Assembly: GCA_001792345.1 (NCBI GenBank)
Contig: MGGJ01000001.1
Span: forward strand, 153,710 to 217,709
DNA length: 64,000 bases
Direction: 5' to 3'
Source of the DNA: Candidatus Woesebacteria bacterium RIFCSPHIGHO2_01_FULL_39_32
Lineage (GTDB): Bacteria; Patescibacteriota; Microgenomatia; UBA8517
Part shown: positions 1 to 64,000 of the stretch, in pieces
Layout of the letters: every line of letters begins with the position of its first letter
How positions within the stretch are numbered: position 1 is the first letter of the stretch
The notes under the pieces: generated by a model
Database searches by the model: none
Seen by the model: only the letters and a program-made list of their open reading frames with translations
Told to the model about the DNA's origin: nothing
Made by a program: the position numbers and the translations under genes

Positions 1-28
1 AACCCTTACAAGTCTTTCGGATAGTGAC

Positions 29-607
29 TTGCAATTGGTAAAGCGCATAAATAAGACACGAAAGGTAATCGGGTTGGAGACAAATCCGCTTGGTCATCAC
101 GGTATTGATATTTTTTATAGCAAGCTAAATAAAAAAGATAGGAATTATTATTGGCAAAATCTAATTTCTAGTTTAGACGTTGGAAACCCAATATTTAAAA
201 ATGCGGTTAACGACTTATCAAACAGAATGATGTTTGCAAGCAAACTTGCAGCAGAAGGTGTTGTATTAACAGATGGAGATCCCAGAGCGGATAAAGTAAT
301 ATGGGGTCACACAAAAGGTCTTAAACCAGAAGCAACTATTCATTTTGTGATATGTCATTTGATAGATCGGCTAACTTCACAAATTTTTCAAAAATCGAAG
401 AACGAGAGATTGAACAAGATAGTATTAAATAAGCACTATCTATTTGATCCCTTTGGAGACGTGATTTTCTTACTCACAACTAAGAATATGATTAATCCAG
501 AAATTTCCTTAAGGTGGGAGCTATCTAGAGACAAAGGGGGTTTGGGTTGGAATACACCAGAAGAACAGCAAGTCTTCGATGAGGAATATAATAAACTTTC
601 AAAGTAA
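29..607 (+). CDS. hypothetical protein (probably 5'-truncated at window edge)
   Basis: ORF-track 192 aa starting at a TTG. The reading frame stays open upstream to position 2, so the gene likely continues off-window. No recognisable motifs. Confidence 0.35.
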   Translation: MQLVKRINKTRKVIGLETNPLGHHGIDIFYSKLNKKDRNYYWQNLISSLDVGNPIFKNAVNDLSNRMMFASKLAAEGVVLTDGDPRADKVIWGHTKGLKPEATIHFVICHLIDRLTSQIFQKSKNERLNKIVLNKHYLFDPFGDVIFLLTTKNMINPEISLRWELSRDKGGLGWNTPEEQQVFDEEYNKLSK

Positions 608-610
608 CAC

Positions 611-633
611 CTTTCAGGGTACGACCCCGAAAG
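611..633. terminator. putative bidirectional hairpin between convergent genes
   Basis: ctttcagggt-acg-accccgaaag forms a 9/10-bp stem with a 3-nt loop. It sits between the stop codons of the convergent ORFs 29..607(+) and 635..1318(-). No strong U-tract follows. Confidence 0.3.
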
Positions 634-634
634 A

Positions 635-1318
635 TCAATCTTCGAGCGTTAAATAACCTAGGATTTCGGAACTGTCTTTTTTGTAATTTTCCACAAAATC
701 TTTGTAACTAATTACTTTTTTAAATTCAGGTGCAACTTCTTTGTTGAAGAAATTCAAAATAAAATCCGGCTTTACCCACTTAGTTTTCCGCAACCCTAAA
801 TACTCCCCATACGACGAATATGCATCAACCAAATTATCCGTATATTCGGAGGGATTTAAATGTATATACCTAGAAAGATGTAACAAATAATTATCCTCCA
901 AGATTAAAACTGCTTTATACCTGCCTTGGAAGAGGGACCCAACACGGTCGTATCTTTTATTGAAGTAGATAGAAAATCTCGTTACGATAGCCTGCATAAA
1001 GTTTTGTAATGATATGTCATCGACTTGTTTGAGAAGTAGGTGAAAATGGTTTGGCATGAGGCAATAGGCAATAAGTTCAATCTTTCCATGAAAGTTTTTA
1101 GGTTTTCTTGGAACACCTTTAAAGGCCTGGCCTTTTAAGGTAAATTCTTTAGGATTAATTTTTAATTCGTTTGGCGGAACTAAAGACTCTTTTAAGTATC
1201 TTAGAAAGACTTTGTAATCTTGAGTATCTTCGAAGATGTTTCTTTTTTCTACACCCCGATTGTAGGCATGGTAATAACCATTTTTAACATAAATTTTTCT
1301 ACTATTTTTAGCAGGCAT
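635..1318 (-). mobile_element. IS200/IS605-family Y1 (HUH) transposase, RAYT/TnpA_REP-like
   Basis: 227 aa. An HUH-type motif (CLMPNHFHLLL) and a downstream catalytic Tyr region (QGRYKAV) are diagnostic of Y1 transposases. An N-terminal YHAYNRG block is also present. A GGCC palindrome lies immediately 5' of the gene. Confidence 0.7.
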
Positions 1319-1338
1319 AATATATTATGCATTTAAAG

Positions 1339-1360
1339 GCCAGGCCTTGCAAGGCCTGGC
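1339..1360. repeat. perfect 22-bp palindrome (REP-like hairpin) next to the Y1 transposase
   Basis: gccaggccttg / caaggcctggc form 11-bp arms with no loop. A related palindrome, aaaggcc-t-ggccttt, occurs inside the transposase gene at 1121..1136. Confidence 0.6.
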
Positions 1361-1479
1361 AAGGAGGATATAGTAATTTGTTTAGATGCTTGTGAGTTCC
1401 TTCATTTCTGCCAAATAAAGACATATAATACAATCGGATTTTGTAAGCTTTTGTCGATAGACAGGATTTTGTTTTTCTT

Positions 1480-3027
1480 ATGAAATCGAAATACTATTTG
1501 TATCTTATTCTTCTGCTGTCACTTTTGGGGTTGGCTGATTCGTGGTATCTGACGCTGGAGCATTATGGGAAGATTATTGTTCCTTGCTCTACCGCTATTT
1601 TGGTTGATTGCGGAAAGGTTTTAAGAAGTAAATATTCGGAAGTTTTGGGGATTCCTTTGGCACTAATCGGTGTTTTTCATTATGGTCTTTTCAGTTTAGT
1701 CAATTTTTATAACGTTATTAAAAAAGATAAGCAGATTCGAGTAATTGCGATTATATTCAGCACAATTGGTACATTATCTTCTATTGTTTTTATGTATTTG
1801 CAATTTTTTGTTATTGGTTCGATCTGCCTTTACTGTACTCTTTCTGCGATCATTAGTTTTACTTTACTTTATTTAACGTATCGATTTTTCGAAGATGAAA
1901 GAAAGTTTTTGTTTATTAAGTTAACCGGGTATAAGTATCGGTATATTTTGAAAAAGATTTTGTTTCTGTTTGATGCGGAGTTTGTTCACGAAAAGACAAT
2001 TGGTTTCGGAAAATTTGTTGGTAAAAACCGATTATTAAGAAATATTTTTAGTTATTTCTACGACTACAGGAGTACTTCTTTAAAACAAAAAGTATTGGGT
2101 ATAAATTTTGAGAGCCCGATAGGTTTAGCAGCTGGATTTGATTACGATGCTAATCTGACACAATTTTTGCCATCACTTGGCTTCGGATTTATGAGCGTGG
2201 GCACGATTACGAACATGCCTTATGCGGGGAATCCCGCACCACGTTTGGGACGTTTACCAAAATCAAAATCACTTCTGGTTAATAAAGGCTTTAAAAATGA
2301 AGGTGCAGATGTTATTGCTGACAAGATTAAGAACCAGAATTTTGAAATTCCGGTAGGTATAAGTATAGGAAGAACGAATTCATCTGAACTGGACTCTCAA
2401 AAGAAAAGTATAGATGATATAATCTCAGCTTTTAAAAAATTCGAAAGTACCAAAATTAAAAATTCTTATTATGAATTAAACATAAGTTGCCCGAATTTGA
2501 TCCACCAAGGAGAAGTGGTCTTTGATGAACCGAAAAAACTTGACGAACTATTGGTTAAAGTAGATAGTTTAAAACTTAAAAAGCCTGTTTTTCTCAAAAT
2601 GCCTATCGATAAATCCGATCAGGAAACTTTAGAGCTTCTAAAAATTATTTCTACGCATTCGCCTAAAGGTGTTATATTTGGTAATCTTCAAAAGGATAAA
2701 AAACACCCGTCACTTCATTTGGATGAAGTAGCTAAATTTGAGAAGGGTTATTACAGCGGTAAGCCTACTTATCAAAGATCAAATGAATTAATAAAACTTG
2801 CATATAAAAACTTTAAAAATAGATTAGTCATAATAGGTTGCGGTGGAGTTTTTTCAGCGGAAGACGCTTACACAAAAATAAAACTGGGAGCATCTTTGGT
2901 GCAGCTTATCACAGGCCTAGTATACAATGGTCCTCAGCTGGTTGCAGAAATAAATTTTGGACTAGTAGATTTACTTAAAAAAGACGGATACAAAAATATT
3001 TCCCAAGCTATTGGAGTTGACAACTAG
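1480..3027 (+). CDS. pyrD: fusion: N-terminal VKOR-family thiol-quinone oxidoreductase membrane domain + dihydroorotate dehydrogenase (quinone-type fold)
   Basis: The N-terminal ~135 aa form TM helices with a loop Cys pair (VPCSTAILVDCGKV) and a GIPLALIG motif. An intramembrane CXXC (ICLYC) completes the VKOR hallmarks. Residues ~200-515 match class-2 DHODH blocks: PIGLAAGFDYD, GTITNMPYAGNPAPRLGRLP, NISCPN, IIGCGGVFSAEDAYTKIKLGASLVQLITGLVYNGP. Confidence 0.75.
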   Translation: MKSKYYLYLILLLSLLGLADSWYLTLEHYGKIIVPCSTAILVDCGKVLRSKYSEVLGIPLALIGVFHYGLFSLVNFYNVIKKDKQIRVIAIIFSTIGTLSSIVFMYLQFFVIGSICLYCTLSAIISFTLLYLTYRFFEDERKFLFIKLTGYKYRYILKKILFLFDAEFVHEKTIGFGKFVGKNRLLRNIFSYFYDYRSTSLKQKVLGINFESPIGLAAGFDYDANLTQFLPSLGFGFMSVGTITNMPYAGNPAPRLGRLPKSKSLLVNKGFKNEGADVIADKIKNQNFEIPVGISIGRTNSSELDSQKKSIDDIISAFKKFESTKIKNSYYELNISCPNLIHQGEVVFDEPKKLDELLVKVDSLKLKKPVFLKMPIDKSDQETLELLKIISTHSPKGVIFGNLQKDKKHPSLHLDEVAKFEKGYYSGKPTYQRSNELIKLAYKNFKNRLVIIGCGGVFSAEDAYTKIKLGASLVQLITGLVYNGPQLVAEINFGLVDLLKKDGYKNISQAIGVDN

Positions 3028-3048
3028 CTGAACTATAATAAATGAGAT

Positions 3049-3513
3049 ATGGACAACAAAGACAAAGAGAAATTAGAGAAATTCTTAAACGCAAATAATT
3101 TAATGACACTTGCTACAGCAAACCCTAAACCTTGGGTTGCGACGGTTTATTATGCTTTCGATAAAGGTTTTAACCTCTACTTTGTCAGCTCACCCAATTC
3201 CAAACACTCCCACGATATTGAAAAAAATAAAAACGTAGCGATTGCTATTTATGACTCACACACAAAAAACTCCGAAAGTAAAACAGGGTTACAATTACAG
3301 GGAGTAGCATCTCGAATTAAAGGTTGGGATATGACCACTAAGATGCTCAAGATCTGGCACAAATCAGCTCCAGGAATGGAAGATATAGTTAATATTAAGA
3401 ATATGAAAGCTAAAGTTATAAGTTCCAGAGTTTACAAAATTACACCTACAATAATTAAGTTTTTTAATCAGGATCTTTACGGCGAAGAAGGGTACAGGGT
3501 ATTTAAGTTATGA
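3049..3513 (+). CDS. pyridoxamine 5'-phosphate oxidase-like FMN-binding protein (general stress protein 26-like)
   Basis: 154 aa with a NLMTLATANPKPWVATVYYAFD...NVAIAIYD pattern typical of the PNPOx-like split-barrel family. Confidence 0.5.
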   Translation: MDNKDKEKLEKFLNANNLMTLATANPKPWVATVYYAFDKGFNLYFVSSPNSKHSHDIEKNKNVAIAIYDSHTKNSESKTGLQLQGVASRIKGWDMTTKMLKIWHKSAPGMEDIVNIKNMKAKVISSRVYKITPTIIKFFNQDLYGEEGYRVFKL

Positions 3514-4247
3514 ATTTAAAAGAGAAAGTTGTTGTTATTACGGGTGCGACGGGGGGAATTGGAAGCGAACTTTCGAAGGCATTCTCCCAAAAAGGCGCAC
3601 GCCTAGTCCTTATCTCGAGGAACGAGGACAAATTAAAAGACCTTATTACAAAACTTGATGGGAGCAGGCATGAGTATATCATCTACGATTTCCGTAATCA
3701 GGATAATTTCGAGGAACTGATAAAAGAACTTCGCGATAAAGCTGACAACATTGACGTTTTGATAAATAACGCAGGAATTGGAGTTTACAAATCTTTAGAG
3801 GAAGCAGAAGAAAAAGATTGGGCAGACTCGATTAATATAAATGCAACTTTCCCCTTTCTTCTAACAAAAAAACTTCTGCCAATTTTACAAAAATCAGAAA
3901 AAGGGATCGTCCTAAATGTTGGCTCGGGTATGGGTAAAATTCCTTCGGCGGGAAGAAGTGTCTACTGCGCTTCAAAGTTTGCACTAAGAGGGTTATCATT
4001 GTCGTTGTCAAAGGAATATAAAGGAACAAATATCCACTTTGTTTTAGTAACTTTAGGAAGCACTCTAACAGACTTTGGACCAATGACCCTAAAAGAAAAG
4101 CAGGAAGAAAGTCTAAAAGGTAAAGCCTATTTTACCCCCGAATGGGTGGCCAAGAAATTTGTAGAATTAATTGAAAAAGATGAGTTTGAAGATGAGATAG
4201 AGTTGTATCCATCCGAATACACCGGAAAAGAATGGCGCGCATCATGA
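3510..4247 (+). CDS. short-chain dehydrogenase/reductase (classical SDR)
   Basis: TGATGGIGSEL Rossmann motif, NNAG, and a YCASK catalytic Tyr/Lys. Its start overlaps the upstream stop. Confidence 0.75.
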   Translation: MNLKEKVVVITGATGGIGSELSKAFSQKGARLVLISRNEDKLKDLITKLDGSRHEYIIYDFRNQDNFEELIKELRDKADNIDVLINNAGIGVYKSLEEAEEKDWADSININATFPFLLTKKLLPILQKSEKGIVLNVGSGMGKIPSAGRSVYCASKFALRGLSLSLSKEYKGTNIHFVLVTLGSTLTDFGPMTLKEKQEESLKGKAYFTPEWVAKKFVELIEKDEFEDEIELYPSEYTGKEWRAS

Positions 4248-4819
4248 AGTTAATTGATTTAATAAAAACACGACGAAGTATACGTAAATGGAAAATTGAT
4301 CCTATTTCATCAGAAATTATCAAAGACTTAGTCGCAGCGGGAAAAAGTGCACCATCTTCGCACGGGTCTAATCCTGTAGAACTAATTGTTGTTGATGATA
4401 TTCAACTTACTGAACAACTCCTGTCTGACAGACTTCAACTTAAAAAACCACCTCACTATATAAATTCTAGAAAGTGGGCTAAAAAAGGAGGTTTAGAGAA
4501 TTACGAGAAGGTTTCTCCTCCGCCTCTACTTGTTGTTGTTTGTGGAGATCAAAATAAATGTGAAGATTTGTCAAGCCTTCTAATAGACATGTCGGTATCA
4601 ACTGAAAATATACTCCTTACGGCTCACGGTTTAGGTTTGGGAGGTTGTTGGCTTTATGTTTATGATGAAAGCATGCCCGAAACTGAGGAGAATGTTAAAA
4701 ACTATCTTAACATTCCAAAAAATATCAGAGTTCTGTCGCTTATTGCCTTAGGTTATCCCAATGAAAAACCCACACCAGATAATAAAGATGTAAAATCTTT
4801 CCATCAAAATAAATGGTAA
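4232..4819 (+). CDS. nitroreductase-family protein
   Basis: N-terminal IKTRRSIRKW motif plus C-terminal features of the nitroreductase fold. 195 aa. Confidence 0.55.
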   Translation: MARIMKLIDLIKTRRSIRKWKIDPISSEIIKDLVAAGKSAPSSHGSNPVELIVVDDIQLTEQLLSDRLQLKKPPHYINSRKWAKKGGLENYEKVSPPPLLVVVCGDQNKCEDLSSLLIDMSVSTENILLTAHGLGLGGCWLYVYDESMPETEENVKNYLNIPKNIRVLSLIALGYPNEKPTPDNKDVKSFHQNKW

Positions 4820-5262
4820 AAATACAAGGTCTTCACGAAAATTTTATGCGGGCTGCCTTGAAAGAAGCGATTTTTTCTAAGCGGAAGGGAGAATGGGTTG
4901 GGGGCGCAGTTTTGATTCGAGGCGGGAAAATAATCGCTAAAGCACAAAATACAGTTCAATTATCAAAAGATCCAACAGCCCACTCAGAAATTAATGTAAT
5001 CAGAAAGGCTTGCAGAAAGTTAAATACTACAGATCTAGAAGGAACGGATTTATACACAAATGCTGAACCGTGCCCCATGTGTATGTCTGCCTGTATCTGG
5101 TCAAATATAAGAAATGTTTACTATGGTGCAAGTCTCAAGGACTTAATGAAACTTGGAGATTTTCAAATTAAGATATTTAATTCAGATATTGTGAAAAAGT
5201 CATTTCGAAAAGTTGGTATTAAGGGTGGTATTCTAAGAGAGGAAAGTTTAAAACTTTTATGA
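4813..5262 (+). CDS. CMP/dCMP-type zinc deaminase, TadA/guanine-deaminase-like
   Basis: Zinc ligand motifs HSE(INVIR) and PCPMCMSAC. Size of 149 aa is typical of tRNA adenosine deaminase. Confidence 0.6.
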   Translation: MVKIQGLHENFMRAALKEAIFSKRKGEWVGGAVLIRGGKIIAKAQNTVQLSKDPTAHSEINVIRKACRKLNTTDLEGTDLYTNAEPCPMCMSACIWSNIRNVYYGASLKDLMKLGDFQIKIFNSDIVKKSFRKVGIKGGILREESLKLL

Positions 5263-5756
5263 AAAAGGTAACGGCGACGAAAATAGTAAAGACTGTAGAG
5301 AAGTTGAAGAGGGATGGGAAGAAGTGGCATTTCCATTTACTTACGCCAGGGTGTGTTTTTAATGAAGAGAAAATGTTTGCCTTAATTTTGGAGAGTTCGA
5401 CGGATGGAGATCACCTGGTACACCACTCCCTCAAAAAGCCGGCAGATGCGGGTAAAAAATTGGTTGAACTTCTTCATGGAAAAGATATCTCTAAAAAGAA
5501 GTCGAAAAAATCATCTAAAAAACTTTCAGCAAAAGTAACTATGATGATTGAAAGAGCAATTCAGTTAAATAACAAAGGATTTGCCTGGCACCACCATCTT
5601 TTATTTCCCGATTGTATATTTAATCATGATACACGCTATTGGACTCTCGTTTTTGAAGATCCTTTAAATGGAAAGGTAATAAAAGATATGTCAAAAGAAG
5701 AGCCAAAGGAAGCACTGAAAAAAATTGAGCCCCTTTTCTACGCCCAGAAAAAATGA
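5259..5756 (+). CDS. hypothetical protein with internal tandem duplication (WHxHLLxPxCxFN repeat)
   Basis: Two ~60-aa repeats, KWHFHLLTPGCVFN... and AWHHHLLFPDCIFN..., separated by a Lys/Ser-rich linker. Translationally coupled to the upstream gene. Confidence 0.4.
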   Translation: MKKVTATKIVKTVEKLKRDGKKWHFHLLTPGCVFNEEKMFALILESSTDGDHLVHHSLKKPADAGKKLVELLHGKDISKKKSKKSSKKLSAKVTMMIERAIQLNNKGFAWHHHLLFPDCIFNHDTRYWTLVFEDPLNGKVIKDMSKEEPKEALKKIEPLFYAQKK

Positions 5757-5783
5757 GAAACGCATCAAAAACTTTTATAGAGT

Positions 5784-6707
5784 ATGACCGAAGAAACTAG
5801 TACTGGCTTGAAAGATATAAGTCAGATTCCAAAGAGTGAAGTCGAGCGAATTGTTCAATGGAGCAAATTAGCAAGGAATCCGAGATATAATCGTTGTGAC
5901 GAAGGATGGTCTGGTTTTGGAAAAAACTGTTTTGGTTATCATGGTTACTTCGCTTTCTTAGACGCAACGGGTTCAGTTTCAAGTCCTCGTGCTCATGAGG
6001 GATTTTATTTAAGTGGCCTTGGATCTGCAACGGGAGATCAGGAAGGCAACAATAACCCCGCTGTACTAATTTCTGGACTTGCTACTCCATCGATGGCTGA
6101 AATTGCAGTTAGAGGTGTAGAAAGAGGCACTGCAATAGACATTATTGATATTTGTGAGACTCCACTTCTTGTAACTCAAACTACTATTCCCAAGTTAAAA
6201 GAGCATGATTTGCGGATAAAACAACAAGATGTTCTAGATTTAGATGGATTATTAGAAATGGCTGAACATCGGGGATTATATTCTGCAGTGGTTACAGATG
6301 CTTTTTTAACGCGTTTTCATGATGATGAAAAACATCAGGTTTTAGAAAGCTTTTCTCGGATATTAAGAAGGAGTTCAGGTAGTTTAATAACAACATGGAG
6401 AATTAGAGATGAACAACAGGATGAAAGGGGTTATGGAACCGAACTGGACAGAGAAATTTTTATCGAGAACGTTGTAGCTGCCGCGGAAGGATTGGGTATA
6501 CCTTACACTCTAGATGAAATTGGAGCTGCGTATAATTATGCTTCAACAATGACAAGTCATGGGGGTCAATCAATTGGGGAAATTAGAAGTATGGTTGAAC
6601 AACATTTCAAAGATGTAAGAATCGAAAGTACATGGCCCTACAAAGTTTATGATGTTACTATGAGAACGTATGCCAGGATTCTAGCAAGAGATCCAAAAAA
6701 TACTTGA
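5784..6707 (+). CDS. hypothetical protein (orphan; composition atypical for the locus)
   Basis: 307-aa ORF with no recognisable motifs. Richer in G/A/D/E/R and poorer in K/I/N than its neighbours. Its DNA looks somewhat more GC-rich. Confidence 0.4.
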   Translation: MTEETSTGLKDISQIPKSEVERIVQWSKLARNPRYNRCDEGWSGFGKNCFGYHGYFAFLDATGSVSSPRAHEGFYLSGLGSATGDQEGNNNPAVLISGLATPSMAEIAVRGVERGTAIDIIDICETPLLVTQTTIPKLKEHDLRIKQQDVLDLDGLLEMAEHRGLYSAVVTDAFLTRFHDDEKHQVLESFSRILRRSSGSLITTWRIRDEQQDERGYGTELDREIFIENVVAAAEGLGIPYTLDEIGAAYNYASTMTSHGGQSIGEIRSMVEQHFKDVRIESTWPYKVYDVTMRTYARILARDPKNT

Positions 6708-6708
6708 T

Positions 6709-7257
6709 ATGAAAAACGCACTGATTTTGCACGGAATTATGGGTAGAGCTGGAGGGAATTGGATGCAATGGTTACATGATGAACTAACTAAAAGAAGTTA
6801 TAAAGTTTTGATGCCACAACTACCAAATCCTGATCATCCTGATCGTAATGGGTGGCTCGGGTTTTTGAAGAATATAACGAAGGATATCGATTTTTTACAA
6901 CTAACCATTGTAGGACATTCTTTAGGTGTTACATCTGCATTGGATTTAATCGAATCTGAAAATAAGGTATTAAAATTGCTAATTTCAGTATCTGGGTTTT
7001 CAAAGCCGTATGGACTAGAACTAAATGAATATTTTTTAAAAATAAAGAAAATAGATATGAAAAAGGCAGGAAGTTTAATTAAGAAAGTTGTTGTAATACA
7101 TAGCGACAACGACCCTTATGTAGCACAGTGGGCTCTCAAGGATTTGGCAGATAGTTTTGGAGTTGATCCTATTATTATTAAAAATGGTGGGCATATTAAT
7201 TCGGATGCTGGTTTTACTAAATTCCCATTACTTCTTGAATTGTTGAAAGAAAAATGA
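6709..7257 (+). CDS. alpha/beta-hydrolase, YdeN/RBBP9-like serine hydrolase
   Basis: 182 aa with LILHGIMG near the N-terminus, a nucleophile elbow GHSLG, and a C-terminal His. Confidence 0.55.
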   Translation: MKNALILHGIMGRAGGNWMQWLHDELTKRSYKVLMPQLPNPDHPDRNGWLGFLKNITKDIDFLQLTIVGHSLGVTSALDLIESENKVLKLLISVSGFSKPYGLELNEYFLKIKKIDMKKAGSLIKKVVVIHSDNDPYVAQWALKDLADSFGVDPIIIKNGGHINSDAGFTKFPLLLELLKEK

Positions 7258-7772
7258 GTAAAAATGAACTTTTGGATTTGGTGAATGAGAAAGATGAAGT
7301 GATTGGAACCGTTTGGAAAAGCGAAGCACATAAAGACCCCACAAAAATTCACAGAGAAGTAGCAATTGCAGTCTTTAACGAAAAAGGTGAAGTTTTACTT
7401 CAGCAACGTAGTATGAAAAAACTAACCGGCCGTGGTGAGTGGAAGATAACAGCTGCAGGTCATGTTGGAAGAGGTGAAGATCCCCAGAAAGCTGTTGTGC
7501 GTGAAGCAGAAGAAGAACTGGGATTAAAAATAGTACCGAAGTATTTTGGTAAGAAGTTTGTTATCCGCGGAGATAAAGAGGCTAGGTTTTTTTGGATATA
7601 TTACTCGATAGTAAAAAATCATCCATCATTAAAATTAGACGAAGATGAAGTTATGGATGCGAGATGGGTAAAATTGGATAAGTTAGAAGAATTTGCAATC
7701 AAAAACGATTACGACTTACTAGGTAATTCGCACAAAATAATTGTAGAATTAAAAAAGAAATTAAAATTATGA
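7254..7772 (+). CDS. Nudix hydrolase
   Basis: Nudix box GHVGRGEDPQKAVVREAEEELGL (GX5EX7REUXEEXGU). Confidence 0.7.
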   Translation: MSKNELLDLVNEKDEVIGTVWKSEAHKDPTKIHREVAIAVFNEKGEVLLQQRSMKKLTGRGEWKITAAGHVGRGEDPQKAVVREAEEELGLKIVPKYFGKKFVIRGDKEARFFWIYYSIVKNHPSLKLDEDEVMDARWVKLDKLEEFAIKNDYDLLGNSHKIIVELKKKLKL

Positions 7773-7820
7773 ATGTACAGAAAGTTGATGTTGTGAGGCT
7801 ATATAGCGTAAGATGATTAT

Positions 7821-8363
7821 ATGCTGGAGGTTCTTACCTATATTTTTGTAGTATCACTCTCAACCGCAATTCCTCCCTTTGTTGCCGTTCCACTTGAACT
7901 GGCAGCACCTTCGAAATTTGGTTTGCCACTAGCCTTTATTTATACACTCTTCGGTAACATAGTCGGAGCAACCGCAGGATTTTTAATAGCAAGAAAGTAT
8001 GGATGGGTTGTAATTGAGAGGGTTTTCCACGAGCATCACGTTACAAGAGCCAAGAGTATTGCCAAAAAATACACATTTTGGAAAATGACTTGGACTAGAA
8101 TGTTTTTGGTGAGCCTTTTTGATGTGCTTTCTTGGGCTGCGGGTTTGACAACAATTTCTCTTGGTAGATTTATATTATCGACCGTAATTTCAAATATCCC
8201 TGTGGTTACTGTTATTCTTGTTTTTGGAAACTCTATTAATATAAGTTATGCAATGATGGGATGGATGAGTGTTGGAGTTTTGATTATTTCGGTGTATGTT
8301 CTTTACAAAGCGCTAAGATTAAGGTCTGTACCTGAAGAGGCTACCGAGAAAAATGCATTATGA
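7821..8363 (+). CDS. DedA/TVP38-family membrane protein
   Basis: Multi-TM, 180 aa, with the glycine-rich pattern FGNIVGATAGFLIARKYG typical of DedA/SNARE-associated proteins. Confidence 0.45.
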   Translation: MLEVLTYIFVVSLSTAIPPFVAVPLELAAPSKFGLPLAFIYTLFGNIVGATAGFLIARKYGWVVIERVFHEHHVTRAKSIAKKYTFWKMTWTRMFLVSLFDVLSWAAGLTTISLGRFILSTVISNIPVVTVILVFGNSINISYAMMGWMSVGVLIISVYVLYKALRLRSVPEEATEKNAL

Positions 8364-8749
8364 ATGCTCAAAAAGTTATTGAGGAATTAAAAAAGCAATA
8401 TCCAGGGAAAAATATTATTATTAATGATCCGGATAATCCAACGGAAGTAATATGTGAAGTTGAACCGGCGAGCCTTAACCCCGAAAGAAGTGTAGCTATT
8501 GCAGTTTTAGATAGTAATGTTAAACATTATCATAGACTCGCGAAAGAAATTTATGAGGTAATAAAAGGTAATTTGGAGATAACGAAGGAAGGTAAAACTT
8601 ATTTTCTCTCGCCCGGCGAGAAGTTAGAAATTCAACCGGAAGAGTACCATATGGCAATGGGTAAAGAGACTTGGGTGAAGGTAACCTCTGAACCAGCATG
8701 GACTTCGGAGGATCAGATACCAATAGAAGAAGGAACTAAATTCCAATAG
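8360..8749 (+). CDS. cupin-like small protein
   Basis: 129 aa. His-containing motifs (HYH and EEYHMA) are spaced as in a cupin_2 barrel. Confidence 0.35.
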   Translation: MNAQKVIEELKKQYPGKNIIINDPDNPTEVICEVEPASLNPERSVAIAVLDSNVKHYHRLAKEIYEVIKGNLEITKEGKTYFLSPGEKLEIQPEEYHMAMGKETWVKVTSEPAWTSEDQIPIEEGTKFQ

Positions 8750-8800
8750 TAGTGAGTAGTGTGTTGTGGGTAGTGGGTAGCTAAAGCTATAATATCTTCA

Positions 8801-9943
8801 ATGATCAAAATAGCGATTGATTCTGGGCCGTTGAGTGACGGGCATGCTGTGAGGGGAATTGGTGTGATGGTTAGGGAACAGATAAATGCACTAAAGAACT
8901 TAAAAACTAAAGAACTAAAGAGAATAGTGATAGAAAATTTTGACTTTCAGAACGAAGATGGAAGAAAGAAATTAGAATCTGGAGAATATGACGTTGTTCA
9001 CTATCCATACTTTTTTCCATACGCACTTACTATGCCTGAAAAAAAGCAAGGAAAAAGGATGGTTGTGACAATTCAGGATTTGATCCATCTTGTTTACCCC
9101 AAACACTATCCACCAGGAATCAGGGGTAAGATTAATTTCTTTAAACAAAAAACCAGACTGAAAAATGTTGATGCTGTTATCACAATTTCTGAAACTTCTA
9201 AGAAAGATATAGTTAGATTTTTAGGAATCCCAGCTGAAAAAGTACATGTGGTTTATCTAGCACCGAAGAAAATATTTAGAAGATTGGAGATTAGTGATTC
9301 GAGATTGGCTGAAACAAAGAATAAATATAATTTACCAAATAAATTTGCTCTATACGTTGGAGATGTTAACTTCAATAAAAATATTCCCAATTTAATTAAA
9401 GCTTGTCGGGTCGCAAAAATACCTCTTGTTATTTGTGGAAAGCAAGCCCTGGAGATCGAAGAAAGAGGGGTTGATTTAAGAACCCTTCAAGGCCCCAGAG
9501 ATTGGGCGAGATTCTTGTTTAACATTCCACACCCAGAACTGGCTCATTACGAAGAATTGCTAACCGAATTTAAAAAAAGTAAAAGCGTTATTAGGACTGG
9601 TTTTGTACCCGATGAAGAACTTGCGAAGATATTTAACTTAGCGTCGGTTTATGTTCAGCCGTCTTTTTACGAGGGTTTCGGATTACCTGTATTGGAAGGA
9701 ATGGCAAGCGGCACTCCTGTTGTGGTTGCCCGTACGAACGCATTAACTGAAATTTCGCAAGATGCCGCATTGGTTGTTAATCCAAAAGATCCGAAGGATA
9801 TGGCGGAAAAAATAAATACTGCAATTAGAAATCTGGAGGTAAGATCTCGGCTTACCCAGAAGGGTCTGGCAAGAATAAAGGATTTTTCCTGGGAGAAGAC
9901 AGCAAGGGAAACGATAAAAATTTATAAAGAGATATGGGAATAA
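8801..9943 (+). CDS. glycosyltransferase family 4 (GT-B, retaining)
   Basis: C-terminal EGFGLPVLEGMASGTPVV (E-X7-E region) typical of GT4. Confidence 0.75.
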   Translation: MIKIAIDSGPLSDGHAVRGIGVMVREQINALKNLKTKELKRIVIENFDFQNEDGRKKLESGEYDVVHYPYFFPYALTMPEKKQGKRMVVTIQDLIHLVYPKHYPPGIRGKINFFKQKTRLKNVDAVITISETSKKDIVRFLGIPAEKVHVVYLAPKKIFRRLEISDSRLAETKNKYNLPNKFALYVGDVNFNKNIPNLIKACRVAKIPLVICGKQALEIEERGVDLRTLQGPRDWARFLFNIPHPELAHYEELLTEFKKSKSVIRTGFVPDEELAKIFNLASVYVQPSFYEGFGLPVLEGMASGTPVVVARTNALTEISQDAALVVNPKDPKDMAEKINTAIRNLEVRSRLTQKGLARIKDFSWEKTARETIKIYKEIWE

Positions 9944-11127
9944 AGAAAATACTTACTATGATTATTGCTTGGAGAATTTTACTTCTTGTTTTTCTTTTCT
10001 TAGCAATTCAGATTTTACCTCTTCAGTTAAACTTTCTGGGAGGAGGACTGGAAAATTATTTGGAAAAACCATTCTTCTGGGGCTGGGCAAATTATGATGG
10101 AGAACACTACATTTACATTGCAAGAAATGGTTATACACCATTAACTTATTTTTATTTCCCACTATATCCATTAACGATCCGATATCTGGTAAATTTAACC
10201 GACGGTAGTTTCTTATCCTATTTATACTCGGGACTCTTCGTTTCACACATTGCTTTTTTAAGTGGGTTGATTGGGTTGATAAGGGTGATAAGAATAGATT
10301 ATGACGAACGAATAGTTTGGTCTACGTTAACACTCCTTTTAGTGTTTCCAACATCCTTCTACTTCGGAAGTGTTTATACCGAAAGTTTATTCTTTGCATT
10401 ATCTATCTGGTCTTTTTATTTTGCGAGAAAAGGAAAGTGGGTTTTAGCTGGTGTATTAGGTGCGTTGTTGACTGCAACAAGATTGGTAGGGATCGCACTT
10501 TTTCCTGCACTCATTGTTGAGGCTCTTCAACAATGGAAAGAGGATAAAGTAAATCTTAGGTTAGCATTTGCTTCATCATTTGCTGTTTTGTTGGGGTTGA
10601 TTTTTCATGCTTTTGTACTAAATTCAAGGACGGGTGATCCGCTTAATTTTTTACATTCAGTAGGGATTTTTGGACCACAAAGAGCGAGAGCGTTTATTAA
10701 CCTTGCTCAAGTTTTTTACAGATATATTTTTAAAATAATTCCGAACATAGATTATTCCTACTTTCCTACGATGTTTACGACATGGATGGAATTTTTAGTC
10801 GCAATTTTGTTTGGGGGATTAGGGGTATTAGGGATATTTGGAGGATTAGCCCTTCGACTTCGCTCAGGGTCTTCGAGGAGTTTAATACTACCTAAAATAA
10901 GACCAAGCTACGTTGTTTACCTTGTAATTGGTTATATCATACCCACTTTATCTGGAAGTTTTTCTTCACTACCGAGGTATGTTTTGGTTCTTTTCCCCGG
11001 TTTCATTCTTGGTGCATTACTTATTGCAAAACTTCCTAAAATTATTCAGACAGGGATAATATTAGGATCATTTATATTATTGGCTTTAGCAACAATGTTA
11101 TTTGTTAGAGGGTACTGGGTATCCTAA
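9934..11127 (+). CDS. polytopic membrane protein, putative GT-C-type glycosyltransferase (DUF2029/PIG-like)
   Basis: 397 aa with about 10 predicted TM helices and a conserved early loop (DGEHYIYIARNGY). It sits among glycosyltransferases. Confidence 0.4.
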   Translation: MGIKKILTMIIAWRILLLVFLFLAIQILPLQLNFLGGGLENYLEKPFFWGWANYDGEHYIYIARNGYTPLTYFYFPLYPLTIRYLVNLTDGSFLSYLYSGLFVSHIAFLSGLIGLIRVIRIDYDERIVWSTLTLLLVFPTSFYFGSVYTESLFFALSIWSFYFARKGKWVLAGVLGALLTATRLVGIALFPALIVEALQQWKEDKVNLRLAFASSFAVLLGLIFHAFVLNSRTGDPLNFLHSVGIFGPQRARAFINLAQVFYRYIFKIIPNIDYSYFPTMFTTWMEFLVAILFGGLGVLGIFGGLALRLRSGSSRSLILPKIRPSYVVYLVIGYIIPTLSGSFSSLPRYVLVLFPGFILGALLIAKLPKIIQTGIILGSFILLALATMLFVRGYWVS

Positions 11128-12396
11128 ATGAAAATTCCAAATTTAAAGACGTTCGGATTAAATCTCTTAAAACACCCACTTTTTTCGGGAAGTGCGATTA
11201 TGATTTTTGGATCTAACTTAGCAAATTTTGTTGCTTATTTATACCATCTTGTCATAGGACGACTCCTTGGTCCTGCGCCGTATGGTGAATTGTCTGCGGT
11301 TCTATCTGTACTTGGTCTTATTTTTGCATCACTCAATTTTCTTGGCCTAGTTATTGTTAAATTTGTTTCCTCGGCCAAGAAAGATGAACTAGTAAGTATT
11401 TACTCTTGGTTTACAAAAAAATCGGTAGTTGCAGGCCTAGGCTTGGCTTTATTGGTTTTGATACTAACTCCTTTTTTCAGTAATTTTCTACACATAAAAA
11501 CTACAACGTTTTTACTCACTGTGCCTATTTTATCTTTTAGCGTAGCTTCATTTGTATATAGATCTTTTTTGCAGGGTCTTCTGAAATTTAAAGAAGTTGT
11601 TATCGCGATAAACCTCGATTTTATATTCAGGTTGGCGCTTGGAGTTTTATTTATATCTTTAGGTTTTTCATCATTTGGTGCGGTTCTGGGAATGGTATTT
11701 TCGATGGGCTTATCCTTTTTATTCCTGAAATATTTTCTTAGAGAATATCACGCAATTGAAAAAGTAAAACCTTTCGGGAGGACAAAGGAGGTTCTAAAAT
11801 ATGCTACCCCCATATTTTTCGCAACTGTTGCGACAAACTCCATGTTTTCATCGGACGTAGTTTTGGTGAAACATTTCTTTAGCCCGCACGACGCAGGAAT
11901 TTATGCGTCCTTATCGACTTTAGGAAAAATAATTTTTTTTGGCGCAGGGCCCGTTGGTGCAGTAATGTTTCCAATGATTTCTAAACGGCATTCCATTGGT
12001 GCTGGATATAAAAAAATATTCTTATTAAGTCTACTTCTTACTTCGCTTATTGCTTTTGGGGTATTGTTGATTTATTGGCTAGCTCCTGAATTGTCGATAA
12101 AAATTCTTTACGGAAACGAGTTTATTGAAGGGGCACCTTATTTGGTATGGATAGGAGCCTTTATGACGCTTTTTACTCTTTCCTCCTTGGTTCTTAACTA
12201 TTTTCTTTCAAGAAATAAAACAACTGTTGCTATAACAGTTGTAATTTCTGCTCTAATTCAAATTATCGGAATTTGGCTATTCCACGAGACGATTTTAAGC
12301 GTATTAAAGGTTTCAATCGTCTCATCTTCCTTATTTTTGGCGTCTTTGTTACTATACTTTGCATATGAAGCGAAAAACGCAAGCAGCAGAAAATAG
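11128..12396 (+). CDS. Wzx-like oligosaccharide flippase / polysaccharide biosynthesis protein (MOP superfamily)
   Basis: 422 aa with about 12 TM helices, the topology of polysaccharide export flippases. Confidence 0.55.
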   Translation: MKIPNLKTFGLNLLKHPLFSGSAIMIFGSNLANFVAYLYHLVIGRLLGPAPYGELSAVLSVLGLIFASLNFLGLVIVKFVSSAKKDELVSIYSWFTKKSVVAGLGLALLVLILTPFFSNFLHIKTTTFLLTVPILSFSVASFVYRSFLQGLLKFKEVVIAINLDFIFRLALGVLFISLGFSSFGAVLGMVFSMGLSFLFLKYFLREYHAIEKVKPFGRTKEVLKYATPIFFATVATNSMFSSDVVLVKHFFSPHDAGIYASLSTLGKIIFFGAGPVGAVMFPMISKRHSIGAGYKKIFLLSLLLTSLIAFGVLLIYWLAPELSIKILYGNEFIEGAPYLVWIGAFMTLFTLSSLVLNYFLSRNKTTVAITVVISALIQIIGIWLFHETILSVLKVSIVSSSLFLASLLLYFAYEAKNASSRK

Positions 12397-13192
12397 AGAA
12401 AAACTTGTATCGGTTATCATCCCGGCCTACAAAGCCGAGAAGACTATTGAAAAAAGCTTAATTAAAACAAAGAAAGTTTTAGATGCTATACGTTATAACT
12501 ACGAAATAATTTGTATCGATGACGGGAATACCGACAAAACCCGAGTCAATGCTGAAAAAGTCGCAAAAAAATTTCCCGATAAAATTAAAATTGTTGGATA
12601 CCTTACCAATTTAGGTAAAGGACACGCTGTTCGATTCGGAATGGCTCAGGCGGAGGGCGATATAATTGGTTTTATTGATGCTGGTCTTGACGTTGATCCA
12701 AATGGAATATCCATGTTACTTGAACATTTTGAGTGGTATGGTGCAGACATAATTATTGGCTCTAAAAGACATCCCGCCTCAAAATTAGAATATTCCTGGC
12801 AAAGAAAAATTGTATCAATTGGATATCAGATATTGGTAAGAACCCTTTTTGGAGTTAAAGTGAGAGACACGCAGGTTGGTCTGAAATTCTTCAAGAGAGA
12901 AGTTTTAGAGAAGGTTCTTCCCAGAATTCTGGTTAAAGAGTTTGCTTTCGATATTGAAATTCTATCAGTTGCGTACTACCTTGGCTTTAAAAGGATTTTT
13001 GAGGCACCAGTTGAGTTGAAAATGGAATTTGGGGGCTCCACAATTATCAGTAAAGGATTTATTAGAACAGTTTTTAAAACGCTTTGGGATACAGTGGCAG
13101 TTTATTACAGACTTAGAATTCTTCACTATTATGATGATAAAAACAATAAAAATTGGATAACTCCCGATTATCTTACTCTCAAAAGTAAATGA
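12359..13192 (+). CDS. glycosyltransferase family 2 (Dpm1/polyprenyl-phosphate sugar synthase-like)
   Basis: VSVIIPAYKAEKTI...IDDGNTDKT, plus a DAG (IDAGLDVD) motif. The true start may be the second Met (MKRK). Confidence 0.7.
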   Translation: MHMKRKTQAAENREKLVSVIIPAYKAEKTIEKSLIKTKKVLDAIRYNYEIICIDDGNTDKTRVNAEKVAKKFPDKIKIVGYLTNLGKGHAVRFGMAQAEGDIIGFIDAGLDVDPNGISMLLEHFEWYGADIIIGSKRHPASKLEYSWQRKIVSIGYQILVRTLFGVKVRDTQVGLKFFKREVLEKVLPRILVKEFAFDIEILSVAYYLGFKRIFEAPVELKMEFGGSTIISKGFIRTVFKTLWDTVAVYYRLRILHYYDDKNNKNWITPDYLTLKSK

Positions 13193-15213
13193 AACAGTTT
13201 TCCATCCTCAGTTTCTTGATTTTCTTCATTTTATTATTTCCTGAAAAATGTTTTGCAGATGAGGATAATCAATTCATCACAATTGTAAATCCGGTTAGAA
13301 TATCACGTTACACTACTAATTCTTCTGAGAGTATTCTCTCTCAATATTCGGTGATAAAAGAATTAGATTTAGCAGCTACCTGGTTACTTACATATGATGT
13401 TTTAATTAATAATGGATCTGTTACGGCAATTAAGGATTTTGATGAAAATCAGGAAATCGGTCTTTTCCTGGAAATTTCTTCTGAATTTGCTGAGGAATCT
13501 GAGGTTATTTATAACGATACAGGGAGTTGGCACTATGCTCCTTCAGTTTTTCTCTCCGGGTACAAACAGGAAGAAAGGGTAAAACTAGTTGATACTCTTT
13601 TTGAGAAGTTTAAAGAAACATTTGGGCATTATCCAACCTCGGTCGGAGGGTGGTGGATCGATTCGTTCTCATTGGAATACATGAAGCAAAAATATGGAAT
13701 AACTGCAAATTTAGGACTTTCCGATCAGTTTTCAACAGACGGATATCAAGTTTGGGGAACATTTTGGTCAACCCCCTTTTATCCATCTAACTATCATGCA
13801 GGAATTCCTGCTGTTGAAGAATCAGTCAAACTTGATGTCGTGACTTTACAATGGGCGCCTCGGGATCCTTTAAATGGTTACTTCAATAGTTATTACAGCA
13901 CTCAAGATTATCTCCAAAATCCTGTGAATCAAGACACGTCGTACTTTGAAAAGTTAGTTCGCCTGTATGCCAAAAAGAATGAGAATGCATTTGGACAGAT
14001 TGTTGTCGGGCTAGAATCAGATTTATCTCCTGAGGCTTATAAAGGAGAATTTGCAAAACAGATGGAAGTTGTTAAGAGATTAGGAAATTCGGATGATCTA
14101 CAAGTTTTGACAATGAGTGAATTTAGTAATTGGTATAGGCTTACATTTCCTAATCTATCACCCACTCAAGTTGTGGAGACAGATGATCTTCTGGGAAAGC
14201 CTATAAAAGTAATTTGGTATCAAACGCCTAAGTTACGTATAGGATTAACTTATAACTACGAAACTTTCGAAACAAAAATCTTCGATTTCCGCGGTTATCA
14301 TTCAAATTTTCAAGAATCATATTATGTAACTCCGAACAAAGAGCGGGAACTTTCTATCTACATCCCTTCCTACTTTGATGAAATAAATAATACAGATGAT
14401 GTTTGGAGTATAAGTTTAGGAAAACTTACGGAAAGCAAAAGAAATGACCAAGAACTGAATATGGTTTTTACTAAGGGTGAAATAATTTTTGGTCGAGATA
14501 AATTCCTAATTAAAGGGTCAAATGAAGTGCCTAATATTTTGGCTAAAAATCCAAATCTCATGGTCCGTAAAAAATTAACCGGTATTGAAATTTCTCCTAA
14601 AGACGCTTGGGTTATTGATCGTAACGGATATGTTTTCAAAGATTTAACGGATATTGCTACAAGAGAACTGATGCGGAAAAGAACCCTCGGGTTGGTTTTG
14701 GTTTTTACGAGCCTTTTTCTTAGTTTGGGTTTTGGTGTAATTCTTTCAAAGATTTCTCAAAGAAAAAAACTCCTAGTCTTAAGCTTCATGATAATTCCAC
14801 CTACTTTATTTATCAACAATTGGTACCAGAAAAACACTATGAATTATTATGTAAGTCAGGCAGAAATTGACGCGCTTTTAAATCTTTCTACAAAACCACC
14901 AGGCAAAGTTCTTGTGTACGGAAGGGAATGTTTAGGTTGCGAATGGGCTACACCTCAAAAGCCAGCCGTTTTCTCGAACAAAAGAAGTTATGTTCAAAGA
15001 TGGGGAAAACACCCCATTGTTTATAATTCAAGCGTTTTTGAAGCCCAAAACCAGCAAGTCGCAAGGCGAAAATTTGATGAACTGAATGCATCTTACATTT
15101 ATATTACAAAATATGGGGATTATGTTGAAAAAGTACCTTTTTCCCCAGGAGACCTTAATATAGAAAAATTGTATGATAATGCTAACGCCGAAATCTGGAA
15201 GGTAAAAGAATGA
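13189..15213 (+). CDS. exported/membrane-anchored hypothetical protein
   Basis: 674 aa with an N-terminal signal-like segment (MKQFSILSFLIFFILLFPEKCFA) and a large soluble domain. A single TM lies near residue 510 (LGLVLVFTSLFLSLGFGVIL). Confidence 0.45.
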   Translation: MKQFSILSFLIFFILLFPEKCFADEDNQFITIVNPVRISRYTTNSSESILSQYSVIKELDLAATWLLTYDVLINNGSVTAIKDFDENQEIGLFLEISSEFAEESEVIYNDTGSWHYAPSVFLSGYKQEERVKLVDTLFEKFKETFGHYPTSVGGWWIDSFSLEYMKQKYGITANLGLSDQFSTDGYQVWGTFWSTPFYPSNYHAGIPAVEESVKLDVVTLQWAPRDPLNGYFNSYYSTQDYLQNPVNQDTSYFEKLVRLYAKKNENAFGQIVVGLESDLSPEAYKGEFAKQMEVVKRLGNSDDLQVLTMSEFSNWYRLTFPNLSPTQVVETDDLLGKPIKVIWYQTPKLRIGLTYNYETFETKIFDFRGYHSNFQESYYVTPNKERELSIYIPSYFDEINNTDDVWSISLGKLTESKRNDQELNMVFTKGEIIFGRDKFLIKGSNEVPNILAKNPNLMVRKKLTGIEISPKDAWVIDRNGYVFKDLTDIATRELMRKRTLGLVLVFTSLFLSLGFGVILSKISQRKKLLVLSFMIIPPTLFINNWYQKNTMNYYVSQAEIDALLNLSTKPPGKVLVYGRECLGCEWATPQKPAVFSNKRSYVQRWGKHPIVYNSSVFEAQNQQVARRKFDELNASYIYITKYGDYVEKVPFSPGDLNIEKLYDNANAEIWKVKE

Positions 15214-15668
15214 ATTTATTTTATTTTATTCCTAAAAATCTATTGCTTCATGAAGTTATTCACTTATTCGCCACTTTACCTTTTTTGTTTATCGTGTGGA
15301 AAAAAACTAAATCGATTAAATTAATAATTCTTACAATTTTTATTACAATTATTATCGATATTGACCACATTTTGGATTATTTTTTATATTACGGCTTTTC
15401 ATTAGATTTCATTAAGTTTCTAAAAGCCGATTATTTCAGTCAAAGTGGACACGCATATGTTCTTTTCCATGGGTGGGAGTGGTTAGCTCTACTTGTTATC
15501 ATTAATATGAAAAGTATGGTCAATATTAAAAAAAAATGGAAAACTTTTTGGTTTATACTACTTTTTGCGTATACACCCCATCTTATTTTAGACTCATTGA
15601 ACGTCGGAAGTTTCTTATTTTATTCAATCCTGTATAGACTATTCCATAGCTTTACCTATCTAGTATGA
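15210..15668 (+). CDS. small polytopic membrane protein
   Basis: 152 aa and strongly hydrophobic. Translationally coupled on both sides. Confidence 0.4.
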   Translation: MNLFYFIPKNLLLHEVIHLFATLPFLFIVWKKTKSIKLIILTIFITIIIDIDHILDYFLYYGFSLDFIKFLKADYFSQSGHAYVLFHGWEWLALLVIINMKSMVNIKKKWKTFWFILLFAYTPHLILDSLNVGSFLFYSILYRLFHSFTYLV

Positions 15669-16783
15669 ATATTTTGATTTTATCCTGGCGTGGCCCAGGG
15701 CATCCAAATGCCGGAGGTGCGGAACAAGTTACCTTGGAACACGCAAAGGGCTGGGTGAAAGCAGGGCATGAAGTTACTTTATTTACATCAAACTATGTTG
15801 GTGCAAAATCTGAAGAAACAGATGGTGGGGTAAAGATAAAAAGGTCGGGCGACCAATTTTTTGGCGTAAAACTTAGGGCTGCGCTTTGGTACTTAGTTGG
15901 TAAACACCCTAAATTTGATTTGATAGTAGATGAGTTTCATGGGATACCCTTCTTTACTCCTTTGTATACCAGGGCGAGGAAACTTGCATTAATTCACGAA
16001 GTAGCGGGTGAAGTGTGGAAATATAACCCTTGGCCAAAGCCCTTCAACTTAATTCCGGCATTTTCTGGAACTTTCTTTGAACACTGGATCTTTCGGATAT
16101 TTTACAGAAAAATTCCTTTTATGACTGTTTCAAATTCAACTAGGAACGATTTGGTTGGCTGGGGAGTCAAGAAAGAGAATATAACAGTAATCCAAAATGG
16201 GATAAAACTGTTCTTACCAAAAAAATTACCGCCCAAAGAGAGTAAAAGTACCGCAATGTATTTGGGTGCAATTAGTCTGGATAAAGGCACATTTGATGCA
16301 GTTCGTGCCTTTGGAGAGATTGAAAGGAAAGATGATACCTGGCAATATTGGTTAGTGGGATTTGGAACTAAGGAGCACGTTGATAAGCTTAAAAAATTGT
16401 CAACCGATCTGGGGATTTCCGAAAAAGTCAAATTTTGGGGATATGTAACAGACCGTAAGAAGTTTGAACTTTTGGCTCTCGCGCATATCCTGATTAATCC
16501 TTCAGTTCATGAAGGCTGGAGTCTCGTAAATATTGAAGCAAATAGCGTAGGAACACCAGTCATTGGCTACAACGTTCATGGTCTTAGGGACTCTGTGAAG
16601 CCTGAAAAGACAGGCATTCTTGTTCAAAAGGGAAATTTCCATGCAATAGCCGAGGAATCGCTTAAACTTATGAGGGAGAAAGAAAGATATGAAAGATTAC
16701 AAAATAATGCCAAAAAGTGGAGCAAAAAATTCACTTGGGAAAAAGCAAGAAGAGAAAGTCTTGAATTAATAGAATCACTTTGA
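15665..16783 (+). CDS. glycosyltransferase family 4
   Basis: INPSVHEGWSLVNIEANSVGTPVIGYNVHGLRDSV, the GT4 C-terminal signature. Confidence 0.75.
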   Translation: MNILILSWRGPGHPNAGGAEQVTLEHAKGWVKAGHEVTLFTSNYVGAKSEETDGGVKIKRSGDQFFGVKLRAALWYLVGKHPKFDLIVDEFHGIPFFTPLYTRARKLALIHEVAGEVWKYNPWPKPFNLIPAFSGTFFEHWIFRIFYRKIPFMTVSNSTRNDLVGWGVKKENITVIQNGIKLFLPKKLPPKESKSTAMYLGAISLDKGTFDAVRAFGEIERKDDTWQYWLVGFGTKEHVDKLKKLSTDLGISEKVKFWGYVTDRKKFELLALAHILINPSVHEGWSLVNIEANSVGTPVIGYNVHGLRDSVKPEKTGILVQKGNFHAIAEESLKLMREKERYERLQNNAKKWSKKFTWEKARRESLELIESL

Positions 16784-17779
16784 AGACTTATTTTTTTCTT
16801 GCCATTCTTTCGTCCAGATAATAGTTCTTTTTATACCTTCTTCTACAGGTATCTTTGGGCTATAATTAAGAAGTTTTCGCGCTTGTGTAATATCTGCAAT
16901 GTAATGGGTTACTTCCCCAACACGCTTTGACAGTTCAACTGAAATTCTTGGTTTTATATTCAAGTTCTTAGCAATAAGCCTAGCAATTTTCAGTAAACTA
17001 TTCCCAGTCCCGTATGCTAAGTTGATAGTTTCATTTTCAACACTTCCTTCTAGTAATTTCTTAATCCCAACCATAATGCCGTCAACACAGTCGTCGATAT
17101 ATGTAAAATCAAGAATTTTTTTCCTGCCGAATATTGTCACACCTTTATTATTTATCATTTTATTAATGAAAAGTGGAATTACACGTTCCATTCTTTCCAA
17201 ATCGTTATCGTATCTACCGTAAACATTTGAAAAACGAAAAACTAAGTATTTTAATCCATAACATCGTGCATACGAATAAATAAGGGCTTCGCCAGCGATT
17301 TTACTAGCTGAATATGGACTTTCTGTAAACGAGAAATGTGCCTCATTTTCGTTTGTAATGTAGTGATGAATATCTCCGTATACTTCGCGAGATGATGAAA
17401 AAATTATTGGAAGATTGTTATATCGACAATATTCCAAAACATTAAAGGTTATATTAATATTTTCCAAGGCACGATGCGGTTCTCTAACCAAGTCGTGCAC
17501 CTTTGCATTGGCGGCTAGATGTACCACAAGGTTGCATTTTGGATAAGGAGCCAATCCAATTCCACCCGTGAAGTTATGCTGAAAAGCTGCTAAATCCTGC
17601 AAAAGGGTCGGGAATTTATCAGTCCAATTATTTGGTCTTACGTCTACTCCAAAAACATCGTAACCTTCTGAAAGCAATTTCAAGGCAAGATTCGTTCCGA
17701 TTTGTCCACTCGAGCCCGTAATTAAAATACGATACTCCTTTTTGCTTATACTTATTTTTCTTGGACTTTGAATTTCCAT
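16775..17779 (-). CDS. NAD-dependent nucleotide-sugar epimerase/dehydratase (extended SDR)
   Basis: ILITGSSGQIGTNLALKL Rossmann motif and a YSASK catalytic motif. 334 aa. Confidence 0.7.
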   Translation of the reverse strand: MEIQSPRKISISKKEYRILITGSSGQIGTNLALKLLSEGYDVFGVDVRPNNWTDKFPTLLQDLAAFQHNFTGGIGLAPYPKCNLVVHLAANAKVHDLVREPHRALENINITFNVLEYCRYNNLPIIFSSSREVYGDIHHYITNENEAHFSFTESPYSASKIAGEALIYSYARCYGLKYLVFRFSNVYGRYDNDLERMERVIPLFINKMINNKGVTIFGRKKILDFTYIDDCVDGIMVGIKKLLEGSVENETINLAYGTGNSLLKIARLIAKNLNIKPRISVELSKRVGEVTHYIADITQARKLLNYSPKIPVEEGIKRTIIWTKEWQEKNKSSK

Positions 17780-17786
17780 TTAGAGG

Positions 17787-18635
17787 TTAATATTTCTCTA
17801 CCTTATGTTCGGTTAGATGCTGCTCTTTAAGAATTCTTCGGTTTGCCGATCGTGTTGCTTTAATTAACTCCGCCGGAACCCGCAGTGTATCACAGAATTC
17901 AATGTAACTATTTACATCTTTTGGGAAACAGGGACCACCATAACCACGTTTATCGTTATGAAATATAGTCATGTATCGAAGTATCCCAGGCCCGATAAAT
18001 TCTGAAGCGGCAAATCCATCCCGTACATTTTCATAATTACCTTTAAGTTTTTTGCAAACCTCATATAAATGATTGGCATAAATAATTCTTATTGCACCGA
18101 AGACATTATGGGCGTATTTGATAAGTTCTGCATCTGATGCTTTTACAATTTTTTGATATTTTCCCTTAGGAAGTATAGACATTATCTCTTGTGTCTTCGG
18201 CTTAGATCTACTGGTATATCCCAAGATTTGCCTATCTGGTATTTCAAAATCAGCTCTTGCAGTTTTTCGAGATAAAAATTCTGGGTTAAAAAGTATATAT
18301 AGCTTGGAATACTTTTTTTGTAATTTTTCTGTAAATCCTGGCCAAACTGTACTTTTTAATACCACAATTTTGTTAGGTGCAACTTTTTTAACAACCTCAT
18401 TTACGATTGTAAAGTTTGCCTTTTTCTTAGCAAAGTCATAGGGAGTTGGAACACAAACAAAGATAATGTCACATTTGTCATTAATTTCTTCCCAAGTACT
18501 TTCTGGAAAACCACTCTTATGATTTGTTGAAATTCCATAGACAGGATATTTATGTCTTTTATAATACGAGTAGGCCTCGGAGCCAACCATTCCTGTGTGT
18601 CCGATAACACCAATTGTTTGGGTTTCGATGAGCAT
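17787..18635 (-). CDS. UDP-glucose/GDP-mannose dehydrogenase-family protein, short form lacking the C-terminal UDP-sugar-binding domain
   Basis: N-terminal GVIGHTGMVGS NAD fold and a CVPTP motif. The catalytic Cys motif GGPCFPKD (canonical GGSCFPKD) sits at ~aa 238, but the protein ends at 282 aa. Confidence 0.55.
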   Translation of the reverse strand: MLIETQTIGVIGHTGMVGSEAYSYYKRHKYPVYGISTNHKSGFPESTWEEINDKCDIIFVCVPTPYDFAKKKANFTIVNEVVKKVAPNKIVVLKSTVWPGFTEKLQKKYSKLYILFNPEFLSRKTARADFEIPDRQILGYTSRSKPKTQEIMSILPKGKYQKIVKASDAELIKYAHNVFGAIRIIYANHLYEVCKKLKGNYENVRDGFAASEFIGPGILRYMTIFHNDKRGYGGPCFPKDVNSYIEFCDTLRVPAELIKATRSANRRILKEQHLTEHKVEKY

Positions 18636-18748
18636 AATATACCGAATTCAATTTTAGATATTAACCTAACTGCTAGATAAAATAAAGTGTTGAATAACGA
18701 TTGTGTAAAATCACCATTTAGAGATTAGTGCTACCATAGTATAAATGT
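18636..18748. promoter_or_regulatory. divergent promoter region between the -strand UGDH-like/epimerase pair and the +strand GME-like gene
   Basis: 113-nt AT-rich gap with a tataaat box at 18740..18746, just upstream of the 18749 start. The genes are divergently oriented. Confidence 0.3.
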
Positions 18749-19759
18749 ATGGCAGCGAATATAAAAAAAAATAATAAAGAGAGTTTAGCAAGGAAGAAGG
18801 TTCTGGTAAGTGGAGCGGGAGGTTTTATTGGAAATCATTTAGTTACTTTTCTTAGGAAAAAGGGATATTGGGTACGCGGAGTTGATCTCAAATACCCGGA
18901 GTATTCTCTAACCGATGCTGATGAGTTCGAATTACTGGATTTGAGACGTTGGGATAACTGTCTTCAAGCAACTCGTGGCATCGAAGAAGTGTATGCTCTT
19001 GCAGCGGATATGGGGGGGATGGGTTTTATATCGTCTCATCACTCTGAGATTCTTCGGAATAACGCACTTATAAACATTCATACTTTGGAAGCTTCACGGG
19101 TAAACGGAGTAAAGCGTTATTTTTATACATCTTCTGCTTGTGTTTATCCTGAGTATAAACAAACGGAAACAAACGTAGTTCCGCTTAAAGAAGAGGATGC
19201 CTATCCTGCACAACCTCAAGATGCGTATGGGTGGGAAAAACTGATAATCGAAAGACTATGTCATCATTATCGTGAGGATTATAGATTGGAGACGCGTATT
19301 GTTCGCTTTCATAATATATTTGGTCCCTTGGGATCATGGGAAGGTGGTCGTGAAAAAGCTCCTGCAGCAATGTGTAGGAAAGTTGCCACTGTAAAACTTA
19401 CCGGTAATCATGAAATTGAAGTTTGGGGAGACGGAAAGCAAACACGCTCGTTTTGCTATATTGATGACTGCGTCGAAGGAATTTACCGATTGATGCGTTC
19501 TTCGTTTCATGAACCGCTAAACTTAGGACAGGACAGGCTCATTAGTATCAACGAGTTGGCGAAAATGGTAGCGAAAATTGCAGGAATAAAAATTAAGATT
19601 AAGCATGTTGAAGGACCGCAGGGAGTAAGAGGAAGAAATTCGGATAATAGCAAGCTTCGAAAAGTTCTCAAATGGGAGCCAAAAATATCTTTAGAAGATG
19701 GTTTGGCTAAAACATATTCTTGGATTGAAGATCAAGTAAGAATTAAATTCCATAAATAA
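18749..19759 (+). CDS. GDP-mannose 3,5-epimerase (GME)-like extended SDR
   Basis: Long near-identical blocks to plant GME: LAADMGGMGFI, SSACVYPEYKQ, DAYGWEKL, RFHNIFGP, GGREKAPAAMCRK, GDGKQTRSF, GPQGVRGRNSDN. Confidence 0.75.
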   Translation: MAANIKKNNKESLARKKVLVSGAGGFIGNHLVTFLRKKGYWVRGVDLKYPEYSLTDADEFELLDLRRWDNCLQATRGIEEVYALAADMGGMGFISSHHSEILRNNALINIHTLEASRVNGVKRYFYTSSACVYPEYKQTETNVVPLKEEDAYPAQPQDAYGWEKLIIERLCHHYREDYRLETRIVRFHNIFGPLGSWEGGREKAPAAMCRKVATVKLTGNHEIEVWGDGKQTRSFCYIDDCVEGIYRLMRSSFHEPLNLGQDRLISINELAKMVAKIAGIKIKIKHVEGPQGVRGRNSDNSKLRKVLKWEPKISLEDGLAKTYSWIEDQVRIKFHK

Positions 19760-19764
19760 TTTTA

Positions 19765-20772
19765 TTATATTAGTTCTCTAGTAACCTCTTTCAGTTTTAA
19801 TGGTTCCCACTTCTTTATAATTTTGTAAGCCTTATCAGTTTGGCACCATACGGTATTGTCTACAATAAGGCTTGTTCTCCAGAAAATGTTGTAGAAAGAG
19901 GCCGGTAAAATTGGTTCAAGTAAATGAATGTATCTTCTTCCAAACTTGGCTAAACTCCAAATAAAATTAGGTAGCTGAATCTGTTTGTAAGGTTTATTTA
20001 TAGAGTCGTAAAGAATTTTACTTATATCTGCCATTGTTAACGATTCTGTATAGAGGATGTACGTTGATGGGAGACCAGGTTTTGGAAGGTGTTGCGAAAA
20101 ATATAAAAGGGCGTAAATTACATCTCGTACATGAATAATACTTGTTAAGCCGGGCCAGTTAAGACGAGTAATTATAGAATTTTTGCGGACAAGTTTTGGA
20201 AGTATTGCAAACATGCTATTTGTCCTGGAATTTTTTCCATACACAGTATTTAGCCTTAATATTGTTAATCGAAATTTTTTCTTTTTACATTTCTTGATAA
20301 GAATTCTTTCTGCATCAAGTTTTGTTCGGGAATATTCATTTGTTGGATAACTTAGACTTCGCTCATTTATTGGTACTCTACAATTAGGTCTACCTCCAAT
20401 GAAGGCTACGCTGCTCGTGTAGATAATATGTACTGAAGGGCCAAGATTAAGCGAGTCAAGTAAGTGTTTTGTTCCAATGTTATTAACACGATGGTCTTTT
20501 GTTCCTGTATTTGTATTTGCGGCCAAATGGAATACTGTCGAGACATTTGAAGGAATATTCTTAAGCCCCGCTTTGGTTACAAGATCTATTTTTTGCAATC
20601 TAAACCCAAGTTTTGTGATTAGCCTTTGTCCTTCCTTTTCTATAGCAGAATCGTTGTCCCATGTGAGACAGTAAGTGTAATTCTTACTTTTTTGTTTAGA
20701 CAGTGTTTTTAATAGTTCTTTACCAATAAAACTTGTTGGTCCGGTAATGAGGATTAAAGAATTTTTATTCAT
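19765..20772 (-). CDS. NAD-dependent epimerase/dehydratase family protein
   Basis: ILITGPTSFIGKELLKTL Rossmann motif and YSRTK. 335 aa. Confidence 0.6.
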   Translation of the reverse strand: MNKNSLILITGPTSFIGKELLKTLSKQKSKNYTYCLTWDNDSAIEKEGQRLITKLGFRLQKIDLVTKAGLKNIPSNVSTVFHLAANTNTGTKDHRVNNIGTKHLLDSLNLGPSVHIIYTSSVAFIGGRPNCRVPINERSLSYPTNEYSRTKLDAERILIKKCKKKKFRLTILRLNTVYGKNSRTNSMFAILPKLVRKNSIITRLNWPGLTSIIHVRDVIYALLYFSQHLPKPGLPSTYILYTESLTMADISKILYDSINKPYKQIQLPNFIWSLAKFGRRYIHLLEPILPASFYNIFWRTSLIVDNTVWCQTDKAYKIIKKWEPLKLKEVTRELI

Positions 20773-20833
20773 AAGAAATTTATATGTATTTTAAATCAAA
20801 TTTCAATGAAGTATAATCAGAAAAATTGGAGTT

Positions 20834-22225
20834 ATGTTAGACAATAACTTAAAAATAGCGAAACTTTGGCAAAAATATTATCTTCAGAATAATTACTATC
20901 ATCAAGATATACACCGTTTGGTAAAAAAAATAATCCCTCCAGATGCCTCTATACTAGAATTCAGTTCCAGGGGTGGGGAATTATTAGCAGAGTTGCCAAA
21001 TAAGAATAAAACTGCATCAGAATTTGACAACGGACTTTTGCAATTACTTTATAGTAAAAACAAAAAAACCAGAGTCATTGATGCAAAAAAGCTCCCATCG
21101 AGAAGCAAGAAAAAGTATGACTATATTTTGCTATCACACACTCTATCGGAAATAGATAATATTCAAGATTTTATTGGAAAAATAAAAGTACTTTGTCGCG
21201 ACGATACAAAAATTGTTGTATTTCATTTTAACTATTTATGGAAACCACTTCTCGATACAGTAGAAGTTCTAGGATTGATAATGCCTTCTCAAAAAGAACC
21301 GAATTGGCTATCTCAGTCGGATATTGACAATTTTTTTATCTTAGAAAGTTTTGTAAAAGTCAAGCAAGGACAAAGCTTTCTTTTTCCGTTTTTTGTCCCC
21401 TTTGTTTCCGATCTGTTGAATCGTATATTTTCTCAGATCCCCCCCTTTTCTTATTTTTGTTTAACAAGATATGCGGTTTATAAACCCATAAAAGAAAAAA
21501 AAGATTTTTCAGTTTCGATTATTATTCCCGCACGGAATGAGGCCGGAAATATGAAGAGAATCTTTAATAAAATTCCAAGTTTAGGAACATCAACTGAAAT
21601 CATTTTTGTAGAGGGTCATTCAAGAGATGATACCTACGCAACAATAAAAAAAGAAATAGCAAATTATAAAGGACCGTTAAAAGCATCTTTATGTAAACAA
21701 AAGGGAAAGGGTAAAGGCAATGCTGTGAGGCTTGGTTTTTCGAAGGCACATAACGAGCTATTGATGATTCTGGATGCAGATTTAACCGTTGATCCTAAAG
21801 AGTTACCAAAATTTTATTGTGCAGTAAGAGACGGTATCGCAGATTTTGTGATGGGTTCCCGACTTGTATATCCAATGGAAAAACTCGCCATGCGGACGTT
21901 AAATATTTTCGGGAATAAATTTTTTAGTATTGCTTTTTCTTTTTTACTTGATCAAAGGATTAAAGATACATTATGTGGAACAAAAGTTCTATTTAGAAAA
22001 GATTATTTAATGATCGCAAAAAATAGAAAGTTTTTCGGAGATTTTGATCCCTTCGGTGATTACGATCTTATTTTTGGAGCATCAAGGCTTAATTTGAAAA
22101 TTGTCGAAGTACCAATTAGATATAAAGAGAGAACATACGGAAAGACAAACATCAGTAGATTTAGACACGGCCTTCTACTTTTGCAAATGGTTTTATTTGC
22201 AGCTAGGAAATTAAAATTTAACTAG
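20834..22225 (+). CDS. fusion: degenerate class-I methyltransferase-like N-domain + GT2 (Dpm1-like) C-domain
   Basis: The N-terminal ~230 aa carry MTase-like motifs (ILEFSSRGGELLAEL; YDYILLSHTL). A hydrophobic linker follows. The C-terminal half has VSIIIPARNEAG...ILDADLTVDP of GT2. Confidence 0.55.
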   Translation: MLDNNLKIAKLWQKYYLQNNYYHQDIHRLVKKIIPPDASILEFSSRGGELLAELPNKNKTASEFDNGLLQLLYSKNKKTRVIDAKKLPSRSKKKYDYILLSHTLSEIDNIQDFIGKIKVLCRDDTKIVVFHFNYLWKPLLDTVEVLGLIMPSQKEPNWLSQSDIDNFFILESFVKVKQGQSFLFPFFVPFVSDLLNRIFSQIPPFSYFCLTRYAVYKPIKEKKDFSVSIIIPARNEAGNMKRIFNKIPSLGTSTEIIFVEGHSRDDTYATIKKEIANYKGPLKASLCKQKGKGKGNAVRLGFSKAHNELLMILDADLTVDPKELPKFYCAVRDGIADFVMGSRLVYPMEKLAMRTLNIFGNKFFSIAFSFLLDQRIKDTLCGTKVLFRKDYLMIAKNRKFFGDFDPFGDYDLIFGASRLNLKIVEVPIRYKERTYGKTNISRFRHGLLLLQMVLFAARKLKFN

Positions 22226-22780
22226 TTTTTTAGTTAATTTGAATGCAACGTGGGAAAAGGGATACCATCGCGGAGTGGGAACATCTTCAATTTCCCATTT
22301 TAAGCGCATTTTCTTAAACAGTATTTTCCATTCGCTTTCGGTTCGGTAAGTAAAAGGAATACTCATTCTTGGATTGTGGATTTTGTTTATTAAATAATCG
22401 AACAATTTCCCAATTGGAGTAGGACGCAATTCAAATAATAAAACTACTTTAGCAACTCTTAAAGATTCCATTATTAATTTTTCCTGATTTTCGTATTCTA
22501 CATGATGAAGTACGTCGCTAAACATGACCATATTAAAAGTATTATTTTCAAAAGGTAGTTTATCGACTTGATTCATTTTGGTAAAAGGTATTGGGACAAT
22601 AAGGTATTTATCAATATCGCAACCATGTACTTTTATTTTAATATTTTTTTGTAATTCATATCCTACGATTCCCGTCCCGCAACCGACGTCTAATACGTAT
22701 TCCCCTCCCTTTATCCATTTATTATAAATAGACGTAATTAACCTAGCCCTATAAACCGATGTAATATTTGCCAGTGCCAT
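22211..22780 (-). CDS. class-I SAM-dependent methyltransferase
   Basis: VLDVGCGTGIVGYEL motif I. The ORF track extends to 22903, but that extension overlaps the convergent GT2 start; Met42 at 22780 is the more plausible start. Confidence 0.6.
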   Translation of the reverse strand: MALANITSVYRARLITSIYNKWIKGGEYVLDVGCGTGIVGYELQKNIKIKVHGCDIDKYLIVPIPFTKMNQVDKLPFENNTFNMVMFSDVLHHVEYENQEKLIMESLRVAKVVLLFELRPTPIGKLFDYLINKIHNPRMSIPFTYRTESEWKILFKKMRLKWEIEDVPTPRWYPFSHVAFKLTKKLVKF

Positions 22781-22817
22781 ACTGTTAATTGGTGTAAGAC
22801 ATATTATAATTGCAGTA

Positions 22818-23654
22818 ATGCGCATAAAGAAACCTTTAGTTTCAATTATAGTAACTACAAAAAACGAAGAACAGGTTCTAGGAAGACTATTGAGTAGCAT
22901 CAAAACACAAACTTCTGAAGATTGGGAGATAATTATTGTGGATAATAATTCTGCCGATAGAACAAAACAAATTGCTTTGAAATATACCAGGCACGTCTAT
23001 AATAAAGGACCTGAAAGGAGCGCGCAAAGGAATTTTGGTGCCAAAACGGGTAAAGGAAAGTATTTATTTTTTTTAGACGCGGATATGGAGCTATCCAAAG
23101 AGGTTATTAAGGAATGCTTGATAATAGTTGAGAAGAACAACAAAATTGGGGCTGTTGTCATACCTGAGAAGTCTATAGCACATACTTTTTGGGAAAAAGT
23201 TAAGGCATTTGAGCGGTCTTTTTATAATTTAGAGGGAGATGAGGCAACAGATGCAGCCAGATTTTTTCCCAAAAAAGTTTTTGATTTAGCTGGAGGATAT
23301 GATGAAAATATCACCGGTCCAGAGGATTGGGATTTACCAGAGACTATTGAAAAAATGGGATATAAAATTGGAAGAATAAAGTCACTGGTTTATCACCATG
23401 AGAGGGTGCTCAATCCTTTTAAGCTGGGAAAGAAGAAATACTACTATGGATTAAGAGCGCACAGCTATATGTCTAAACACGATGTTTCTGTTTTCGGTTC
23501 TAAAACAATATATTTTCTTCGTCCTGTGTTTTACCGTAATTGGAAGCGACTTATAGCACATCCAATTTTGACTCTTGCGATGTTTTATATGCTATCTATT
23601 GAACAAGTCAGTGGAGGATTAGGCTACATAGTAGGGAGGATAAAAAATGCCTAG
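22818..23654 (+). CDS. glycosyltransferase family 2
   Basis: VSIIVTTKNEEQVL...WEIIIVDNNSADRT plus a DAD motif. Confidence 0.75.
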   Translation: MRIKKPLVSIIVTTKNEEQVLGRLLSSIKTQTSEDWEIIIVDNNSADRTKQIALKYTRHVYNKGPERSAQRNFGAKTGKGKYLFFLDADMELSKEVIKECLIIVEKNNKIGAVVIPEKSIAHTFWEKVKAFERSFYNLEGDEATDAARFFPKKVFDLAGGYDENITGPEDWDLPETIEKMGYKIGRIKSLVYHHERVLNPFKLGKKKYYYGLRAHSYMSKHDVSVFGSKTIYFLRPVFYRNWKRLIAHPILTLAMFYMLSIEQVSGGLGYIVGRIKNA

Positions 23655-24783
23655 GTCTGTTCTTCTGATTACCTCTCCATTTCGACCAAATATTGGCGGG
23701 GTTGAAACTCACCTTGACGATTTAATTTTGGAAGGCGTTAAAAGACGTATTAATTTTCGAGTAGTAACATATCAACCTTTGGTTACTCCTGCTCGGGGAA
23801 AATTTATCGAGAAGGGAAGAGGAGTTATAATCTATCGTATTCCCTGGCCGCGATTTAATCTATTTTTACGCTTAGAAAAATTTCCATTACTTGAATTTTT
23901 ATATCTATTCCCGGGCTTATTTATAGCTGGGATTATTTATCTCCTGTTTAAAGGGAAGGACATATCGACTATTCATGGTCAAGGATTGGTTGCAGGATCA
24001 ATCGGGGTATTTTTAGGGTTAATTTTTGATAAGCGTTCACTAATTTCTACTCATTCTATATACAATTTTCCGGAATCAGGATTTTACAATTCTTTTGTAC
24101 AATCGATTTTTAATAAAACTGAACATATACTAACTCTTTCAAATCAATCAAAAGATGAAATATTGAAATTAGGAACACCAAAGGACAAGGTAACAACCTT
24201 TACTTATTGGGTCGATCAGGATAAGTTTAAACCAACCGATAAACAGTTCACTCGTACGAAAGTTAAATTTCCCAAGAATGAACTTGTCTGTCTTTTTGTA
24301 GGAAGGTTAGTAGAAGTAAAAGGCGTAAGGGAATTAATTAGTTCCAGTAAATTTTTAATTAAAGGTATAAAAATAGTCATAATAGGCGATGGACCTTTAG
24401 CCAACGAGATTCAAGCCATGGCTAGAAAATCAAAAAAAATTGATTTTTTGGGGAAAATTGGTAATGACAGATTACCCTTATATTACGGTGCTTCAGATGT
24501 TTTGATAGTCCCTTCTATTCACGAAGAAGGTTTTGGAAGGGTAATTCTGGAAGCACTTTCTTGTGGATTGCCTGTAATTGGCTCGAGTCGTGGTGCAATC
24601 TCTGAGGCAATGGATGAATCTGTCGGTTATTTTATTGATGTATCCTCTAAATCTATCGCTTTTGCGCTAAATACTATAGTTAAAAACAAAAACGAACTCA
24701 TGAAAAAAGCAAAAAAATCCAGACCGTTTGCTTTAAGGCGATATGGAAGTGATAATATCGAAGAAATAATTAAATTTTATTAG
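23647..24783 (+). CDS. glycosyltransferase family 4 (tandem paralog 1)
   Basis: N-terminal TSPFRPNIGGVETHLDDL and C-terminal EEGFGRVILEALSCGLPVIGS. Paralogous to 24795..25937. Confidence 0.7.
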   Translation: MPRSVLLITSPFRPNIGGVETHLDDLILEGVKRRINFRVVTYQPLVTPARGKFIEKGRGVIIYRIPWPRFNLFLRLEKFPLLEFLYLFPGLFIAGIIYLLFKGKDISTIHGQGLVAGSIGVFLGLIFDKRSLISTHSIYNFPESGFYNSFVQSIFNKTEHILTLSNQSKDEILKLGTPKDKVTTFTYWVDQDKFKPTDKQFTRTKVKFPKNELVCLFVGRLVEVKGVRELISSSKFLIKGIKIVIIGDGPLANEIQAMARKSKKIDFLGKIGNDRLPLYYGASDVLIVPSIHEEGFGRVILEALSCGLPVIGSSRGAISEAMDESVGYFIDVSSKSIAFALNTIVKNKNELMKKAKKSRPFALRRYGSDNIEEIIKFY

Positions 24784-24794
24784 GCTCGATTATC

Positions 24795-25937
24795 ATGCAT
24801 AAAAAGAATGTTTTAATTACAACCTCCCACTTTCACCCAAATGTAGGTGGGGTTGAAACACATTTGAATGACTTAGTATTGGCATTAAATAAAAGAAACT
24901 GGGAGGTAATCGTTGCCTGTTATAAACCTTTAGCAAGAGATATTAAAATTCCATTTGTTGAGAAGAAAAGTAAGAAACTACTAATTTATCGAATGCCGTG
25001 GGTGGGATTTAATCTGGTACATCTTTTAACCCCTTATCCAGTTCTTGAGTTTTTATATCTTTTCCCAGGACTTTTTCTGGTCAATTTGTATGCATTAATC
25101 AAGCATCCCGAGATTAACGTAATTCATTCTCAGGGATTGGTTCCGGGAGTTGTTGGTATAGTACTCGGAAGGATTTTTAATAAAAGGGTTATTGTGAGCA
25201 CTCATAACTTATATTTTTTCCCCCAAAATGGTTACTACAAGACTTTTTCGGCTTGGATATTATCTTTTGCCGATACTATATTGACGTTATCCAATCAATC
25301 AAAAGATGAGATAGCGAGAATTGGAGTACCAAAAGAGATGATTAAACCCTTTCGTTATTGGCTTAACCTAAAAACATTTAAACCAAAAGATAAAATTATT
25401 GCCAGAGGAAAGCTTGGATTAAATGAAAGCTTCATAGTCTTTTTTGTGGGTAGACTTATTGAAACTAAGGGAGTGAAAATATTAATGCAGGTAAGCAAAA
25501 ATTTAAAAAATGTAACCTTTATTTTTGCTGGATTAGGACCCTTACAGGAAGATTTGAATAAACTTTCTGCTAAACAAAAAAATCTTAAATATGTTGGTTT
25601 ACTTTTTCCCGAGAAAGTGCGTTTATATATGAGTGCATCCGACGTTGTTGCTGTGCCTTCGACCGTCGACGAAGGTTACGGCCGGGTTGCAATGGAGGCG
25701 CTAGCCTGTGGAACGCCAGTCTTTGCTGCCAACAAAGGAGGCTTGAATGAAGTAGTCACTAAAGACGTGGGACTATTAGTAAATCCAAATCCTAAAGATT
25801 ATAACAATGCAGTTAAGTTTGCTTTAACAAATCGGAAAATATTAAGCAATCTTGCTAAAAATACAAGGAGATATGCATTGAGGTACTTTGGCGAGAAAAA
25901 TGTTGAAAAAATTATTGATTCTTATGAAGGTAAATAG
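24795..25937 (+). CDS. glycosyltransferase family 4 (tandem paralog 2)
   Basis: TSHFHPNVGGVETHLNDL and DEGYGRVAMEALACGTPVFAA. Clear paralog of the upstream gene. Confidence 0.7.
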   Translation: MHKKNVLITTSHFHPNVGGVETHLNDLVLALNKRNWEVIVACYKPLARDIKIPFVEKKSKKLLIYRMPWVGFNLVHLLTPYPVLEFLYLFPGLFLVNLYALIKHPEINVIHSQGLVPGVVGIVLGRIFNKRVIVSTHNLYFFPQNGYYKTFSAWILSFADTILTLSNQSKDEIARIGVPKEMIKPFRYWLNLKTFKPKDKIIARGKLGLNESFIVFFVGRLIETKGVKILMQVSKNLKNVTFIFAGLGPLQEDLNKLSAKQKNLKYVGLLFPEKVRLYMSASDVVAVPSTVDEGYGRVAMEALACGTPVFAANKGGLNEVVTKDVGLLVNPNPKDYNNAVKFALTNRKILSNLAKNTRRYALRYFGEKNVEKIIDSYEGK

Positions 25938-27249
25938 CACCTTTCCTCTTAGGTGTTTTGGTTCTTTTCGAATTAGATACAGTTTTTAAAAGTTTTATCT
26001 TTGGAGATCCGTTTTTCGAACGTACTATTTTTCGCCTATTTTTAACAACGCGATTATTTTTGTTATAATTTTTTAGAGCGATAGTTTTTTCACCATCTAC
26101 TGTTTTGATTGTATTTACCCAAACGCGCATGCAATATGCAAGGTGGTGAAAGTATCCTCGAGTTGCCGTATTCCAAACAAACCCGTCAAATTTTTGTACC
26201 GCGTCCTCCATTTGGTAAGCTAGACTCAAGTAACTTTCAGTATAGGTTGAACCATCAAGTTTTACTTCAGTTAGCCATTGAAGTAAGTCTTCTAAAACGG
26301 TAATACAGCCAAGCTCTTGTTGAATGTCTTTGAGATGGTTGTGCGAGTTTCTTATATGTTTTACTATCGGAGACCCGATTCTTATACCATACCCTAAATG
26401 TTTTACACATGTTTGGGCAAAATAGCCACTAAAAATATCTCCATACCGGTCGATTGGTAATCCTGAAAGTGTGTACCCCATTTTTACAAACCAATAAGAG
26501 GGAATTACTGCTTTGTTTAATCCGGTGTTTTGTGTATTTATTGTAGTCCAAGTATTTTTACTAAGCACTACAGAGCGATTGGAGAATGAAGATGCGTATG
26601 GTTTAACCCCGAGCCAAGTAATTGCGTCAACATCGGGTTCTTTTAACCATAGGCCAGTATTGATATGCACATCGACTTCTGAATTTTTTTCTTCAATTTG
26701 ATCTTCAGAAAATCTGGCAAAATAAGGATAGCCTCTGGGGTATACAACTCCAGTATTTCTAAATTTAAGTAAACTGCAGTTATTAAACCAACCGTTGGGA
26801 TTATGAACTACGTTTTGCCTCGTCTCGCCACTACCTACAACAGTATGTTCTTTATAAAAATTAGTGCCCTCAATAGGGTAATTATCGTCATCAATAGAAA
26901 TAACAATTTCATCCCCCGAATCATAAGCCATTAGATAACCGATATTCCTGCGATTATCGGAGTCATAGGGAACAATATTATAAATAGCCCCTAGCTTTTT
27001 TAAATATTCTTCCTGCTCTTCTAGCGTTGGACAATTAATGTTAAACCCGAAATCTTTAAGTATTTGGCATTTCTGGTAAAGTTCATGGGGGCTTTTACGA
27101 TCGGGGATAACAATGATTCTTGTTCGATCTACAACCCCCTCCTCCATCATTTTTTTTGTATAGGAAGTTAAAAAAGACCCATCAAAGATAGAAGTTACAA
27201 TTACAGAAATATTTTTTGGTTTATTTTTCCTTTTGTCTCTTTTTTTCAT
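25912..27249 (-). CDS. reversibly-glycosylated-polypeptide (RGP)/GT75-like protein, UDP-arabinopyranose mutase-like
   Basis: Blocks matching plant RGP/UAM: ISIDDDNYP (DDD), PRGYPYF (cf. RGYPFS), TGLWLKEPDVDAITWL (cf. HGLWLNIPDYDAPTQL), IDRYGDIFSGYFAQTCVKHLGYGIRIGSPIVKH (cf. [33 protein letters not shown]). Extra Lys/Arg-rich N- and C-terminal tails. Confidence 0.55.
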   Translation of the reverse strand: MKKRDKRKNKPKNISVIVTSIFDGSFLTSYTKKMMEEGVVDRTRIIVIPDRKSPHELYQKCQILKDFGFNINCPTLEEQEEYLKKLGAIYNIVPYDSDNRRNIGYLMAYDSGDEIVISIDDDNYPIEGTNFYKEHTVVGSGETRQNVVHNPNGWFNNCSLLKFRNTGVVYPRGYPYFARFSEDQIEEKNSEVDVHINTGLWLKEPDVDAITWLGVKPYASSFSNRSVVLSKNTWTTINTQNTGLNKAVIPSYWFVKMGYTLSGLPIDRYGDIFSGYFAQTCVKHLGYGIRIGSPIVKHIRNSHNHLKDIQQELGCITVLEDLLQWLTEVKLDGSTYTESYLSLAYQMEDAVQKFDGFVWNTATRGYFHHLAYCMRVWVNTIKTVDGEKTIALKNYNKNNRVVKNRRKIVRSKNGSPKIKLLKTVSNSKRTKTPKRKGAIYLHKNQ

Positions 27250-27977
27250 GAAATTAACTCATTCCACAGAACCTTTAAATTTTCTCTCCCTGTTTTAAAA
27301 GATGGCATTGTTGTTTCTCCGTGGATGCGTTTTCCTTCTTTTGTAGGAAAATCAGCAATCTTTACATTGTATTTGAGTGCACGAATAATTTGTTCATAAT
27401 CTGGGGCAACTGGGTTAGGTATATTTATTTTAAGTTTTTTCCATGCATTGCGTGTAAACGCTCGATATCCTTGGGTCGTGTCCGTACACTTATTTCCATT
27501 TCTCCCCCAAATAATGTTTGCAATAATAGCCAATCCTTGATTAAACCATTTACGCGGTTTTAGGATTTGATCATCTTCTTCATTATATGCTCTCTTTATC
27601 ATTCGTGAAGCTACTATAAATTCATGGCCTTTTTTTAGAAGTTTTACAAATTTATTTATGTCTTTAGGATCCATATTCCCGTCAGGATGAAAAAATATTA
27701 AAGCATCTTCTTTCGTGCTTCTGAATGCTGATTCATACGCTCCTCCAACACCTTTATATTTTTGTCCGAAAACTTTTATTCTTTTACTTTTCCAAAATTC
27801 GGAAGTTCCGTCGTTAGAATTACCGTCTATTACGTAAATTGCGTCAACTAAATTTCTAGGAATTTTGGAGTAAATTAATTCCGAATTTTTTCTTTCATTT
27901 CTTGTAAAAATAACAAGAGCAACTTTCATTTGAGGTCGTAAGCATAAAATACATAGAAACCTATAAAAAATCAACAA
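27246..27977 (-). CDS. glycosyltransferase family 2
   Basis: VALVIFTRNERKN...VIDGNSNDGT. Confidence 0.7.
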   Translation of the reverse strand: MLIFYRFLCILCLRPQMKVALVIFTRNERKNSELIYSKIPRNLVDAIYVIDGNSNDGTSEFWKSKRIKVFGQKYKGVGGAYESAFRSTKEDALIFFHPDGNMDPKDINKFVKLLKKGHEFIVASRMIKRAYNEEDDQILKPRKWFNQGLAIIANIIWGRNGNKCTDTTQGYRAFTRNAWKKLKINIPNPVAPDYEQIIRALKYNVKIADFPTKEGKRIHGETTMPSFKTGRENLKVLWNELIS

Positions 27978-28027
27978 TTGAATTAGTTATATAGCAAAAA
28001 ATTATTACCTAATGTAGAATTGTTGTT

Positions 28028-29965
28028 ATGTTTTTGGGAAAAAATATAAATGTCAAGTTATTTTTATTTGTGACTTTCGCAGTTACAGTAATTAATTTAA
28101 TAATCCTTCAACCAGTAATTAAATATCAATTAATCGAACTTGCAGATGATTGGATATGGATGGTTTATTACAAATCCTTGTCCCATATGCCTCTTCTAGC
28201 TAAACTTTGGTATATCTGGAAAAAGGTTGGTATTCATGAGAGTGGTTATGCTATATACGTGGGACTTTTAGGGGAGATTCTTGGTATGAATTACCAGGCA
28301 TATAACTACGTGAATATTTTTTTTAAAATACTTTCTGCGGTAACGCTCTTTCCTCTGATCTTAATTGTTTTTAAAAATAGATTATTGGCTACTATTACTA
28401 CTTTTATCTATGGAATTACTTCGGCCTCCACAGGATCTTTGTACTGGATGATGAAAGGAGGAATGTATCTGGGAATTACTTTTATGAATTTATTTTTGTT
28501 ATCCTACTATTTTGCTGTTACAAAGAAAAAAATCTTTTGGCTAATACTTTCCTCGATACTAATATTTATAACGTACATTAGTTCGGCAGTAAGAGTTTAT
28601 CCGGTTTTTCCGATTATTATATTAATAGAAACTATTTGGCTTATTTTTAATCGTTCAAAAGGGGATGGCAAATTCTTACAAATAAAAGTACGTGAGTTAA
28701 AAACTTCAATAATACGAATTGTTGCCTTTTTCCTACCAGTGTTCTTGGTAGCATCACGAGCCCCAGTTTCTCCTCACGGCTTTATCGGAAGGAAAACCGT
28801 AATGCTTTTAACTGACATCAAAAACGGAAATTTACACGATTTGCTTTCTCCTCTTGCTGGAATTGGATCTTCATTTTTACCTAATTATTTTTGGAAATAT
28901 TTTGGAGATATAAACCCGAAAACTTTTGCAAGCTTCGGTAATTATTTAATTTTTCTTTTCAAACGACCACTTCCAATATTCTTTTTAGCCACTATTATTC
29001 TTTCGAGATTAATTTCCAAAAGGCCTAAAAGATTTATTGTTATTGTATTAATTCTTAATTTTATTTTTGAACTTATGTTGTTTCCTATTACTACTTACCA
29101 TTTTAGTATTCCGAAAGAGTTAGTGTTTGAATACGATAGTGTTATTTTCTACTTTATTAAATACCCTACACTAATGGCTGTGTACGTACTTAGCGTTGCT
29201 ATCGCGAGTTTTTTTGAAATGAGGTTTGATGCGAAAAATAAATTACTGTTGACTTTATGGGTAGGTCCTTTATTTTCGGCTATATTTATGTTGTCGATGT
29301 GGATACTAATTGGGTTTCTGGTTAATGCGTATAGTAGCACTGGATATTATTTCGCCATACCCGCAATAGGAATGTCGCTTTTTACATCCTCAATTCTTGT
29401 ATTAATGTATGAAAGATCCAAAGATAGAAAATTATTTAATCTGATACCTCTTGTTGTTATCATTGGGTTCTTAATTTCATTTTATAAAACAAGTAAACTT
29501 GAAATTCACAGAGATTTTACAAGCGATAATCCCGGAAAGATTACAATTCAAGACGTGAATATTTTGCATAGTAATTTATTGGAAGATTTGGGAGACGCCT
29601 CTAAGTCTGGTAATATATTGATATATTTTGAAATTCCTAACGCTACAGCTTCCGGTAATCTGAGACTGGGACTTTTAGGTTTCCCTCAGATGGTTGTTTG
29701 GCAGCGAAACAATGAAGGTATTGGATGTGTGGATTCGTTAACAGATAAAGAAAAACTTCAAATGGCATTTCGATCTGATACGCAGAAACAGGGATTTAAT
29801 TCAAAAGGAGAGTGTGTGTTTAAGACGTCGGTCCCAACAATCAACGAATATGCCGATAAAGAAAATATTTTTTATACAACCAACGATTTTTATGCTTACA
29901 GATTTGATGGTTTAACCCCCATTGATATTCGTGGCGAAGTTCTTGCAGAATTGGCGAATAAATAA
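28028..29965 (+). CDS. large polytopic membrane protein, putative GT-C-fold glycosyltransferase
   Basis: 645 aa with 12 or more TM helices and a C-terminal soluble domain of ~150 aa. Context. Confidence 0.4.
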   Translation: MFLGKNINVKLFLFVTFAVTVINLIILQPVIKYQLIELADDWIWMVYYKSLSHMPLLAKLWYIWKKVGIHESGYAIYVGLLGEILGMNYQAYNYVNIFFKILSAVTLFPLILIVFKNRLLATITTFIYGITSASTGSLYWMMKGGMYLGITFMNLFLLSYYFAVTKKKIFWLILSSILIFITYISSAVRVYPVFPIIILIETIWLIFNRSKGDGKFLQIKVRELKTSIIRIVAFFLPVFLVASRAPVSPHGFIGRKTVMLLTDIKNGNLHDLLSPLAGIGSSFLPNYFWKYFGDINPKTFASFGNYLIFLFKRPLPIFFLATIILSRLISKRPKRFIVIVLILNFIFELMLFPITTYHFSIPKELVFEYDSVIFYFIKYPTLMAVYVLSVAIASFFEMRFDAKNKLLLTLWVGPLFSAIFMLSMWILIGFLVNAYSSTGYYFAIPAIGMSLFTSSILVLMYERSKDRKLFNLIPLVVIIGFLISFYKTSKLEIHRDFTSDNPGKITIQDVNILHSNLLEDLGDASKSGNILIYFEIPNATASGNLRLGLLGFPQMVVWQRNNEGIGCVDSLTDKEKLQMAFRSDTQKQGFNSKGECVFKTSVPTINEYADKENIFYTTNDFYAYRFDGLTPIDIRGEVLAELANK

Positions 29966-29967
29966 TA

Positions 29968-30816
29968 ATGAGATCTTCAGAGATTTACTCAAAAAAGAAA
30001 GTTAACAATATTTCTAGAATTCTTGAAAATGTTGGCGATATTGCACTTAGAAAACGTGCTGAATGGCTAATTAATAACTTGCATTTGAAAAAAGGAGAAA
30101 AAGCACTAGACGTGGGTTGCGGTGATGGGTTTTATCTGCACATATTGTCTAAATTAAAAATCAACCTAAAACTTTATGGTATAGATAACGATAAAAAGGC
30201 GTTAATAACTGTAGCGGCACGTTTTAAGAAAAAAGAAGTAAAACTCTTTTGGTGTGATTTGATGAGGAAATTACCGTATAAAAGTAATAGTTTCGATAAG
30301 GTTATAATGAGCGAGGTATTAGAACATCTTCAAGACGACAAGGTGGGGTTGAAAGAAGTTTATAGAGTTCTAAAACCAAATGGAATTCTTTGTCTTTCAG
30401 TACCAAATCATCGATATCCTTTCCTTTGGGACCCCGTTAACTGGACACTTGAGCATATGCTTAAAACTCATCTAAAGTCTGGATTTTGGGCAGGAATTTG
30501 GAATCAGCATATAAGACTATATGAAAAAAGAGAACTTAAAGAGATTGTTAAAAATGCTGGATTTAAAGTTAGAAAGATACAATCTTTGACTCAGTGGAGT
30601 TTACCTTTTAATCATTACTTGGTTAATTTAGGTGCACGTCTTCTTACTAAAAAAAGTTTTAACGTTGTAACCAGTGGAGCTAATAAGTTCGAAGAAAATG
30701 TCAAAAGATCTTTTACGGTAAATACCTTTTTTGCAATTAGTAATTTGATTGACCGTTTAAATAGTTCGAAAGAATTAGAAGTTGGAGTATCCTTGGTTGT
30801 CAGCGCTAAAAAGTAA
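29968..30816 (+). CDS. class-I SAM-dependent methyltransferase
   Basis: ALDVGCGDGFY motif I; RVLKPNGILCLSVPN motif. Confidence 0.7.
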   Translation: MRSSEIYSKKKVNNISRILENVGDIALRKRAEWLINNLHLKKGEKALDVGCGDGFYLHILSKLKINLKLYGIDNDKKALITVAARFKKKEVKLFWCDLMRKLPYKSNSFDKVIMSEVLEHLQDDKVGLKEVYRVLKPNGILCLSVPNHRYPFLWDPVNWTLEHMLKTHLKSGFWAGIWNQHIRLYEKRELKEIVKNAGFKVRKIQSLTQWSLPFNHYLVNLGARLLTKKSFNVVTSGANKFEENVKRSFTVNTFFAISNLIDRLNSSKELEVGVSLVVSAKK

Positions 30817-30865
30817 CTAGCATTTATTGTTATTTTAAAAAACGTTGATATACTAGAATAGCAAT

Positions 30866-31339
30866 ATGCCACGAAGTAAAAAAATATTCTTTTTAATTTC
30901 CTTGTTAATTATCATTGGTCTTTTTGTTTTAAATGCAAAATCTGCAAATCCCAATAATCAACCGTACTATAACGCAAAACGCTTGTATGAAAAAACTTTA
31001 TTAGCACTTAAAACCAATCCCGAAAAAAAGTTAGATTACCAACTCAGTCTTTTAGATAAAAGACTGAGTGAGCTATCCTTTATTGTACTAAATGGAAAAT
31101 CGGAGCATATTTTAAAAACATCTTTGAGATACTCAACAACTGCGGGACAGTCTACAGAACAAGTCATAAATAATAATTTGAAAGGAAGATCTGATGGAGT
31201 AAAACAAAAATTGGAATCGCATCTTAAAGTAGTCGACAATCTTGTGGCTAATTATCCAAAAGACGATGGACAGAAAAAATTTGTAATCGATGCTAGCAAT
31301 TACTTAAAAACTTACATAATTCAGTTAACAACAAATTAG
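30866..31339 (+). CDS. small secreted/membrane-anchored hypothetical protein
   Basis: 157 aa with an N-terminal hydrophobic signal/anchor (FFLISLLIIIGLFVLNA), then a hydrophilic domain. Confidence 0.4.
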   Translation: MPRSKKIFFLISLLIIIGLFVLNAKSANPNNQPYYNAKRLYEKTLLALKTNPEKKLDYQLSLLDKRLSELSFIVLNGKSEHILKTSLRYSTTAGQSTEQVINNNLKGRSDGVKQKLESHLKVVDNLVANYPKDDGQKKFVIDASNYLKTYIIQLTTN

Positions 31340-31369
31340 AATACCACTATAAAGAAAGCTCCAACAAAA

Positions 31370-32149
31370 ATGTATGAAGAAATTGACGCTGTACTTATCG
31401 ATTTAGAAAAATATTTAAAGAAATTTCTTCGGACTAACAAACCGCTAAAACATTTAATGCGGGATTCTTTTGTAGATCATAAAGGTAGGTACAAAAGCGA
31501 TTTGCAAATAATATCAAAATTTTGTAACAAGAAAGGTAGGATACTTGATGTTGGATCTGCACCGTGTCATTTAATTTATTGCCTTTCCAAACTGGGATAC
31601 AATGTTGTAGGACTCGATATAGATCCAAGCGTTGTCGGACCCTTTTTAAAAGAAAATAAATTAGTTGTTATAAAATGTGACTTAGAGGTCGATACCATTC
31701 CTTTTAAAAGAAAGAGCTTCGATTTTATAATTTTTAACGAAATATTTGAGCACTTGAAAATAGATCCTATCGGGACATTAAAAAAAATTCACTCTCTGTT
31801 AAAACCCGGTGGTCTTTTTATATTAACTACACCGAACCTTTATTCAATCCACAAAATTATTATGTTTAATTTGGGGATGAGCTTTAATAATGCATATTTT
31901 GAATTTAAAAAAATGGAGAAATATGGATACATGGGGCATATTCGTGAATACTCAACTAAGGAGATGAGACTACTTCTTGAAGAAGCTGGATTTAAAATTA
32001 TTAAAGTATTATACAGGAATTACAGTCGTTTCTCCGACAACAACTTAATCAAAAAAATGCGCCTTGTTCCATTAGCCTATGGTCTTGACTTATTTTCTTA
32101 CATAGTACCTAAATTGCGGTTTTCTCAAGTGATTATTTGCAAATCATAA
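31370..32149 (+). CDS. class-I SAM-dependent methyltransferase
   Basis: ILDVGSAPCHL motif I; LKPGGLFILTTPN. Confidence 0.65.
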   Translation: MYEEIDAVLIDLEKYLKKFLRTNKPLKHLMRDSFVDHKGRYKSDLQIISKFCNKKGRILDVGSAPCHLIYCLSKLGYNVVGLDIDPSVVGPFLKENKLVVIKCDLEVDTIPFKRKSFDFIIFNEIFEHLKIDPIGTLKKIHSLLKPGGLFILTTPNLYSIHKIIMFNLGMSFNNAYFEFKKMEKYGYMGHIREYSTKEMRLLLEEAGFKIIKVLYRNYSRFSDNNLIKKMRLVPLAYGLDLFSYIVPKLRFSQVIICKS

Positions 32150-32156
32150 TTAACGT

Positions 32157-33095
32157 ATGTCGAGAAAGAAAAATTTATTAAATTTGGTAGATAAGGCGAT
32201 TAAAAAATACTTTCAGGAATCAAATACGCTGCAATTTTTGGCTGATAATAGATATAACAGGCGAATTTTTTCAACAACAGGCCAGTACGATTGGTTTTCG
32301 GGGCAGCTTTTGTACTTTTTAGTAAGACACACCAAGCCAAAAATTATAGTCGAGATTTCAACTTCATCCGGCTACTCAACACTTTTTATGGCTTTAGGCT
32401 TAAAGAAAAATGGTTTTGGCAAAATCCATACGTTTGATATGGACGCAAAAGCATTAAAAGCAGCCGAGAAGAACTTTAAGAAGTATAAAGTAAAAAAATT
32501 TGTTAAAACTCACTTAGGAGATGCGCGAGTCGAAATAGATAAAATAAAAAATCTAAAACATGCTGGCCTTTATTTTCTTGACTCAGAGCATACAGAAGAA
32601 TTTGCCCAGTGGTTTATCGAAAAACTTGTCGTTCCAGCAAAAGAAAGTGCGCTCTTTACCACGCACGATATCATGCCTGTCTACGCGAAAGTTCGAAAAT
32701 ACAACGGCCCTCCATGGACTTTTACCAACTTACATTTTTATAGAACCCTATTATTTAAATTTAAAAGCAAAGTTGAGGGAATAGATTTAGGTTTGGAGAA
32801 TCTAAAACTTAACATAAAAAAGCCAAAAAGTAAAAATGGACTTTATGTTTATGATGGCAACGAAGGTTCGGAGCCATCATTTGGCAATAAACTTGTATCG
32901 TACATGGAAAAGGGAGAGTATCTCTATTGCTACGATATCGCCGACAAGTATGCAAAATTACTCCAAAGTCGAAAATATGATTACTTTGCACGAGGATTCC
33001 AAAATGAAGAAGGGAAACCTTATGAATGGAATCATTCTCTTTGGGCTTATTCCGGCGCAGTAAAGGCTGCATATCAAAAGTTCTTACTTACTTAA
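32157..33095 (+). CDS. class-I SAM-dependent methyltransferase-like (O-methyltransferase family-3-like core)
   Basis: IVEISTSSGYSTLFMALGL...GKIHTFDMD...LGDAR resembles the catechol-OMT-like family-3 fold. A long C-terminal extension follows. Confidence 0.45.
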   Translation: MSRKKNLLNLVDKAIKKYFQESNTLQFLADNRYNRRIFSTTGQYDWFSGQLLYFLVRHTKPKIIVEISTSSGYSTLFMALGLKKNGFGKIHTFDMDAKALKAAEKNFKKYKVKKFVKTHLGDARVEIDKIKNLKHAGLYFLDSEHTEEFAQWFIEKLVVPAKESALFTTHDIMPVYAKVRKYNGPPWTFTNLHFYRTLLFKFKSKVEGIDLGLENLKLNIKKPKSKNGLYVYDGNEGSEPSFGNKLVSYMEKGEYLYCYDIADKYAKLLQSRKYDYFARGFQNEEGKPYEWNHSLWAYSGAVKAAYQKFLLT

Positions 33096-33189
33096 TTTTC
33101 TTCGTAATATATTGTCCAAACTTTCTATTTAGATTTGTATATATGAAGAATTGTTATATCATTAGACGAAAATGGATGGCCGTTAATTA

Positions 33190-34842
33190 ATGAATAATTC
33201 GAGAAACAAAATTGTCGCCATTATTCCTGCGGGAGGCATGCCAAATAATATTCTTACTCAGTCTGGCAATCTTCCCGATGCAATGGTTCCGATAAATTGC
33301 AAACCTGTAATTGGCTATATTATTGAAGATCTTATTGAGCGAGGAATAAGAAAAGTATTTGTAATACTAAATTCGTCTGACGAATATACGGAAAGCTACC
33401 TTAAAAATAAGTTTAAAGACAAGCTTTTTATCAACGTAATTTATCAAGATTTCTTAGAAAGAGGTGTGGGATATGCAGTTTATTTGGCCGTGAAAAACAT
33501 TTCAAGAAACGAAAAAGTATTAGTTTATTTAGGGGATACTATTTACAAAGGTAAACTTACGTTTAATGAGAACGCTCTTGTAACGTCAAACATTTATGAA
33601 GAAAGTACCAAATGGTGTTTTGTAGAAAACAAAAAAGAAGGATTATTATTTATAGATAAACCAAAAAATTACCTCGGCGAGGGAAAGGTGTTATGTGGTT
33701 TGTATTTTTTTAAGAAGGGAGCATTGGTTAGAAAGGTAGCGGAGGAGCTAGTAAGAAATATTAAAAAGATCGAAATGAGCGACATTCTAACAATCTATAG
33801 CGAAAATCAAAAATTCAAGTTGGTAAATGCAAAAAGATGGTACGATTGCGGGAACATTGAGAATTATTACAAAGCAAAGATAGATTTTTTAAAAGTAAGG
33901 CACTTTAACAAATTAATATACAATGATCTTTTTGGAAGTATTACAAAATCAAGTAATAACAGCGAGGATTTTAATAAAATTGACGACGAGATTAATTGGT
34001 ATCTAAATTTACCACAAGATCTTCAAATATTTGCTCCAAGACTAATTGATTATAGAAAAACTAAAAGAAACTCGAATTATTCATTGGAATTTTATGGGTA
34101 CCAAAGCTTAGCTGATTTATTTGTTTTTAATAGTTTGGATTTGAGAGTTTGGACTTCAATAATTAAAAAGTTGTTTGAAATAATTGAAGAATTCCGAAAA
34201 TATAAGGTGGACATTCCATATAAGAATTACTATGAAATGTACTACGTTAAAACGATTAAAAGAATAGAAATGTTAGAAAAAAGAAAATATTGGCAAGAAA
34301 CTTTTTCTAAAGAATATGTTTTGATTAACGGAAATAAGATAAAAAATATTAAATATTATTTAGACGCTATTAAGGTTTCTGTTAAGAAGCTTTACACAAA
34401 GAAGGAAATGGCGTTTATACATGGCGATCTTTGTTTGGGAAACATTCTTTTTGACCCAACCAATAAGATTTTTAAGTTTATCGATCCAAGGGGAAGTTTT
34501 GGAAAACAATCTGTTTATGGTGATTTGAAATATGATCTTGGGAAGTTAAGACATAGTTTCCACGGGCTTTATGATTTTATTACAAGCGATCTTTTTACAA
34601 TTAAAAAAGATGGGTTTAGATATTTATTTAAAATCTATTCTGAAGGGCGCCATAAGGATATTGGTAATATTTTTGACAAAGAGCTTATCAAAAATGGTTT
34701 TAATCTCGAGAAAATAAAACTCATTGAGGCATTACTCTTTGCTTCAATGATACCAATACACAAAGATTCACTTGAAAGGCAGAAAGCAATGTATCTCACT
34801 TCAGCGATTTTGTTAAACGAAATAGATTTCACAGCTTTATAG
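33190..34842 (+). CDS. bifunctional sugar-phosphate (or phosphocholine) nucleotidyltransferase / APH-like small-molecule kinase
   Basis: N-terminal IVAIIPAGGMPNN...LPDAMVPINCKPVIGYIIEDL matches the NTP-transferase fold. C-terminal IHGDLCLGNILFD...FIDPRG is the Brenner/APH-choline-kinase catalytic motif. Confidence 0.65.
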   Translation: MNNSRNKIVAIIPAGGMPNNILTQSGNLPDAMVPINCKPVIGYIIEDLIERGIRKVFVILNSSDEYTESYLKNKFKDKLFINVIYQDFLERGVGYAVYLAVKNISRNEKVLVYLGDTIYKGKLTFNENALVTSNIYEESTKWCFVENKKEGLLFIDKPKNYLGEGKVLCGLYFFKKGALVRKVAEELVRNIKKIEMSDILTIYSENQKFKLVNAKRWYDCGNIENYYKAKIDFLKVRHFNKLIYNDLFGSITKSSNNSEDFNKIDDEINWYLNLPQDLQIFAPRLIDYRKTKRNSNYSLEFYGYQSLADLFVFNSLDLRVWTSIIKKLFEIIEEFRKYKVDIPYKNYYEMYYVKTIKRIEMLEKRKYWQETFSKEYVLINGNKIKNIKYYLDAIKVSVKKLYTKKEMAFIHGDLCLGNILFDPTNKIFKFIDPRGSFGKQSVYGDLKYDLGKLRHSFHGLYDFITSDLFTIKKDGFRYLFKIYSEGRHKDIGNIFDKELIKNGFNLEKIKLIEALLFASMIPIHKDSLERQKAMYLTSAILLNEIDFTAL

Positions 34843-34843
34843 T

Positions 34844-35605
34844 ATGAAGCTAACAATTAACAATTCTTTTAAACAGGGTGTAAACATTTTAATACCCATG
34901 TCTGGAGCTGGAAGCAGATTCGTAAAAGCTGGCCATACAGCCCCAAAACCATTAATAAAAGTAAAAGGTAAAACGATGATCGAATGGGCGATGAAATCGT
35001 TTAATTTTTTAAATAACATACCTAGGTATCGAATTATTTTTATAATCAGAAGATCCGATATTGATAATTATAAGATCGATAAAACTCTAAAAAGTTTATT
35101 CGGAAAAGAAATTATACTGGTAGTAAAAGATAGTAATGAAGTTAAAGGTCAGGCATACGATTGCTTACTTGCAAGAAACTACATCGACACCCAAAACCCA
35201 CTTTTTATATATAATTGTGATACATATTCGCTTTCAAATGTTTGGGATGTTGTTTTAAAGTGGGATCCGGATGGTGTAATACCATATTTTAAAAGCAATA
35301 ATCCTCGATACAGCTTTATTAAAATTGATGAAAAAGGAAATATCATACAAACTACAGAGAAAGTTCCCATATCGATGATGGCTTCTTCCGGAATGTATTA
35401 CTTTAAAATGGGCCATGATTTTTGTGAAGCAGCTGAGGAAATGATATCCGAGAATGAGTCTTACAACAAAGAATACTATGTAATACCTACTTATAATCGA
35501 TTGATAAAAAAAGGGAAAATAGTTAAACCAGCAAAAGCAACTCTTAATTGGATTCTTGGAACACCAGAAGAAATGGAGCGCTTTATCCAATTTTACAAGA
35601 GATAA
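34844..35605 (+). CDS. nucleotidyltransferase (sugar-phosphate/LicC-like NTP transferase fold)
   Basis: LIPMSGAGSRFVKAGHTAPKPLIKVKGKTMIEW, the G-X-G-X-R...K-P-L signature. Confidence 0.6.
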   Translation: MKLTINNSFKQGVNILIPMSGAGSRFVKAGHTAPKPLIKVKGKTMIEWAMKSFNFLNNIPRYRIIFIIRRSDIDNYKIDKTLKSLFGKEIILVVKDSNEVKGQAYDCLLARNYIDTQNPLFIYNCDTYSLSNVWDVVLKWDPDGVIPYFKSNNPRYSFIKIDEKGNIIQTTEKVPISMMASSGMYYFKMGHDFCEAAEEMISENESYNKEYYVIPTYNRLIKKGKIVKPAKATLNWILGTPEEMERFIQFYKR

Positions 35606-35653
35606 ATTTGAAAACTGCTGTTCGATCGAGTAAATTGATATATAATCTTCATC

Positions 35654-36037
35654 ATGAGAATATGTATAGACTTAGATGGGGTAATTTGTGAAGTAAGGAG
35701 GAAGAATCAATCATACGAGGATGTAAAACCCTTACCAGGAGCAATCGAAAAAATTCAAGAATTAAAAAGTAAAGGTCACTATATTATTATTTCTACCTCT
35801 CGGCACATGAAGACTACAGACGGCAATGTAAATAAAATATTAGCAAAAGTAGGAGAAATAACACTTACTTGGTTAAGAAAACATAAGATTCCATTTGACG
35901 AGATAAATTTTGGTAAACCTTACGCTCATATTTATATCGATGATAAAGCTGTTCGCTTTAGTGGATGGAAAAAAATAAGAGGAGATGGGGGTAACCTCCC
36001 TCTTAAAAAGGAAGATAAAGAGTTTAAAGTCAAATGA
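35654..36037 (+). CDS. HAD-superfamily-like small phosphatase
   Basis: Begins MRICIDLDGVIC (DxDG motif). 127 aa, downstream Lys and YIDD (motif IV-like). Confidence 0.4.
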   Translation: MRICIDLDGVICEVRRKNQSYEDVKPLPGAIEKIQELKSKGHYIIISTSRHMKTTDGNVNKILAKVGEITLTWLRKHKIPFDEINFGKPYAHIYIDDKAVRFSGWKKIRGDGGNLPLKKEDKEFKVK

Positions 36038-37797
36038 TAGTCGTAGGTTTTTACAAAGGACACAACGCGACAGCCTGTGTTCTTAAAGACGGAAAGATAT
36101 TAGCTAGCGCCAGCGAGGAACGTTTTGTACGGATAAAAAACGTTGATACTTTCCCAACGAACTCAATTAAATTTTGCCTCGATTTTATAGGCGCAAAAGT
36201 TGCCGATGTTGATCTTTTTGTTAGAACCTACAAACACGCTGAAGGCTTTGTTACTTCTAAGGGTAAAACAGTAATGACAAAACCACTAGAGTATCAAAGA
36301 TGGCTTGCAAAAACCTTTGATCGGTTACTCTTTTACTTACCGAGTTTAAATTCACTGACCAGAGAGACATATGCATACTTCTCAAAATTTCTTTTGACTC
36401 CTTACTATCAATCGAAATTTAGAACCAATATGGCCAACTTCCTGAAAGTGGATCCCCAAAAAATTATATTTGCAGATCATCACTCGTGCCACGCATATGC
36501 TCCGTATTATGGATTTATTACTAATGAAGAAAAGAAACAAGATTATTTAGTGATTACACTAGACGGGGAAGGAGACGAAGACTGCGGTGGCATTTGGCTT
36601 GTAAAATCCGGTAAGTGGGAAAAAATTGCAACTGTATCATATGGTGATTCTATCGCGGCATTTTACGGTTACATTACAAGTTACTTGGGAATGAAAATAA
36701 ATGAACACGAATATAAGGTTATGGGGTTAGCCCCTTATGTTTCCGAATACGAAATTAAAAAAGTATATCCAATATTTAAAGACCTTTTTTGGATAGATGA
36801 TAATCTTGTAATGCACTCAAAGATTCATTCCGGATCTTACCCCTATTATTTGGAGAAATATCTTAGGGGAATGCGTTTTGATGGCATTGCCGGCGCAGCA
36901 CAATTATTAGCAGAAAATGTTGCAATAGACCTTGTTAAAAAGGCAATACGAAAAACCGGTATCAAAAACATTATACTTTCCGGAGGGTTTTTCATGAATG
37001 TAAAGGTAAATCAAAAAATTGCGAAACTTTCAGAAGTAAAAAGATTGTTTGTCTGTCCATCAGCATCTGATGAATCGAGTGTATTCGGTGCTGCATATTT
37101 TGGCTTCAAATATCTTTGCAAAGAGAAAGGAATAAATTTCAGACCTGAAACCCTCGACAATTTATATCTTGGTCCTAATTTTGAAGACAAAGGATTGAAA
37201 AAGGCAATGATTAAAGCAAAGATATCAAAAAAATATAAAATTAATAAATATAAAAATATAGAAAAAGTTATCGCTGATCTTTTGGCTGAAGGTAAAATTG
37301 TCGGACGATTTACAGGACGTATGGAATGGGGAGCAAGAGCTTTAGGAAATAGATCAATTCTGATGGACCCGAGAAGTAAAGATAAAATTCGTGAACTTAA
37401 CGATCAGGTTAAATCAAGAGACTTTTGGATGCCTTTTGCAGCAACAATCATAGATGAATATAAAACCAAATATCTTAGAAATACTGATAAATCTGATGGT
37501 AGATTTATGGTAATGGCCTATGATACAACGGACCTTGGTAAGAAGAATTTAAGCGCGGCGATTCATCCATATGATGAGACTTGTAGACCGCAAATATTAA
37601 GTAGAATCGACAATCCTAAATACTATAAACTGATAAAATATTTTCAGGGCAAAACTGGCGTTGGTGCAGTTCTTAATACATCGTTCAATTACCATGGAGA
37701 ACCAATTGTTTGTACGCCGGACGATGCACTACATACATTTGAAGTTACAGGTTTAAAATATTTAGCATTGGAAAATTGCTTAATTGCCAAAGAATAA
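36034..37797 (+). CDS. NodU/CmcH-family carbamoyltransferase
   Basis: N-terminal ILGFYKGHNATACVLKDGKILASASEERFVRIKN is the ASKHA-like Carbam_trans_N signature. 587 aa, with a C-terminal YrdC/Kae1-like region. Confidence 0.75.
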   Translation: MIVVGFYKGHNATACVLKDGKILASASEERFVRIKNVDTFPTNSIKFCLDFIGAKVADVDLFVRTYKHAEGFVTSKGKTVMTKPLEYQRWLAKTFDRLLFYLPSLNSLTRETYAYFSKFLLTPYYQSKFRTNMANFLKVDPQKIIFADHHSCHAYAPYYGFITNEEKKQDYLVITLDGEGDEDCGGIWLVKSGKWEKIATVSYGDSIAAFYGYITSYLGMKINEHEYKVMGLAPYVSEYEIKKVYPIFKDLFWIDDNLVMHSKIHSGSYPYYLEKYLRGMRFDGIAGAAQLLAENVAIDLVKKAIRKTGIKNIILSGGFFMNVKVNQKIAKLSEVKRLFVCPSASDESSVFGAAYFGFKYLCKEKGINFRPETLDNLYLGPNFEDKGLKKAMIKAKISKKYKINKYKNIEKVIADLLAEGKIVGRFTGRMEWGARALGNRSILMDPRSKDKIRELNDQVKSRDFWMPFAATIIDEYKTKYLRNTDKSDGRFMVMAYDTTDLGKKNLSAAIHPYDETCRPQILSRIDNPKYYKLIKYFQGKTGVGAVLNTSFNYHGEPIVCTPDDALHTFEVTGLKYLALENCLIAKE

Positions 37798-37800
37798 AGT

Positions 37801-38883
37801 ATGAGACCATTAGTTTCATTGCTTATACTAACTTATAATAGGCCTGATCTTCTCAAGGCCTGTCTGAAAAGTGCCGTAGCATCAGATTATCCAAATCTCC
37901 AATTTATTATTTCCGATAACGGACAAATGGCGACAACACAGAATCTCATCAGGCGTGAATTTTCAGATGTTTTCGTAAAAGTTGTTTCTGCTGGCAGGAA
38001 TGTCGGTCTTACTGGTGGTTTTAATTACGGATTTAAATATTGTCGTGGTAAATATGTAATGCTTCTTTCCAACGATACAAAAATAGACAAAGGTGCGATT
38101 TCTAATATGGTGAATATGGTGGAAAAAGATAAGAAAATAGGCATCGTAGCACCAAAAGTAATACAGATGAAAAATAGTAATTATTTACACAGCGTTGGTA
38201 GTTTTTTTACTTATTCTGGAATTCTTTATCATTACGGTCTATCAAAAATCAAAAATAATCCGTTGTACGAGATACCCTATTACACCTTTAGTGCTAACGG
38301 TTCAGGGTTTATGATAAGACGGGATATCGTTAAAAAAACTGGGCTTTTTGAACAAGAATTTTTTGTTGCATATGATGAAAGCGATCTTTGTCATAGAGTC
38401 TGGCTTTCCGGACATACTATTGTCTATTGTCCAAAAGCAGAGCTTTTGCATCTTTGGGGTGCAACAATAGGGGGTACCGAAAAAGAAGAAAATCCGAAAG
38501 TATGGTTTCTCAATGATAGAAATAAAATAACTTCTTTTATAGTAAATCTTTCTTTAGCTAATTTATTGATTGTACTCGCTATTTTTAATAGCATTTTGAT
38601 TACGTGGTTTTTTGTAAATATTGTAAGAGGTAGAACTAAAACCGCAATCATGCTTCCCCAAGCCTATTGGTGGCACATAATTAATTTCAGAAAGACGCTC
38701 ATGAAAAGAAAGAAGGTTCAAACAAAAATTAGGAAAGTAAGTGACGAAGAAATATTTAAAAAGTGTATGCTAAATCCAAAAGTTAAGTATTATTATCTGC
38801 TTTACAGATATGGAGTAATAGAGGGACTAAAAAAATACAAAGATACTAAATTACCAGACAGGATATTATATTTATCCGAATGA
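37801..38883 (+). CDS. glycosyltransferase family 2 with C-terminal TM helices
   Basis: VSLLILTYNRPDLLKACL...FIISDNG; DES (DxD-like) motif; hydrophobic C-terminal segments. Confidence 0.7.
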   Translation: MRPLVSLLILTYNRPDLLKACLKSAVASDYPNLQFIISDNGQMATTQNLIRREFSDVFVKVVSAGRNVGLTGGFNYGFKYCRGKYVMLLSNDTKIDKGAISNMVNMVEKDKKIGIVAPKVIQMKNSNYLHSVGSFFTYSGILYHYGLSKIKNNPLYEIPYYTFSANGSGFMIRRDIVKKTGLFEQEFFVAYDESDLCHRVWLSGHTIVYCPKAELLHLWGATIGGTEKEENPKVWFLNDRNKITSFIVNLSLANLLIVLAIFNSILITWFFVNIVRGRTKTAIMLPQAYWWHIINFRKTLMKRKKVQTKIRKVSDEEIFKKCMLNPKVKYYYLLYRYGVIEGLKKYKDTKLPDRILYLSE

Positions 38884-41051
38884 AGCATTACCTAATTCTT
38901 TTTGTTATATGCATAAGCTTAGTTCTCATCTGGTTTAGTAAAGGCTTAATCTTTGCAGGAGGAGAAGAGGGCATGCCCTTTTATAATTTGGAGTTGACTT
39001 ACCGCAACTATTCCTATGTTTGGAAAGATGCCGAAGGGGGAATTAGTAATTATTCAGATATATTAAGAGTTCCTAGTTTTTATATTCTTCAAAAATTATC
39101 GAGCATTGGCCTATCCTCGGTTTTAATTCAAGGAACATTTTTTTTGGCTTTAATGCTAATTGGTACTTTCTCAGTATTTTTTTTATTACAGGAAACCGTA
39201 GTTAAGGGTGCTTTAAAAGTAACTAAAGATACACCGTCATACAAAGATATTTCCTTAATTGGGTCTATCTTCTATCTTCTTAACCCTTTTGCTATGACTC
39301 AAGTTTGGGGAAGGGGCCTTTATATGCAGTATTATCCCTTTGCACTTATACCACTTTTTTTGCTTTTGTTTATTTTAGCATTGAAAACAAGAAATCTAAT
39401 TTTTGTAAGTTTGGCATTAGTTTCTTCGTTTATATTGGCAGGATCTTATGGACATTTAAGTTATGTGATTTCGCTTTGGGGCATAATTTTTGCATATCTA
39501 ATTTACTTTTGTATAAATAATAAAAGTAAAGAAGAGAGAACATTTTCGGTTAAAATATTTTTGCTCTTTGTGGTTGGTTGGATTTTTACAAATCTTTGGT
39601 GGATAATGCCATTTTCTTCTTCAATCAACACTTTTGCCCAAAATTACAGCGACATAGAACATAGTTTGGGTACTTTAATTGGAAACAGTCGAGAAATTCC
39701 ATTAAACGGAGTTTTGAGGTTAATGCATAACGGATTTGTCTATAAATGGAAAATTTACGGGGAGTCTTATTTAAATTTATTTTTTAAACTCATAAGCTGG
39801 TTTATTCCAATTATTTCGCTTTTTGCATTAAGGTCCTGTAAGAATATAAAATCGCTGAACTTTTATTTAGTACTCTTTTTGATCACCTTGTTTATAAGTT
39901 TGGGTTCTAATCCGCCATTGGGATGGTTATTCATTATCTTATTTAAGGCAATACCTCAAATGGTTCTTTACAGAAATCCATTTGAAAAAATTGGTATTTT
40001 ACTTACAATCGCATATGCTCCTTTATTCGCAGTAGGACTTGTCGAACTTTCTAAATTCATATCCAATAAGTTGAAGAAAAGCTTAGATTTTTTAAGAATA
40101 ACTCATATTTCTAATTTATTTATTCTTATTTCAATGATTTTAATTTTTGGTATTCATGCGTGGCCTATGTGGAAAGGAGTTTTTGCTGGTGGATATGTAA
40201 CTAATGTATGGATTAATGTTCCCAAATATTACAAACAAGCAAATAATTGGTTAAACGAAGAAACTGGAGAATTTAATCTTATTCACTTTCCCTTAGCTCC
40301 TGGTGACGGCATGAAATTTATTTGGCCGAATTACTTTCAAGGCGTAGTACCTTATGATTTTTTGTTTGATCGACCTTCGATATCTAAAAACACTTTCTTT
40401 AATAAAATTTATTATAACGTGTTGCTAGAGAGATTTGGAAAACTTGAGAAAGGGGCGTTTGGACCAGATCCAGATATTTCAAATTCTCAACTGAAAACTA
40501 AAGATTTATATGAAGGTCTACAAAAACTAAACGTAAGATATATTTTACTTCATAAAGATGTAGATCCTGTTATTGGAAATTTGGGCGATTACAGGTTGTA
40601 CGAAGAGATTCTTAAGAAAGAGGAAAATATCACAAAAATAATTAACTTCGGAGAAATTGATATTTATGAGGTAACCCCGCCAGAGAAAGTTGATTTAATT
40701 TTTACAAGTCAGGGAAAAGTTGATTTCGAGAAAATAAATCCGACAGAATATGTTGCTACATTAAAGGGTGTTAAGAAAGACGATAAATTAGTTTTGTTAA
40801 CTTTATATGATCCGAACTGGAGTTTATATGTGAATGGTATGGTTGCGGCTGATCATAATCGTTATTTTTCTTGGGCTAACTCTTGGACTTTAGATAAGCT
40901 TGGTGATTATTCGGTAACTATTAAGTATAAACCGCAAGAAAATGTGCAAAAAGGTTTCAGAATTTCTATTTTCTTGTTGAGCCTTTTATTGTTTACGACA
41001 TTTATTTACAGATGGAAAGAGAGAAGCGATAAATTACCTAAAAATGTTTGA
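38880..41051 (+). CDS. giant polytopic membrane protein, GT-C-like (paralog A; AftD/YfhO-like by architecture)
   Basis: 723 aa with ~12 N-terminal TM helices, a soluble domain and a C-terminal TM. Shares the motifs AGGEEGMPFYN, GSNPPLGW and YRNPFEKIGI with the 49252 and 53286 proteins. Confidence 0.5.
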   Translation: MKHYLILFVICISLVLIWFSKGLIFAGGEEGMPFYNLELTYRNYSYVWKDAEGGISNYSDILRVPSFYILQKLSSIGLSSVLIQGTFFLALMLIGTFSVFFLLQETVVKGALKVTKDTPSYKDISLIGSIFYLLNPFAMTQVWGRGLYMQYYPFALIPLFLLLFILALKTRNLIFVSLALVSSFILAGSYGHLSYVISLWGIIFAYLIYFCINNKSKEERTFSVKIFLLFVVGWIFTNLWWIMPFSSSINTFAQNYSDIEHSLGTLIGNSREIPLNGVLRLMHNGFVYKWKIYGESYLNLFFKLISWFIPIISLFALRSCKNIKSLNFYLVLFLITLFISLGSNPPLGWLFIILFKAIPQMVLYRNPFEKIGILLTIAYAPLFAVGLVELSKFISNKLKKSLDFLRITHISNLFILISMILIFGIHAWPMWKGVFAGGYVTNVWINVPKYYKQANNWLNEETGEFNLIHFPLAPGDGMKFIWPNYFQGVVPYDFLFDRPSISKNTFFNKIYYNVLLERFGKLEKGAFGPDPDISNSQLKTKDLYEGLQKLNVRYILLHKDVDPVIGNLGDYRLYEEILKKEENITKIINFGEIDIYEVTPPEKVDLIFTSQGKVDFEKINPTEYVATLKGVKKDDKLVLLTLYDPNWSLYVNGMVAADHNRYFSWANSWTLDKLGDYSVTIKYKPQENVQKGFRISIFLLSLLLFTTFIYRWKERSDKLPKNV

Positions 41052-42303
41052 TATAAAACAAATCCGTATCTTTGCTCTAGCTGCTTATGGAAAAGGACTT
41101 TCTGGGGGAGATAGGATTTTTATTGAATTTGCCAGACGTTGGAGTAAAAATTTTCCTGTGGAAATTTATGTTTGGAAAGAAGGAGCCAAAATGTTGGAAA
41201 GACAACATCTGGGTATTTTCAATTCACAATTTTCACTTTTTAATGCAAATAAAGATTACCGAAATTTAAAAGTTCACGTTTCGAAATTAAAAAACCTATG
41301 TAAATTAGGATTCTTATTTTGCTACCTTACCAGAATTATTGAAGGAATTCGTTTAGGACTTTCTTTAAAACTAATCACCAATCACCAATCACCAATTACT
41401 ATATACTCTGCATCAGAATTTTGGATGGATTCACTCCCCGCTTTCATATTAAAACTCAGATATCCGAAGATAACTTGGGCCGCATCGTGGTATCAAACTG
41501 CTCCCAACCCATTTCATGGATATTTAGAAAATGGACAACGTAGAAATAAATATTTTTTTAGCAGTCTCTTCTATTGGCTAATGCAACTACCGATAAAGCC
41601 GCTTATTTCAAGCTTTGCTGACTATGTTTTAGTAAATAACGAGGAAGAACGAAAGCAATTTTCCGATTTGAACAAAAAGGGTAGAATGATAGTGGTTTTG
41701 GGCGCGGTTCCACTTGAAGAAATTAATAAATTTTTAATTACTAATTCCAAACTATTAACTACTAAAGAATATGACGCTGTCTTTCAAGGACGCTTACACG
41801 CGCAAAAGGGAGTGGTTGAATTAATCGACATTTGGAAAAAAGTGGTTGAGATAAAACCGTTAGCAAAATTGGCGATGATTGGAGATGGTCCCTTGATGGG
41901 AAAGGTAAAGAAACGAATAACTATGAATAAACTAACTAATAACATTAAAGTTTTTGGGTATGTTTTCGACGGGCCCAAAAAATATAAAATATTTTCCAAA
42001 AGTAAGATTGTCGTGCATCCCGCATTTTATGATTCAGGTGGAATGGCATCTGCAGAAGCAATGGCTTTTGGATTACCATGCGTCGGCTTTAACTTAAAAG
42101 CGTATAAATCTTATTATCCTCAGGGTATGGTTAAGGTAGATATTGGAAACACAAATGCTTTTGCAAAAAAAATAATGGAATTATTAGAAAATTATTCTTT
42201 GCGTATAAAAATAGGTAGAGAAGCTAAGTACATGATAGAAGAAAACTGGTCGTGGGAAAAAAGAGCTAACGAAGTTTTGGAACGAATAACTACAAATAAA
42301 TGA
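41044..42303 (+). CDS. glycosyltransferase family 4-like
   Basis: C-terminal HPAFYDSGGMASAEAMAFGLPCVGFN. Contains a 3x heptanucleotide repeat at 41374..41394. Confidence 0.6.
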   Translation: MFDIKQIRIFALAAYGKGLSGGDRIFIEFARRWSKNFPVEIYVWKEGAKMLERQHLGIFNSQFSLFNANKDYRNLKVHVSKLKNLCKLGFLFCYLTRIIEGIRLGLSLKLITNHQSPITIYSASEFWMDSLPAFILKLRYPKITWAASWYQTAPNPFHGYLENGQRRNKYFFSSLFYWLMQLPIKPLISSFADYVLVNNEEERKQFSDLNKKGRMIVVLGAVPLEEINKFLITNSKLLTTKEYDAVFQGRLHAQKGVVELIDIWKKVVEIKPLAKLAMIGDGPLMGKVKKRITMNKLTNNIKVFGYVFDGPKKYKIFSKSKIVVHPAFYDSGGMASAEAMAFGLPCVGFNLKAYKSYYPQGMVKVDIGNTNAFAKKIMELLENYSLRIKIGREAKYMIEENWSWEKRANEVLERITTNK

Positions 42304-43250
42304 GACGAATAAAACATTTTGTATCTATTACTGATTTAACTAAAAAAGAAATTAATCTTGTCCTTCAAATTTCCTCAAGTCTCAAAAGACAATTAAAGAA
42401 AAAAGGGAGCAACAAAGATTATTTAAAAAATAAAGTATTGGGAATGATTTTTGAAAAACCATCTCTGCGTACAAGAGTTTCATTTGAGGCAGGAATGACT
42501 CAAATGGGAGGACATGCAATTTATCTTGCGCCCGGGGATATTGATTTGGGTAAAAGAGAGCCTGTGAAAGATGTTTCTCAGGTTTTATCAAGGATGGTTG
42601 ATATTATTATGGCTCGAACTTTTCTTCATACTACCATAGAAGAGCTAGCTAAGTATTCAAGTGTTCCTGTTATTAATGCTTTGTCGGAACAAGAGCATCC
42701 TTGTCAGATTTTAGCTGATTTATTAACTATAAAAGAAAAGAAAGGAAAATTAAAAGGTATTAAGTTAGCATTTGTTGGTGATGGCGAAAATAATGTAACT
42801 CATTCTTTAGCTTTAGCCTCAGCAATTTTTGGAATGGATTTTCGGGTAGCAACACCTCCTGGTTTTGAAATGCAAAGCATCATTTTAGAAAAGGCAAAAG
42901 CAATTGCAAGTAAGAGCGGTGGACTAATTATAGAGACAGATAAACCCGAAGAAGCTGTAAAAGGAGTCGACATTGTCTACACAGATACATGGGTTTCTAT
43001 GGGTGATGAGTCTGAGAAAGACAAGCGTATAAAAGCTTTTAAAGGATATCAAGTAAACACTAGATTGATGAATTTTGCAAAAAAGGATGCAATATTTATG
43101 CATGATATGCCTGCCTATAGGGGTTATGAGGTTAGTGAAGAAGTTATTGAAGGAAAGCAATCTATAATAATCAATCAAGCAGAGAATAGACTACATGTTC
43201 AGAAGGGTTTGATTTGTTTTCTCCTACGTACTACCATCAATACATCATGA
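42300..43250 (+). CDS. divergent ornithine/aspartate carbamoyltransferase-family protein (OTCase-like fold)
   Basis: Collinear with OTCase: PSLRTRVSFE (canonical STRTR), HPCQ (HPTQ), DTWVSMG (DxxxSMG), FMHDMPA (canonical HCLP). 316 aa, translationally coupled inside the GT cluster. Confidence 0.65.
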   Translation: MRRIKHFVSITDLTKKEINLVLQISSSLKRQLKKKGSNKDYLKNKVLGMIFEKPSLRTRVSFEAGMTQMGGHAIYLAPGDIDLGKREPVKDVSQVLSRMVDIIMARTFLHTTIEELAKYSSVPVINALSEQEHPCQILADLLTIKEKKGKLKGIKLAFVGDGENNVTHSLALASAIFGMDFRVATPPGFEMQSIILEKAKAIASKSGGLIIETDKPEEAVKGVDIVYTDTWVSMGDESEKDKRIKAFKGYQVNTRLMNFAKKDAIFMHDMPAYRGYEVSEEVIEGKQSIIINQAENRLHVQKGLICFLLRTTINTS

Positions 43251-44866
43251 AACCTAAAAAACGGGGAGTTTCTACTGTCATTCCCAGTTTTAACAATTCT
43301 TTAAAATTATTTCGCCTTATCAATTCGCTGAAAAAAACAACCTATAGACCTCTCGAAGTAATTGTTGTAGATAATAGTTCAACCGAAGCCATGATAAAAC
43401 AGGGGAGGAAAAAATTCCCCTGGGTTAAATGGGTTGATGCTGGAAGAGAGAATGTCGGGCAAACAGGTTCATACAATCTAGGTTTCGCTCATGCAAATCC
43501 ACAAAACCACATTCTTTTTTGTGATGAGGACGTTGTGGTTGACCCTTCTATGGTGAGTAATCTAGTGAAGCGCGCGGAGACTAAAAAAAATATAGGTATA
43601 GTAACACCAATGATTTTGTATTTGGATGATAAAGAATGGGTAAATCAGGCCGGATCTGAAGTTAATCTTTTGACGGGGCAAGTAAAAATTGGCTGGGGTC
43701 CAAAAGAAGACTTTCTTGAGGCAAGAAAAGTGCAAGGTTCTGGAACAGTAATGCTTTTTAAGAGATCAGTTCTAGATAAGATTGGAGGCTTTGAGGATTG
43801 GTTTTTATGTTATTTTGACCCCGAGTATTGTGTTCGTGCACAAAAGGCGGGTTTTGAAAATTGGTATGAGCCTAAAGCTATTTGTTACCATGATCAACCC
43901 AAGGACGATAAGCTATGGCGCCCAAGAGTTTTATCACGCGCTTACTTGCTCGGTAAAAATAGAACATTGTTTATGAGAAAGCACGGAAATGTTTTTGTTT
44001 ATACACTTTTCTTACCGATTCTTTTGGGATACTACCTTATTGAAGGTATAAGATTTGGAATATTTAGCAAATGGGTTGAAATAGTTATAGGTTCAATTGC
44101 TGGATATTTTTCTCCAATTTCAAAAGGAAACTTTATTCCTTTACCAAGTTCTCATGGATTAAAAAATAAAATGAGTGGTAAAACTTTAAGTTTCATACAC
44201 ACGCCGTCCATTGATGCATTCTTGTCAAAATTTACCCTACATATACCCTTTTCTTATTTATGGTTATACAAGCATTCCCTAGGAGATTCGAATACAATAC
44301 TTGATGTTGGGTGCGGTGACGGTCTTCTTATGAAACGGCTATCCGAGGGAGAAAGTTGGGAGATTACAGGAATTGATATCTATCAAAAAGGCTTATCGAA
44401 AGCAAAGAAAAAAAAAGTCTACAAAGAACTTATAAAGGGAGATGTCGTGAAAGTTTGTAGTGACTTAGTTCGAAAAAAAAAGAAGTACGAGAGCGTTTTT
44501 TGTTCTCAAGTTATCGAGCACATAAACAGAAAGGAAGGGTTTGAGCTCCTAGCTGTAATGGATAAACTGGCAAGTAAAAGAGTGGTTGTTGCAACTCCGC
44601 GTGGATTTATGAATCAACCCGAGGTATTTATTGGAGGTAACCCCTACCAATATCACAAGTCTGGTTGGACCATTGAAGATTTCAAAAGCAGGGGGTTTAG
44701 GGTATATGGGCTGGGTTTAAAATTGAGTTGGTCTGAGAAGGGCTTAAGCAGAAGTAATAATAATCTAGTTGTAATATTATCTGTGATAACGTCATTCATT
44801 CTATCCCCTCTGGTTTATTATTTCCCAAACTTATCCGCAGGTGTTTTGTGTATTAGAGATAAATGA
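43214..44866 (+). CDS. fusion: GT2 glycosyltransferase + class-I SAM methyltransferase
   Basis: N-terminal VSTVIPSFNNS...VIVVDNSS and DED motif. Two TM helices follow. C-terminal ILDVGCGDGLLMKRL...VVVATP is MTase motifs I/post-I. Confidence 0.65.
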   Translation: MFSPTYYHQYIMKPKKRGVSTVIPSFNNSLKLFRLINSLKKTTYRPLEVIVVDNSSTEAMIKQGRKKFPWVKWVDAGRENVGQTGSYNLGFAHANPQNHILFCDEDVVVDPSMVSNLVKRAETKKNIGIVTPMILYLDDKEWVNQAGSEVNLLTGQVKIGWGPKEDFLEARKVQGSGTVMLFKRSVLDKIGGFEDWFLCYFDPEYCVRAQKAGFENWYEPKAICYHDQPKDDKLWRPRVLSRAYLLGKNRTLFMRKHGNVFVYTLFLPILLGYYLIEGIRFGIFSKWVEIVIGSIAGYFSPISKGNFIPLPSSHGLKNKMSGKTLSFIHTPSIDAFLSKFTLHIPFSYLWLYKHSLGDSNTILDVGCGDGLLMKRLSEGESWEITGIDIYQKGLSKAKKKKVYKELIKGDVVKVCSDLVRKKKKYESVFCSQVIEHINRKEGFELLAVMDKLASKRVVVATPRGFMNQPEVFIGGNPYQYHKSGWTIEDFKSRGFRVYGLGLKLSWSEKGLSRSNNNLVVILSVITSFILSPLVYYFPNLSAGVLCIRDK

Positions 44867-45807
44867 AAGAGAAGATTTCAGCAATCATAGTTACGATGAA
44901 TCGAAAGGAAGAATTAATTGAGTGCATTGATTCTTTGGTCGAATCGAAGTGTAATTTTTTTGAAATAATAGTTGTTGATAATGGCTCAATTGTTCCAACC
45001 TCGCGCTTTTTAAAAAGAAAGTACCCTAAACTGAAGATAATTCGAAGTGAAGAAAATGTTGGAGCGGCTGCAGGGAGAAATATTGGTATTAAGAATGCAA
45101 AAGGGAACTATTACTTTTTCATGGACGATGATGCAAGGATAGATAAAAATGCAATTTGCGAAATGCTCAAACTCTTTAAGTTTAAAAAGAGTATAGGGAT
45201 TGTACAACCAAAAGTTTATGATAAGGACAAACCCGACATTTTGCAGGGAGTTGGACATACGATTAATCTTTTAACTGGTCGGGCGAAAGCCTGGGGAGTA
45301 ATGGAAGAAGACAAGGGTCAGTACGATTTAGATCGAGAGATTCCCATGACAGGAGGAATATGTTTGGTTAAACGAAAAGTAATCGATGATATAGGGATGT
45401 TTGATGAAGATTATTTTATACCTTATGAAGACTCCGATTTATGCATCCGCGCAATAAAAGCTGGATATAAAGTTTATTGTTCAGGAAGTGCTAAGTCCTG
45501 GCATCAGGGCAAGAAACAAACTGCCGTTAACCCTCGGTTGGAATGGATGGGTGTAACTACTCCTGAAAGGGCATATCGAATAGCCAGAAACAAAATGATG
45601 TTTTTAAGAAAGCATGCGCCTCACTCCAAGTTAATGGTTTTTCTTATTTTCATTCTACCGTTCTACGCTATAGCCCATTCCGCTATTATTGTAAGTTCAA
45701 AAAGATGGGATATATTGAGTAGTTATTGGAAAGGTTTGTTTGCCGGCCTTTTATACTTTACAACTTATAGAGAAAAACCTACTTCTTTTTATATGTATTT
45801 GTTTTAA
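44863..45807 (+). CDS. glycosyltransferase family 2 (tandem paralog 1)
   Basis: ISAIIVTMNRKEELIECIDSL...IIVVDNGS; DDD. Paralogous to the N-domain of the downstream gene. Confidence 0.7.
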   Translation: MKEKISAIIVTMNRKEELIECIDSLVESKCNFFEIIVVDNGSIVPTSRFLKRKYPKLKIIRSEENVGAAAGRNIGIKNAKGNYYFFMDDDARIDKNAICEMLKLFKFKKSIGIVQPKVYDKDKPDILQGVGHTINLLTGRAKAWGVMEEDKGQYDLDREIPMTGGICLVKRKVIDDIGMFDEDYFIPYEDSDLCIRAIKAGYKVYCSGSAKSWHQGKKQTAVNPRLEWMGVTTPERAYRIARNKMMFLRKHAPHSKLMVFLIFILPFYAIAHSAIIVSSKRWDILSSYWKGLFAGLLYFTTYREKPTSFYMYLF

Positions 45808-45809
45808 CT

Positions 45810-48524
45810 ATGAGACAAACAAAGAGACAAACAAAAAAACCTTCAGTTTCAGTTGTCATTGTAACGAAAGACAGGAATGACGATCTGAAAGAGTGTATTT
45901 TATCTTTTACAAAATCTACATATCAACCTTTGGAGATAATTGTTGTTGATAATGGCTCGGAAAATCCTGTAGGTCCTCTGTTAAAAAAGAAATTTCCAAA
46001 GGTAAAGGTTATTGTGAATGGAGAAAATGTCGGGGCGGCCGAGGGAAGAAATATTGGGTTAAGGAGTTCAAAAGGAGAATTTATATTGTTTTCGGATGAC
46101 GACGCCATTGTGGGTAAGGACATGGTTTCTAATCTCGTTGACGTATTTAGTAGTAGAAAAGACGCAGGAATTGTTCAACCCGTTATTTTTGATAAGAAAA
46201 AAAGAAATATTTTCCAAGGCGCAGGACATGATATCAACTTCATAACAGGAAGAATTAAACCCTGGGGAATAGATATGTGGGGAAGAGGTGAAAAAAATAT
46301 TGGTCAATATAAGGGAATAAGGGAAGTGCCGATGTGCGGTTGTGTTTGGATGGTAAAACGAGAAGTTTTCGAGAAAATAGGGGAATACGATAAGGATTAT
46401 TTTATACCGTATGAAGATTCTGACTTATCTATTCGAGCAAAAAGGGCAGGATATAAACTTTATTGTAGTTACAACGCAAAAAGCTACCATCCCATTAATA
46501 AAAAAAGTACGTTGCCGCGTTTAATACAATTTTTGGGAATAACTTCAACAGAACGCGCCTTTCGGGTTTCAAGAAGCAAATTAATATTTATGAAAAAGCA
46601 CTCTCTCTTTCCTAATAATGTACTATTCTTTACCATTTTCCTCCCTTTGTTAATCTCTACTCATAGTTTGATGATATTACTATCTGGAAGATTAAATATA
46701 TTAGTCAGCTACTGGAAAGGTATTTTTTCAGGCTTTAATTATATTTTCAGTAACTTAAGTAAGCTGTCGAAATACACGATTCTATTATTAACAGCTCTAA
46801 TATTTACTTATCTTTCAGTCAGACCATCTTTTGATCTGGCAATCTTTGGTGATGACTGGATTGTATTTTATGGTTTGGATAATCGCAGCGACACGGGAGA
46901 TCTGCTCGACCCCACACTGATAAAAAATTATTTCGGCCCGTATGCACTACCTCATTTTATTATGGGTGCCATTCGGTCAATTTGGGGATACGAATCTTTT
47001 TATTATTATTTTATCTCCTTTCTGACACGCGCCTTTGCCGCCTTCAGCTTGGGTGCTCTGATGTTGTTTATTTCAAATAGTCTCTTGACAGCAGTTTTAA
47101 CTGGGGTACTTTTTGCCGTATCGACAGCTGGAATGGAAACTACGAACTGGGTTTTTAATATGACCACATATCTTGCAGTATCAATCTTTGCTTATAGTCT
47201 TATGGTATTATTTTCATCAAAAAATAATTCCAGAAAGTTTCTTCTTAGTACATTACTATTTCTTTTATCAATATTATTTTTTCCGCAACGCATGCATGGG
47301 GCGATACTCTTATATTCATTATTTATTGCCCTTCTATTTGTACAGAAACCTTCTTACCATAGCCTGTTATCGGTATTTATCAAATATGGCATTCTTGCTT
47401 TAGGGATACTTTTCCTTGCACGTTTGAATACATTTGGTGGTTCTGGAGATTGGAAGTGGTTTATGGGTGAAGTAGTAAAGGATATAAGGACACTTCCGTC
47501 GTATTCTTGGACAACTCTATTCGGGTCTATTACAAATCTTTATATACCTCATCATTTTTGGTCTAATCCCAGCTTGGTCCCATTATTAACATCTTTTTTG
47601 GGGGGTTCGACAGTATTACCTCGAATGAGATATATACTTGGATTTTTTCTTGCTGCTACCTTTTTTATTTCTTTAATAAAAAGAGATAGAAAGGTACTTT
47701 ATTTAATACTTAACGTTTTGTTTATAGCAATTTGGCACCTGTATTTTAAAAGATTGATAATTGATCAGACTTCCATTTATCATAATACTGCCACCATATT
47801 ACCTACCTACCTAGGAGCATTTGTTTTTAGTTGGATTTTTTTCCACCTAATAACGTTACGGAAAAATAGCAATAATTTCCTTGTTTTTGCCACTTTATTT
47901 TCTTTTCCATACTTATTTATTTTGGTTCCTTGGCTAAGAAGCAGATTCTCGATCATGGATACGCCATTTCGTTATATGCTGGTTCCGGCTACGGGCATGC
48001 CATTAATTTTTGGTCATATTCTTTGGAAAGCACAAAAGACAGCGAGGATTTTAATGATTCTATTTGTATTTGCTTTAGTATATTTGAATTACAACTATAC
48101 TCAAAAATACTTTAATAATTTGTTAGAGGTAAGGAATACGGTATTATATGACTCGTTGTGGAAACAGTTTGGTGAATTGACAATTGGCTTTAGGCCCTCG
48201 AAAGATTTTGCAGTTTTTTATTTCGAGGGGAATGGAGGAATAATTTATAATGTCTTTTCTTTCGGCTTTATGCCCAAACTCGCTGTTTTGCATAATATTT
48301 CTGAGGAAAATAAAGACTTTCTACCTCTTATCTACGATGACATAATGTTGACTGTAGAGGTGATGAATAAAGGCTATGGTCCAGGGAGGCCGGTGCCACC
48401 TGATAAATTCTATGCCTTCAGAATAGAGAATGGACAGCTTATTGATATTAAAAAAGACGTAATGCCAAAACTTAGATCTCTTGGATATTCGTATAATAAT
48501 AGTATGGAGATCCAAAAAGAGTAA
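45810..48524 (+). CDS. fusion: GT2 glycosyltransferase + large polytopic membrane domain
   Basis: N-terminal VSVVIVTKDRNDDLKECILSF...IIVVDNGS (GT2, ~300 aa). About 600 aa follow with many TM helices, GT-C-like. Confidence 0.6.
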   Translation: MRQTKRQTKKPSVSVVIVTKDRNDDLKECILSFTKSTYQPLEIIVVDNGSENPVGPLLKKKFPKVKVIVNGENVGAAEGRNIGLRSSKGEFILFSDDDAIVGKDMVSNLVDVFSSRKDAGIVQPVIFDKKKRNIFQGAGHDINFITGRIKPWGIDMWGRGEKNIGQYKGIREVPMCGCVWMVKREVFEKIGEYDKDYFIPYEDSDLSIRAKRAGYKLYCSYNAKSYHPINKKSTLPRLIQFLGITSTERAFRVSRSKLIFMKKHSLFPNNVLFFTIFLPLLISTHSLMILLSGRLNILVSYWKGIFSGFNYIFSNLSKLSKYTILLLTALIFTYLSVRPSFDLAIFGDDWIVFYGLDNRSDTGDLLDPTLIKNYFGPYALPHFIMGAIRSIWGYESFYYYFISFLTRAFAAFSLGALMLFISNSLLTAVLTGVLFAVSTAGMETTNWVFNMTTYLAVSIFAYSLMVLFSSKNNSRKFLLSTLLFLLSILFFPQRMHGAILLYSLFIALLFVQKPSYHSLLSVFIKYGILALGILFLARLNTFGGSGDWKWFMGEVVKDIRTLPSYSWTTLFGSITNLYIPHHFWSNPSLVPLLTSFLGGSTVLPRMRYILGFFLAATFFISLIKRDRKVLYLILNVLFIAIWHLYFKRLIIDQTSIYHNTATILPTYLGAFVFSWIFFHLITLRKNSNNFLVFATLFSFPYLFILVPWLRSRFSIMDTPFRYMLVPATGMPLIFGHILWKAQKTARILMILFVFALVYLNYNYTQKYFNNLLEVRNTVLYDSLWKQFGELTIGFRPSKDFAVFYFEGNGGIIYNVFSFGFMPKLAVLHNISEENKDFLPLIYDDIMLTVEVMNKGYGPGRPVPPDKFYAFRIENGQLIDIKKDVMPKLRSLGYSYNNSMEIQKE

Positions 48525-48527
48525 GTA

Positions 48528-49220
48528 ATGTATATGTTGAAATCAAAAAAATCATCACCTGGCACAAATTTTAATCATTACCTATTTACTCTGAAATTAT
48601 GGCTAGACTCACGCGTTGAACCAATATGTAGAGTTATCGATAAATCGGCCGAAAGTATTTTAGACGTAGGTTGTGGTCAAGGTTATCCGATGAGGCTCAT
48701 CAGATTAGTAATGGAACCGAAGAAAGTTGTAGGAGTTGACCTTTTTAACGAATATATTGAAGAAGCAAAATCCGCGCATTTACATGATAAGTATGTCATA
48801 TCAGATATTCGGAAGTTGAAATTTCCAAAAAAAAGTTTCGATGTCGTTCTTGCATCGCAAGTTATTGAACACTTGCCTAAAAAGGATGCAAGAAAATTTA
48901 TTAAAGATTTAGAGCGGATTGCAAAAAAGCAAGTAATTATTGCAACACCAATAGGGGAGATGTATCATCCTGCGGTAGATGATAATGAATTGCAACTTCA
49001 TTTATCAAATTACTATCCTGAATATTTTGAAAAGTTAGGATACAGGATTCTAAAATATGGTAGAAAATCTTTATTGGGGGACCACGGATTAGTTCATAAA
49101 ATTCCTAATGGGATATTGAGAAAATGCCTTTTTCTTTTCAATATTCTTATAAGTCCTTTCTATTATGTCTTCCAACCGATTGCGGATTATTATTTTGTGG
49201 CCTACAAGACGTTTAAATAA
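48528..49220 (+). CDS. class-I SAM-dependent methyltransferase
   Basis: ILDVGCGQGYPMRL; DVVLASQVIEHL; IIATP. Confidence 0.65.
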   Translation: MYMLKSKKSSPGTNFNHYLFTLKLWLDSRVEPICRVIDKSAESILDVGCGQGYPMRLIRLVMEPKKVVGVDLFNEYIEEAKSAHLHDKYVISDIRKLKFPKKSFDVVLASQVIEHLPKKDARKFIKDLERIAKKQVIIATPIGEMYHPAVDDNELQLHLSNYYPEYFEKLGYRILKYGRKSLLGDHGLVHKIPNGILRKCLFLFNILISPFYYVFQPIADYYFVAYKTFK

Positions 49221-49251
49221 ATTATTTTACCCATTTAGTAAATTCAAATAT

Positions 49252-52200
49252 ATGAATAAAAAAATATTTATTTTACTTTTACTGTCCTCAGTATTGTTGA
49301 CTACAATTTTGTTTAAAGACAAGACCATATTAGGCGGAGGGGAATCGGGAGTTCCGTTTTATAACATCACAAGGATGTTTAAAGATAGTTCCAGTTCGTG
49401 GCTGGATGGACTTCTTGGAAGTTACATACCTCAATCTGTTGCCAATTATCCATACTTAAAAATTTTCAGCTTCCTCGAGGTACAAGGTATTAATGGGTAT
49501 GTTTTGCAAGCACTATTTACATTTATTGCACTTTTAATATCTCTCGTCTTTTTCTTCCTTCTTACAAAAGAAGTATTTTCAAATTATCCAAATAGCGCTT
49601 ATTTATTTTCATCCTTCTTCTATTTATTCAATTTCTACAGTGCAATGAATATTTGGAATAGATTCTTACTGAATTTTCTTCTTTTCTATTCGGTCCTACC
49701 TATGTTTTTGTGGCTTTACATGAGGTTTTTAAGGAGCAGGAACTTTGTATATTTAGGTTTATTCTTGATGCTTTCATTTATTTTTTCTTACGCCTTTTCG
49801 TCTCCTGGTCACATTATGATTTTCTGGTTTTTATTGTTATTCATTAGCTTATTTGAGTTGATGAAAGACAAAAAAAAGGTAGCTCAGGTTAAAAATTTTG
49901 TTATTACTTTAATGTTATGGCTTTTGGTTAATTTTTGGTGGATTTTACAGCAAGCCGCATATGCTATTTCGGAATCATTTAAGTCAATAAGTACGGAGTA
50001 TTTTTCTGACGTAGGAAATACTATTGGCTTCAGTTTTTTAAGTAATGTCTTGGGTAAATTTGAGAATCTATATCTTTTGAAACATGGTTTATTTTATAAC
50101 CAAGAATATGACTTTATTCTTAAATGGCCGCTTATTTACAAAAAACCACTGCTTTTGATCGTTGAGTGGATGGCGAGTCTTTATATACTTTACTGGGCTA
50201 TTAACAACAGAAAGAGATTGTCCGTCGTATTTAGTTTGGGCCTGTTACTTATTGGCTTCATACTGGCGAAAGGGAATTCCCCGCCTCTGGGAGAAGTATT
50301 TGACTTTTTTTTCCAGCGCTTTTCATTTGTACAGTTTTTTCGAAATCCATTTGAAAAATTGGGGATAATTCCGACGATGGGTTTCTCCCTGATGATTGGA
50401 CCATCGTTGTCCGATTTGGCCAAAAAGTTAAGCCGTCAAAAACCATTTTTGAGGGTTTTTATTCCACTAGTTTCGTTTACATATATAGTTGTTATTTTGG
50501 GTTTTCCTTTTTGGAGCGGCCTAGTATTTACTGGAAGCCAAGCGCCACTTAATGATCCTGAAGTAGGGCTGCGGGTGGAGGTACCATCTTATTATAAGGA
50601 TGCAGACAATTGGCTGTCTCTAGAGGACAAGGATACAAGATTTATGACATTTCCATTAGGTGGCGAAGGTATCCAATATCTTTGGCCAAAGGGTTATTTG
50701 GGAGTTGAGGAATCGGCGATTCTTTTCGAGAATGCTAATATTTCAAGTGTTTTGGCCTTTCCGTATTACGATAAAATTGCGTCAAATCTTCAAAAACTAT
50801 TTACAAAAAACATAGATTTTTACAAAATTGCCTCACTTCTAAATGCAAGATATTTACTTTTCAGGCCGGACATAGAATTTAAAAATTCAGGCATGAAAGA
50901 CCCCGCATATATAGATAATTTGTTCGAAGAAAGAGTCAGTAACGAAAAAGCAAATATTTCTTTTGCATCGCAGTTTGGTCCGCTAAAGTTTTATAAGTTA
51001 GATAATAAAGTTACTTTACCGAAGATTTATGCTGCTAATAATTACGTTAATGGAGGTTCTGGCGCCGACATTGAACAGTTTTTGCTCTCGGGCGCTGAAG
51101 TTGGGGATGTTATGTACAATTCCGGGTGGCCCGTGAGAAATAAACTCGATGCTAATACGTCTTTTTATGTTTCAAAGAATAAAGCCATATTTTATCTTCC
51201 AGGACCTCAATACCCGCTATTTGTTGATGCGCCTTACATTTTTCCTTATGTTTCACACTTACCAAGCTCACCGATATATTCGTTGTTGATCATTAAAGAA
51301 AATCTTCAAAGAAATTTATATTCAGATAAAGAAAGTAAGCTTAGATGGGATTTATTGACTTTAGGGAAACGACTAATTGAGGTCAGAAACGCTCTTTCGG
51401 CCGGAGACGAGAAAGGTGCTATTAAATCCCTACAAATTTACAGAAAAAATTTAGCTAGTGTTGTTTCCGACATAGATCTGGTTTCGAAATCGTTAAAAAA
51501 ACCCGGAGAGCAGGTTTGGAACGAAAAAATGCTTACAGAAATTTTTAGCAGTCATCTTTTTCTTTTTAACGATTTTGAAAAAAGTACATTAAATAGCGAT
51601 GGCAGTATTACGGACCTGAAAAAACAACTCTTATTATCCGTTTCCAAATTGAAAATATTACCATATTACTATCCAATAGTTAGCGAAGATTTTCCTTTAG
51701 AGAGCAGAGTAGTCTATGGAGTAGAAATAGACTCCTCGGGGGAATATGACGTAATTTTCCCAAAATCAATATTCTTTCCTGAATACTTTGGTATTAATCA
51801 ACGTATTAATATACAGATCGACGACGTAGTATATTCAACGCAAATAGGAATAGATAATAATAAGGTGTATTTTGGTAAATATTATTTATCGGAGGGCTAT
51901 CATGAAATTTCTTTCAACCAGTTTTCGAAAATAAATTTAATCGACGAAAATTTAACTAGCTTTGAATTAAATTCTATCCATGGCGAAGACTCTATAAATA
52001 TCCCAATAAAAACTTACGATGCATATTCTCAATACGAAATATCATTTGACTACCTCATTCATTACGGGAATGGCCCAGTCCTACAGGTGAGTTTAAATAA
52101 CGATAAGATTATCAAGAAAGATGGAGTTGAGACAGAACAGTATTATTTTGAAAAGTATCTTCCCCCTGATGATTATTATTTTATAAAAAGACCTTATTCG

Positions 52201-52788
52201 ACTGTTGTTAATCCAGACCCGTCATCCGACACGATGACACTAATATTTAGCGCAATCCCTTGGAATAATTGTACAAAGATTTTTTACAAAAACCCAAAGA
52301 AATGTAGCGATGTTTCGATAAGTAAGACCTATGAAAGACCAACAAAGGTGGAAATTACAAATCTGCAAATCCACCCCAGATTTTCAAGAGAACTTTTTGT
52401 ACTAAGAGTCGATGCGGTAGATGAAAAAGTATCACCAAAAATTTCTTTTACTAAAAAGAGTCACACTCATTATAAAGTGGAGGTTCGTGATTCGGAGAAG
52501 CCCTTTGTTTTGGTCTTTTCTGAATTATTTGACAAGGGATGGAAACTTTACCTAAATGGCGATAGTAAGCGGTATCCCGAGAATAACCATTTTTTGGCCA
52601 ATAGTTATGCAAACGGTTGGTTAATAGAAAATGAGGGAGACTTTAATTTGGAACTTAAATTTGTGCCCGATAAATTTAAAGAAATGGGATTGTATTTATC
52701 CTTTTTCGTACTTGGGCTGATTTTTCTTATTACGCTGTTATTGTCCGTTAATGTTTTTTTGTCTAAAAGATTTAATAAAGGATTATGA
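49252..52788 (+). CDS. giant polytopic membrane protein, GT-C-like (paralog B)
   Basis: The ORF-track start of 49165 overlaps the upstream gene; Met30 (MNKKIFILLLL) at 49252 fits a signal/TM start. ~1180 aa. Motifs LGGGESGVPFYN, KGNSPPLGE, FRNPFEKLGI. C-terminal TM. Confidence 0.5.
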   Translation: MNKKIFILLLLSSVLLTTILFKDKTILGGGESGVPFYNITRMFKDSSSSWLDGLLGSYIPQSVANYPYLKIFSFLEVQGINGYVLQALFTFIALLISLVFFFLLTKEVFSNYPNSAYLFSSFFYLFNFYSAMNIWNRFLLNFLLFYSVLPMFLWLYMRFLRSRNFVYLGLFLMLSFIFSYAFSSPGHIMIFWFLLLFISLFELMKDKKKVAQVKNFVITLMLWLLVNFWWILQQAAYAISESFKSISTEYFSDVGNTIGFSFLSNVLGKFENLYLLKHGLFYNQEYDFILKWPLIYKKPLLLIVEWMASLYILYWAINNRKRLSVVFSLGLLLIGFILAKGNSPPLGEVFDFFFQRFSFVQFFRNPFEKLGIIPTMGFSLMIGPSLSDLAKKLSRQKPFLRVFIPLVSFTYIVVILGFPFWSGLVFTGSQAPLNDPEVGLRVEVPSYYKDADNWLSLEDKDTRFMTFPLGGEGIQYLWPKGYLGVEESAILFENANISSVLAFPYYDKIASNLQKLFTKNIDFYKIASLLNARYLLFRPDIEFKNSGMKDPAYIDNLFEERVSNEKANISFASQFGPLKFYKLDNKVTLPKIYAANNYVNGGSGADIEQFLLSGAEVGDVMYNSGWPVRNKLDANTSFYVSKNKAIFYLPGPQYPLFVDAPYIFPYVSHLPSSPIYSLLIIKENLQRNLYSDKESKLRWDLLTLGKRLIEVRNALSAGDEKGAIKSLQIYRKNLASVVSDIDLVSKSLKKPGEQVWNEKMLTEIFSSHLFLFNDFEKSTLNSDGSITDLKKQLLLSVSKLKILPYYYPIVSEDFPLESRVVYGVEIDSSGEYDVIFPKSIFFPEYFGINQRINIQIDDVVYSTQIGIDNNKVYFGKYYLSEGYHEISFNQFSKINLIDENLTSFELNSIHGEDSINIPIKTYDAYSQYEISFDYLIHYGNGPVLQVSLNNDKIIKKDGVETEQYYFEKYLPPDDYYFIKRPYSTVVNPDPSSDTMTLIFSAIPWNNCTKIFYKNPKKCSDVSISKTYERPTKVEITNLQIHPRFSRELFVLRVDAVDEKVSPKISFTKKSHTHYKVEVRDSEKPFVLVFSELFDKGWKLYLNGDSKRYPENNHFLANSYANGWLIENEGDFNLELKFVPDKFKEMGLYLSFFVLGLIFLITLLLSVNVFLSKRFNKGL

Positions 52789-53132
52789 AAAAAATACGTA
52801 GTTATAGATATCCCATTTTTATTTTTTCATTGTTTGTCCTAACTGTCCTTAATATAATAAAAATAGTTGCGCGATCAAGGTTTGCTGTAAATATATTTCC
52901 TAACCTACATTACTGGTTATGGACGATTATTCTAATAGAAGCTGTTTTTGTTTTTAACATTAAGATCAAAAATGTTTTAAAAATAGCTCTTGCTTTAACA
53001 GTAGTCGGGGGAGCTTTATCTATTTTTAGAATTGTTATTGCTGAAAATGTACTAAAATTCGGTTTTATATTGTGGATAGTGGGTTATCTTTTTAATCTTA
53101 TTGAGATTGTTAGAAAAAATGAAATTAATTAA
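52785..53132 (+). CDS. small membrane protein
   Basis: 115 aa with 3-4 TM helices. Translationally coupled. Confidence 0.35.
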   Translation: MKKIRSYRYPIFIFSLFVLTVLNIIKIVARSRFAVNIFPNLHYWLWTIILIEAVFVFNIKIKNVLKIALALTVVGGALSIFRIVIAENVLKFGFILWIVGYLFNLIEIVRKNEIN

Positions 53133-53289
53133 TAGTACCTCCTTTTTTCTTACGTTTTTATTATCACTGATCTTATCACTTGTATCTTTTCTAACGTATC
53201 ATCCCAGAATGAGCGAGTGGATGCTTAATACTAGCTTCACGTTTATCGTTATTGGAACGTTATTCTACTTTCGGGATCTCAAAAAATGA
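53119..53289 (+). CDS. small membrane peptide (possible)
   Basis: 57 aa from internal Met (MKLINSTSFFLTF...) with two hydrophobic helices. Short, low confidence. Confidence 0.2.
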   Translation: MKLINSTSFFLTFLLSLILSLVSFLTYHPRMSEWMLNTSFTFIVIGTLFYFRDLKK

Positions 53290-56090
53290 AAATTCACAGA
53301 ACCGGCCTTTTTTTAATATTAATCATTATTTATAGTAGACTTTTTTCAACCTTTGCTAACGTAGCGAATGATCTTCACTTCGCGTTTTTAGAAAATTTGA
53401 AGGAACAGCTAACTTTACCGATGTCTTGGAGTGCGAGAGGCGCAGTCGGTCTTGGCGAATATGCAGTGTTTGTTCTTTGGAACTGGCCATTAAATTATTT
53501 ATTCGGAGTATTAGGTGGCTTAGGTTTACCCTATACACTTCTGATCAAATGTTTAGGTTTTGGGTTATTTATAATCGTTGCAGTTTGGTCAATTTCGAGA
53601 ATATTAGAATATTTAAATATTTCTGAGTTCGGGAGACTTATTGGCATCCTGTTTTATCTGTCAAATAGTTATATCTTACTTCTTTTGGATGGAGGACAGT
53701 TAAATCTTGCTTTAGCCTACTCGCTTTTACCTCTGACATTTCTTTTATATAAAAAGGGAGAGGAGACAAAATCTTTGAAGGGATCAATATTATTTGCTAT
53801 TTCAACGATTGTTCTTTCAATTTTTGACATTAGAATACTTTATTTGTTAGCACTTTTAATTTTTCTTAATTTTTTGGTTACATTGTTTCTTAAACCAAAT
53901 TCAATTAAAGACATAATAGGTTCTAATTTGAAAATGGCGTTATTGTCGGGAGCAATATTTGTTGGATTCCATGCATATTGGATCATACCTTCTTTATTTG
54001 CAAGAGCTCCAAGTTTGCCGACTAGTTATGGGAGGGTATTTCAAGTAGATTTATTAAGTTTTGCATCATTGGGACATTCTTTGACTCTTTTACAACCACA
54101 CTGGTACAGGAATGTTTTTGGGAAAATTACCGAATTAAAGCTCGAATTTATGTTGATTCCTCTGTTGGTTCTTCTCGCGCCCATATTCAGACGAAAAGAC
54201 AAAAATATAGCCTTTTGGCTTATCGTATTAGTTGTAGGTATATTCATGATAAAAGGAGCAAACCCGCCCCTACCCCAAGTCTATCCGTGGCTTTTTACTC
54301 ATATGCCGGGTCTTTCGTTTTTTCGCGACCCCACTAAGTTTTTCTTTTTGGTTGCACTTTCTTATTCTGTTTTAATAGGGATAACAGTAGACGAGGTTAG
54401 TCAAAGATTATCTATATTAAAGATAAAGAGCGGATTTCTTAAATCTTATATCCTAAATCCTAAAACATTTGTGTTTCTTCTTGCTGTCTACTTCTTACTA
54501 CTTGTCCGACCTATTTGGCTTGGCCAAATGACTGGGACTTTTTCTCCTCCAATTTATCAGAACGAATATGAAGAGATAAATTCCTTAGTCGAGAAAGACT
54601 CTTCGTTTGGCAGAGTATTTTGGATTCCGACAAAAGCACCCTTAGGATATTCTTCATTTAAACACCCATCGGTTGAAGCTTCAAGGTTAGTTGAAAAGCG
54701 ACCATTCGCAATTGGAACGGTCGGAACTTACGAAATTTTTAATTATTTACGAGAAGCACCTTTTATGGGTGAACTTTTTGATGTTGCAGGAATTCGCTAC
54801 ATTGTATATCCATACCCGGATACAAGACGTGAGGAGTTAAAACAAGACAATATTGATTATTACTATGCATTTTTGGATCAGTTATCAAATCTTCCTTGGG
54901 TTGAAAGTCGAGTTTCCGATCCGCCCGTGCCTTTATTAAAGGTTAAAGAAGCCCAGGACCATTTCTTTATTACAAACAATACCTATCTTGTTATCGGTTC
55001 GGATAAAATTTATAACGATTTAGCTAGGATTGAAGGGTTTAAGTTGTCGAATAATGCCTTGATTTTCGCTGAGGAACAACCTGCAGTAGGGAATACGTGC
55101 AAGGACCGTCCCTGCACGGTAATTTTGTATGACAAAAATGAAATCGATTACGCGGCTACCTTTATAGATAAAAGTAATTTTATTTTTCCCGCGGGTCAGT
55201 TGGAATTCAGTCCTTCGGCGAACTCAGGATCTTCGGGCTGGTGGAAAAGAGAAACACTAGATCTTTTATGGTGGCGCAATTTTTTGCAGGAAAAATATGG
55301 AATTGATAATCAGGATTTTGATTTTGGTGGCGGTTGGGCTGTCGCCGAAGGCGACAAACAATTGACGATTAACGATAAGAAATTTACAAAAGATAATAAA
55401 CTTCTTGCGAGATTAATGTTAAGTAATCGTGGAGGTAGGATGAATTTTTTTCAGGGTGACCAAGAGGTTGGAGAGATTGATACGAGAATAGAGGAACCGG
55501 AAAAAGTCGAAATTAAACTGACCGGTTACGCCGAGATTCCTGATCAAATTTTTGAGTACGACGAGTCAGAGGTCAGATGGTTTGAAATAGGCAATTTGGT
55601 GTCGGATCAACACATAACCATAAAAGCCGAAGGCGAAATTAATGTTGTTAATTCATTGGTTTCGTTACCCCAAGCCGAGTTTGACCGTCTCCGTAGTTTA
55701 GTCTACAAAGACAATATAATTCATTGGGAAAGTCTCGGAAATGATGCGAAAAACGAGTTAGTTAGAGTTGAGTCTTCGCCCCAGGTTAGCTATCAGCGAA
55801 TAAACCCTACACACTATAAAGTAAGTATCGAGAAAATTGCGTCTCCGGTTACCCTGGCGTTTTCAGAAACTTACGATCCTTTATGGGAAATTACAAATAT
55901 TGAAACCGGCCAAAAAAACACGTCATATCCACTTTACAGTTTAATCAATGGTTTTTATGTCGACAAAGACGGCGAGTATGAAATTTACTTCTCCCCCCAA
56001 AAATATGTTTATCCCGGCCTGGCTATAAGCGGAATGACGGTTTTTGGCATTATCGCATTGCTTTACTACTCCAGGAAAAGGCAACAATAA
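53286..56090 (+). CDS. giant polytopic membrane protein, GT-C-like (paralog C, more divergent)
   Basis: 934 aa. Shares KGANPPLPQ and FRDPTKFFF with paralogs A/B. N-terminal multi-TM, a large soluble domain, and a C-terminal TM (GMTVFGIIALLYY). Confidence 0.5.
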   Translation: MKIHRTGLFLILIIIYSRLFSTFANVANDLHFAFLENLKEQLTLPMSWSARGAVGLGEYAVFVLWNWPLNYLFGVLGGLGLPYTLLIKCLGFGLFIIVAVWSISRILEYLNISEFGRLIGILFYLSNSYILLLLDGGQLNLALAYSLLPLTFLLYKKGEETKSLKGSILFAISTIVLSIFDIRILYLLALLIFLNFLVTLFLKPNSIKDIIGSNLKMALLSGAIFVGFHAYWIIPSLFARAPSLPTSYGRVFQVDLLSFASLGHSLTLLQPHWYRNVFGKITELKLEFMLIPLLVLLAPIFRRKDKNIAFWLIVLVVGIFMIKGANPPLPQVYPWLFTHMPGLSFFRDPTKFFFLVALSYSVLIGITVDEVSQRLSILKIKSGFLKSYILNPKTFVFLLAVYFLLLVRPIWLGQMTGTFSPPIYQNEYEEINSLVEKDSSFGRVFWIPTKAPLGYSSFKHPSVEASRLVEKRPFAIGTVGTYEIFNYLREAPFMGELFDVAGIRYIVYPYPDTRREELKQDNIDYYYAFLDQLSNLPWVESRVSDPPVPLLKVKEAQDHFFITNNTYLVIGSDKIYNDLARIEGFKLSNNALIFAEEQPAVGNTCKDRPCTVILYDKNEIDYAATFIDKSNFIFPAGQLEFSPSANSGSSGWWKRETLDLLWWRNFLQEKYGIDNQDFDFGGGWAVAEGDKQLTINDKKFTKDNKLLARLMLSNRGGRMNFFQGDQEVGEIDTRIEEPEKVEIKLTGYAEIPDQIFEYDESEVRWFEIGNLVSDQHITIKAEGEINVVNSLVSLPQAEFDRLRSLVYKDNIIHWESLGNDAKNELVRVESSPQVSYQRINPTHYKVSIEKIASPVTLAFSETYDPLWEITNIETGQKNTSYPLYSLINGFYVDKDGEYEIYFSPQKYVYPGLAISGMTVFGIIALLYYSRKRQQ

Positions 56091-56113
56091 AAAGGGTATA
56101 ATTTTGGGTAGAT

Positions 56114-57415
56114 ATGAAAAATATCGTTTCCCGCTTGCCATTTTACTCTTACTTCGACGAAATAATTTCAACTTCAACCTTTAGGCACTCATCAATTACT
56201 TTGATTGGTACGGTTTTAACAGGTGCCCTCGGCGCGGTTTTTTACATCTTGACCGCCAGATTTTTGGGACCGTCGCTTTTTGGCCTTCTAAACGTTGCAA
56301 TTGTTACTCAGACACTTATTACCGACATCGGCGACCTAGGGACGGACACGGGCTTAGTCAACTTTGTCTCCCGCTATATCAAGATAGATATAAAAAAGAC
56401 ATACAGATTTTTGAAGCTTGCCTTTGAGATTAAACTGATTGTCTACGTACTCACTTTGACTATTGGATTGGCTTCTGCAAGTTTTATTGCCCGAGAAATG
56501 CTCGACCTACCCCAAGTAGAACAACCGTTAAAGATTGCGATTGTGGGTGTTGGAGCAATTTCTCTCTTTGGGTTTATTACCCGCACTTTCCAAGCCCAGC
56601 AACGATTCTGGGCCTGGAGTGGAATTCAGGTAGGCATAAATACCCTACGCATTGTTTTTATCGGCCTTCTGACTCTTCTGGGTTATTTAACTTTGGAGAA
56701 TACTCTTTGGGTTTACATCGCCATGCCACTCCTTGGCTTTGCCATTGGTTTACTGCTAATTTCACCTAAATTTTTGAAAGCAAAAAAAGAATTTACCGTC
56801 GCGAGGGAATTTTTTGGTTACAACAAATGGGTTGCCGCATTTACCATTTTGGCAGCAATCAGTTCGCGCTTAGATACCTTTATTTCGGCCAGGCTTTTGA
56901 GCTCTGTCGACCTTGGTCTTTATTCTGCCGCAAATCAAATGGTAAAGTTGGTTCCGATGATCGTAGCGGCAATGGGCACAGTAATTGCACCGAAAATGGC
57001 CGGGATCGATTCGGTTGAGAAATTAATAACTTACATAAAAAAGACCCAGGTGATGGTAATTGCAGTCGCTGTTGTAGGTCTTTCTTTATCACCTCTGGCA
57101 ATTTGGTTAATACCTTTATTATTGGGCGGGGAATATGTGGGTGCGGGACCAATTTTCCTGATACTGTTAACTGCGATGCTTAGCTTTTTAATTTCAGTAC
57201 CTACCCATATGGCTATTATCTATTATTATTCAAAACCATCTTTTTTCTTTTGGTTATCAATAGTTCATCTTTTAATAATTGCTATTTTGGGTTGGTTTTT
57301 AACTTCAAAGTATGGAACAATAGGAGCTGCAACTACAGTACTTCTAGGACAAGTAGTGAATTTTGTAATTCCTCTTCTGTGGGTTTTGAGGAAGATAAAT
57401 CAGACAAAAGCCTAA
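56114..57415 (+). CDS. Wzx-like flippase / polysaccharide biosynthesis protein (MOP superfamily)
   Basis: 433 aa with ~12-14 TM helices, the typical flippase architecture. Confidence 0.55.
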   Translation: MKNIVSRLPFYSYFDEIISTSTFRHSSITLIGTVLTGALGAVFYILTARFLGPSLFGLLNVAIVTQTLITDIGDLGTDTGLVNFVSRYIKIDIKKTYRFLKLAFEIKLIVYVLTLTIGLASASFIAREMLDLPQVEQPLKIAIVGVGAISLFGFITRTFQAQQRFWAWSGIQVGINTLRIVFIGLLTLLGYLTLENTLWVYIAMPLLGFAIGLLLISPKFLKAKKEFTVAREFFGYNKWVAAFTILAAISSRLDTFISARLLSSVDLGLYSAANQMVKLVPMIVAAMGTVIAPKMAGIDSVEKLITYIKKTQVMVIAVAVVGLSLSPLAIWLIPLLLGGEYVGAGPIFLILLTAMLSFLISVPTHMAIIYYYSKPSFFFWLSIVHLLIIAILGWFLTSKYGTIGAATTVLLGQVVNFVIPLLWVLRKINQTKA

Positions 57416-57416
57416 A

Positions 57417-58715
57417 ATGAAGAGACTTGCATTAATATTCCTTGGGATAGTATCTTTCACCCTACGTTTTTATAAACTAGGCGTTATACCGAAAGGAATA
57501 AGTATGGAGGAAGCATCTTTCGGTTTATCGATCGCCAAGTTTTTTGGAGATGAGATTCTTAACCCCTTTTTTGTTCGATTGCCATTCGCAATTTTAGGAA
57601 TCTTGAGCGTTTTTGTTTTCTATTCTTTGCTTTGCCGATTTGGAGAATCTTTTAAATTTTCTTATTTATCAAGTTTATTACTAACTCTTACTCCTTGGCA
57701 TATACAAGAAAGTAGAATTGTTTCGAAGGGTATTTTGCTGACCTTTATACTTATTTTGTTAGCTCTTATTTTTTCAAAACAATTAAAATCGCGGACAAAA
57801 TTATTAACTTATTCCGCTTTTCTACTTTCAACTTTACTTTTCGTAGCAACTCTTTTAATTTCTCTCCCTAAAGTTAGTGATGCAGTTGATATAGAAAGAC
57901 AAGAGGCAGCAAATGTTATATCTGTTAAGATGTCTAGAGTCTTTTCAAATAAAGCAGTTGAATCTTATAGAAAAAATGTTTTTACAATATATGAACATCT
58001 TGATTATGGAGTTTATTTTTTTAATGGACATCCCCGACAAAGGTGGGGAGTGGAAGAAACACAAAAGCTTTTTATTTCCTTTATCCCATTAATAATAATT
58101 GGAATAATAAAATTGAGGAATAACAAAGGACTTCTTTTGGGAGTATTATTTATTTTTTTAGTAACGCTTTTTACATTTTTGGAATATCGCGATCCATCGG
58201 AAACTCTACCTTTGGTTTTTATTTTCGTTTTCTTTTCAGCGAGTGGCTTAACTTATTTATTAAACAAAAAAGAAAATCTAAAAGTTTTTTATATTCTACT
58301 TTTAATATTAGGGTACGAGTTTTTTAATTTTAACGTCATATATTTTTTAGGATTGTCTGAATCGACTTTTTCTCCAAGAAGACCCGTATATGAAGACCTC
58401 GTAAAAAATGTAAATCACGTTCGTAGAAACGATGAAAAAGTTTTGGTAAATGAAAGACTATTAAAACCTAAAATATTCTTTCAATTTTATTTAAAAGATC
58501 CTGCTCCAAATGATTTTGAATTTAGAAATTATAACGTATGGAATGAGGATGATAAAAATGTTTTATTTGTCGATGTGTTACCCTTCGAGCCTTCACCTAC
58601 CGAGTCTCTTTATACAAAGGAAGGAAACTTTCCTGAAAAACTTACTTTTTTGTATGAGATAAACGACGAACAATTAAAACAAACAGTTTTTATATATAGA
58701 TATGACAAGAATTAA
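57417..58715 (+). CDS. PMT/ArnT-like (GT39/GT83-type) membrane glycosyltransferase, tandem paralog 1
   Basis: N-terminal LRFYKLGVIPKGISMEEASFG...FFVRLPFAILG resembles the dolichyl/undecaprenyl-phosphate-sugar GT-C N-terminus. 432 aa. Confidence 0.45.
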   Translation: MKRLALIFLGIVSFTLRFYKLGVIPKGISMEEASFGLSIAKFFGDEILNPFFVRLPFAILGILSVFVFYSLLCRFGESFKFSYLSSLLLTLTPWHIQESRIVSKGILLTFILILLALIFSKQLKSRTKLLTYSAFLLSTLLFVATLLISLPKVSDAVDIERQEAANVISVKMSRVFSNKAVESYRKNVFTIYEHLDYGVYFFNGHPRQRWGVEETQKLFISFIPLIIIGIIKLRNNKGLLLGVLFIFLVTLFTFLEYRDPSETLPLVFIFVFFSASGLTYLLNKKENLKVFYILLLILGYEFFNFNVIYFLGLSESTFSPRRPVYEDLVKNVNHVRRNDEKVLVNERLLKPKIFFQFYLKDPAPNDFEFRNYNVWNEDDKNVLFVDVLPFEPSPTESLYTKEGNFPEKLTFLYEINDEQLKQTVFIYRYDKN

Positions 58716-60345
58716 CAAAATTAGCTTTGTTTTTGTTTTTTTATTTGGATTAGGAACAATTTTGCGAGTATGGAACTTGGGAGGGTTGCCTTGGGGGTTT
58801 TTCCGCGATGAAGCAGCGTTGGGATATAACGCCTATTCGATTTGGTTAACCGGAAAGGATGAATTCGGAATTTCATTTCCGCTAGTTTTCAGATCTTTTG
58901 AGGTATTTTTCTTGCCCTTATATGTTTATCTTTCGGCTCCTATTGTCGGAGTTTTTGGCTTAAATGACTTTACTTCAAGATTTCTTTCAAGCGTGTCAGG
59001 AATTGTAGCTTTATATTTCATATATTTAATCGGAAAAAAAATCTGGAACAAAGAAACAGGAATATTTACTCTTTTTGTTTTGGTAATTTCGCCATGGCAT
59101 ATTTTCTATAGTCGTGGTGCTTTTGAAGGAAATTTAGCACTCACACTTTTTACCGCAGGATTTTATTTTTGGATAAGTTTCCTGAAAGAGAAGACAGGTA
59201 ATAATTTTTTTATTTCTACACTTCTGTTTACCTTATCAATGTATTCTTATCAAGCTGAGCGTTTGGTTGTCCCTCTTTTTGCATTAATTTCTGTTTCTTT
59301 GGTTGCTAAAGATTTATGGAGGGTTAAACAAAAACTTATTTTCCCTTCAATTTTAACCCTTTTTCTGCTGATACCACTTTTATTTATTTCATTTAAAGCG
59401 GGTGGATATCACAGAGTATTTGGAGTAAGTGTCTTTAGTAAAGAGGGGGCGCCTCCTGGATGGATTGAAGGAAATAATGCTAGTTTTTTCGTGAACAACA
59501 ACGTATACCTTCGGGGGAAACAAATATTATCTTTGTATGCTTCCTATTTTTCTCCAAGAAACTTGTTTTTTGAAGGCGATTTCGATAAACAGAGATCAGT
59601 AGAAAATTATAGCGTGTTCTACTCGTTCTTTTTACCATTTTTAGTTATTGGTTTATTCTCTCTTACTAAAAAATCAAAGATAGAAGAAAAATTAATCCTA
59701 ACCTGGATGTTTCTAGGACCATTGCCCGCCTCTTTTACAGCCGATCCCTTTCATACTTACAGATCTTTGATGTTTTATATGCCGCTTACAATAATCATCG
59801 GGCGAGGTTTTTATGTGTTTTTCCAGGATGTTAAAAAACTATTTTTCTGGAGGAATTTATTTTTAATAGGATTAGTAAGCGTTTCCGTGCTTAACCTGTT
59901 GTTGTTTTTATATAACTACACGATCCTTACGCAAGTTACCAGGGCATCTTATTGGGATTATGGTTATAGGCAATTAGTCACTTATATCAATTCTTTAGAC
60001 ATTAGGGGGCAAGTAGTAGTCGATGATCCATCAACCGAAGCCTATATTCACTTTTTGTTTTTTGGAAAGGTAGAACCAATCTCTTATCACCAAGAAGTTA
60101 CAAATCTTGGACCTCTCGATTACTACTACACTAATCCAGCCGAAATTCGGCCGAACAAAATCGGCAATATTGAGTTTCGTAAAATCGACTGGCCGAAAGA
60201 AAGGGGCGATTCGGGTAACATTTTTGTTTTTGCAAAGGGTTTGTTGCCGGAAAGTGAGTATGTTACTGATCCGAAAGTTGAGCTTTTGACGAAAATAAAA
60301 TATCCTGATGGAACTGACGCTTTTACAATTTTAAAAATAAAGTGA
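58702..60345 (+). CDS. PMT/ArnT-like (GT39/GT83-type) membrane glycosyltransferase, tandem paralog 2
   Basis: ILRVWNLGGLPWGFFRDEAALGYNAYSIWLTGKDEFGISFPLVF. First-loop D-E acidic motif as in the PMT_2 family. 547 aa. Confidence 0.55.
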   Translation: MTRINKISFVFVFLFGLGTILRVWNLGGLPWGFFRDEAALGYNAYSIWLTGKDEFGISFPLVFRSFEVFFLPLYVYLSAPIVGVFGLNDFTSRFLSSVSGIVALYFIYLIGKKIWNKETGIFTLFVLVISPWHIFYSRGAFEGNLALTLFTAGFYFWISFLKEKTGNNFFISTLLFTLSMYSYQAERLVVPLFALISVSLVAKDLWRVKQKLIFPSILTLFLLIPLLFISFKAGGYHRVFGVSVFSKEGAPPGWIEGNNASFFVNNNVYLRGKQILSLYASYFSPRNLFFEGDFDKQRSVENYSVFYSFFLPFLVIGLFSLTKKSKIEEKLILTWMFLGPLPASFTADPFHTYRSLMFYMPLTIIIGRGFYVFFQDVKKLFFWRNLFLIGLVSVSVLNLLLFLYNYTILTQVTRASYWDYGYRQLVTYINSLDIRGQVVVDDPSTEAYIHFLFFGKVEPISYHQEVTNLGPLDYYYTNPAEIRPNKIGNIEFRKIDWPKERGDSGNIFVFAKGLLPESEYVTDPKVELLTKIKYPDGTDAFTILKIK

Positions 60346-61184
60346 AAATTTGGGCACATAGCTTGGTACGCAATGAAGAGAGATATTTGTGGTTTGCAGT
60401 AACGAGTGTAATCGATTATGTGTACAAAGTTTTATTGTGGGATACGGGAAGCAGTGATAATACGCTTAACATTATTCGTGAGCTTCGAAAGGCTTTTCCC
60501 AACAAGATAGATTTTAAGCAGGTTAGAGAAGTTGATAAGGATAAATTTACTTTGATGCGGCAAAAAATGTTAGATCAAACGAAATCGGATTGGGTGATTC
60601 TAGTTGATGGGGACGAGGTATGGTGGGATGATTCGATCAAAAAAATAGTTGAAACCATCCACTCAAAAGGGAATTCCCTTGAAACACTTGTCCATGGTTA
60701 CTATAACGTCATCGGCGACATTTATCATTACCAGGAGGAGAAAGCGGGAAGATATACAATTGATGGCCATGTGGGTCACCTAACAATTCGCGCAATTAAT
60801 CAAAAAATTCCCGGACTCCACTTCGGAAAACCCCACGGCCAACAGGGCATTTTCGATTCAAAGGAAAGATTAATTCAAGACCGTGACAAGAAGAAAAGAT
60901 TTTTTATAGATGAAAAGCTTTATTTACACTTTACCCACATGATTCGCTCCTCATCGTTAAAAGACGATTTAAAGGTAATGAAAAGGGATATTAAAGCAAA
61001 ACACGAATTAGGCACACCATTTCCTTTGGATTTTTACTATCCGGAAGTTTTTTTCAAACCAAGACCCGATATTGTTCATCTTCCCTGGAGCAAAATGGGT
61101 TCAAGATATTTTCTAAGAGCATTTTTTGAGACACCGCTTCGTAAATTTAAAAGGAGAGTGTTTAAAGGTAAAAGTGGATATTAA
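60342..61184 (+). CDS. GT2-like nucleotide-diphospho-sugar transferase (putative)
   Basis: LWDTGSSDNTLNII (resembles the DxGSxDxT block of GT2) and DGDE (DxD). Confidence 0.4.
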   Translation: MKIWAHSLVRNEERYLWFAVTSVIDYVYKVLLWDTGSSDNTLNIIRELRKAFPNKIDFKQVREVDKDKFTLMRQKMLDQTKSDWVILVDGDEVWWDDSIKKIVETIHSKGNSLETLVHGYYNVIGDIYHYQEEKAGRYTIDGHVGHLTIRAINQKIPGLHFGKPHGQQGIFDSKERLIQDRDKKKRFFIDEKLYLHFTHMIRSSSLKDDLKVMKRDIKAKHELGTPFPLDFYYPEVFFKPRPDIVHLPWSKMGSRYFLRAFFETPLRKFKRRVFKGKSGY

Positions 61185-61186
61185 TT

Positions 61187-63076
61187 CTAATCGAAGAAAT
61201 TTTTAAACCAAAGCTCAAGTGTAAGAAGAGACCAAAGTTTTGGACCAAAATCTGTTTTTTCAGTATGGCTTTTTAGCATTCTTTTGATTTCCTTCTGGTT
61301 AAATAAGTTTCTGGTCTTGGCATTTTTGTCCAATAAAACAGATTCGGAATATTTATTAAGCTTGCCTGTAAACCACTTATCAAGTGGAATGCTAAAACCA
61401 ACTTTCTTTCTGTACAGATTATCGTAGGGGACAAGATCCTCTAAAGCTTTTTTGAGAATATATTTATTAACTTTGAAATTTCGGACCTTTAAGTCAAAAG
61501 GAATCTGGCATGCAAGTTCAACTACCTTGTGGTCTATGAAAGGAGAACGCGCTTCCAATCCGACACTCATGGATGCGATATCTACTTTGACCAATAAGTC
61601 TTCGGGGAGATATTTAGTTAAGTCCCAGTACAAAGCTTCGTCTCTCGGGTCGATGTAGCCTGAATCTTTAAAGACATTTCTGACAATTTCATAGGAACTT
61701 TGTCCGCCGGCATTGTCAGTAAAATAGCTAAGAGCAAGTTTTTGCTTGTCGGTTTCGCTGAAATACTCTACGTAAGAGGCAAAGCGATCAGCCAAAGGAA
61801 GCATGGATTTTTGTAAAAATTTCCCCGATCGAAGCCAAAATTTACTTGCTATGTGTGTTCCCGAAAGAAGTGACGAAAGTGGGATTCCGACAGGTCTGAT
61901 AATTTTTTCGATGTGATCAAGAAAAACATCCCTTGCTATTCGCCTATATCTGTCATAGCCGGCAAAAAGCTCGTCTCCTCCGTCGCCATTTAATGCAACT
62001 GTAACCTCGGATCTGGCGAGCTTGCTAACCATGTAAGTTACAACAGAACTTGCGTCAGCATAGGGTTCTTCATACTGATATACAAGTTCTGGGAGAATTT
62101 CGATATTTTCCGGTTCAACAAAAATTTCCGAATGGTCAGTATTATACATTTTTGAAATCCTTTGTGCATATTCTGATTCGTCGTAAACTTTATCTTTAAA
62201 TCCGATGGTAAAGGTTCGAACGGGTTTTTTAGAATATCTGGCCATTAATGCTACTACGGCACTTGAATCAACCCCTCCGGATAAAAATGCACCCAGTGGA
62301 ACATCAGAGATGAGCCTTAACTTAGTAGCTTCGGCTAATTCATTTACTATCATATCTTTCCACTCATTTTCTGATAAATACAATTTTTTGGAAAAGTCGG
62401 GTTCCCAGTATTGCCTTTTTACGAGGTTTCTTTTTTTCAGATCCAATATAAGATAATGTCCCGGTTCCAGTTTATTTATTCCCACAAAACCAGTTCGAGG
62501 CGGGTGAATATACCCGAATGTTAGATAATGGTATATTGCTTCATAATCAGGAGTCCTTTTTACTTCTTTTTGTGTAATAATAGCTTTTAGCTCAGAGGCA
62601 AAAATAAATGTATTGCCGTCAATAAAATATTTGAGAGGCTTTTTGCCGATTCTATCTCTAGCCAGAAAAAGCGAATTTTGTTTTTCATCGTAAATTGCAA
62701 AAGCGAACATGCCCCGAAGGTGATTTAAACATTTGACTCCGAATTTAGCATATAGAGCCAATATAACCTCAGTATCTGTATTAGATTTGAACTTAACCCC
62801 CTCTCTTTGCAGTCTTTTCTTTAAACTTTGAAAATTATAAATTTCACCGTTGAAAGTGATCCAATATCGATTGTTAAATTGCATGGGTTGATGCCCCTTA
62901 GCAGATAAGTCAATAATTGCTAATCGTCTGTTTACTAAGCCAACCTTTTTGTTTTGGGAGATATATATGCCTTGGTCATCCGGTCCTCTGTGGACAATTT
63001 TTTTAGCCATAGCTAACAACTCTTTTTCCTGGAGAATCAGACTATTAAAGTAAATTTTACCTGCAATTCCACACAT
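61187..63076 (-). CDS. asnB: asparagine synthase (glutamine-hydrolysing)
   Basis: N-terminal MCGIAG (class-II GATase Cys2). SGGVDSS PP-loop. 629 aa. Confidence 0.85.
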   Translation of the reverse strand: MCGIAGKIYFNSLILQEKELLAMAKKIVHRGPDDQGIYISQNKKVGLVNRRLAIIDLSAKGHQPMQFNNRYWITFNGEIYNFQSLKKRLQREGVKFKSNTDTEVILALYAKFGVKCLNHLRGMFAFAIYDEKQNSLFLARDRIGKKPLKYFIDGNTFIFASELKAIITQKEVKRTPDYEAIYHYLTFGYIHPPRTGFVGINKLEPGHYLILDLKKRNLVKRQYWEPDFSKKLYLSENEWKDMIVNELAEATKLRLISDVPLGAFLSGGVDSSAVVALMARYSKKPVRTFTIGFKDKVYDESEYAQRISKMYNTDHSEIFVEPENIEILPELVYQYEEPYADASSVVTYMVSKLARSEVTVALNGDGGDELFAGYDRYRRIARDVFLDHIEKIIRPVGIPLSSLLSGTHIASKFWLRSGKFLQKSMLPLADRFASYVEYFSETDKQKLALSYFTDNAGGQSSYEIVRNVFKDSGYIDPRDEALYWDLTKYLPEDLLVKVDIASMSVGLEARSPFIDHKVVELACQIPFDLKVRNFKVNKYILKKALEDLVPYDNLYRKKVGFSIPLDKWFTGKLNKYSESVLLDKNAKTRNLFNQKEIKRMLKSHTEKTDFGPKLWSLLTLELWFKNFFD

Positions 63077-63235
63077 AACCTTTGCGATTACCTAGCCAGA
63101 GGTCCTGTGAGGTAAGTCCTTCAGGGCATAAACTGGGGGGAGGAGTACGAAAAGTATTGCCTCGAATACCTCTCGAATTAATGATCTAACTAAAAACCTA
63201 TTCAGTCAATTGGTAAAAAGCTATAATTCAAAGAT
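63077..63235. promoter_or_regulatory. divergent intergenic region (asnB leader on the - strand; promoter of the + strand MTase)
   Basis: 159-nt non-coding gap. It is more GC-rich than its surroundings (ctggggggaggagtacg...). A tataat-like box lies at 63220..63225, ~10 nt before the + strand start codon. Confidence 0.3.
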
Positions 63236-63916
63236 ATGGATAAAGTCGGGGAATATACGTTACAAATAATGAAATTGGCGGGTTGGTATAACAACTGGCT
63301 GTTTTCTCTTGTTAAGCCTTACTTAAAGGGTAAGATACTGGAAGTTGGCACAGGCATCGGAAACTTCACTTACCTACTGGCCAAAGAGGGAGAGGTTACT
63401 TCTATTGATATAGATAAAGTTTATATCAATAAGTTAAAAAAAAGCGTATCAATTAAGGTCGGTTATGGCGATATTGAAAAAGGAACATACTTTTTTTCGA
63501 AGAAGAAATTTGATTGTATTGTTTGTATGAATGTCTTGGAACATATAAAAAATGATTCTGTTGCACTTGAAAACATGCTTAGTCTTCTAAAACCCAAAGG
63601 AAGATTAATTCTTCTCATTCCGGCCCATAAGTTTGCATATGGGAGATTGGATAAAAATTTAGGCCATTATAGAAGATATTCCAAAGGGGAAATTGTATTA
63701 AAGTTGGTTGGTTCGGGTTTCAAAGTAAAAAAATTAAATTTTTTAAACTTTTTCGGCATAGTTGGATGGTTTTTGAATTCAAGGTTATTAAAACGAGATG
63801 TGTTGCCAAGTAGTCAACTAAGAATTTTTGATTTAATTTCAAGGCCGTTTCTTTTTGTCGAAAAATTTATAGAACCTCGGATGGGATTATCAATCCTTGT
63901 CGTGGCGGAAAAATGA
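63236..63916 (+). CDS. class-I SAM-dependent methyltransferase
   Basis: ILEVGTGIGNFTYLL; LKPKGRLILLIP. Confidence 0.65.
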   Translation: MDKVGEYTLQIMKLAGWYNNWLFSLVKPYLKGKILEVGTGIGNFTYLLAKEGEVTSIDIDKVYINKLKKSVSIKVGYGDIEKGTYFFSKKKFDCIVCMNVLEHIKNDSVALENMLSLLKPKGRLILLIPAHKFAYGRLDKNLGHYRRYSKGEIVLKLVGSGFKVKKLNFLNFFGIVGWFLNSRLLKRDVLPSSQLRIFDLISRPFLFVEKFIEPRMGLSILVVAEK

Positions 63917-64000
63917 AATTATCAATTATTATTCCAGTTTTTAACGAGGAAAAAACAATCTTTGAAATTATAAAAAAGGTAAAAAAAGTTGAACTTCCGG
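63913..64000 (+). CDS. GT2 (Dpm1-like) glycosyltransferase, 3'-truncated at window edge
   Basis: MKLSIIIPVFNEEKTI is the canonical GT2 N-terminus. The gene continues beyond the window. Confidence 0.55.
   Translation, partial: MKLSIIIPVFNEEKTIFEIIKKVKKVELP

Follow-up and report, generated by a model that had tools for sequence, protein, structure and literature searches.

The segment from 33190 to 36037 of the DNA analysed here, a 64,000-nucleotide stretch of a Candidatus Woesebacteria genome (the window), carries a KfoE-type cassette. At about even confidence, we propose that it makes a nucleotide-activated sugar as the donor for a surface glycan by way of a kinase, a HAD phosphatase and a nucleotidyltransferase, the donor probably being NDP-fructofuranose. 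Directly supported are the homologies of the cassette, its synteny, its gene fusions and the status of its motifs. An earlier note on this DNA had envisaged a route from a kinase through NDP-activation to tailoring. The overall logic is supported by synteny, fusions and the homology to E. coli K4 and Vibrio cholerae; the analogies then drawn with LicA/LicC, AmgK/MurU and HddA/HddC are not supported.

A conserved unit of three genes

Four open reading frames, at exactly the coordinates the earlier note had assigned to them (Table 1), are surrounded by a glycan island of ~55 kb. The 550-aa protein, described then as a fusion, is indeed one frame free of internal stops, and two-domain homologues of ~540 aa are the rule. 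The second nucleotidyltransferase (NT2), the mini HAD and the CmcH/NodU carbamoyltransferase are likewise present with fitting Pfam or NCBIfam domains.

Table 1. Features of the cassette and of the adjoining carbamoyltransferase gene, in positions of the window.
Feature	Position	Strand	Basis
Fusion protein, 550 aa (NT-fold + APH-fold kinase)	33190-34842	+	ORF
NT-like domain of fusion, residues ~1-234	33190..33891	+	Pfam NTP_transferase, non-canonical motifs
APH/eukaryotic-like-kinase-fold domain of fusion, residues ~235-550	33892..34842	+	motifs, AF2, Foldseek
NT2, stand-alone nucleotidyltransferase, 253 aa	34844-35605	+	Pfam NTP_transferase, motifs
Mini HAD-superfamily phosphatase, 127 aa	35654-36037	+	HAD motifs, TIGR01689 below cutoff
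NodU/CmcH/TobZ-type O-carbamoyltransferase, 587 aa	36034-37797	+	Pfam Carbam_trans_N + Carbam_trans_C

By tblastn, about 60 of 82 related loci have the genes for the fusion protein, HAD and NT2 side by side, and in most loci of the set NT2 adjoins the fusion gene; no HAD was found in the Myxococcota loci. The loci are spread over many bacterial and archaeal phyla, i.e., CPR, Bacteroidota, Planctomycetota, Myxococcota, Cyanobacteriota, Verrucomicrobiota, Proteobacteria, Thaumarchaeota, Woesearchaeota and others. Parts of the cassette also occur as single polypeptides. HAD and NT2 are joined in CPR and Thaumarchaeota loci (L002, L004, L005, L020, L046, L058). P0480 unites NT2, NT-like and kinase domains, P0452 is built as NT-like, kinase and NT2, and P0378 has a HAD-type UMPH-1 domain fused to the kinase. 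In P0479 and P0476 the NT-like/kinase protein carries a fused RibB. The conserved unit consists of three genes with four domains, those of the fusion protein, the mini-HAD and NT2, and the carbamoyltransferase is outside it.

The HAD carries the motifs DLDGV, STSR and GKP...IDD. Among NCBIfam models it fits TIGR01689 (EcbF-BcbF, 'capsule biosynthesis phosphatase') best, scoring 86 bits where the cutoff is 162, and it is a distant member of the EcbF-BcbF clade. With 50-60% identity between phyla it is the best-conserved protein of the cassette, and it is a core step.

The carbamoyltransferase gene begins 4 nt inside the end of the HAD gene. Its product matches Carbam_trans_N (E 2e-31) and Carbam_trans_C (E 2e-58) and has NovN (9s2t, E 3e-59), TobZ (E 2e-51) and GdmN as PDB relatives; the NCBIfam NodU score is 76 bits, the cutoff 1000. 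Only five of the 82 loci (L014, L041, L048, L055, L076) have a homologue no more than about 8 kb from the cassette, and the enzyme is therefore accessory. Translationally coupled here, it would O-carbamoylate a sugar or glycan as a local extra. NodU, CmcH, TobZ, NovN and GdmN possess both Carbam_trans domains as well; unlike these, the 587-aa protein sits in a CPR glycan island.

The domains of the fusion protein and NT2

The kinase domain of the fusion protein matches Pfam APH weakly (residues 400-454, 19.5 bits, cutoff 23.2), and 28 of 41 family members match this model. The loop FIHGDLCLGN (H411-G-D413-xxxx-N418) is present. An alignment of 41 homologues shows no variation at K253, E267, H411, D413, N418 and D432, nor in the family signature GDxxYDxAKLxHS...YD. 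The intact HGD catalytic loop proposed earlier is borne out, and the domain is predicted from its motifs to be catalytically competent. The AlphaFold models are confident, with a pLDDT of 92 for the full-length fusion and 94.8 for the kinase domain alone. Foldseek confirms an APH/ELK fold; its top matches, APH(3'), MTR kinase, FN3K and APH(2'') (E about 1e-5 to 1e-6), are equidistant at a TM of about 0.5.

This equidistance speaks against the routes to which the genes had been likened, i.e., LicA/LicC (phosphocholine), AmgK/MurU (MurNAc/GlcNAc salvage) or HddA/HddC (heptose), and membership in any of them we now consider extremely improbable. The same fold pair, an APH-like kinase and a nucleotidyltransferase, and weak NCBIfam matches to HddC (38.5 bits) and MurU (18 bits) point there, yet these scores are far under the respective family thresholds, 300 and 250. 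HddA, for its part, belongs to the GHMP kinases and is not APH-like. Against LicA/LicC stands the Pfam Choline_kinase model, touched by one of the 41 family members (E 0.004), and by Foldseek the kinase domain has no preference for a choline-kinase or an anomeric-hexosamine-kinase clade. Further, these pathways do not require an adjacent or fused HAD, and the orthologous cassettes of E. coli and V. cholerae lie in gene clusters for capsule and for LPS core and have ties to fructosylation and to core structure.

The N-terminal domain (residues 10-232) matches Pfam NTP_transferase with E 2e-14, and its fold is grouped with RmlA/GalU by Foldseek. Where canonical nucleotidyltransferases have GxGTRL...PK it reads PAGGMPNN...LPDAMVPI; in a gap-free alignment with LicC (1jyk), the first-ranked PDB sequence match, R is replaced by N and K by D. 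No family member carries Arg at the Arg site; the Lys site is occupied by Asp in 31 of 43 members and by Lys in one, and a GxGxR motif occurs in one of 72 fusion ORFs of related loci. D116-T117 and D219 are invariant, K157 is nearly so. The N-domain of KfoE, the E. coli K4 homologue, is more degenerate than that of the window and is not matched by Pfam NTP_transferase. The earlier view of the N-domain as a working nucleotidyltransferase has to be given up in the face of the missing Arg and Lys; NT2 is the canonical one. It keeps both residues (SGAGSRF...APKPLI), matches Pfam NTP_transferase (E 1.5e-6) and belongs to a family with GxGxR in 45 and PK in 50 of 54 members.

The N-domain is probably a non-catalytic module for binding a sugar-phosphate or NDP-sugar. 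Devoid of the triphosphate-binding Arg and Lys, it would take part in regulation, in channelling or in a partnership with NT2. The PDB profile matches include GMPPA and eIF2B gamma chains, and by analogy it may resemble the inactive paralogues GMPPA, GalF and eIF2B gamma/epsilon, which have the RmlA fold, have lost catalytic residues and have kept ligand or partner binding. These are separate regulatory subunits, whereas the N-domain is fused to a kinase.

Counterparts in E. coli K4 and Vibrio cholerae

The order in the K4-type kps region 2 of E. coli is kfoD-HAD-522aa-NT2-ugd-kfoG. The 522-aa ORF is kfoE, as published deletion primers match exactly at its flanks. KfoE is homologous to the fusion protein of the window (E 2e-40) and 46% identical to VC0231; the K4 HAD is 35% identical to the window HAD, and the ORF 3' of kfoE is 30% identical to NT2 (E 1e-24). 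In V. cholerae the LPS-core wav order is WaaA-HAD-527aa-NT2-WavE-KdkA, and published qPCR primers identify the 527-aa gene as VC0231 and the WavE gene as VC0229. The window's fusion protein, HAD and NT2 have homologues in VC0231 (E 9e-47), VC0232 (40% identity, E 3e-26) and VC0230 (31% identity, E 3e-34), respectively. The V. cholerae structures 1XPJ, of the HAD, and 4EVW, of the nucleotidyltransferase, match the window HAD (E 3e-19) and NT2 (E 1e-26). Fructose is a constituent of the V. cholerae LPS core.

Deletion of kfoE results in chondroitin without fructose (PMC7925653, PMC8858990, PMC10609508), and the residue lost is a fructose glycosidically linked to O3 of GlcA (PMC7925653). The K4 counterpart thus includes a gene needed for capsule fructose, and therefore the cassette product is probably an activated fructose-like donor. 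The cassette is not universal for fructosylation, because in Campylobacter jejuni HS:1 this requires HS1.08, a different, 849-aa HddD-like protein, and no cassette of this kind has been reported there (PMC7901785, PMC11924219).

KfoE has been named a fructosyltransferase (PMC10609508, PMC7925653, PMC8858990). This name and the end of fructosylation in the mutant would suit a catalytic N-domain, either a fructosyl/glycosyl transferase which uses the NDP-sugar of NT2 or a second nucleotidyltransferase with unusual residues; the deletion phenotype looks alike for lost donor synthesis and lost transfer. The retained D116-T117, D219 and K157 bind metal and sugar-phosphate in canonical enzymes, the losses are confined to residues which hold the PPi leaving group, and the N-domain is the part of the fusion most divergent between clades, as expected for differing acceptors. 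Moreover, NT and GT-A folds are related. Nevertheless, we judge a catalytic N-domain decidedly unlikely: it matches no glycosyltransferase family, a separate WavE (V. cholerae and 11 other loci) or KfoD (K4) accompanies the cassette, one transferase conserved despite such differing acceptors would be unusual, and we know of no precedent for an RmlA-fold domain acting as glycosyltransferase.

All of the kinase motif residues and the signature are kept in KfoE and VC0231, and of 89 positions conserved to at least 90%, 59 are identical in both, the signature block included. Overall identity of the window proteins to those of E. coli and V. cholerae is only 27-40%, and therefore specificity may differ. 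The same kinase/phosphatase/NT logic could apply to another sugar (pentose-5-phosphate, heptose-7-phosphate, another ketose, or free-sugar salvage with a proofreading HAD), which we regard as unlikely. Apart from low identity, this possibility draws on the window HAD being under the TIGR01689 cutoff, which the HADs of both E. coli and V. cholerae exceed, on an RGP-like (UDP-arabinose-mutase-type) gene and an AftD-like GT-C in the island, and on the RibB-fused variants, which suggest diverse substrates. It is opposed by the kinase signature common to the environmental clade and KfoE/VC0231 and by the HAD identity between phyla, which argues for a single conserved substrate; also, no GmhA/SIS isomerase was found among the recurrent neighbours. 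RibB is DHBP synthase, a ketose-5-phosphate enzyme. Its fusions fit a ketose-phosphate input to the cassette and could instead indicate a non-hexose substrate.

Because RibB would provide 3,4-dihydroxy-2-butanone-4-phosphate, which is incapable of glycoside formation, these fusions also bear on the idea that the product is an NDP-activated non-glycosidic alcohol (cf. CDP-glycerol, CDP-ribitol, CDP-choline) destined for a phosphodiester-linked substituent. LicC as closest solved sequence relative of the N-domain and weak Pfam matches of NT2 to IspD and NTP_transf_3 point the same way. The idea is very improbable considering that the K4 residue is a glycosidic fructose and that LicD-, TagF- and Stealth-type phosphotransferases were not found among the recurrent neighbours.

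Proposed pathway and known systems

In its general form the favored pathway, which ends in a nucleotide-activated sugar, would lead from a ketose-phosphate via the kinase to a bisphosphate, via the HAD to a sugar-2/1-phosphate and via NT2 to an NDP-sugar. The kinase would phosphorylate a sugar phosphate from central metabolism at its anomeric hydroxyl, the likeliest substrate being fructose-6-phosphate, which would yield fructose-2,6-bisphosphate. The HAD would strip the distal phosphate, NT2 would join the resulting fructose-2-phosphate with an NTP to give NDP-fructofuranose, and one of the many neighbouring glycosyltransferases would move the sugar onto the glycan. Here, sugar identity, nucleotide, order of steps and role of the N-domain are what we infer, and fructose as the sugar in the Candidatus Woesebacteria host is the least certain element.

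A sequence of kinase, HAD phosphatase and nucleotidyltransferase is known from the ADP- and GDP-heptose pathways (HldE/GmhB; HddA/GmhB/HddC). The proposed chemistry is the same, i.e., a sugar-n-phosphate is converted by an anomeric kinase to a bisphosphate, by a HAD to a sugar-1-phosphate and then taken over by a nucleotidyltransferase; HldE even joins kinase and NT domains around a separate HAD step. The heptose-pathway kinases are ribokinase-like or GHMP whereas the cassette kinase is APH-like, the cassette lacks the GmhA isomerase, and the HddC and GmhB NCBIfam scores of its proteins are far below cutoffs. LicA/LicC and AmgK/MurU resemble the cassette in combining a kinase of the APH/choline-kinase fold with a nucleotidyltransferase of the RmlA fold. 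They differ in having no phosphatase step, catalytically canonical nucleotidyltransferases and free choline or hexosamines as substrates, and the cassette proteins fall outside their family models.

In V. cholerae, homologues of all three cassette proteins lie with WavE in the row VC0232-VC0231-VC0230-VC0229, and VC0231 and VC0229 have an effect on the phage receptor in the LPS core; both are reported to be necessary for adsorption of phage VP3 (PMC10458087). That cassette is inside a core-oligosaccharide cluster and adjoins WavE, whereas neither a WavE nor a KfoD homologue was found in the window. The K4 cassette is accompanied by KfoD and has no carbamoyltransferase, which the window does have; the order is HAD-fusion-NT2 in K4 and fusion-NT2-HAD in the window. 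For the K4 cassette a genetic phenotype is on record, the loss of fructose. Yet orf3 (HAD), kfoE and orf1 (NT2) of E. coli K4 encode the same three proteins, translationally coupled, in a surface-polysaccharide locus.

The cassette and its glycan island

The four co-directional open reading frames which the earlier note had described at 33190-37797 are all present there, with the Pfam and NCBIfam domains listed in the table. The first three are separated by 1 nt and 48 nt, and the third and fourth overlap by 4 nt. According to Pfam and NCBIfam, about 55 kb of the window around them form a single large glycan island, with at least 15 glycosyltransferases, two Wzx-like flippases, GT-C proteins, several methyltransferases and AsnB. 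Given the two flippase genes, which lie 44 kb apart in this co-directional island, the assembly of two or more glycans is possible. An RGP-family gene and an AftD-like gene may together indicate that the island also deals with arabinofuranose. Four large ORFs of the island match no Pfam or NCBIfam model. At 1480-3027 a single ORF joins VKOR to dihydroorotate dehydrogenase, a possible link between quinone/disulfide redox chemistry and the synthesis of pyrimidines.

Features of the window, by position
Feature	Position	Strand	Basis
VKOR-dihydroorotate dehydrogenase ORF, 515 aa	1480-3027	+	One ORF; N-terminal VKOR (vitamin K epoxide reductase) and dihydroorotate dehydrogenase domain
Wzx-like flippase	11128-12396	+	Polysacc_synt
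Large ORF, 674 aa	13189-15213	+	No Pfam/NCBIfam match
RGP-family protein	25912-27249	-	PF03214; reversibly glycosylated polypeptide / UDP-arabinopyranose-mutase type
Large ORF, 645 aa	28028-29965	+	No Pfam/NCBIfam match
Fusion protein, 550 aa	33190-34842	+	ORF; Pfam NTP_transferase at residues 10-232, weak APH match around the catalytic loop
NT2 (stand-alone nucleotidyltransferase), 253 aa	34844-35605	+	ORF; Pfam NTP_transferase
HAD (mini phosphatase), 127 aa	35654-36037	+	ORF; best model TIGR01689 EcbF-BcbF 'capsule biosynthesis phosphatase'
Carbamoyltransferase, 587 aa	36034-37797	+	ORF; Carbam_trans_N and Carbam_trans_C
GT-C protein, 723 aa	38880-41051	+	Match to AftD arabinofuranosyltransferase N-domain
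Ornithine/aspartate carbamoyltransferase (OTCase)	42300-43250	+	Both Pfam domains strong; among glycosyltransferases
Large ORF, 1207 aa	49165-52788	+	No Pfam/NCBIfam match
Large ORF, 934 aa	53286-56090	+	No Pfam/NCBIfam match
Wzx-like flippase	56114-57415	+	Polysacc_synt

A scan of one genome per species yielded at least 579 stretches encoding relatives, 80 of which were examined together with two further loci. In about 60 of these 82 loci the genes for fusion protein, HAD and NT2 lie side by side (tblastn); the remainder are for the most part Myxococcota loci in which HAD gave no match, or contigs that are cut short. Thus, the conserved unit comprises three genes, not four. The carriers are CPR lineages, Bacteroidota, Ignavibacteria, Planctomycetota, Myxococcota, Gastranaerophilales, Verrucomicrobiota, Proteobacteria, Actinomycetota and Spirochaetota and, among the archaea, Thaumarchaeota, Woesearchaeota, Micrarchaeota and Methanosarcinales. 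In the Myxococcota loci L040, L043, L047, L048, L056, L066, L071 and L072 the fusion adjoins NT2 and the mini-HAD is absent by tblastn; this clade may draw its phosphatase from elsewhere or follow a different pathway. Recurrent neighbours of the cassette are GT4, GT2, a hexapeptide acetyltransferase (24 loci), AsnB, Wzx and WavE (11 loci); no SIS isomerase (GmhA) is among them.

Gene fusions further tie the cassette activities together. HAD and NT2 form single polypeptides in CPR and Thaumarchaeota loci. Among the proteins matched by the kinase domain, one has the order NT2, NT-like, kinase (P0480) and another NT-like, kinase, NT2 (P0452); in a third a HAD-type UMPH-1 domain, i.e., a HAD nucleotidase, is joined to the kinase (P0378), and a fourth carries a C-terminal TIR domain behind the fusion (P0406). 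Triple fusions with NT2 suspected from tblastn spans in loci L023, L034 and L066 were not confirmed by an ORF scan. In two clusters (P0479, P0476) DHBP synthase (RibB), a ribulose-5-phosphate enzyme, precedes the NT-like and kinase domains. These fusions fit a ketose-phosphate input and also warn that substrates may vary, a non-hexose ketose phosphate being one possible case. RibB was absent from both the window and the 82 loci.

Within the cassette the HAD is conserved best, with 50-60% identity across phyla. The superfamily motifs DLDGV (I), STSR (II) and GKP...IDD (III) are present and align to 1xpj. TIGR01689 is named after the capsule genes bcbF and ecbF of Pasteurella multocida serogroups B and E. 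The HADs of E. coli K4 and V. cholerae are full members (193 and 228 bits), and the window HAD, at 86.2 bits, stays below the trusted cutoff of 162 (NCBIfam). Judged by sequence, it is related to these two more distantly, in a locus of the same synteny. A protein of Candidatus Woesebacteria bacterium RIFCSPHIGHO2_01_FULL_39_32 matches the window HAD with 100% identity.

The carbamoyltransferase carries a Kae1-like Carbam_trans_N domain (109.9 bits, cutoff 24) and a YrdC-like Carbam_trans_C domain (196.9 bits, cutoff 27), and its solved relatives in the PDB are NovN, GdmN and TobZ. With 75.9 bits against a cutoff of 1000 for the NodU equivalog NF041651, it would be classed as a member of the NodU/CmcH/TobZ superfamily, not as NodU itself. 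The earlier note had placed it within the module. Gene and domains are indeed there, but synteny speaks against a core part: a homologue lies within about 8 kb in only 5 of the 82 loci, which marks it as a local accessory, though in the window translation of its gene is coupled to that of the HAD. It would O-carbamoylate the sugar or the glycan. An OTCase gene is located 4.5 kb downstream, and one may speculate that it is linked to carbamoyl-phosphate supply for O-carbamoylation; the search of the other 82 loci gave none close to the cassette.

The fusion protein and its degenerate N-domain

The fusion ORF has no internal stop and encodes a single 550-aa protein. The possibility of two genes with an overlooked stop is thereby removed. 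The two-domain layout of about 540 aa (range about 520-560) is common to hundreds of homologues. With the kinase domain alone as query against 1.84 billion representatives, phmmer matched 659 clusters, defined at 50% identity, at E<=1e-30 and 2,280 clusters at E<=1e-10; almost always the domain occupies residues ~230-540 of a ~540-aa protein. AlphaFold models the full-length fusion with a pLDDT of 92 and a pTM of 0.90, the kinase domain alone with a pLDDT of 94.8.

The catalytic loop of the kinase, reported as intact from a first inspection, withstands careful alignment. All motif residues are present, and K253, E267, H411-G-D413-xxxx-N418 and D432 (IDPRG) are invariant among 41 homologues. 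A family-specific block, GDxxYDxAKLxHS...YD, is likewise invariant or nearly so in these homologues and in KfoE and VC0231, the fusion homologues of E. coli K4 and V. cholerae. HxDxxxxN and DPRG are found in all 72 fusion ORFs of related loci. We predict an active kinase. The domain was modelled separately, since Foldseek with the full-length model returned NT-fold matches only. Foldseek assigned an APH/eukaryotic-like-kinase fold, at equal distance from APH(3'), 5-methylthioribose kinase, FN3K and APH(2'') (TM ~0.5, E ~1e-5 to 1e-6). With no close solved relative, the structure does not place the domain in either the choline-kinase or the anomeric-sugar-kinase clade.

A different picture emerges for the N-domain (residues ~1-234). 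The fold is that of RmlA/GalU/LicC, and a gap-free alignment with LicC shows that GLGTRL...TPKALV has become GMPNNI...LPDAMV, i.e., Arg is replaced by Asn and Lys by Asp. This is a family trait: no member keeps Arg at the first of these positions, the second holds Asp in 31 of 43 sequences and Lys in 1 of 43, and a GxGxR motif occurs in one of 72 fusion ORFs from related loci. Without the GxGxR Arg and the PK Lys the N-domain is not a canonical sugar-1-phosphate nucleotidyltransferase. It retains D116-T117, K157 and D219, the equivalents of which bind metal and sugar phosphate in canonical RmlA-type enzymes; the loss appears confined to residues holding the triphosphate/PPi. NT2 has the canonical RmlA/GalU/LicC-type motifs (SGAGSRF...APKPLI), and NT2-like ORFs of related loci conserve GxGxR in 45 and PK in 50 of 54 cases. 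Hence, of the two nucleotidyltransferases originally proposed NT2 stands as canonical, whereas the N-domain has lost the motif Arg and Lys throughout the family. Most simply, the N-domain would serve, much as GMPPA or GalF do, to bind the sugar phosphate or the final NDP-sugar.

Homologous cassettes in Vibrio cholerae and Escherichia coli K4

The best PDB sequence matches of HAD and NT2 are 1XPJ and 4EVW, respectively, both orphan structural-genomics entries from V. cholerae; a literature search on 9IQW and 4EVW returned nothing useful. In V. cholerae the gene order is WaaA - HAD - 527-aa - 247-aa - WavE - KdkA, a part of the wav cluster for the LPS core. In V. cholerae O1/O139 this core carries a beta-D-fructofuranose. 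Homology extends over the whole length between the 527-aa protein and the window fusion protein (27% identity, E 9e-47, BLASTP); the 247-aa protein is homologous to NT2 (31%, E 3e-34), and the HADs share 40% identity. Published qPCR primers for VC0231 and VC0229 match the 527-aa and WavE ORFs exactly, so the cassette is VC0232-VC0231-VC0230. The report which gives these primers also describes a role of VC0229 and VC0231 in adsorption of phage VP3 (PMC10458087).

A blastn search with this cassette against complete E. coli genomes matched 124 genomes, inside group-2 kps loci. Region 2 comprises galE (kfoA), a 546-aa ORF (kfoB), a 686-aa GT2 (kfoC), an IS3-family element and a 477-aa ORF (kfoD), followed by HAD, a 522-aa ORF, a 243-aa NT2, ugd (kfoF) and a GT2 (kfoG), an order which reads as the K4 organisation. 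For deletion of kfoE, Badri et al. employed lambda-Red homology arms (PMC7925653, Supplementary Table 3) which match this locus exactly and border the 522-aa ORF; this identifies the ORF as kfoE. KfoE shares 29% identity over 442 aa with the window fusion protein (E 2e-40, BLASTP) and 46% with VC0231; the NT2 proteins of E. coli and the window share 30%. KfoD has no homology to NT2 or WavE. Among 89 positions conserved to at least 90% in the environmental family, KfoE and VC0231 both retain the family residue at 59, among them all catalytic and signature residues of the kinase. Their N-domains are more degenerate, and the Pfam NTP_transferase match is lost. In strain E686 the NT2 gene and galE are frameshifted and kfoC is split, indicating that the locus is decaying.

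Deletion of kfoE in K4 yields non-fructosylated chondroitin, and KfoE is called the fructosyltransferase (PMC7925653, PMC8858990, PMC10609508). As this phenotype does not separate donor synthesis from transfer, the N-domain itself could be a transferase. By its conserved architecture KfoE is a kinase, with predicted activity, fused to a degenerate nucleotidyltransferase, and it regularly occurs together with a HAD phosphatase and a canonical nucleotidyltransferase. Its designation as a transferase is probably a misannotation. The E. coli NT2 homologue (L086 9820-10551, NZ_CP116106.1; L085 15820-16529) bears the RefSeq/PGAP label 'glycosyltransferase family 2 protein'; in view of its nucleotidyltransferase motifs and 47-52% identity to VC0230 / 4EVW this, too, is probably a misannotation. 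The cassette is not the sole route to fructosylation: in Campylobacter jejuni HS:1 it depends on the unrelated 849-aa HddD-like HS1.08, and no KfoE-type cassette is reported there (PMC7901785, PMC11924219). The identical length of P0480 (849 aa) is taken as a coincidence; this protein, NT2 followed by NT-like and kinase domains, has a high-GC composition, and HS1.08 is annotated as an HddD-like transferase.

A candidate pathway to an activated ketose

The earlier note had read the genes as an activation module modelled on LicA/LicC, AmgK/MurU or HddA/HddC. Kinase and nucleotide-activation logic are upheld by synteny, gene fusions and the K4 and V. cholerae homologies, but none of the three analogies is supported by the family models. 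As for LicA/LicC, the Pfam Choline_kinase model PF01633 does not match the window fusion protein at E<=0.01 and matches one of 41 homologues (E 0.004), and Foldseek shows no nearest clade. MurU (NF045761) scores 18.1 bits over 37 residues of NT2 against a cutoff of 250, and no AmgK-type model matched. The HddC equivalog scores 38.5 bits in the N-domain against a cutoff of 300; further, the HddA/HddC route has a GHMP kinase, whereas Foldseek assigns the window kinase to the APH fold.

In the ADP- and GDP-heptose pathways a kinase is followed by a GmhB-type HAD and then by a nucleotidyltransferase. One kinase predicted to be active, a HAD, a canonical nucleotidyltransferase and a degenerate NT-like domain, together with the gene fusions, make this logic the simplest scheme. 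The kinase would phosphorylate a sugar phosphate of central metabolism at the anomeric position, the HAD would take off the distal phosphate of the kinase product, and NT2 would form the NDP-sugar. Fructose is proposed as the specific sugar on account of two orthologous cassettes, that of kfoE-dependent fructosylation and that of the fructose-containing V. cholerae core. The predicted sequence would be fructose-6-P, fructose-2,6-P2, fructose-2-P and NDP-fructofuranose. Presently, we regard it as possible rather than probable that the cassette is the long-missing route to a nucleotide-activated fructofuranose donor, or a ketofuranose donor in general, with the HAD as 6-phosphatase. A bacterial pathway via UDP-, CDP-, GDP- or CMP-fructose or fructose 2-phosphate was not found in the literature, of which coverage was incomplete.

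To our knowledge, the attachment of fructofuranose to bacterial capsules and LPS has no biochemical explanation, and the gene kfoE is the sole handle. Cases in point are the V. cholerae core and the fructosylated chondroitin of E. coli K4, a commercial chondroitin precursor. If the proposal is true, KfoE is not a fructosyltransferase but the committed kinase with a pseudo-NT sensor domain, and ketose decoration of surface glycans would be widespread in bacteria and archaea, given the 659 clusters and the at least 579 stretches encoding relatives. The trio itself spans dozens of phyla, CPR bacteria and Thaumarchaeota among them. The question becomes a directly testable three-enzyme pathway for ketose activation, and 1XPJ and 4EVW acquire a functional context. 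The main value lies in the reinterpretation of KfoE-type proteins and in a concrete pathway for ketose activation. The genes speak for an elaborate glycan in the CPR organism, which may contain a ketose and be O-carbamoylated.

The window fusion protein shares with KfoE and VC0231 the architecture, the kinase signature and the adjacency to HAD and NT2, at window-to-gammaproteobacterial identities of only 27-40%. The locus is a CPR member of the known kfoE/VC0231 kind of cassette, with an accessory carbamoyltransferase.

Follow-up and report, generated by a model that had tools for sequence, protein, structure and literature searches.

Three paralogous membrane proteins related to the glycosyltransferase AftD in a glycan biosynthesis locus of Candidatus Woesebacteria

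Three large membrane proteins in a glycan locus

What do three very large polytopic membrane proteins, encoded close together in the genome of Candidatus Woesebacteria RIFCSPHIGHO2_01_FULL_39_32, contribute to this ultra-small bacterium of the "candidate phyla radiation" (CPR)? The window analyzed here is a 64-kb stretch of that genome, and across all of it the annotated ORFs are concerned with glycan biosynthesis. An earlier note, made from the sequence alone, had described the three ORFs, here designated A, B and C, as paralogous membrane proteins; all three were found where it had placed them (Table 1). For B, the ORF lister gave an alternative start at an in-frame ATG (49165; 1207 aa) that overlaps the upstream methyltransferase gene; the start at 49252 (MNKKIFILLL...), which lines up with the N-terminal ends of A itself and of the B orthologs, is preferred. 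In the reading that we favor, at a probability of about 0.7, the three are anciently diverged GT-C paralogs of the AftD branch that act as a relay within an envelope-glycan cluster conserved in Microgenomates-type Patescibacteria.

Table 1. Coordinates of A, B, C, their loop motifs and neighboring genes in the window
Feature	Position	Strand	Basis
GT2 glycosyltransferase with C-terminal TM segment	37801..38883	+	Pfam Glycos_transf_2
A, 723 aa, minimal AftD-family GT-C enzyme	38880..41051	+	Pfam, AF2 model, Foldseek
A EL1, residues 27-36, GGEEGMPFYN, conserved acid Glu29	38958..38987	+	family alignment
A EL5 (TM9-TM10 loop), residues 342-370, GSNPPLG...YRNPFEK	39903..39989	+	alignment, model
GT4 glycosyltransferase, directly downstream of A	41044..42303	+	Pfam Glycos_transf_1
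GT2-methyltransferase fusion	43214..44866	+	Pfam
SAM-dependent methyltransferase, directly upstream of B	48528..49220	+	Pfam
B, 1178 aa, A-like GT-C core, C-terminal domain and TM helix	49252..52788	+	BLASTP, profiles
B EL5, residues 343-369, SPPLG...FRNPFEK	50278..50358	+	aligned to A EL5
Small 115-aa protein, 4 predicted TM segments, between B and C	52785..53132	+	position
C, 934 aa, divergent AftD-like GT-C enzyme	53286..56090	+	profiles, AF2, Foldseek
C EL5, residues 324-351, GANPPLP...FFRDPTK	54255..54338	+	family alignment
Wzx-type flippase, directly downstream of C	56114..57415	+	Pfam Polysacc_synt
Two polytopic PMT/PMT_2 (ArnT-like) GT-C proteins	57417..60345	+	Pfam PMT 19.2 bits (weak), PMT_2 41.3 bits

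Paralogy and architecture

Pairwise BLASTP comparisons with composition-adjusted statistics connected all three proteins. A and B were 27% identical over 668 aa (E 1e-48), with a separate match between their C-terminal domains (4e-11); A matched C in the TM core (9e-12) and in the C-terminal domain (1e-7), and B matched C twice (1e-10 and 4e-10). Alignment of the A/B family profile to the C family profile with hhalign gave a probability of 100% and an E-value of 1.2e-46 over 656 columns. The paralogy proposed in the earlier note thus lies far above what chance or shared hydrophobic composition would give. A reading of A, B and C as transporters, or as polytopic proteins with nothing but hydrophobic composition in common, is hardly credible: beyond a generic polytopic architecture, it could draw only on noise-level Foldseek matches to MFS and other transporters (MFS at E above 0.07, probability about 0.1). 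Neither of the outcomes that the earlier note had set against its own proposal, a lack of significant pairwise similarity or a confident match to a transporter family, was observed. It is refuted by the composition-adjusted scores, by the separate significant matches of the C-terminal domains, by the profile-profile comparison and by the top fold match, which is AftD.

In their AlphaFold models, A and C have an N-terminal bundle that is best read as 11 TM helices rather than the approximately 12 first proposed; the soluble domain and the single C-terminal helix were correctly described. In A the 11 helices are followed by an extracytoplasmic domain, small and rich in beta structure, and by a single long TM helix at the C-terminus. 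The soluble region of B is about 450 aa longer than that of A and includes a weak DUF5667-like segment, and the soluble part of C is made of CBM-like beta-sandwich modules (CBM6-type Foldseek matches) followed by one C-terminal TM helix. The C-terminal tails of the proteins are basic, in agreement with an extracytoplasmic position of the soluble domain.

Relationship to AftD

A, B and C are homologous not only to one another but also to AftD. A matched the Pfam model PF11847 (GT-C_AftD) with 35.1 bits (E 4.9e-9), above the gathering threshold of 26; B scored 9.9 bits, below that threshold, and B orthologs of 1140-1191 aa carry precomputed PF11847 matches. The A/B family aligned with mycobacterial AftD by hhalign at E 2.6e-8, and the C-terminal domains at 2.5e-4 to 4.5e-4; the B subfamily profile alone gave 1.5e-6 over AftD 34-565, with 2.5e-4 for its C-terminal domain. 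The best PDB sequence match of the A/B profile was AftD (6W98/6WBX), in four colinear stretches, and a signature after TM11, (P/A)xWxG...(V/I)PxY(Y/W)...(N/D)xWL, is common to A, B and AftD.

For C the evidence is of a different kind. The family of C is very large and has no Pfam model; C itself had no Pfam match at E up to 1, and by direct sequence profile reached AftD at E 0.04, which is not significant. It matched the NCBIfam model NF053599 (MmpA) over residues 96-471 with 49.8 bits (E 1.9e-13), below the equivalog cut-off of 210; A and B had no match to this model. The link of C to AftD rests on transitivity, on MmpA and on the fold.

Predicted structures establish a GT-C fold for A and C, the two proteins modelled. 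The AF2 models have pLDDT values of 92.3 (A) and 89.2 (C), and for each the top Foldseek match was M. abscessus AftD, 6W98_A (E 5.6e-11 for A and 1.1e-13 for C), followed by STT3, PglB and AftA. Of the AftD/YfhO-type assignment in the earlier note, the AftD part is borne out by Pfam, profiles, fold and the acids in EL1. For YfhO, and for Emb, with which the note had suggested a comparison, no specific similarity was seen: YfhO (PF09586) and the Emb families gave no Pfam match at E up to 1, and EmbB or EmbA-EmbB structures scored well below AftD in Foldseek (E 0.3-0.5 for A and 6e-3 for C).

Because the second-best structural matches are oligosaccharyltransferases (STT3 and PglB, E 1e-6 to 1e-4), the donor could be a lipid-PP-oligosaccharide. 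At least one paralog might then resemble an oligosaccharyltransferase, ligase or polymerase and move a Wzx-flipped polyprenyl-PP-oligosaccharide en bloc to protein (S-layer or pilin), to a wall polymer or to a repeat unit. We regard this as unlikely, since AftD leads by 4-9 orders of magnitude and is the sole match that extends across the soluble and C-terminal domains, and since the oligosaccharyltransferase hallmark WWD(Y/W/F)G occurs in none of A, B and C (searched as WW[DE]xG).

In NCBI, A is a hypothetical protein of Ca. Woesebacteria (A2715_04995), and its A-type homologs carry the PGAP name 'alpha-(1->3)-arabinofuranosyltransferase family protein'. For A, B and C there are no grounds for an "arabinofuranosyl" label, since none of the results points to arabinofuranose in particular.

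Conserved motifs and the putative active site

Three short motifs had been noticed earlier as matching nothing that could be named; they sit instead in EL1 and at both ends of EL5 of an AftD-type fold. The first is present in A (GGEEGMPFYN) and B (GGGESGVPFYN, from residue 28), and since A reads A-G-G-E-E-G it is better written (A/G)GGE(E/S)G. As the note had it, GGEEG is absent from C, which has an invariant Asp29 in the equivalent loop. The second, NPPL, is found in A (344) and C (326), but B has SPPL (343) in its place. The third reads YRNPFEK in A (364), FRNPFEK in B (363) and, one residue shorter, FRDPTK in C (346). An acid of the kind that the note had proposed to look for in the first loop is conserved there: at position 29, EL1 carries E or D in 36/36 sequences of the A/B family, and it carries D in 35/35 of the C family.

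In A, EL5 is flanked by helices 325-341 and 367-399 of the AF2 model, and G342, P346, G348, F355, R365 and K370 (A numbering) are invariant in 36/36 A/B-family sequences. In all 35 C-family sequences K323, G324, P328, F346, R347, D348 and K351 are invariant; the last three, together with D29, D135, D181 and R183 (each likewise 35/35), are charged residues of extracytoplasmic loops, a pattern typical of an active site.

The essential active-site residues of AftD are K39, D41, E251, K361 and D474 (M. abscessus numbering), and its EL5 is an unresolved mobile loop, after which K361 comes. In the alignments EL1 of A corresponds to PDTKLD of AftD, the loop with K39 and D41; the invariant EL1 acid, however, falls on the first Asp of PDTKLD and not on D41. 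No variation was seen in R-(N/D)-P-x-(E)-K. By hhalign, RDPTK of C falls on RNVHK of AftD, whose K is K361; with the A/B family the motif comes to lie 9 residues further on, and whether RNPFEK is set against RNVHK (K361) or the neighboring IRTP differs between alignments. Spacing and the C-family alignment favor the invariant K as the probable counterpart of K361. At the position of AftD E475, 33/36 A/B-family sequences have Glu or Asp and 34/35 C-family sequences have an acid, but A itself has Val490. For E251 and D474 no clear conserved counterpart was found.

This Val, at an otherwise conserved acid, fits the idea that some of the paralogs are inactive scaffolds or lipid-handling accessories, as was first proposed for actinobacterial MmpA, a membrane-complex organizer that would transfer no sugar. 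The idea would also suit the sole curated-family match of C, since MmpA is named 'trehalose lipid delivery protein', and even AftD acts non-enzymatically as a partner of TmaT (bioRxiv 10.64898/2026.07.31.741767). We nevertheless consider this idea very unlikely. The MmpA match lies far under its cut-off, MmpA is now a suspected glycosyltransferase (bioRxiv 10.64898/2026.07.31.741767), the charged loop residues of C are invariant, and a mycolate or trehalose-lipid pathway is absent from the cluster.

Gene neighborhood

The order A, GT4, GT2-methyltransferase, B, small membrane protein, C, Wzx is kept on four other Patescibacteria contigs, and each ortholog in the compared loci best matches its own paralog. 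This conserved synteny supports functional coupling of A, B and C. The stop codon of the upstream GT2 gene overlaps the A start by 4 nt, and a GT2 gene is also directly upstream of the A ortholog in locus L084. GT4 is the next gene after the A ortholog in L083, whereas in L084 one gene stands between the two. The GT2-methyltransferase fusion is upstream of the B orthologs in L083, L084 and L085, and a methyltransferase is found just upstream of them in L084, L085 and L086. PMT_2 genes are located downstream in L085 and L086 also.

The start of the small 115-aa protein overlaps the B stop by 4 nt. In L083, L085 and L086 a protein of 104-114 aa occupies this place between the B and C orthologs; the sequences are poorly conserved (14-29% identity), and the window protein had no Pfam or NCBIfam match. 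It might be a flippase for a polyprenyl-phosphate-sugar.

A co-oriented Wzx gene is directly 3' to C in every locus examined (the window, L083, L085 and L086), and no recognizable Wzy or WaaL is encoded in the conserved core. Both observations would favor en-bloc transfer, for which C, as it always adjoins Wzx, would be the likeliest enzyme. Against it, a 397-aa protein with 7 TM segments (9934-11127), encoded beside the other Wzx, could be a Wzy, though it is outside the core.

A proposed relay

The AftD-branch relay could operate as follows. Cytoplasmic GT2 and GT4 enzymes would assemble a polyprenyl-linked oligosaccharide, which Wzx would flip. A small GT2 would charge polyprenyl phosphate with single sugars; a candidate is the AglJ-like gene at 27246-27977(-). 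Its assignment is sub-threshold, and equivalog models of polyprenyl-phosphate-sugar synthases score below their cut-offs for every gene of the window. On the outer side of the membrane, each of A, B and C would take up a lipid-phosphate sugar in its TM-bundle groove and use the EL1 acid and EL5 to transfer the sugar to the growing glycan, held by the enzyme's own soluble domain. These domains differ (small in A, very large in B and CBM-like in C) and may confer three linkage or acceptor specificities, in which case the extension or branching steps carried out by A, B and C would differ from one another and probably follow in sequence. Successive elongation of a polymer, as suggested in the earlier note, is plausible; branching or en-bloc transfer could take its place. 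The product would be one methylated, possibly carbamoylated surface polysaccharide.

A bolder proposal, which we consider very unlikely, is that Microgenomates-type CPR bacteria use three "mini-AftD" enzymes in a fixed relay, fed by lipid-phosphate-sugars, to build a complex extracytoplasmic wall polysaccharide in the style of an arabinan. In its boldest form, the sugar would be a pentofuranose. UDP-glucose dehydrogenase and SDR enzymes would provide UDP-Arap, an RGP/GT75-like mutase (25912-27249(-)) would convert it to UDP-Araf, and the overlapping AglJ-like GT2 would make polyprenyl-P-Araf, the donor for A, B and C. UbiA-type phosphoribosyltransferase and DprE1/DprE2 homologs are absent from the annotated ORFs of the 64-kb window, which argues against a decaprenyl-phospho-arabinose donor route. 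If true, the proposal would place an arabinan-style assembly line fed by lipid-phosphate-sugars outside the Actinobacteria and, in the boldest form, would imply a supply route for pentofuranose that is not known from bacteria.

Comparison with known systems

In three-component systems for extracytoplasmic glycosylation, a GT2 that charges polyprenyl phosphate and a small flippase accompany a GT-C transferase, often with a CBM (PMC11127046). For the roles in GtrA/GtrB/GtrC, ArnC/ArnEF/ArnT and Citrobacter ORF12-15 (GT136), the window offers the AglJ-like GT2, the small 4-TM protein and the GT-C enzymes as candidates. The latter, however, are of the AftD branch and not of the GtrC, ArnT or GT136 branches, and no resemblance of the 4-TM protein to GtrA or ArnE/F could be detected. 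STT3, PglB and AglB have the GT-C fold of the TM core in common with the proteins described here (second-tier in Foldseek, TM-score about 0.4-0.48), but their soluble domain is different and their scores are much weaker than that of AftD.

MmpA (NCgl2761 / Rv0226c) is a homolog of the AftD N-terminus and a predicted glycosyltransferase, encoded near aftD and a methyltransferase (PMC8698533; bioRxiv 10.64898/2026.07.31.741767). Like C, it is a polytopic protein similar to that N-terminus, with one extracytoplasmic domain. At about 475-540 aa, however, it has neither the C-terminal anchor nor the large CBM-like region that C has, and it is linked to the transport of trehalose mycolates, a process without an equivalent in the window.

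The closest system is AftD (Rv0236c), the arabinofuranosyltransferase D of the mycobacterial cell wall and the best match by sequence profile and by fold. Shared features are a GT-C core of 11 TM helices with an extracytoplasmic domain after it, a terminal beta-domain that leads into a TM helix, an acid in EL1, and a mobile EL5 with a G-x-(S/N)-P-(P)-L motif at one end and an R-N-x-x-K-type motif at the other. AftD proper takes decaprenyl-phospho-D-arabinofuranose as its donor and forms alpha-Araf linkages in arabinan. Its TM helices number 16 (11 + 5), it has three CBMs, and the C-terminal helical bundle binds ACP at the cytoplasmic face. A, B and C are smaller, at half to four-fifths of the about 1400 aa of AftD, and have one C-terminal TM helix instead of five; they thus lack the four-helix bundle and the acyl-carrier-protein site. 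A has no carbohydrate-binding module, where AftD has three, and C has CBM6-like beta-sandwiches; EL1 reads GGEEG or AND rather than PDTKLD. The novelty is modest: A, B and C extend a known enzyme family rather than represent a new kind of system, and differ from AftD in their occurrence in Patescibacteria, not Actinobacteria, and as three paralogs in one operon.

Three paralogous membrane proteins

The genes for three large membrane proteins, A, B and C, lie in a segment (38880-56090) of a long co-directional array on the plus strand that extends from 29968 to 61184; the GC content of the window is low, about 35%. The mechanical ORF call for B begins at 49165, which makes it overlap the methyltransferase gene before it. 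We prefer 49252 as the start because the N-terminus that it predicts, MNKKIFILLL, aligns with those of A and the B orthologs.

Positions and predicted lengths of the three membrane proteins
Protein	Position	Strand	Length (aa)
A	38880-41051	+	723
B	49252-52788	+	1178
C	53286-56090	+	934

In BLASTP comparisons, A and B matched with an E value of 1e-48 (27% identity over 668 residues), and their C-terminal soluble domains gave a separate match at 4e-11. C was linked to A by two matches (9e-12 and 1e-7) and to B by two more (1e-10 and 4e-10). Family alignments of 36 A/B-type sequences (A1) and 35 C-type sequences (A2) were compared with hhalign and aligned over 656 columns with a probability of 100% (E 1.2e-46). 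The three ORFs, their pairwise and family matches and their common motifs thus confirm the paralogy proposed in the earlier note and exclude an artefact of hydrophobic composition. In Candidatus Woesebacteria bacterium RIFCSPHIGHO2_01_FULL_39_32, the hypothetical protein A2715_04995 has the same sequence as A. Among the homologs of A and C with a named source, nearly all were from Patescibacteria (Woesebacteria, Daviesbacteria); one C homolog carries the label Actinobacteria.

A search across the window found no fourth paralog. At the head of the operon, the 645-aa product of the gene at 28028-29965 has no Pfam match and about 11 predicted TM segments. It was the only further protein to align with the A/B family in hhalign, weakly but colinearly (E 0.008; residues 117-338 against 121-328), and may be another, very distant GT-C enzyme.

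Relationship to the AftD family

Of the families to which the proteins had been likened, AftD, the mycobacterial arabinofuranosyltransferase D, was supported as a GT-C relative by Pfam, profile and structure comparisons, while membership in the YfhO and Emb families was rejected by Pfam and Foldseek. Protein A scored 35.1 bits against the Pfam model GT-C_AftD (PF11847; gathering threshold 26), B scored only 9.9 bits, and C had no match to this model. Single-sequence phmmer searches of the PDB with A, B and C found nothing relevant. With the A/B profile the best PDB sequence was M. abscessus AftD (6W98, 6WBX), matched weakly in four stretches, all of them colinear and the terminal domain among them (profile 629-692 against AftD 1202-1265); the C-family profile found nothing in the PDB.

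For hhalign, the AftD side was built from clean mycobacterial aftD genes taken from genomes, leaving out the frameshifted copies of M. tuberculosis CAS/NITR204 and one metagenome contig. In the former (CP005386.1, 6001-10080) frameshifts split aftD into no fewer than five called fragments, which is probably a matter of assembly quality and not of biology. The A/B family matched AftD with an E value of 2.6e-8, the B subfamily with 1.5e-6 (AftD 34-565) and the C-terminal domains with 2.5e-4 to 4.5e-4. The C family alone was colinear with AftD but not significant (E 0.04).

Structure comparison placed C with AftD as well. The AlphaFold models of A (pLDDT 92.3, pTM 0.92) and C (pLDDT 89.2, pTM 0.85) both had AftD 6W98 as their top Foldseek match in the PDB, with E values of 5.6e-11 and 1.1e-13, respectively. 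Transporters appeared in the lists at noise level only, and the idea that these are unrelated transporters is refuted. In both cases the matches after AftD were STT3, PglB and AftA, the first two of which bear on a mode of action in which a Wzx-flipped oligosaccharide is transferred en bloc in the manner of an oligosaccharyltransferase (OST), ligase or polymerase, especially by C. Membership in the OST family itself was rejected, given the better match to AftD and the absence of the WWDYG motif from A, B and C, and we regard en bloc transfer as unlikely. The soluble part of C matched CBM6-type modules and other beta-sandwich domains, found in structures of cycloisomaltooligosaccharide glucanotransferase and Cry toxins.

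The only curated match of C was to the NCBIfam model MmpA (E 1.9e-13), at 49.8 bits against a cut-off of 210. This match might suggest a scaffold that works without catalysis, as an MmpA-like protein. MmpA is reported to be homologous to the N-terminal 668 residues of AftD (PMC8698533) and has itself been predicted by Foldseek to be a glycosyltransferase (2026 preprint, bioRxiv 10.64898/2026.07.31.741767). We consider a purely scaffolding role improbable, and more so than en bloc transfer; an AftD-type GT-C enzyme is the reading followed here.

Conserved loops

All three short motifs that had been described are present, with small corrections to their wording: the first reads AGGEEGMPFYN in A, SPPL replaces in B the NPPL of A and C, and the third motif is FRDPTK in C, shorter by one residue. 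They had been thought to match nothing that could be named; they proved to be elements of two loops of the AftD-type fold, the first extracytoplasmic loop (EL1) and the loop between TM9 and TM10 (EL5).

In GT-C enzymes the catalytic acid sits in the first extracytoplasmic loop. TM1 spans residues 2-18 in the model of A and 2-20 in that of C, and the first motif lies about 10 residues beyond it, inside this loop. At position 29, every one of the 36 A/B-family sequences has Glu or Asp, and the 35 C-family sequences all have Asp. In the joint alignment this position falls in the AftD loop PDTKLD, which holds the essential residues K39 and D41, and pairs with the first Asp of that loop, not with D41.

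The second and third motifs flank one single loop. In the model of A, the order is TM9 (helix 325-341), GSNPPLG, two short helices, YRNPFEK and TM10 (helix 367-399). In AftD, EL5 has been described as a mobile loop of 27 residues, unresolved in the structure, that includes D351 and is followed by the essential K361. Invariant positions are G342, P346, G348, F355, R365 and K370 in the A/B family, and K323, G324, P328, F346, R347, D348 and K351 in the C family. The C-family alignment placed RDPTK on AftD RNVHK, the K of which is K361, and GANPPLP on GLGSPLA. For the A/B family, hhalign and MAFFT instead placed RNP on AftD IRTP, nine residues later. We tentatively favor the RNVHK register for the A/B motif as well, because of the loop length (23 versus about 22-27 residues) and the length of the TM helix that follows.

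An acid occupies the column of AftD E475 in 33 of the 36 A/B-family and 34 of the 35 C-family sequences. Protein A of the window has Val490 (40347-40349) in this column, the only Val in the alignment. A signature after TM11 is common to A, B and AftD (PxWxG...VPxYY...NWL versus AWTG...IPQYW...DWL).

Gene neighborhood and conserved order

Leaving aside its first 9 kb or so, where the genes are unrelated, and a gene for asparagine synthase close to its end, the window is given over to glycan synthesis. Five GT4 enzymes are encoded there, along with about nine GT2 enzymes, two of which are fused to methyltransferases and one to a polytopic domain of no assigned family. The fusions apart, methyltransferases number seven or more. 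Two nucleotidyltransferases, a NodU/CmcH-type carbamoyltransferase and an OTCase-like gene are also present, as are two Wzx flippases and two PMT/PMT_2-type GT-C proteins. The list is completed by a fragment of a UDP-sugar dehydrogenase, three SDR epimerase/dehydratases and an RGP/GT75-like gene.

The gene order is kept in four other Patescibacteria contigs (L083-L086). It runs (GT2)-A-GT4, then a GT2-methyltransferase fusion, a methyltransferase and B, followed by a membrane protein of 104-114 aa, C, Wzx and GT2/methyltransferase/PMT_2 genes. In each case the best match of an ortholog was its own paralog in the window, with identities of 42-45% for A and 41-44% for C (41-45% together) and only 25-26% for B. 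The triplication is therefore older than these lineages, and B, the largest paralog, evolves much faster than A and C.

The small protein between B and C (52785-53132) has four predicted TM segments and is translationally coupled to B; its place is kept in three other genomes with sequence identities of 14-29%. It was considered as a GtrA- or ArnE-like flippase and rejected, there being no Pfam or NCBIfam match at a permissive E value and the positional orthologs being barely alignable. The 904-aa fusion at 45810-48524 has an N-terminal GT2 domain 47% identical to the neighboring GT2 (44863-45807) and a polytopic C-terminal part of about 585 aa with no Pfam match and no similarity to A, B or C. 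The same operon has a gene for a stand-alone DUF5667 protein (30866-31339; 39 bits). In B, residues 670-741 (about 51259-51474) form a weak DUF5667-like segment (17 bits), and the B orthologs have weak DUF5667 matches too. Just upstream of the glycan genes is a DedA/VTT-domain protein with five predicted TM segments (7821-8363); DedA proteins have been implicated in recycling of the polyprenyl phosphate carrier. At the window start, an IS200-like transposase gene (635-1318, minus strand) stands beside an unusual fusion of VKOR and dihydroorotate dehydrogenase domains (1480-3027).

Candidate genes for sugar supply and modification

On the minus strand at 25912-27977, the gene for an RGP/GT75-family protein (PF03214, 72.7 bits) overlaps by 4 nt that of an upstream GT2 resembling AglJ and dolichyl-phosphate-hexose transferases. 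In plants the RGP/GT75 family comprises UDP-arabinopyranose mutases. Together with the UDP-sugar dehydrogenase and the three SDR genes (16775-20772), these two could provide a route from a UDP-pentofuranose to a polyprenyl-phosphate sugar. A functional tie between the RGP/GT75 gene and the trio was unsupported, as no RGP gene was found within 10 kb of the A, B and C orthologs in the four other genomes. The SDR, dehydrogenase and GT2 genes gave no indication of sugar identity at the NCBIfam equivalog cut-off. The homolog of UDP-glucose/nucleotide-sugar dehydrogenases (17787-18635, minus strand) has only 282 aa, covering model positions of about 70-297 of about 413, and looks truncated or split. 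Inside the glycan operon, an ornithine/aspartate carbamoyltransferase-like gene (42300-43250) is found 4.5 kb downstream of the NodU/CmcH-type O-carbamoyltransferase (36034-37797). Rather than a housekeeping argF, this gene may be a source of carbamoyl phosphate with which sugars are carbamoylated.

Proposed function

With the homology, fold, loop conservation, topology indicators and synteny observed here, the best-supported explanation, we infer, is that all three proteins are catalytically active and work as GT-C transferases at the outer side of the membrane. The AftD-type GT-C reading of the earlier note is supported. Their donors would be lipid-phosphate-linked sugars. The acceptor would be a glycan; its lipid-linked precursor would be assembled by the GT2 and GT4 enzymes encoded nearby, with Wzx as the flippase. 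Differences among the three soluble domains would confer different acceptor recognition and hence different steps.

Distribution and comparison with AftD

AftD, an enzyme of the mycobacterial wall, has been described as occurring throughout Actinobacteria, and we found no literature on AftD-like or GT-C enzymes in Patescibacteria/CPR. Run against 1.84 billion representatives, the C-family profile matched 9411 50%-identity clusters with E<=1e-3, of which 1888 reached E<=1e-30. None of the listed C-type homologs had a Pfam annotation; this branch is very large, and Pfam has no model for it. Since Pfam and PGAP already name A-type proteins as AftD-family, this is not a new kind of system, and A, B and C reveal no new mechanism. 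What is new is the minimal architecture, the family outside Actinobacteria as a conserved trio, and the large C-type branch. A compact AftD-type enzyme in three fixed paralogs is a conserved part of the envelope-glycan clusters of Woesebacteria and Daviesbacteria-type Patescibacteria. Membrane proteins of the CPR that are now 'hypothetical' receive a concrete annotation by the thousand. The clusters also suggest that an elaborate, methylated glycan covers the surface of organisms with essentially uncharacterised envelopes, whose episymbiotic lifestyle depends on surface contacts.

A, B and C should not be named arabinofuranosyltransferases; no decaprenyl-phospho-arabinose pathway genes were found in the 64-kb window. 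AftD has a five-helix C-terminal bundle that binds an acyl carrier protein, whereas A, B and C have one C-terminal helix each, ending in a basic tail. Their soluble parts differ: that of A is just a small beta-rich domain, that of B is longer by about 450 residues, the DUF5667-like stretch among them, and C has CBM-like sandwiches. The AftD design is therefore present here in a stripped-down and modular form, and the 723-aa scaffold of A may be easier to study than the mycobacterial enzyme of about 1400 aa.

What the first reader, a model, noticed from the sequence alone, without database searches (positions are those of the whole stretch)
42300..43250. Divergent transcarbamylase (OTCase fold) with altered substrate motifs embedded between glycosyltransferases
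The protein is collinear with ornithine carbamoyltransferase and keeps DxxxSMG and HP(C)Q. The universally conserved carbamoyl-phosphate motif STRTR reads SLRTR. The second-substrate HCLP motif reads HDMP. Its start and stop overlap the flanking GT4 and GT2-MTase genes, so it is co-translated with the glycan machinery rather than with arginine genes. It may carbamoylate an amino sugar or another non-ornithine acceptor, alongside the NodU-like O-carbamoyltransferase at 36034..37797.
Basis: seen in the sequence. Interest (0 to 1): 0.6.

Follow-up and report, generated by a model that had tools for sequence, protein, structure and literature searches.

The report
Ordinary ornithine carbamoyltransferase inside glycan operon
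The gene encodes a normal-looking ornithine carbamoyltransferase whose "odd" motifs are lineage-wide traits also found in arginine operons, and the notable point is that Woesebacteria keep it inside a cell-surface glycan locus beside a carbamoyl-phosphate-using sugar O-carbamoyltransferase, perhaps to supply the carbamoyl donor.

Summary
The sequence observation is correct: a 316-aa ORF (42300..43250, +) with SLRTR, HPCQ, DTWVSMG and HDMP, joined to GT4 and GT2-methyltransferase genes by ATGA overlaps. The inference of a new acceptor is not supported.

The protein scores 415 bits against NCBIfam's OTCase equivalog (cut-off 281). Its model (pLDDT 94.8) superposes on characterised OTCases (TM 0.93).

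SLRTR occurs in 119 of 120 nearest relatives and in the solved Thermus OTCase (2ef0). HD[ML]P occurs in 103 of 120 and marks a large CPR/Dehalococcoidia/Acidobacteriota clade.

Orthologs with the same six active-site motifs sit in argH-argG-OTC clusters, in a complete LysW-type arginine operon, and upstream of pyrB. The window protein changes only 4 of 82 clade-invariant sites, all conservatively.

The genuine feature is context. In at least four Woesebacteria-like lineages this OTC belongs to a conserved glycan module with a CmcH/NodU O-carbamoyltransferase, a GT-C enzyme and a flippase.

My best reading, which is inferred, is that the OTCase feeds carbamoyl phosphate from citrulline to the O-carbamoyltransferase. 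The rival is arginine housekeeping. The complete genome, which I could not scan, would decide.

The parts
42300..43250 (+). Ornithine carbamoyltransferase (OTCase) of the SLRTR/HD(M/L)P lineage. Key residues: K53, S55-L56-R57-T58-R59, R106, H133-P-C-Q136, N164-N165, D229, S233-M234-G235, H268-D269-M270-P271, R297.
   Evidence: (TIGR00658 414.7 bits against cut-off 280.85).
36034..37797 (+). CmcH/NodU-family O-carbamoyltransferase (Carbam_trans_N plus Carbam_trans_C), the proposed consumer of carbamoyl phosphate.
   Evidence: NovN 9s2t at 204 bits, plus GdmN and TobZ..
35654..36037 (+). Small HAD-like hydrolase (127 aa) whose stop overlaps the NodU-like start. First gene of the tightly packed string 35654..53132.
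37801..38883 (+). GT2 glycosyltransferase between the NodU-like and GT-C genes.
38880..41051 (+). GT-C glycosyltransferase with an AftD-like (arabinofuranosyltransferase-type) N-terminal domain, 723 aa.
41044..42303 (+). GT4 glycosyltransferase whose stop overlaps the OTC start (ATGA).
43214..44866 (+). GT2 plus SAM-methyltransferase fusion. The likely start is the ATG at 43247, which overlaps the OTC stop (ATGA).
49165..52788 (+). Large GT-C-like membrane protein (1207 aa). It is the counterpart of the 1079/1143-aa protein that follows NodU in L005 and L103.
   Evidence: 476 and 333 bits. No Pfam hit.
53286..56090 (+). 934-aa protein of unknown family, 48% identical to the 941-aa protein of the compact L005 module.
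   Evidence: 882 bits. No Pfam hit.
56114..57415 (+). Polysaccharide flippase (Polysacc_synt), also the last gene of the compact module in L005.
20834..22225 (+). Methyltransferase-GT2 fusion (463 aa), 61% identical to the gene next to OTC in L005 and L103. It marks the other edge of the conserved module.

Best explanation
The gene encodes a genuine trimer-type ornithine carbamoyltransferase (ornithine + carbamoyl phosphate <-> citrulline + phosphate). SLRTR and HD(M/L)P are inherited traits of a large OTCase lineage and are not adaptations to a new acceptor. Leu56 contributes only its backbone to phosphate binding. Asp269 takes the place of the usual Cys next to the ornithine delta-nitrogen. 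In Woesebacteria the gene has become a stable member of a surface-glycan locus that also encodes a CmcH/NodU O-carbamoyltransferase, an enzyme that needs carbamoyl phosphate plus ATP. The most likely reason is shared carbamoyl-phosphate metabolism. The OTCase would run phosphorolytically (citrulline + Pi -> ornithine + CP), and the ATP-driven, irreversible O-carbamoyltransferase would pull the unfavourable reaction, as carbamate kinase does in the arginine deiminase pathway. Shown: family membership, intact active site, conserved linkage. Inferred: the direction of the reaction and the hand-over of CP. My confidence that it is an OTCase is about 0.9. My confidence in the CP-supply role is about 0.4-0.45.
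For: OTCase identity: above both curated NCBIfam OTC cut-offs and below those of PTC, AOTC, ATC and YgeW. It scores 295 bits to P. furiosus OTCase. The AF2 model has pLDDT 94.8 and TM 0.93 to 1a1s and to ornithine-bound 8qeu. K53, DxxxSMG, HPxQ, SxRTR, R106 and R297 are all present (criteria from PMC3282769 and PMC6022934). Motifs as lineage traits: SLRTR 119/120 and HD[ML]P 103/120. 2ef0 has SLRTR. The Cys/Asp state changes only twice over 132 sequences. Orthologs with the same active-site motifs lie beside argH-argG, and a close HDLP ortholog lies inside a LysW-type arg operon. The protein is nested in an arg- and pyr-linked CPR clade with 87% bootstrap. It changes 4 of 82 invariant sites, all conservatively, within the 0-6 leave-one-out range. 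Coupling: OTC lies immediately upstream of NodU-like genes in L005/6, L009, L103 and L104/5. The same core module is spread over 20.8-57.4 kb in the window, with the OTC/NodU order swapped. Sibling CPR genomes place this OTC directly upstream of bona fide pyrB, another CP consumer, in pyr operons that show no carAB. CmcH/NodU enzymes use CP plus ATP, and catabolic transcarbamylases are an established CP source that needs a downstream pull (PMC6022934). No CPSase, carbamate kinase, arcA, argG or argH lies in the roughly 84 kb visible.
Against: The direction is untested, and citrulline phosphorolysis is thermodynamically unfavourable. The commonest CPR context of this clade is argH-argG-OTC, which implies an anabolic role and therefore some other CP source in those relatives. 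No citrulline source (arcA or a transporter) was seen. Three close Woesebacteria-type lineages carry the OTC alone among unrelated genes. More distant NodU-like genes have no OTC nearby. The NodU-linked lineages are related to one another, so the linkage may reflect only one or two evolutionary events. No paper in the searched library describes such a coupling.
Confidence: 0.5

Rival explanations
1. It is a housekeeping anabolic OTCase that makes citrulline for arginine synthesis or salvage. Its place in the glycan operon is inherited synteny in a compact genome, with no functional link to the NodU-like enzyme.
For: Most CPR orthologs lie in argH-argG-OTC clusters. The best structural and sequence matches are anabolic OTCases. 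Stand-alone copies exist in close relatives. The NodU-linked lineages form one small clade with 54% bootstrap, so the linkage could stem from a single event.
Against: The linkage survived a rearrangement that swapped the OTC/NodU order and inserted about 20 kb of other genes. OTC is translationally coupled to glycosyltransferases on both sides. No argG or argH lies within about 84 kb. No Woesebacteria ArgG appeared among the 120 best CPR ArgG hits, although that search was saturated and is inconclusive.
Confidence: 0.3
2. This is the first reader's reading: a neofunctionalised transcarbamylase that N-carbamoylates an amino sugar or another non-ornithine amine of the glycan.
For: It is embedded in the glycan operon. 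HDxP is otherwise known from the diaminopropionate and diaminobutyrate transcarbamylases (PMC6022934; PMC4581275). No HDxP-type OTCase has been solved among the closest-matching structures or, to my knowledge, characterised.
Against: The same active-site motifs occur in arg-operon orthologs. The residues that bind ornithine's alpha-amino and alpha-carboxylate groups are retained (D229, S233-M234, N164-N165, K53), whereas DPTCase and DBTCase replace the Asp of DxxxSMG. There is no excess change at invariant sites. The scores are above the OTC equivalog cut-off.
Confidence: 0.06
3. The OTCase acts as a carbamoyl-phosphate sink or buffer, or makes citrulline for another purpose. It would be co-expressed with the O-carbamoyltransferase to control a labile, protein-carbamoylating CP pool made by another enzyme.
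For: Both enzymes use CP. CP is labile and reactive (PMC6022934). Co-expression follows from the operon structure.
Against: A sink would compete with the glycan enzyme for its substrate. No CP-making enzyme is visible. There is no precedent in the searched literature.
Confidence: 0.08

Closest known systems
Ornithine carbamoyltransferase (ArgF/ArcB, EC 2.1.3.3; NCBIfam TIGR00658 / NF001986), e.g. P. furiosus 1a1s, A. thaliana 8qeu, M. tuberculosis ArgF, T. thermophilus 2ef0
   Same: Two-domain fold with TM 0.93. 40-47% identity. SxRTR (SLRTR as in 2ef0), HPxQ, DxxxSMG, the Lys before the Ser, R106 and R297. Scores above the curated cut-offs. Orthologs in arginine operons.
   Different: Asp replaces the usual Cys in HCLP (HDMP). 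A one-residue Glu insertion gives GDG-E-NN. In this genome the gene lies in a glycan operon and not with arg or arc genes.
Catabolic OTCase of the arginine deiminase pathway (arcA-arcB-arcC)
   Same: The proposed direction (citrulline + Pi -> ornithine + CP) and the need for a downstream enzyme to pull the reaction.
   Different: No arcA or arcC is nearby. The proposed pulling enzyme is an ATP-dependent CmcH/NodU O-carbamoyltransferase rather than carbamate kinase, and the purpose would be biosynthetic rather than ATP generation.
L-2,3-diaminopropionate and L-2,4-diaminobutyrate transcarbamylases (DPTCase, DBTCase)
   Same: OTCase-like sequence with SxRTR, HPxQ and an Asp in the HxLP motif (HDLP).
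   Different: Those enzymes replace the Asp of DxxxSMG (TRWQSMG or (T/S)RWQTTG) and sit in antibiotic clusters. The window protein keeps DTWVSMG, and its orthologs sit in arginine operons.
Putrescine transcarbamylase (TIGR04384)
   Same: Close fold (TM 0.94 to 4a8p) and 344 bits to the model.
   Different: Below the 500-bit cut-off. It keeps Lys53 and VSMG instead of the PTC 230-loop signature, and it lacks the C-terminal helix extension.
CmcH/NodU O-carbamoyltransferases (TobZ, NovN, GdmN), for the partner gene at 36034..37797
   Same: Full-length two-domain architecture and 176-204 bits to solved members. These enzymes use CP plus ATP via carbamoyl-adenylate.
   Different: The known members act in antibiotic or Nod-factor pathways. 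Here the gene lies in a CPR surface-glycan locus and is linked to an OTCase.

Membership tests
Ornithine carbamoyltransferase | OTCace_N plus OTCace two-domain fold | tested here: met
   Pfam E 1e-51 and 5.5e-61. AF2 pLDDT 94.8 and TM 0.93 to 1a1s and 8qeu.
Ornithine carbamoyltransferase | Score above the curated equivalog/subfamily cut-off and below those of sister families | tested here: met
   TIGR00658 414.7 against 280.85. NF001986 424.2 against 306. PTC 344 below 500, AOTC 190 below 288, ATC 179 below 237, YgeW 68 below 453.
Ornithine carbamoyltransferase | Carbamoyl-phosphate motifs SxRTR and HPxQ | tested here: met
   SLRTR and HPCQ. The generic form is SxRTR (PMC6022934). SLRTR occurs in Thermus OTCase 2ef0.
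Ornithine carbamoyltransferase | Ornithine motif DxxxSMG (SMG loop) | tested here: met
   D229-TWV-S233-M234-G235, invariant in alignment A1.
Ornithine carbamoyltransferase | Lys two residues before the Ser of SxRT, which pairs with ornithine's alpha-carboxylate and is absent in PTCases | tested here: met
   K53 in EKPSLRTR, invariant in A1. The criterion is from PMC3282769.
Ornithine carbamoyltransferase | HxLP-type motif at the delta-N site. Cys at position 2 is typical ('most OTCases'), not universal. | tested here: inconclusive
   The H..P frame is present (HDMP) but the Cys is replaced by Asp. The same Asp occurs in orthologs inside arginine operons. The review says Cys in 'most' OTCases (PMC4581275). 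I found no HDxP OTCase that has been solved among the closest matches or characterised.
Ornithine carbamoyltransferase | Genomic association with arginine genes | tested here: inconclusive
   Not met for this copy within about 84 kb. Met for many orthologs. The rest of the genome could not be scanned.
Ornithine carbamoyltransferase | Catalysis of ornithine + CP <-> citrulline + Pi | not testable with these tools
   Requires an enzyme assay.
DPTCase / DBTCase | Asp of DxxxSMG replaced by Thr or Ser (TRWQSMG or (T/S)RWQTTG), together with HDLP | tested here: not met
   DTWVSMG is retained and only the HDxP half is shared.
Putrescine transcarbamylase | TIGR04384 cut-off, the 230-loop (Y/W)(G/W)(V/L/I)x in place of xSMG, no Lys before STRT, and a C-terminal helix extension | tested here: not met
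   344 below 500 bits. VSMG and K53 are present. The protein is 316 aa with no roughly 20-residue extension.
Arginine deiminase (ADI) operon | arcA and arcC (carbamate kinase) adjacent to the OTC gene | tested here: not met
   No ADI or AA_kinase family gene in the window or in the 10 kb extensions on either side.
CmcH/NodU O-carbamoyltransferase (partner gene 36034..37797) | Kae1-like N-terminal plus YrdC-like C-terminal carbamoyltransferase domains, and homology to TobZ, NovN and GdmN | tested here: met
   Carbam_trans_N E 2.4e-31 and Carbam_trans_C E 2.4e-58. 9s2t 204 bits, 7xb6 aligned over residues 7-586, TobZ 178 bits.

The most novel reading that the evidence does not exclude
In genome-reduced CPR bacteria this HDxP-type OTCase works mainly as a citrulline phosphorylase that stands in for carbamoyl-phosphate synthetase. 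It would feed CP to an ATP-driven CmcH/NodU O-carbamoyltransferase that carbamoylates a surface glycan in Woesebacteria, and to aspartate transcarbamylase in the pyr operons of sibling lineages. That would be a third physiological 'pull' on catabolic OTCase besides carbamate kinase, and it would make externally acquired citrulline or arginine the carbamoyl donor for cell-surface decoration.
Probability: 0.35. Interest if true: 0.55.

Novelty: new member of a known kind. Interest (0 to 1): 0.3.

Why it matters
The result removes a false lead. SLRTR and HDMP do not flag a new transcarbamylase specificity, and motif-based screens for novel transcarbamylases should treat SxRTR and HD(M/L)P-with-DxxxSMG as ordinary OTCase variants. 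Two modest points remain. First, a large and apparently uncharacterised OTCase lineage (CPR, Dehalococcoidia, some Acidobacteriota) uses Asp where textbook OTCases use Cys, which bears on the debated role of that residue. Second, a conserved OTCase plus O-carbamoyltransferase plus GT-C glycan module in Woesebacteria suggests how organisms with minimal metabolism obtain the carbamoyl donor for surface-glycan decoration. This is testable with one genome scan and a coupled enzyme assay.

Tried and rejected
1. DPTCase/DBTCase membership, because of HDxP. Rejected: the Asp of DxxxSMG is retained and orthologs lie in arg operons.
2. PTCase. Rejected by score and signatures.
3. Pseudoenzyme or decaying copy. 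Rejected: all catalytic residues are present and only 4 of 82 invariant sites change, conservatively.
4. A LysW-ornithine transcarbamylase, an idea prompted by the Acidoferrales lysW operon. Not supported, because the alpha-amino-binding Asp229 is conserved. Not pursued.
5. NodU-anchored metagenome scan. It returned only distant homologs (28-41% identity), none with an OTC, so it says nothing about close orthologs.
6. ArgG search to learn whether Woesebacteria have argG. The list saturated at 74% identity or more with other Microgenomates, so it was inconclusive.
7. Extending the window by 10 kb on each side. Only more glycan genes were found.
8. Cross-matching 'longest contig' lengths between the OTC and NodU hit lists. 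This recovered the known pair (28,827) and four possible extra pairs (12,321; 4,491; 17,821; 6,492). About one coincidence is expected by chance and I had no look-ups left, so I treat these as tentative.
9. Literature searches for SLRTR, HDLP, OTC plus O-carbamoyltransferase clusters, and CPR carbamoyl-phosphate metabolism. They yielded the motif reviews but nothing on HDxP OTCases or on an OTC-NodU coupling.
10. Structure prediction. It confirms the fold, but the tools give no coordinates, so pocket geometry around Asp269 could not be examined.
Full report
OBSERVATION. The ORF is real and lies where stated: 42300..43250 on the + strand, 316 aa. It carries Pfam OTCace_N (E 1e-51) and OTCace (E 5.5e-61) domains. 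The motifs read SLRTR (55-59), HPCQ (133-136), DTWVSMG (229-235) and HDMP (268-271). Both gene junctions are ATGA overlaps. The GT4 stop at 42301-42303 overlaps the OTC ATG at 42300. The OTC stop at 43248-43250 overlaps an in-frame ATG at 43247 of the GT2-methyltransferase gene. The neighbours are a GT4 and a GT2 plus methyltransferase fusion, and 36034..37797 is a full-length Carbam_trans_N/C protein. The source is Candidatus Woesebacteria bacterium RIFCSPHIGHO2_01_FULL_39_32, where the protein is already annotated as ornithine carbamoyltransferase.

FAMILY. Against NCBIfam the protein scores 414.7 bits on the OTCase equivalog TIGR00658 (cut-off 280.85) and 424.2 on NF001986 (cut-off 306). 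It stays below the cut-offs for putrescine (344 against 500), N-acetylornithine (190 against 288), aspartate (179 against 237) and YgeW (68 against 453) transcarbamylases. Its best solved relatives are characterised OTCases, led by P. furiosus 1a1s at 295 bits. An AlphaFold2 model built on 32 homologs is confident (pLDDT 94.8, pTM 0.93). It superposes on P. furiosus OTCase (TM 0.93), ornithine-bound Arabidopsis OTCase (rmsd 1.3 A) and M. tuberculosis ArgF at 40-47% identity.

ARE THE MOTIFS DEVIANT? Among the 120 nearest database proteins, SLRTR occurs in 119, HPCQ in 120, and HDMP or HDLP in 103. The remaining 17 have HCLP. The solved Thermus thermophilus OTCase 2ef0 reads FEKPSLRTR with HCLP. 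The transcarbamylase reviews give the generic CP motif as SxRTR (PMC6022934). The second position of HxLP is described as Cys in 'most' OTCases. Asp is known there in the diaminopropionate and diaminobutyrate transcarbamylases, but those also replace the Asp of DxxxSMG (TRWQSMG), which the review calls the key discriminator (PMC4581275). The window protein keeps D229. It also keeps the two marks that separate OTCases from putrescine transcarbamylases: Lys two residues before the Ser (K53, the partner of ornithine's alpha-carboxylate) and the xSMG loop (PMC3282769). No OTCase among the best-matching solved structures carries HDxP.

WHAT THE RELATIVES DO. I collected 110 loci in all.
- The six active-site strings of the window protein (EKPSLRTR, HPCQ, GDGENNV, DTWVSMG, HDMP, ENRLH) recur unchanged in orthologs that sit directly after argH-argG (L008, L012). 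They recur nearly unchanged in about 13 further Roizman-, Gottesman- and Daviesbacteria-type loci.
- An Acidoferrales ortholog (62% identity, SLRTR/HDLP) lies in a complete LysW-type arginine operon: argH-OTC-lysW-lysX-argC-argB-argD-...-argG.
- SLRTR with HCLP characterises argD-adjacent Planctomycetota genes.
- SLRTR with HDMP characterises Dehalococcoidia genes on chromosomes of 2-4 Mb.
- In a neighbour-joining tree the window protein groups with the other NodU-linked copies (54% bootstrap), inside a CPR clade (87%) whose other members are arg- or pyr-linked.
- Across 132 sequences the Cys/Asp state changes only twice.
- Of 82 positions invariant in 14 arg- or pyr-linked clade members, the window protein changes four, all conservatively (L69M, A93S, D130E, L244I). 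That is within the 0-6 range those sequences show against each other.
There is therefore no trace of neofunctionalisation.

WHAT IS SPECIAL: THE LOCUS. From about 8.8 kb to at least 61 kb the window is one glycan-biosynthesis island. It holds more than 20 glycosyltransferases, several methyltransferases, GT-C/PMT-type enzymes, two flippases and sugar-nucleotide enzymes. The island continues for 10 kb beyond both window ends. No arg, ADI, carbamate-kinase or CPSase gene is visible in these roughly 84 kb. The OTC gene lies in a string of twelve genes (35654..53132) separated by gaps of 4 bp or less, or by overlaps. This string begins with a HAD-like gene and the NodU-like carbamoyltransferase.

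The association is conserved. In L005/L006 (Woesebacteria GW2011_GWA1_37_7), L009, L103 and L104/L105 the OTC ortholog (68-71% identity) is followed within 8-37 bp by a NodU-like gene and then by a 1079-1160-aa GT-C protein. The compact L005 module runs methyltransferase-GT2, OTC, NodU, GT-C, a small ORF, a 941-aa protein and a flippase. It maps gene for gene onto window genes at 20834, 42300, 36034, 49165, 52785, 53286 and 56114. In the window the same core is spread over 37 kb, with extra transferases inserted and the OTC/NodU order swapped. Three other close lineages carry the OTC alone among unrelated genes. More distant NodU-like genes have no OTC nearby. The NodU-like protein is a bona fide CmcH/NodU enzyme: NovN at 204 bits, plus GdmN and TobZ.

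MECHANISM. The CmcH/NodU family uses carbamoyl phosphate and ATP, via carbamoyl-adenylate, to O-carbamoylate hydroxyl groups. Catabolic transcarbamylases are one of three established CP sources, but they need a downstream reaction to pull an unfavourable equilibrium (PMC6022934). I therefore propose that this OTCase provides CP by citrulline phosphorolysis, and that the ATP-driven O-carbamoyltransferase pulls the reaction and carbamoylates a sugar of the glycan.

Supporting context comes from sibling CPR genomes, where the same OTC sits directly upstream of bona fide pyrB (347 and 311 bits against a cut-off of 237). It heads pyr operons that show no carAB. This is an inference and nothing here shows the direction of the reaction. 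The strongest counter-argument is that the majority CPR context (argH-argG-OTC) implies anabolic use, and hence another CP source in those relatives. The main rival is thus a housekeeping OTCase whose position is inherited synteny. I rate OTCase identity at about 0.9, the CP-supply role at about 0.4-0.45, the housekeeping rival at about 0.3, and a new acceptor at about 0.06.

COMPARISON AND NOVELTY. The protein is a member of the OTCase family. The one typical feature it lacks is the Cys of HCLP. That Cys is not universal, and its replacement by Asp is shared with arg-operon orthologs. The protein is not a DPTCase or DBTCase, a PTCase, an AOTCase, an ATCase or a YgeW-type enzyme, and it is not part of an ADI operon. 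The new points are modest. One is an apparently uncharacterised Asp-type OTCase lineage. The other is a conserved OTCase plus O-carbamoyltransferase glycan module in Woesebacteria, for which I found no literature. I score overall interest at 0.3.

LIMITS. I could not scan the complete genome. The ArgG search was saturated by other Microgenomates and is uninformative for Woesebacteria. The contig-length cross-matches suggesting further OTC-NodU pairs are unverified. The trees are neighbour-joining with 100 bootstraps. The structure tools return no coordinates, so the geometry around Asp269 is not assessed.

Noticed in passing
L003:10924-11907 (also next to the OTC gene in L004, L017, L020, L023): A second transcarbamylase paralog ('TC2', 327 aa) sits beside this OTC in several CPR genomes. 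It falls below every curated NCBIfam cut-off (OTC 256 against 306, AOTC 254 against 288, YgeW 226 against 453, PTC 223 against 500). It is an unclassified transcarbamylase and is more genuinely divergent than the window protein.
   Followed up: partly
L059, L072, L081, L083, L084, L086 (Verrucomicrobiota/Kiritimatiellae/Pontiellaceae) and L085: An OTC-like group with SLRTR and HPCQ (HPTQ in L085), in which DxxxSMG is replaced by DSWMSYH and HCLP by NCLP. Except in L085, it lies immediately downstream of a pyrB-like gene. It still scores above the OTC cut-off (L083: 355 bits) despite both second-substrate motifs being altered.
   Followed up: partly
L013-L017, L020, L023 (SLRTH); L022, L029, L058, L063, L078 (SLRTK): In several OTC orthologs, including arg-linked ones, the last Arg of SxRTR is His or Lys. 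The fifth motif position is therefore also variable in this lineage.
   Followed up: no
L001:8481-17686 (Acidoferrales MAG): A complete carrier-protein (LysW/LysX) type arginine operon with argH, an HDLP-type OTC, lysW, lysX, argC, argB, argD, an unannotated 220-aa ORF and argG. No LysK-like peptidase is visible in the cluster.
   Followed up: no
window 1480-3027 (+): A fusion of a vitamin K epoxide reductase (VKOR) membrane domain with dihydroorotate dehydrogenase (DHO_dh), 515 aa. It suggests a quinone-linked PyrD and at least part of a pyrimidine pathway, another carbamoyl-phosphate-dependent route, in this genome.
   Followed up: no
window 25912-27249 (-) with 38880-41051 (+) and 49165-52788 (+): A homolog of plant 'reversibly glycosylated polypeptide' / UDP-arabinopyranose mutase (PF03214, 73 bits) lies in the same island as AftD-like GT-C arabinofuranosyltransferase-type proteins. 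This hints that the glycan contains arabinofuranose.
   Followed up: no
window 8801-61184, extended by L109 and L110: A very large glycan island of at least 70 kb, which is big for a genome likely near 1 Mb. It has more than 20 glycosyltransferases, at least 7 methyltransferase domains, several PMT_2/GT-C enzymes and two flippases. It also has large ORFs without any Pfam hit: 13189-15213 (674 aa), 28028-29965 (645 aa), 49165-52788 (1207 aa) and 53286-56090 (934 aa).
   Followed up: partly
window 635-1318 (-): An IS200/Y1-type transposase homolog (227 aa) lies between unrelated housekeeping genes and just upstream of the PyrD-VKOR gene.
   Followed up: no
window 33190-34842 (+): A 550-aa fusion of a sugar nucleotidyltransferase domain with a weak APH-type kinase domain, followed by a second nucleotidyltransferase (34844-35605) and a HAD-like phosphatase (35654-36037). 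It looks like a sugar-activation cassette directly upstream of the NodU-like gene.
   Followed up: no
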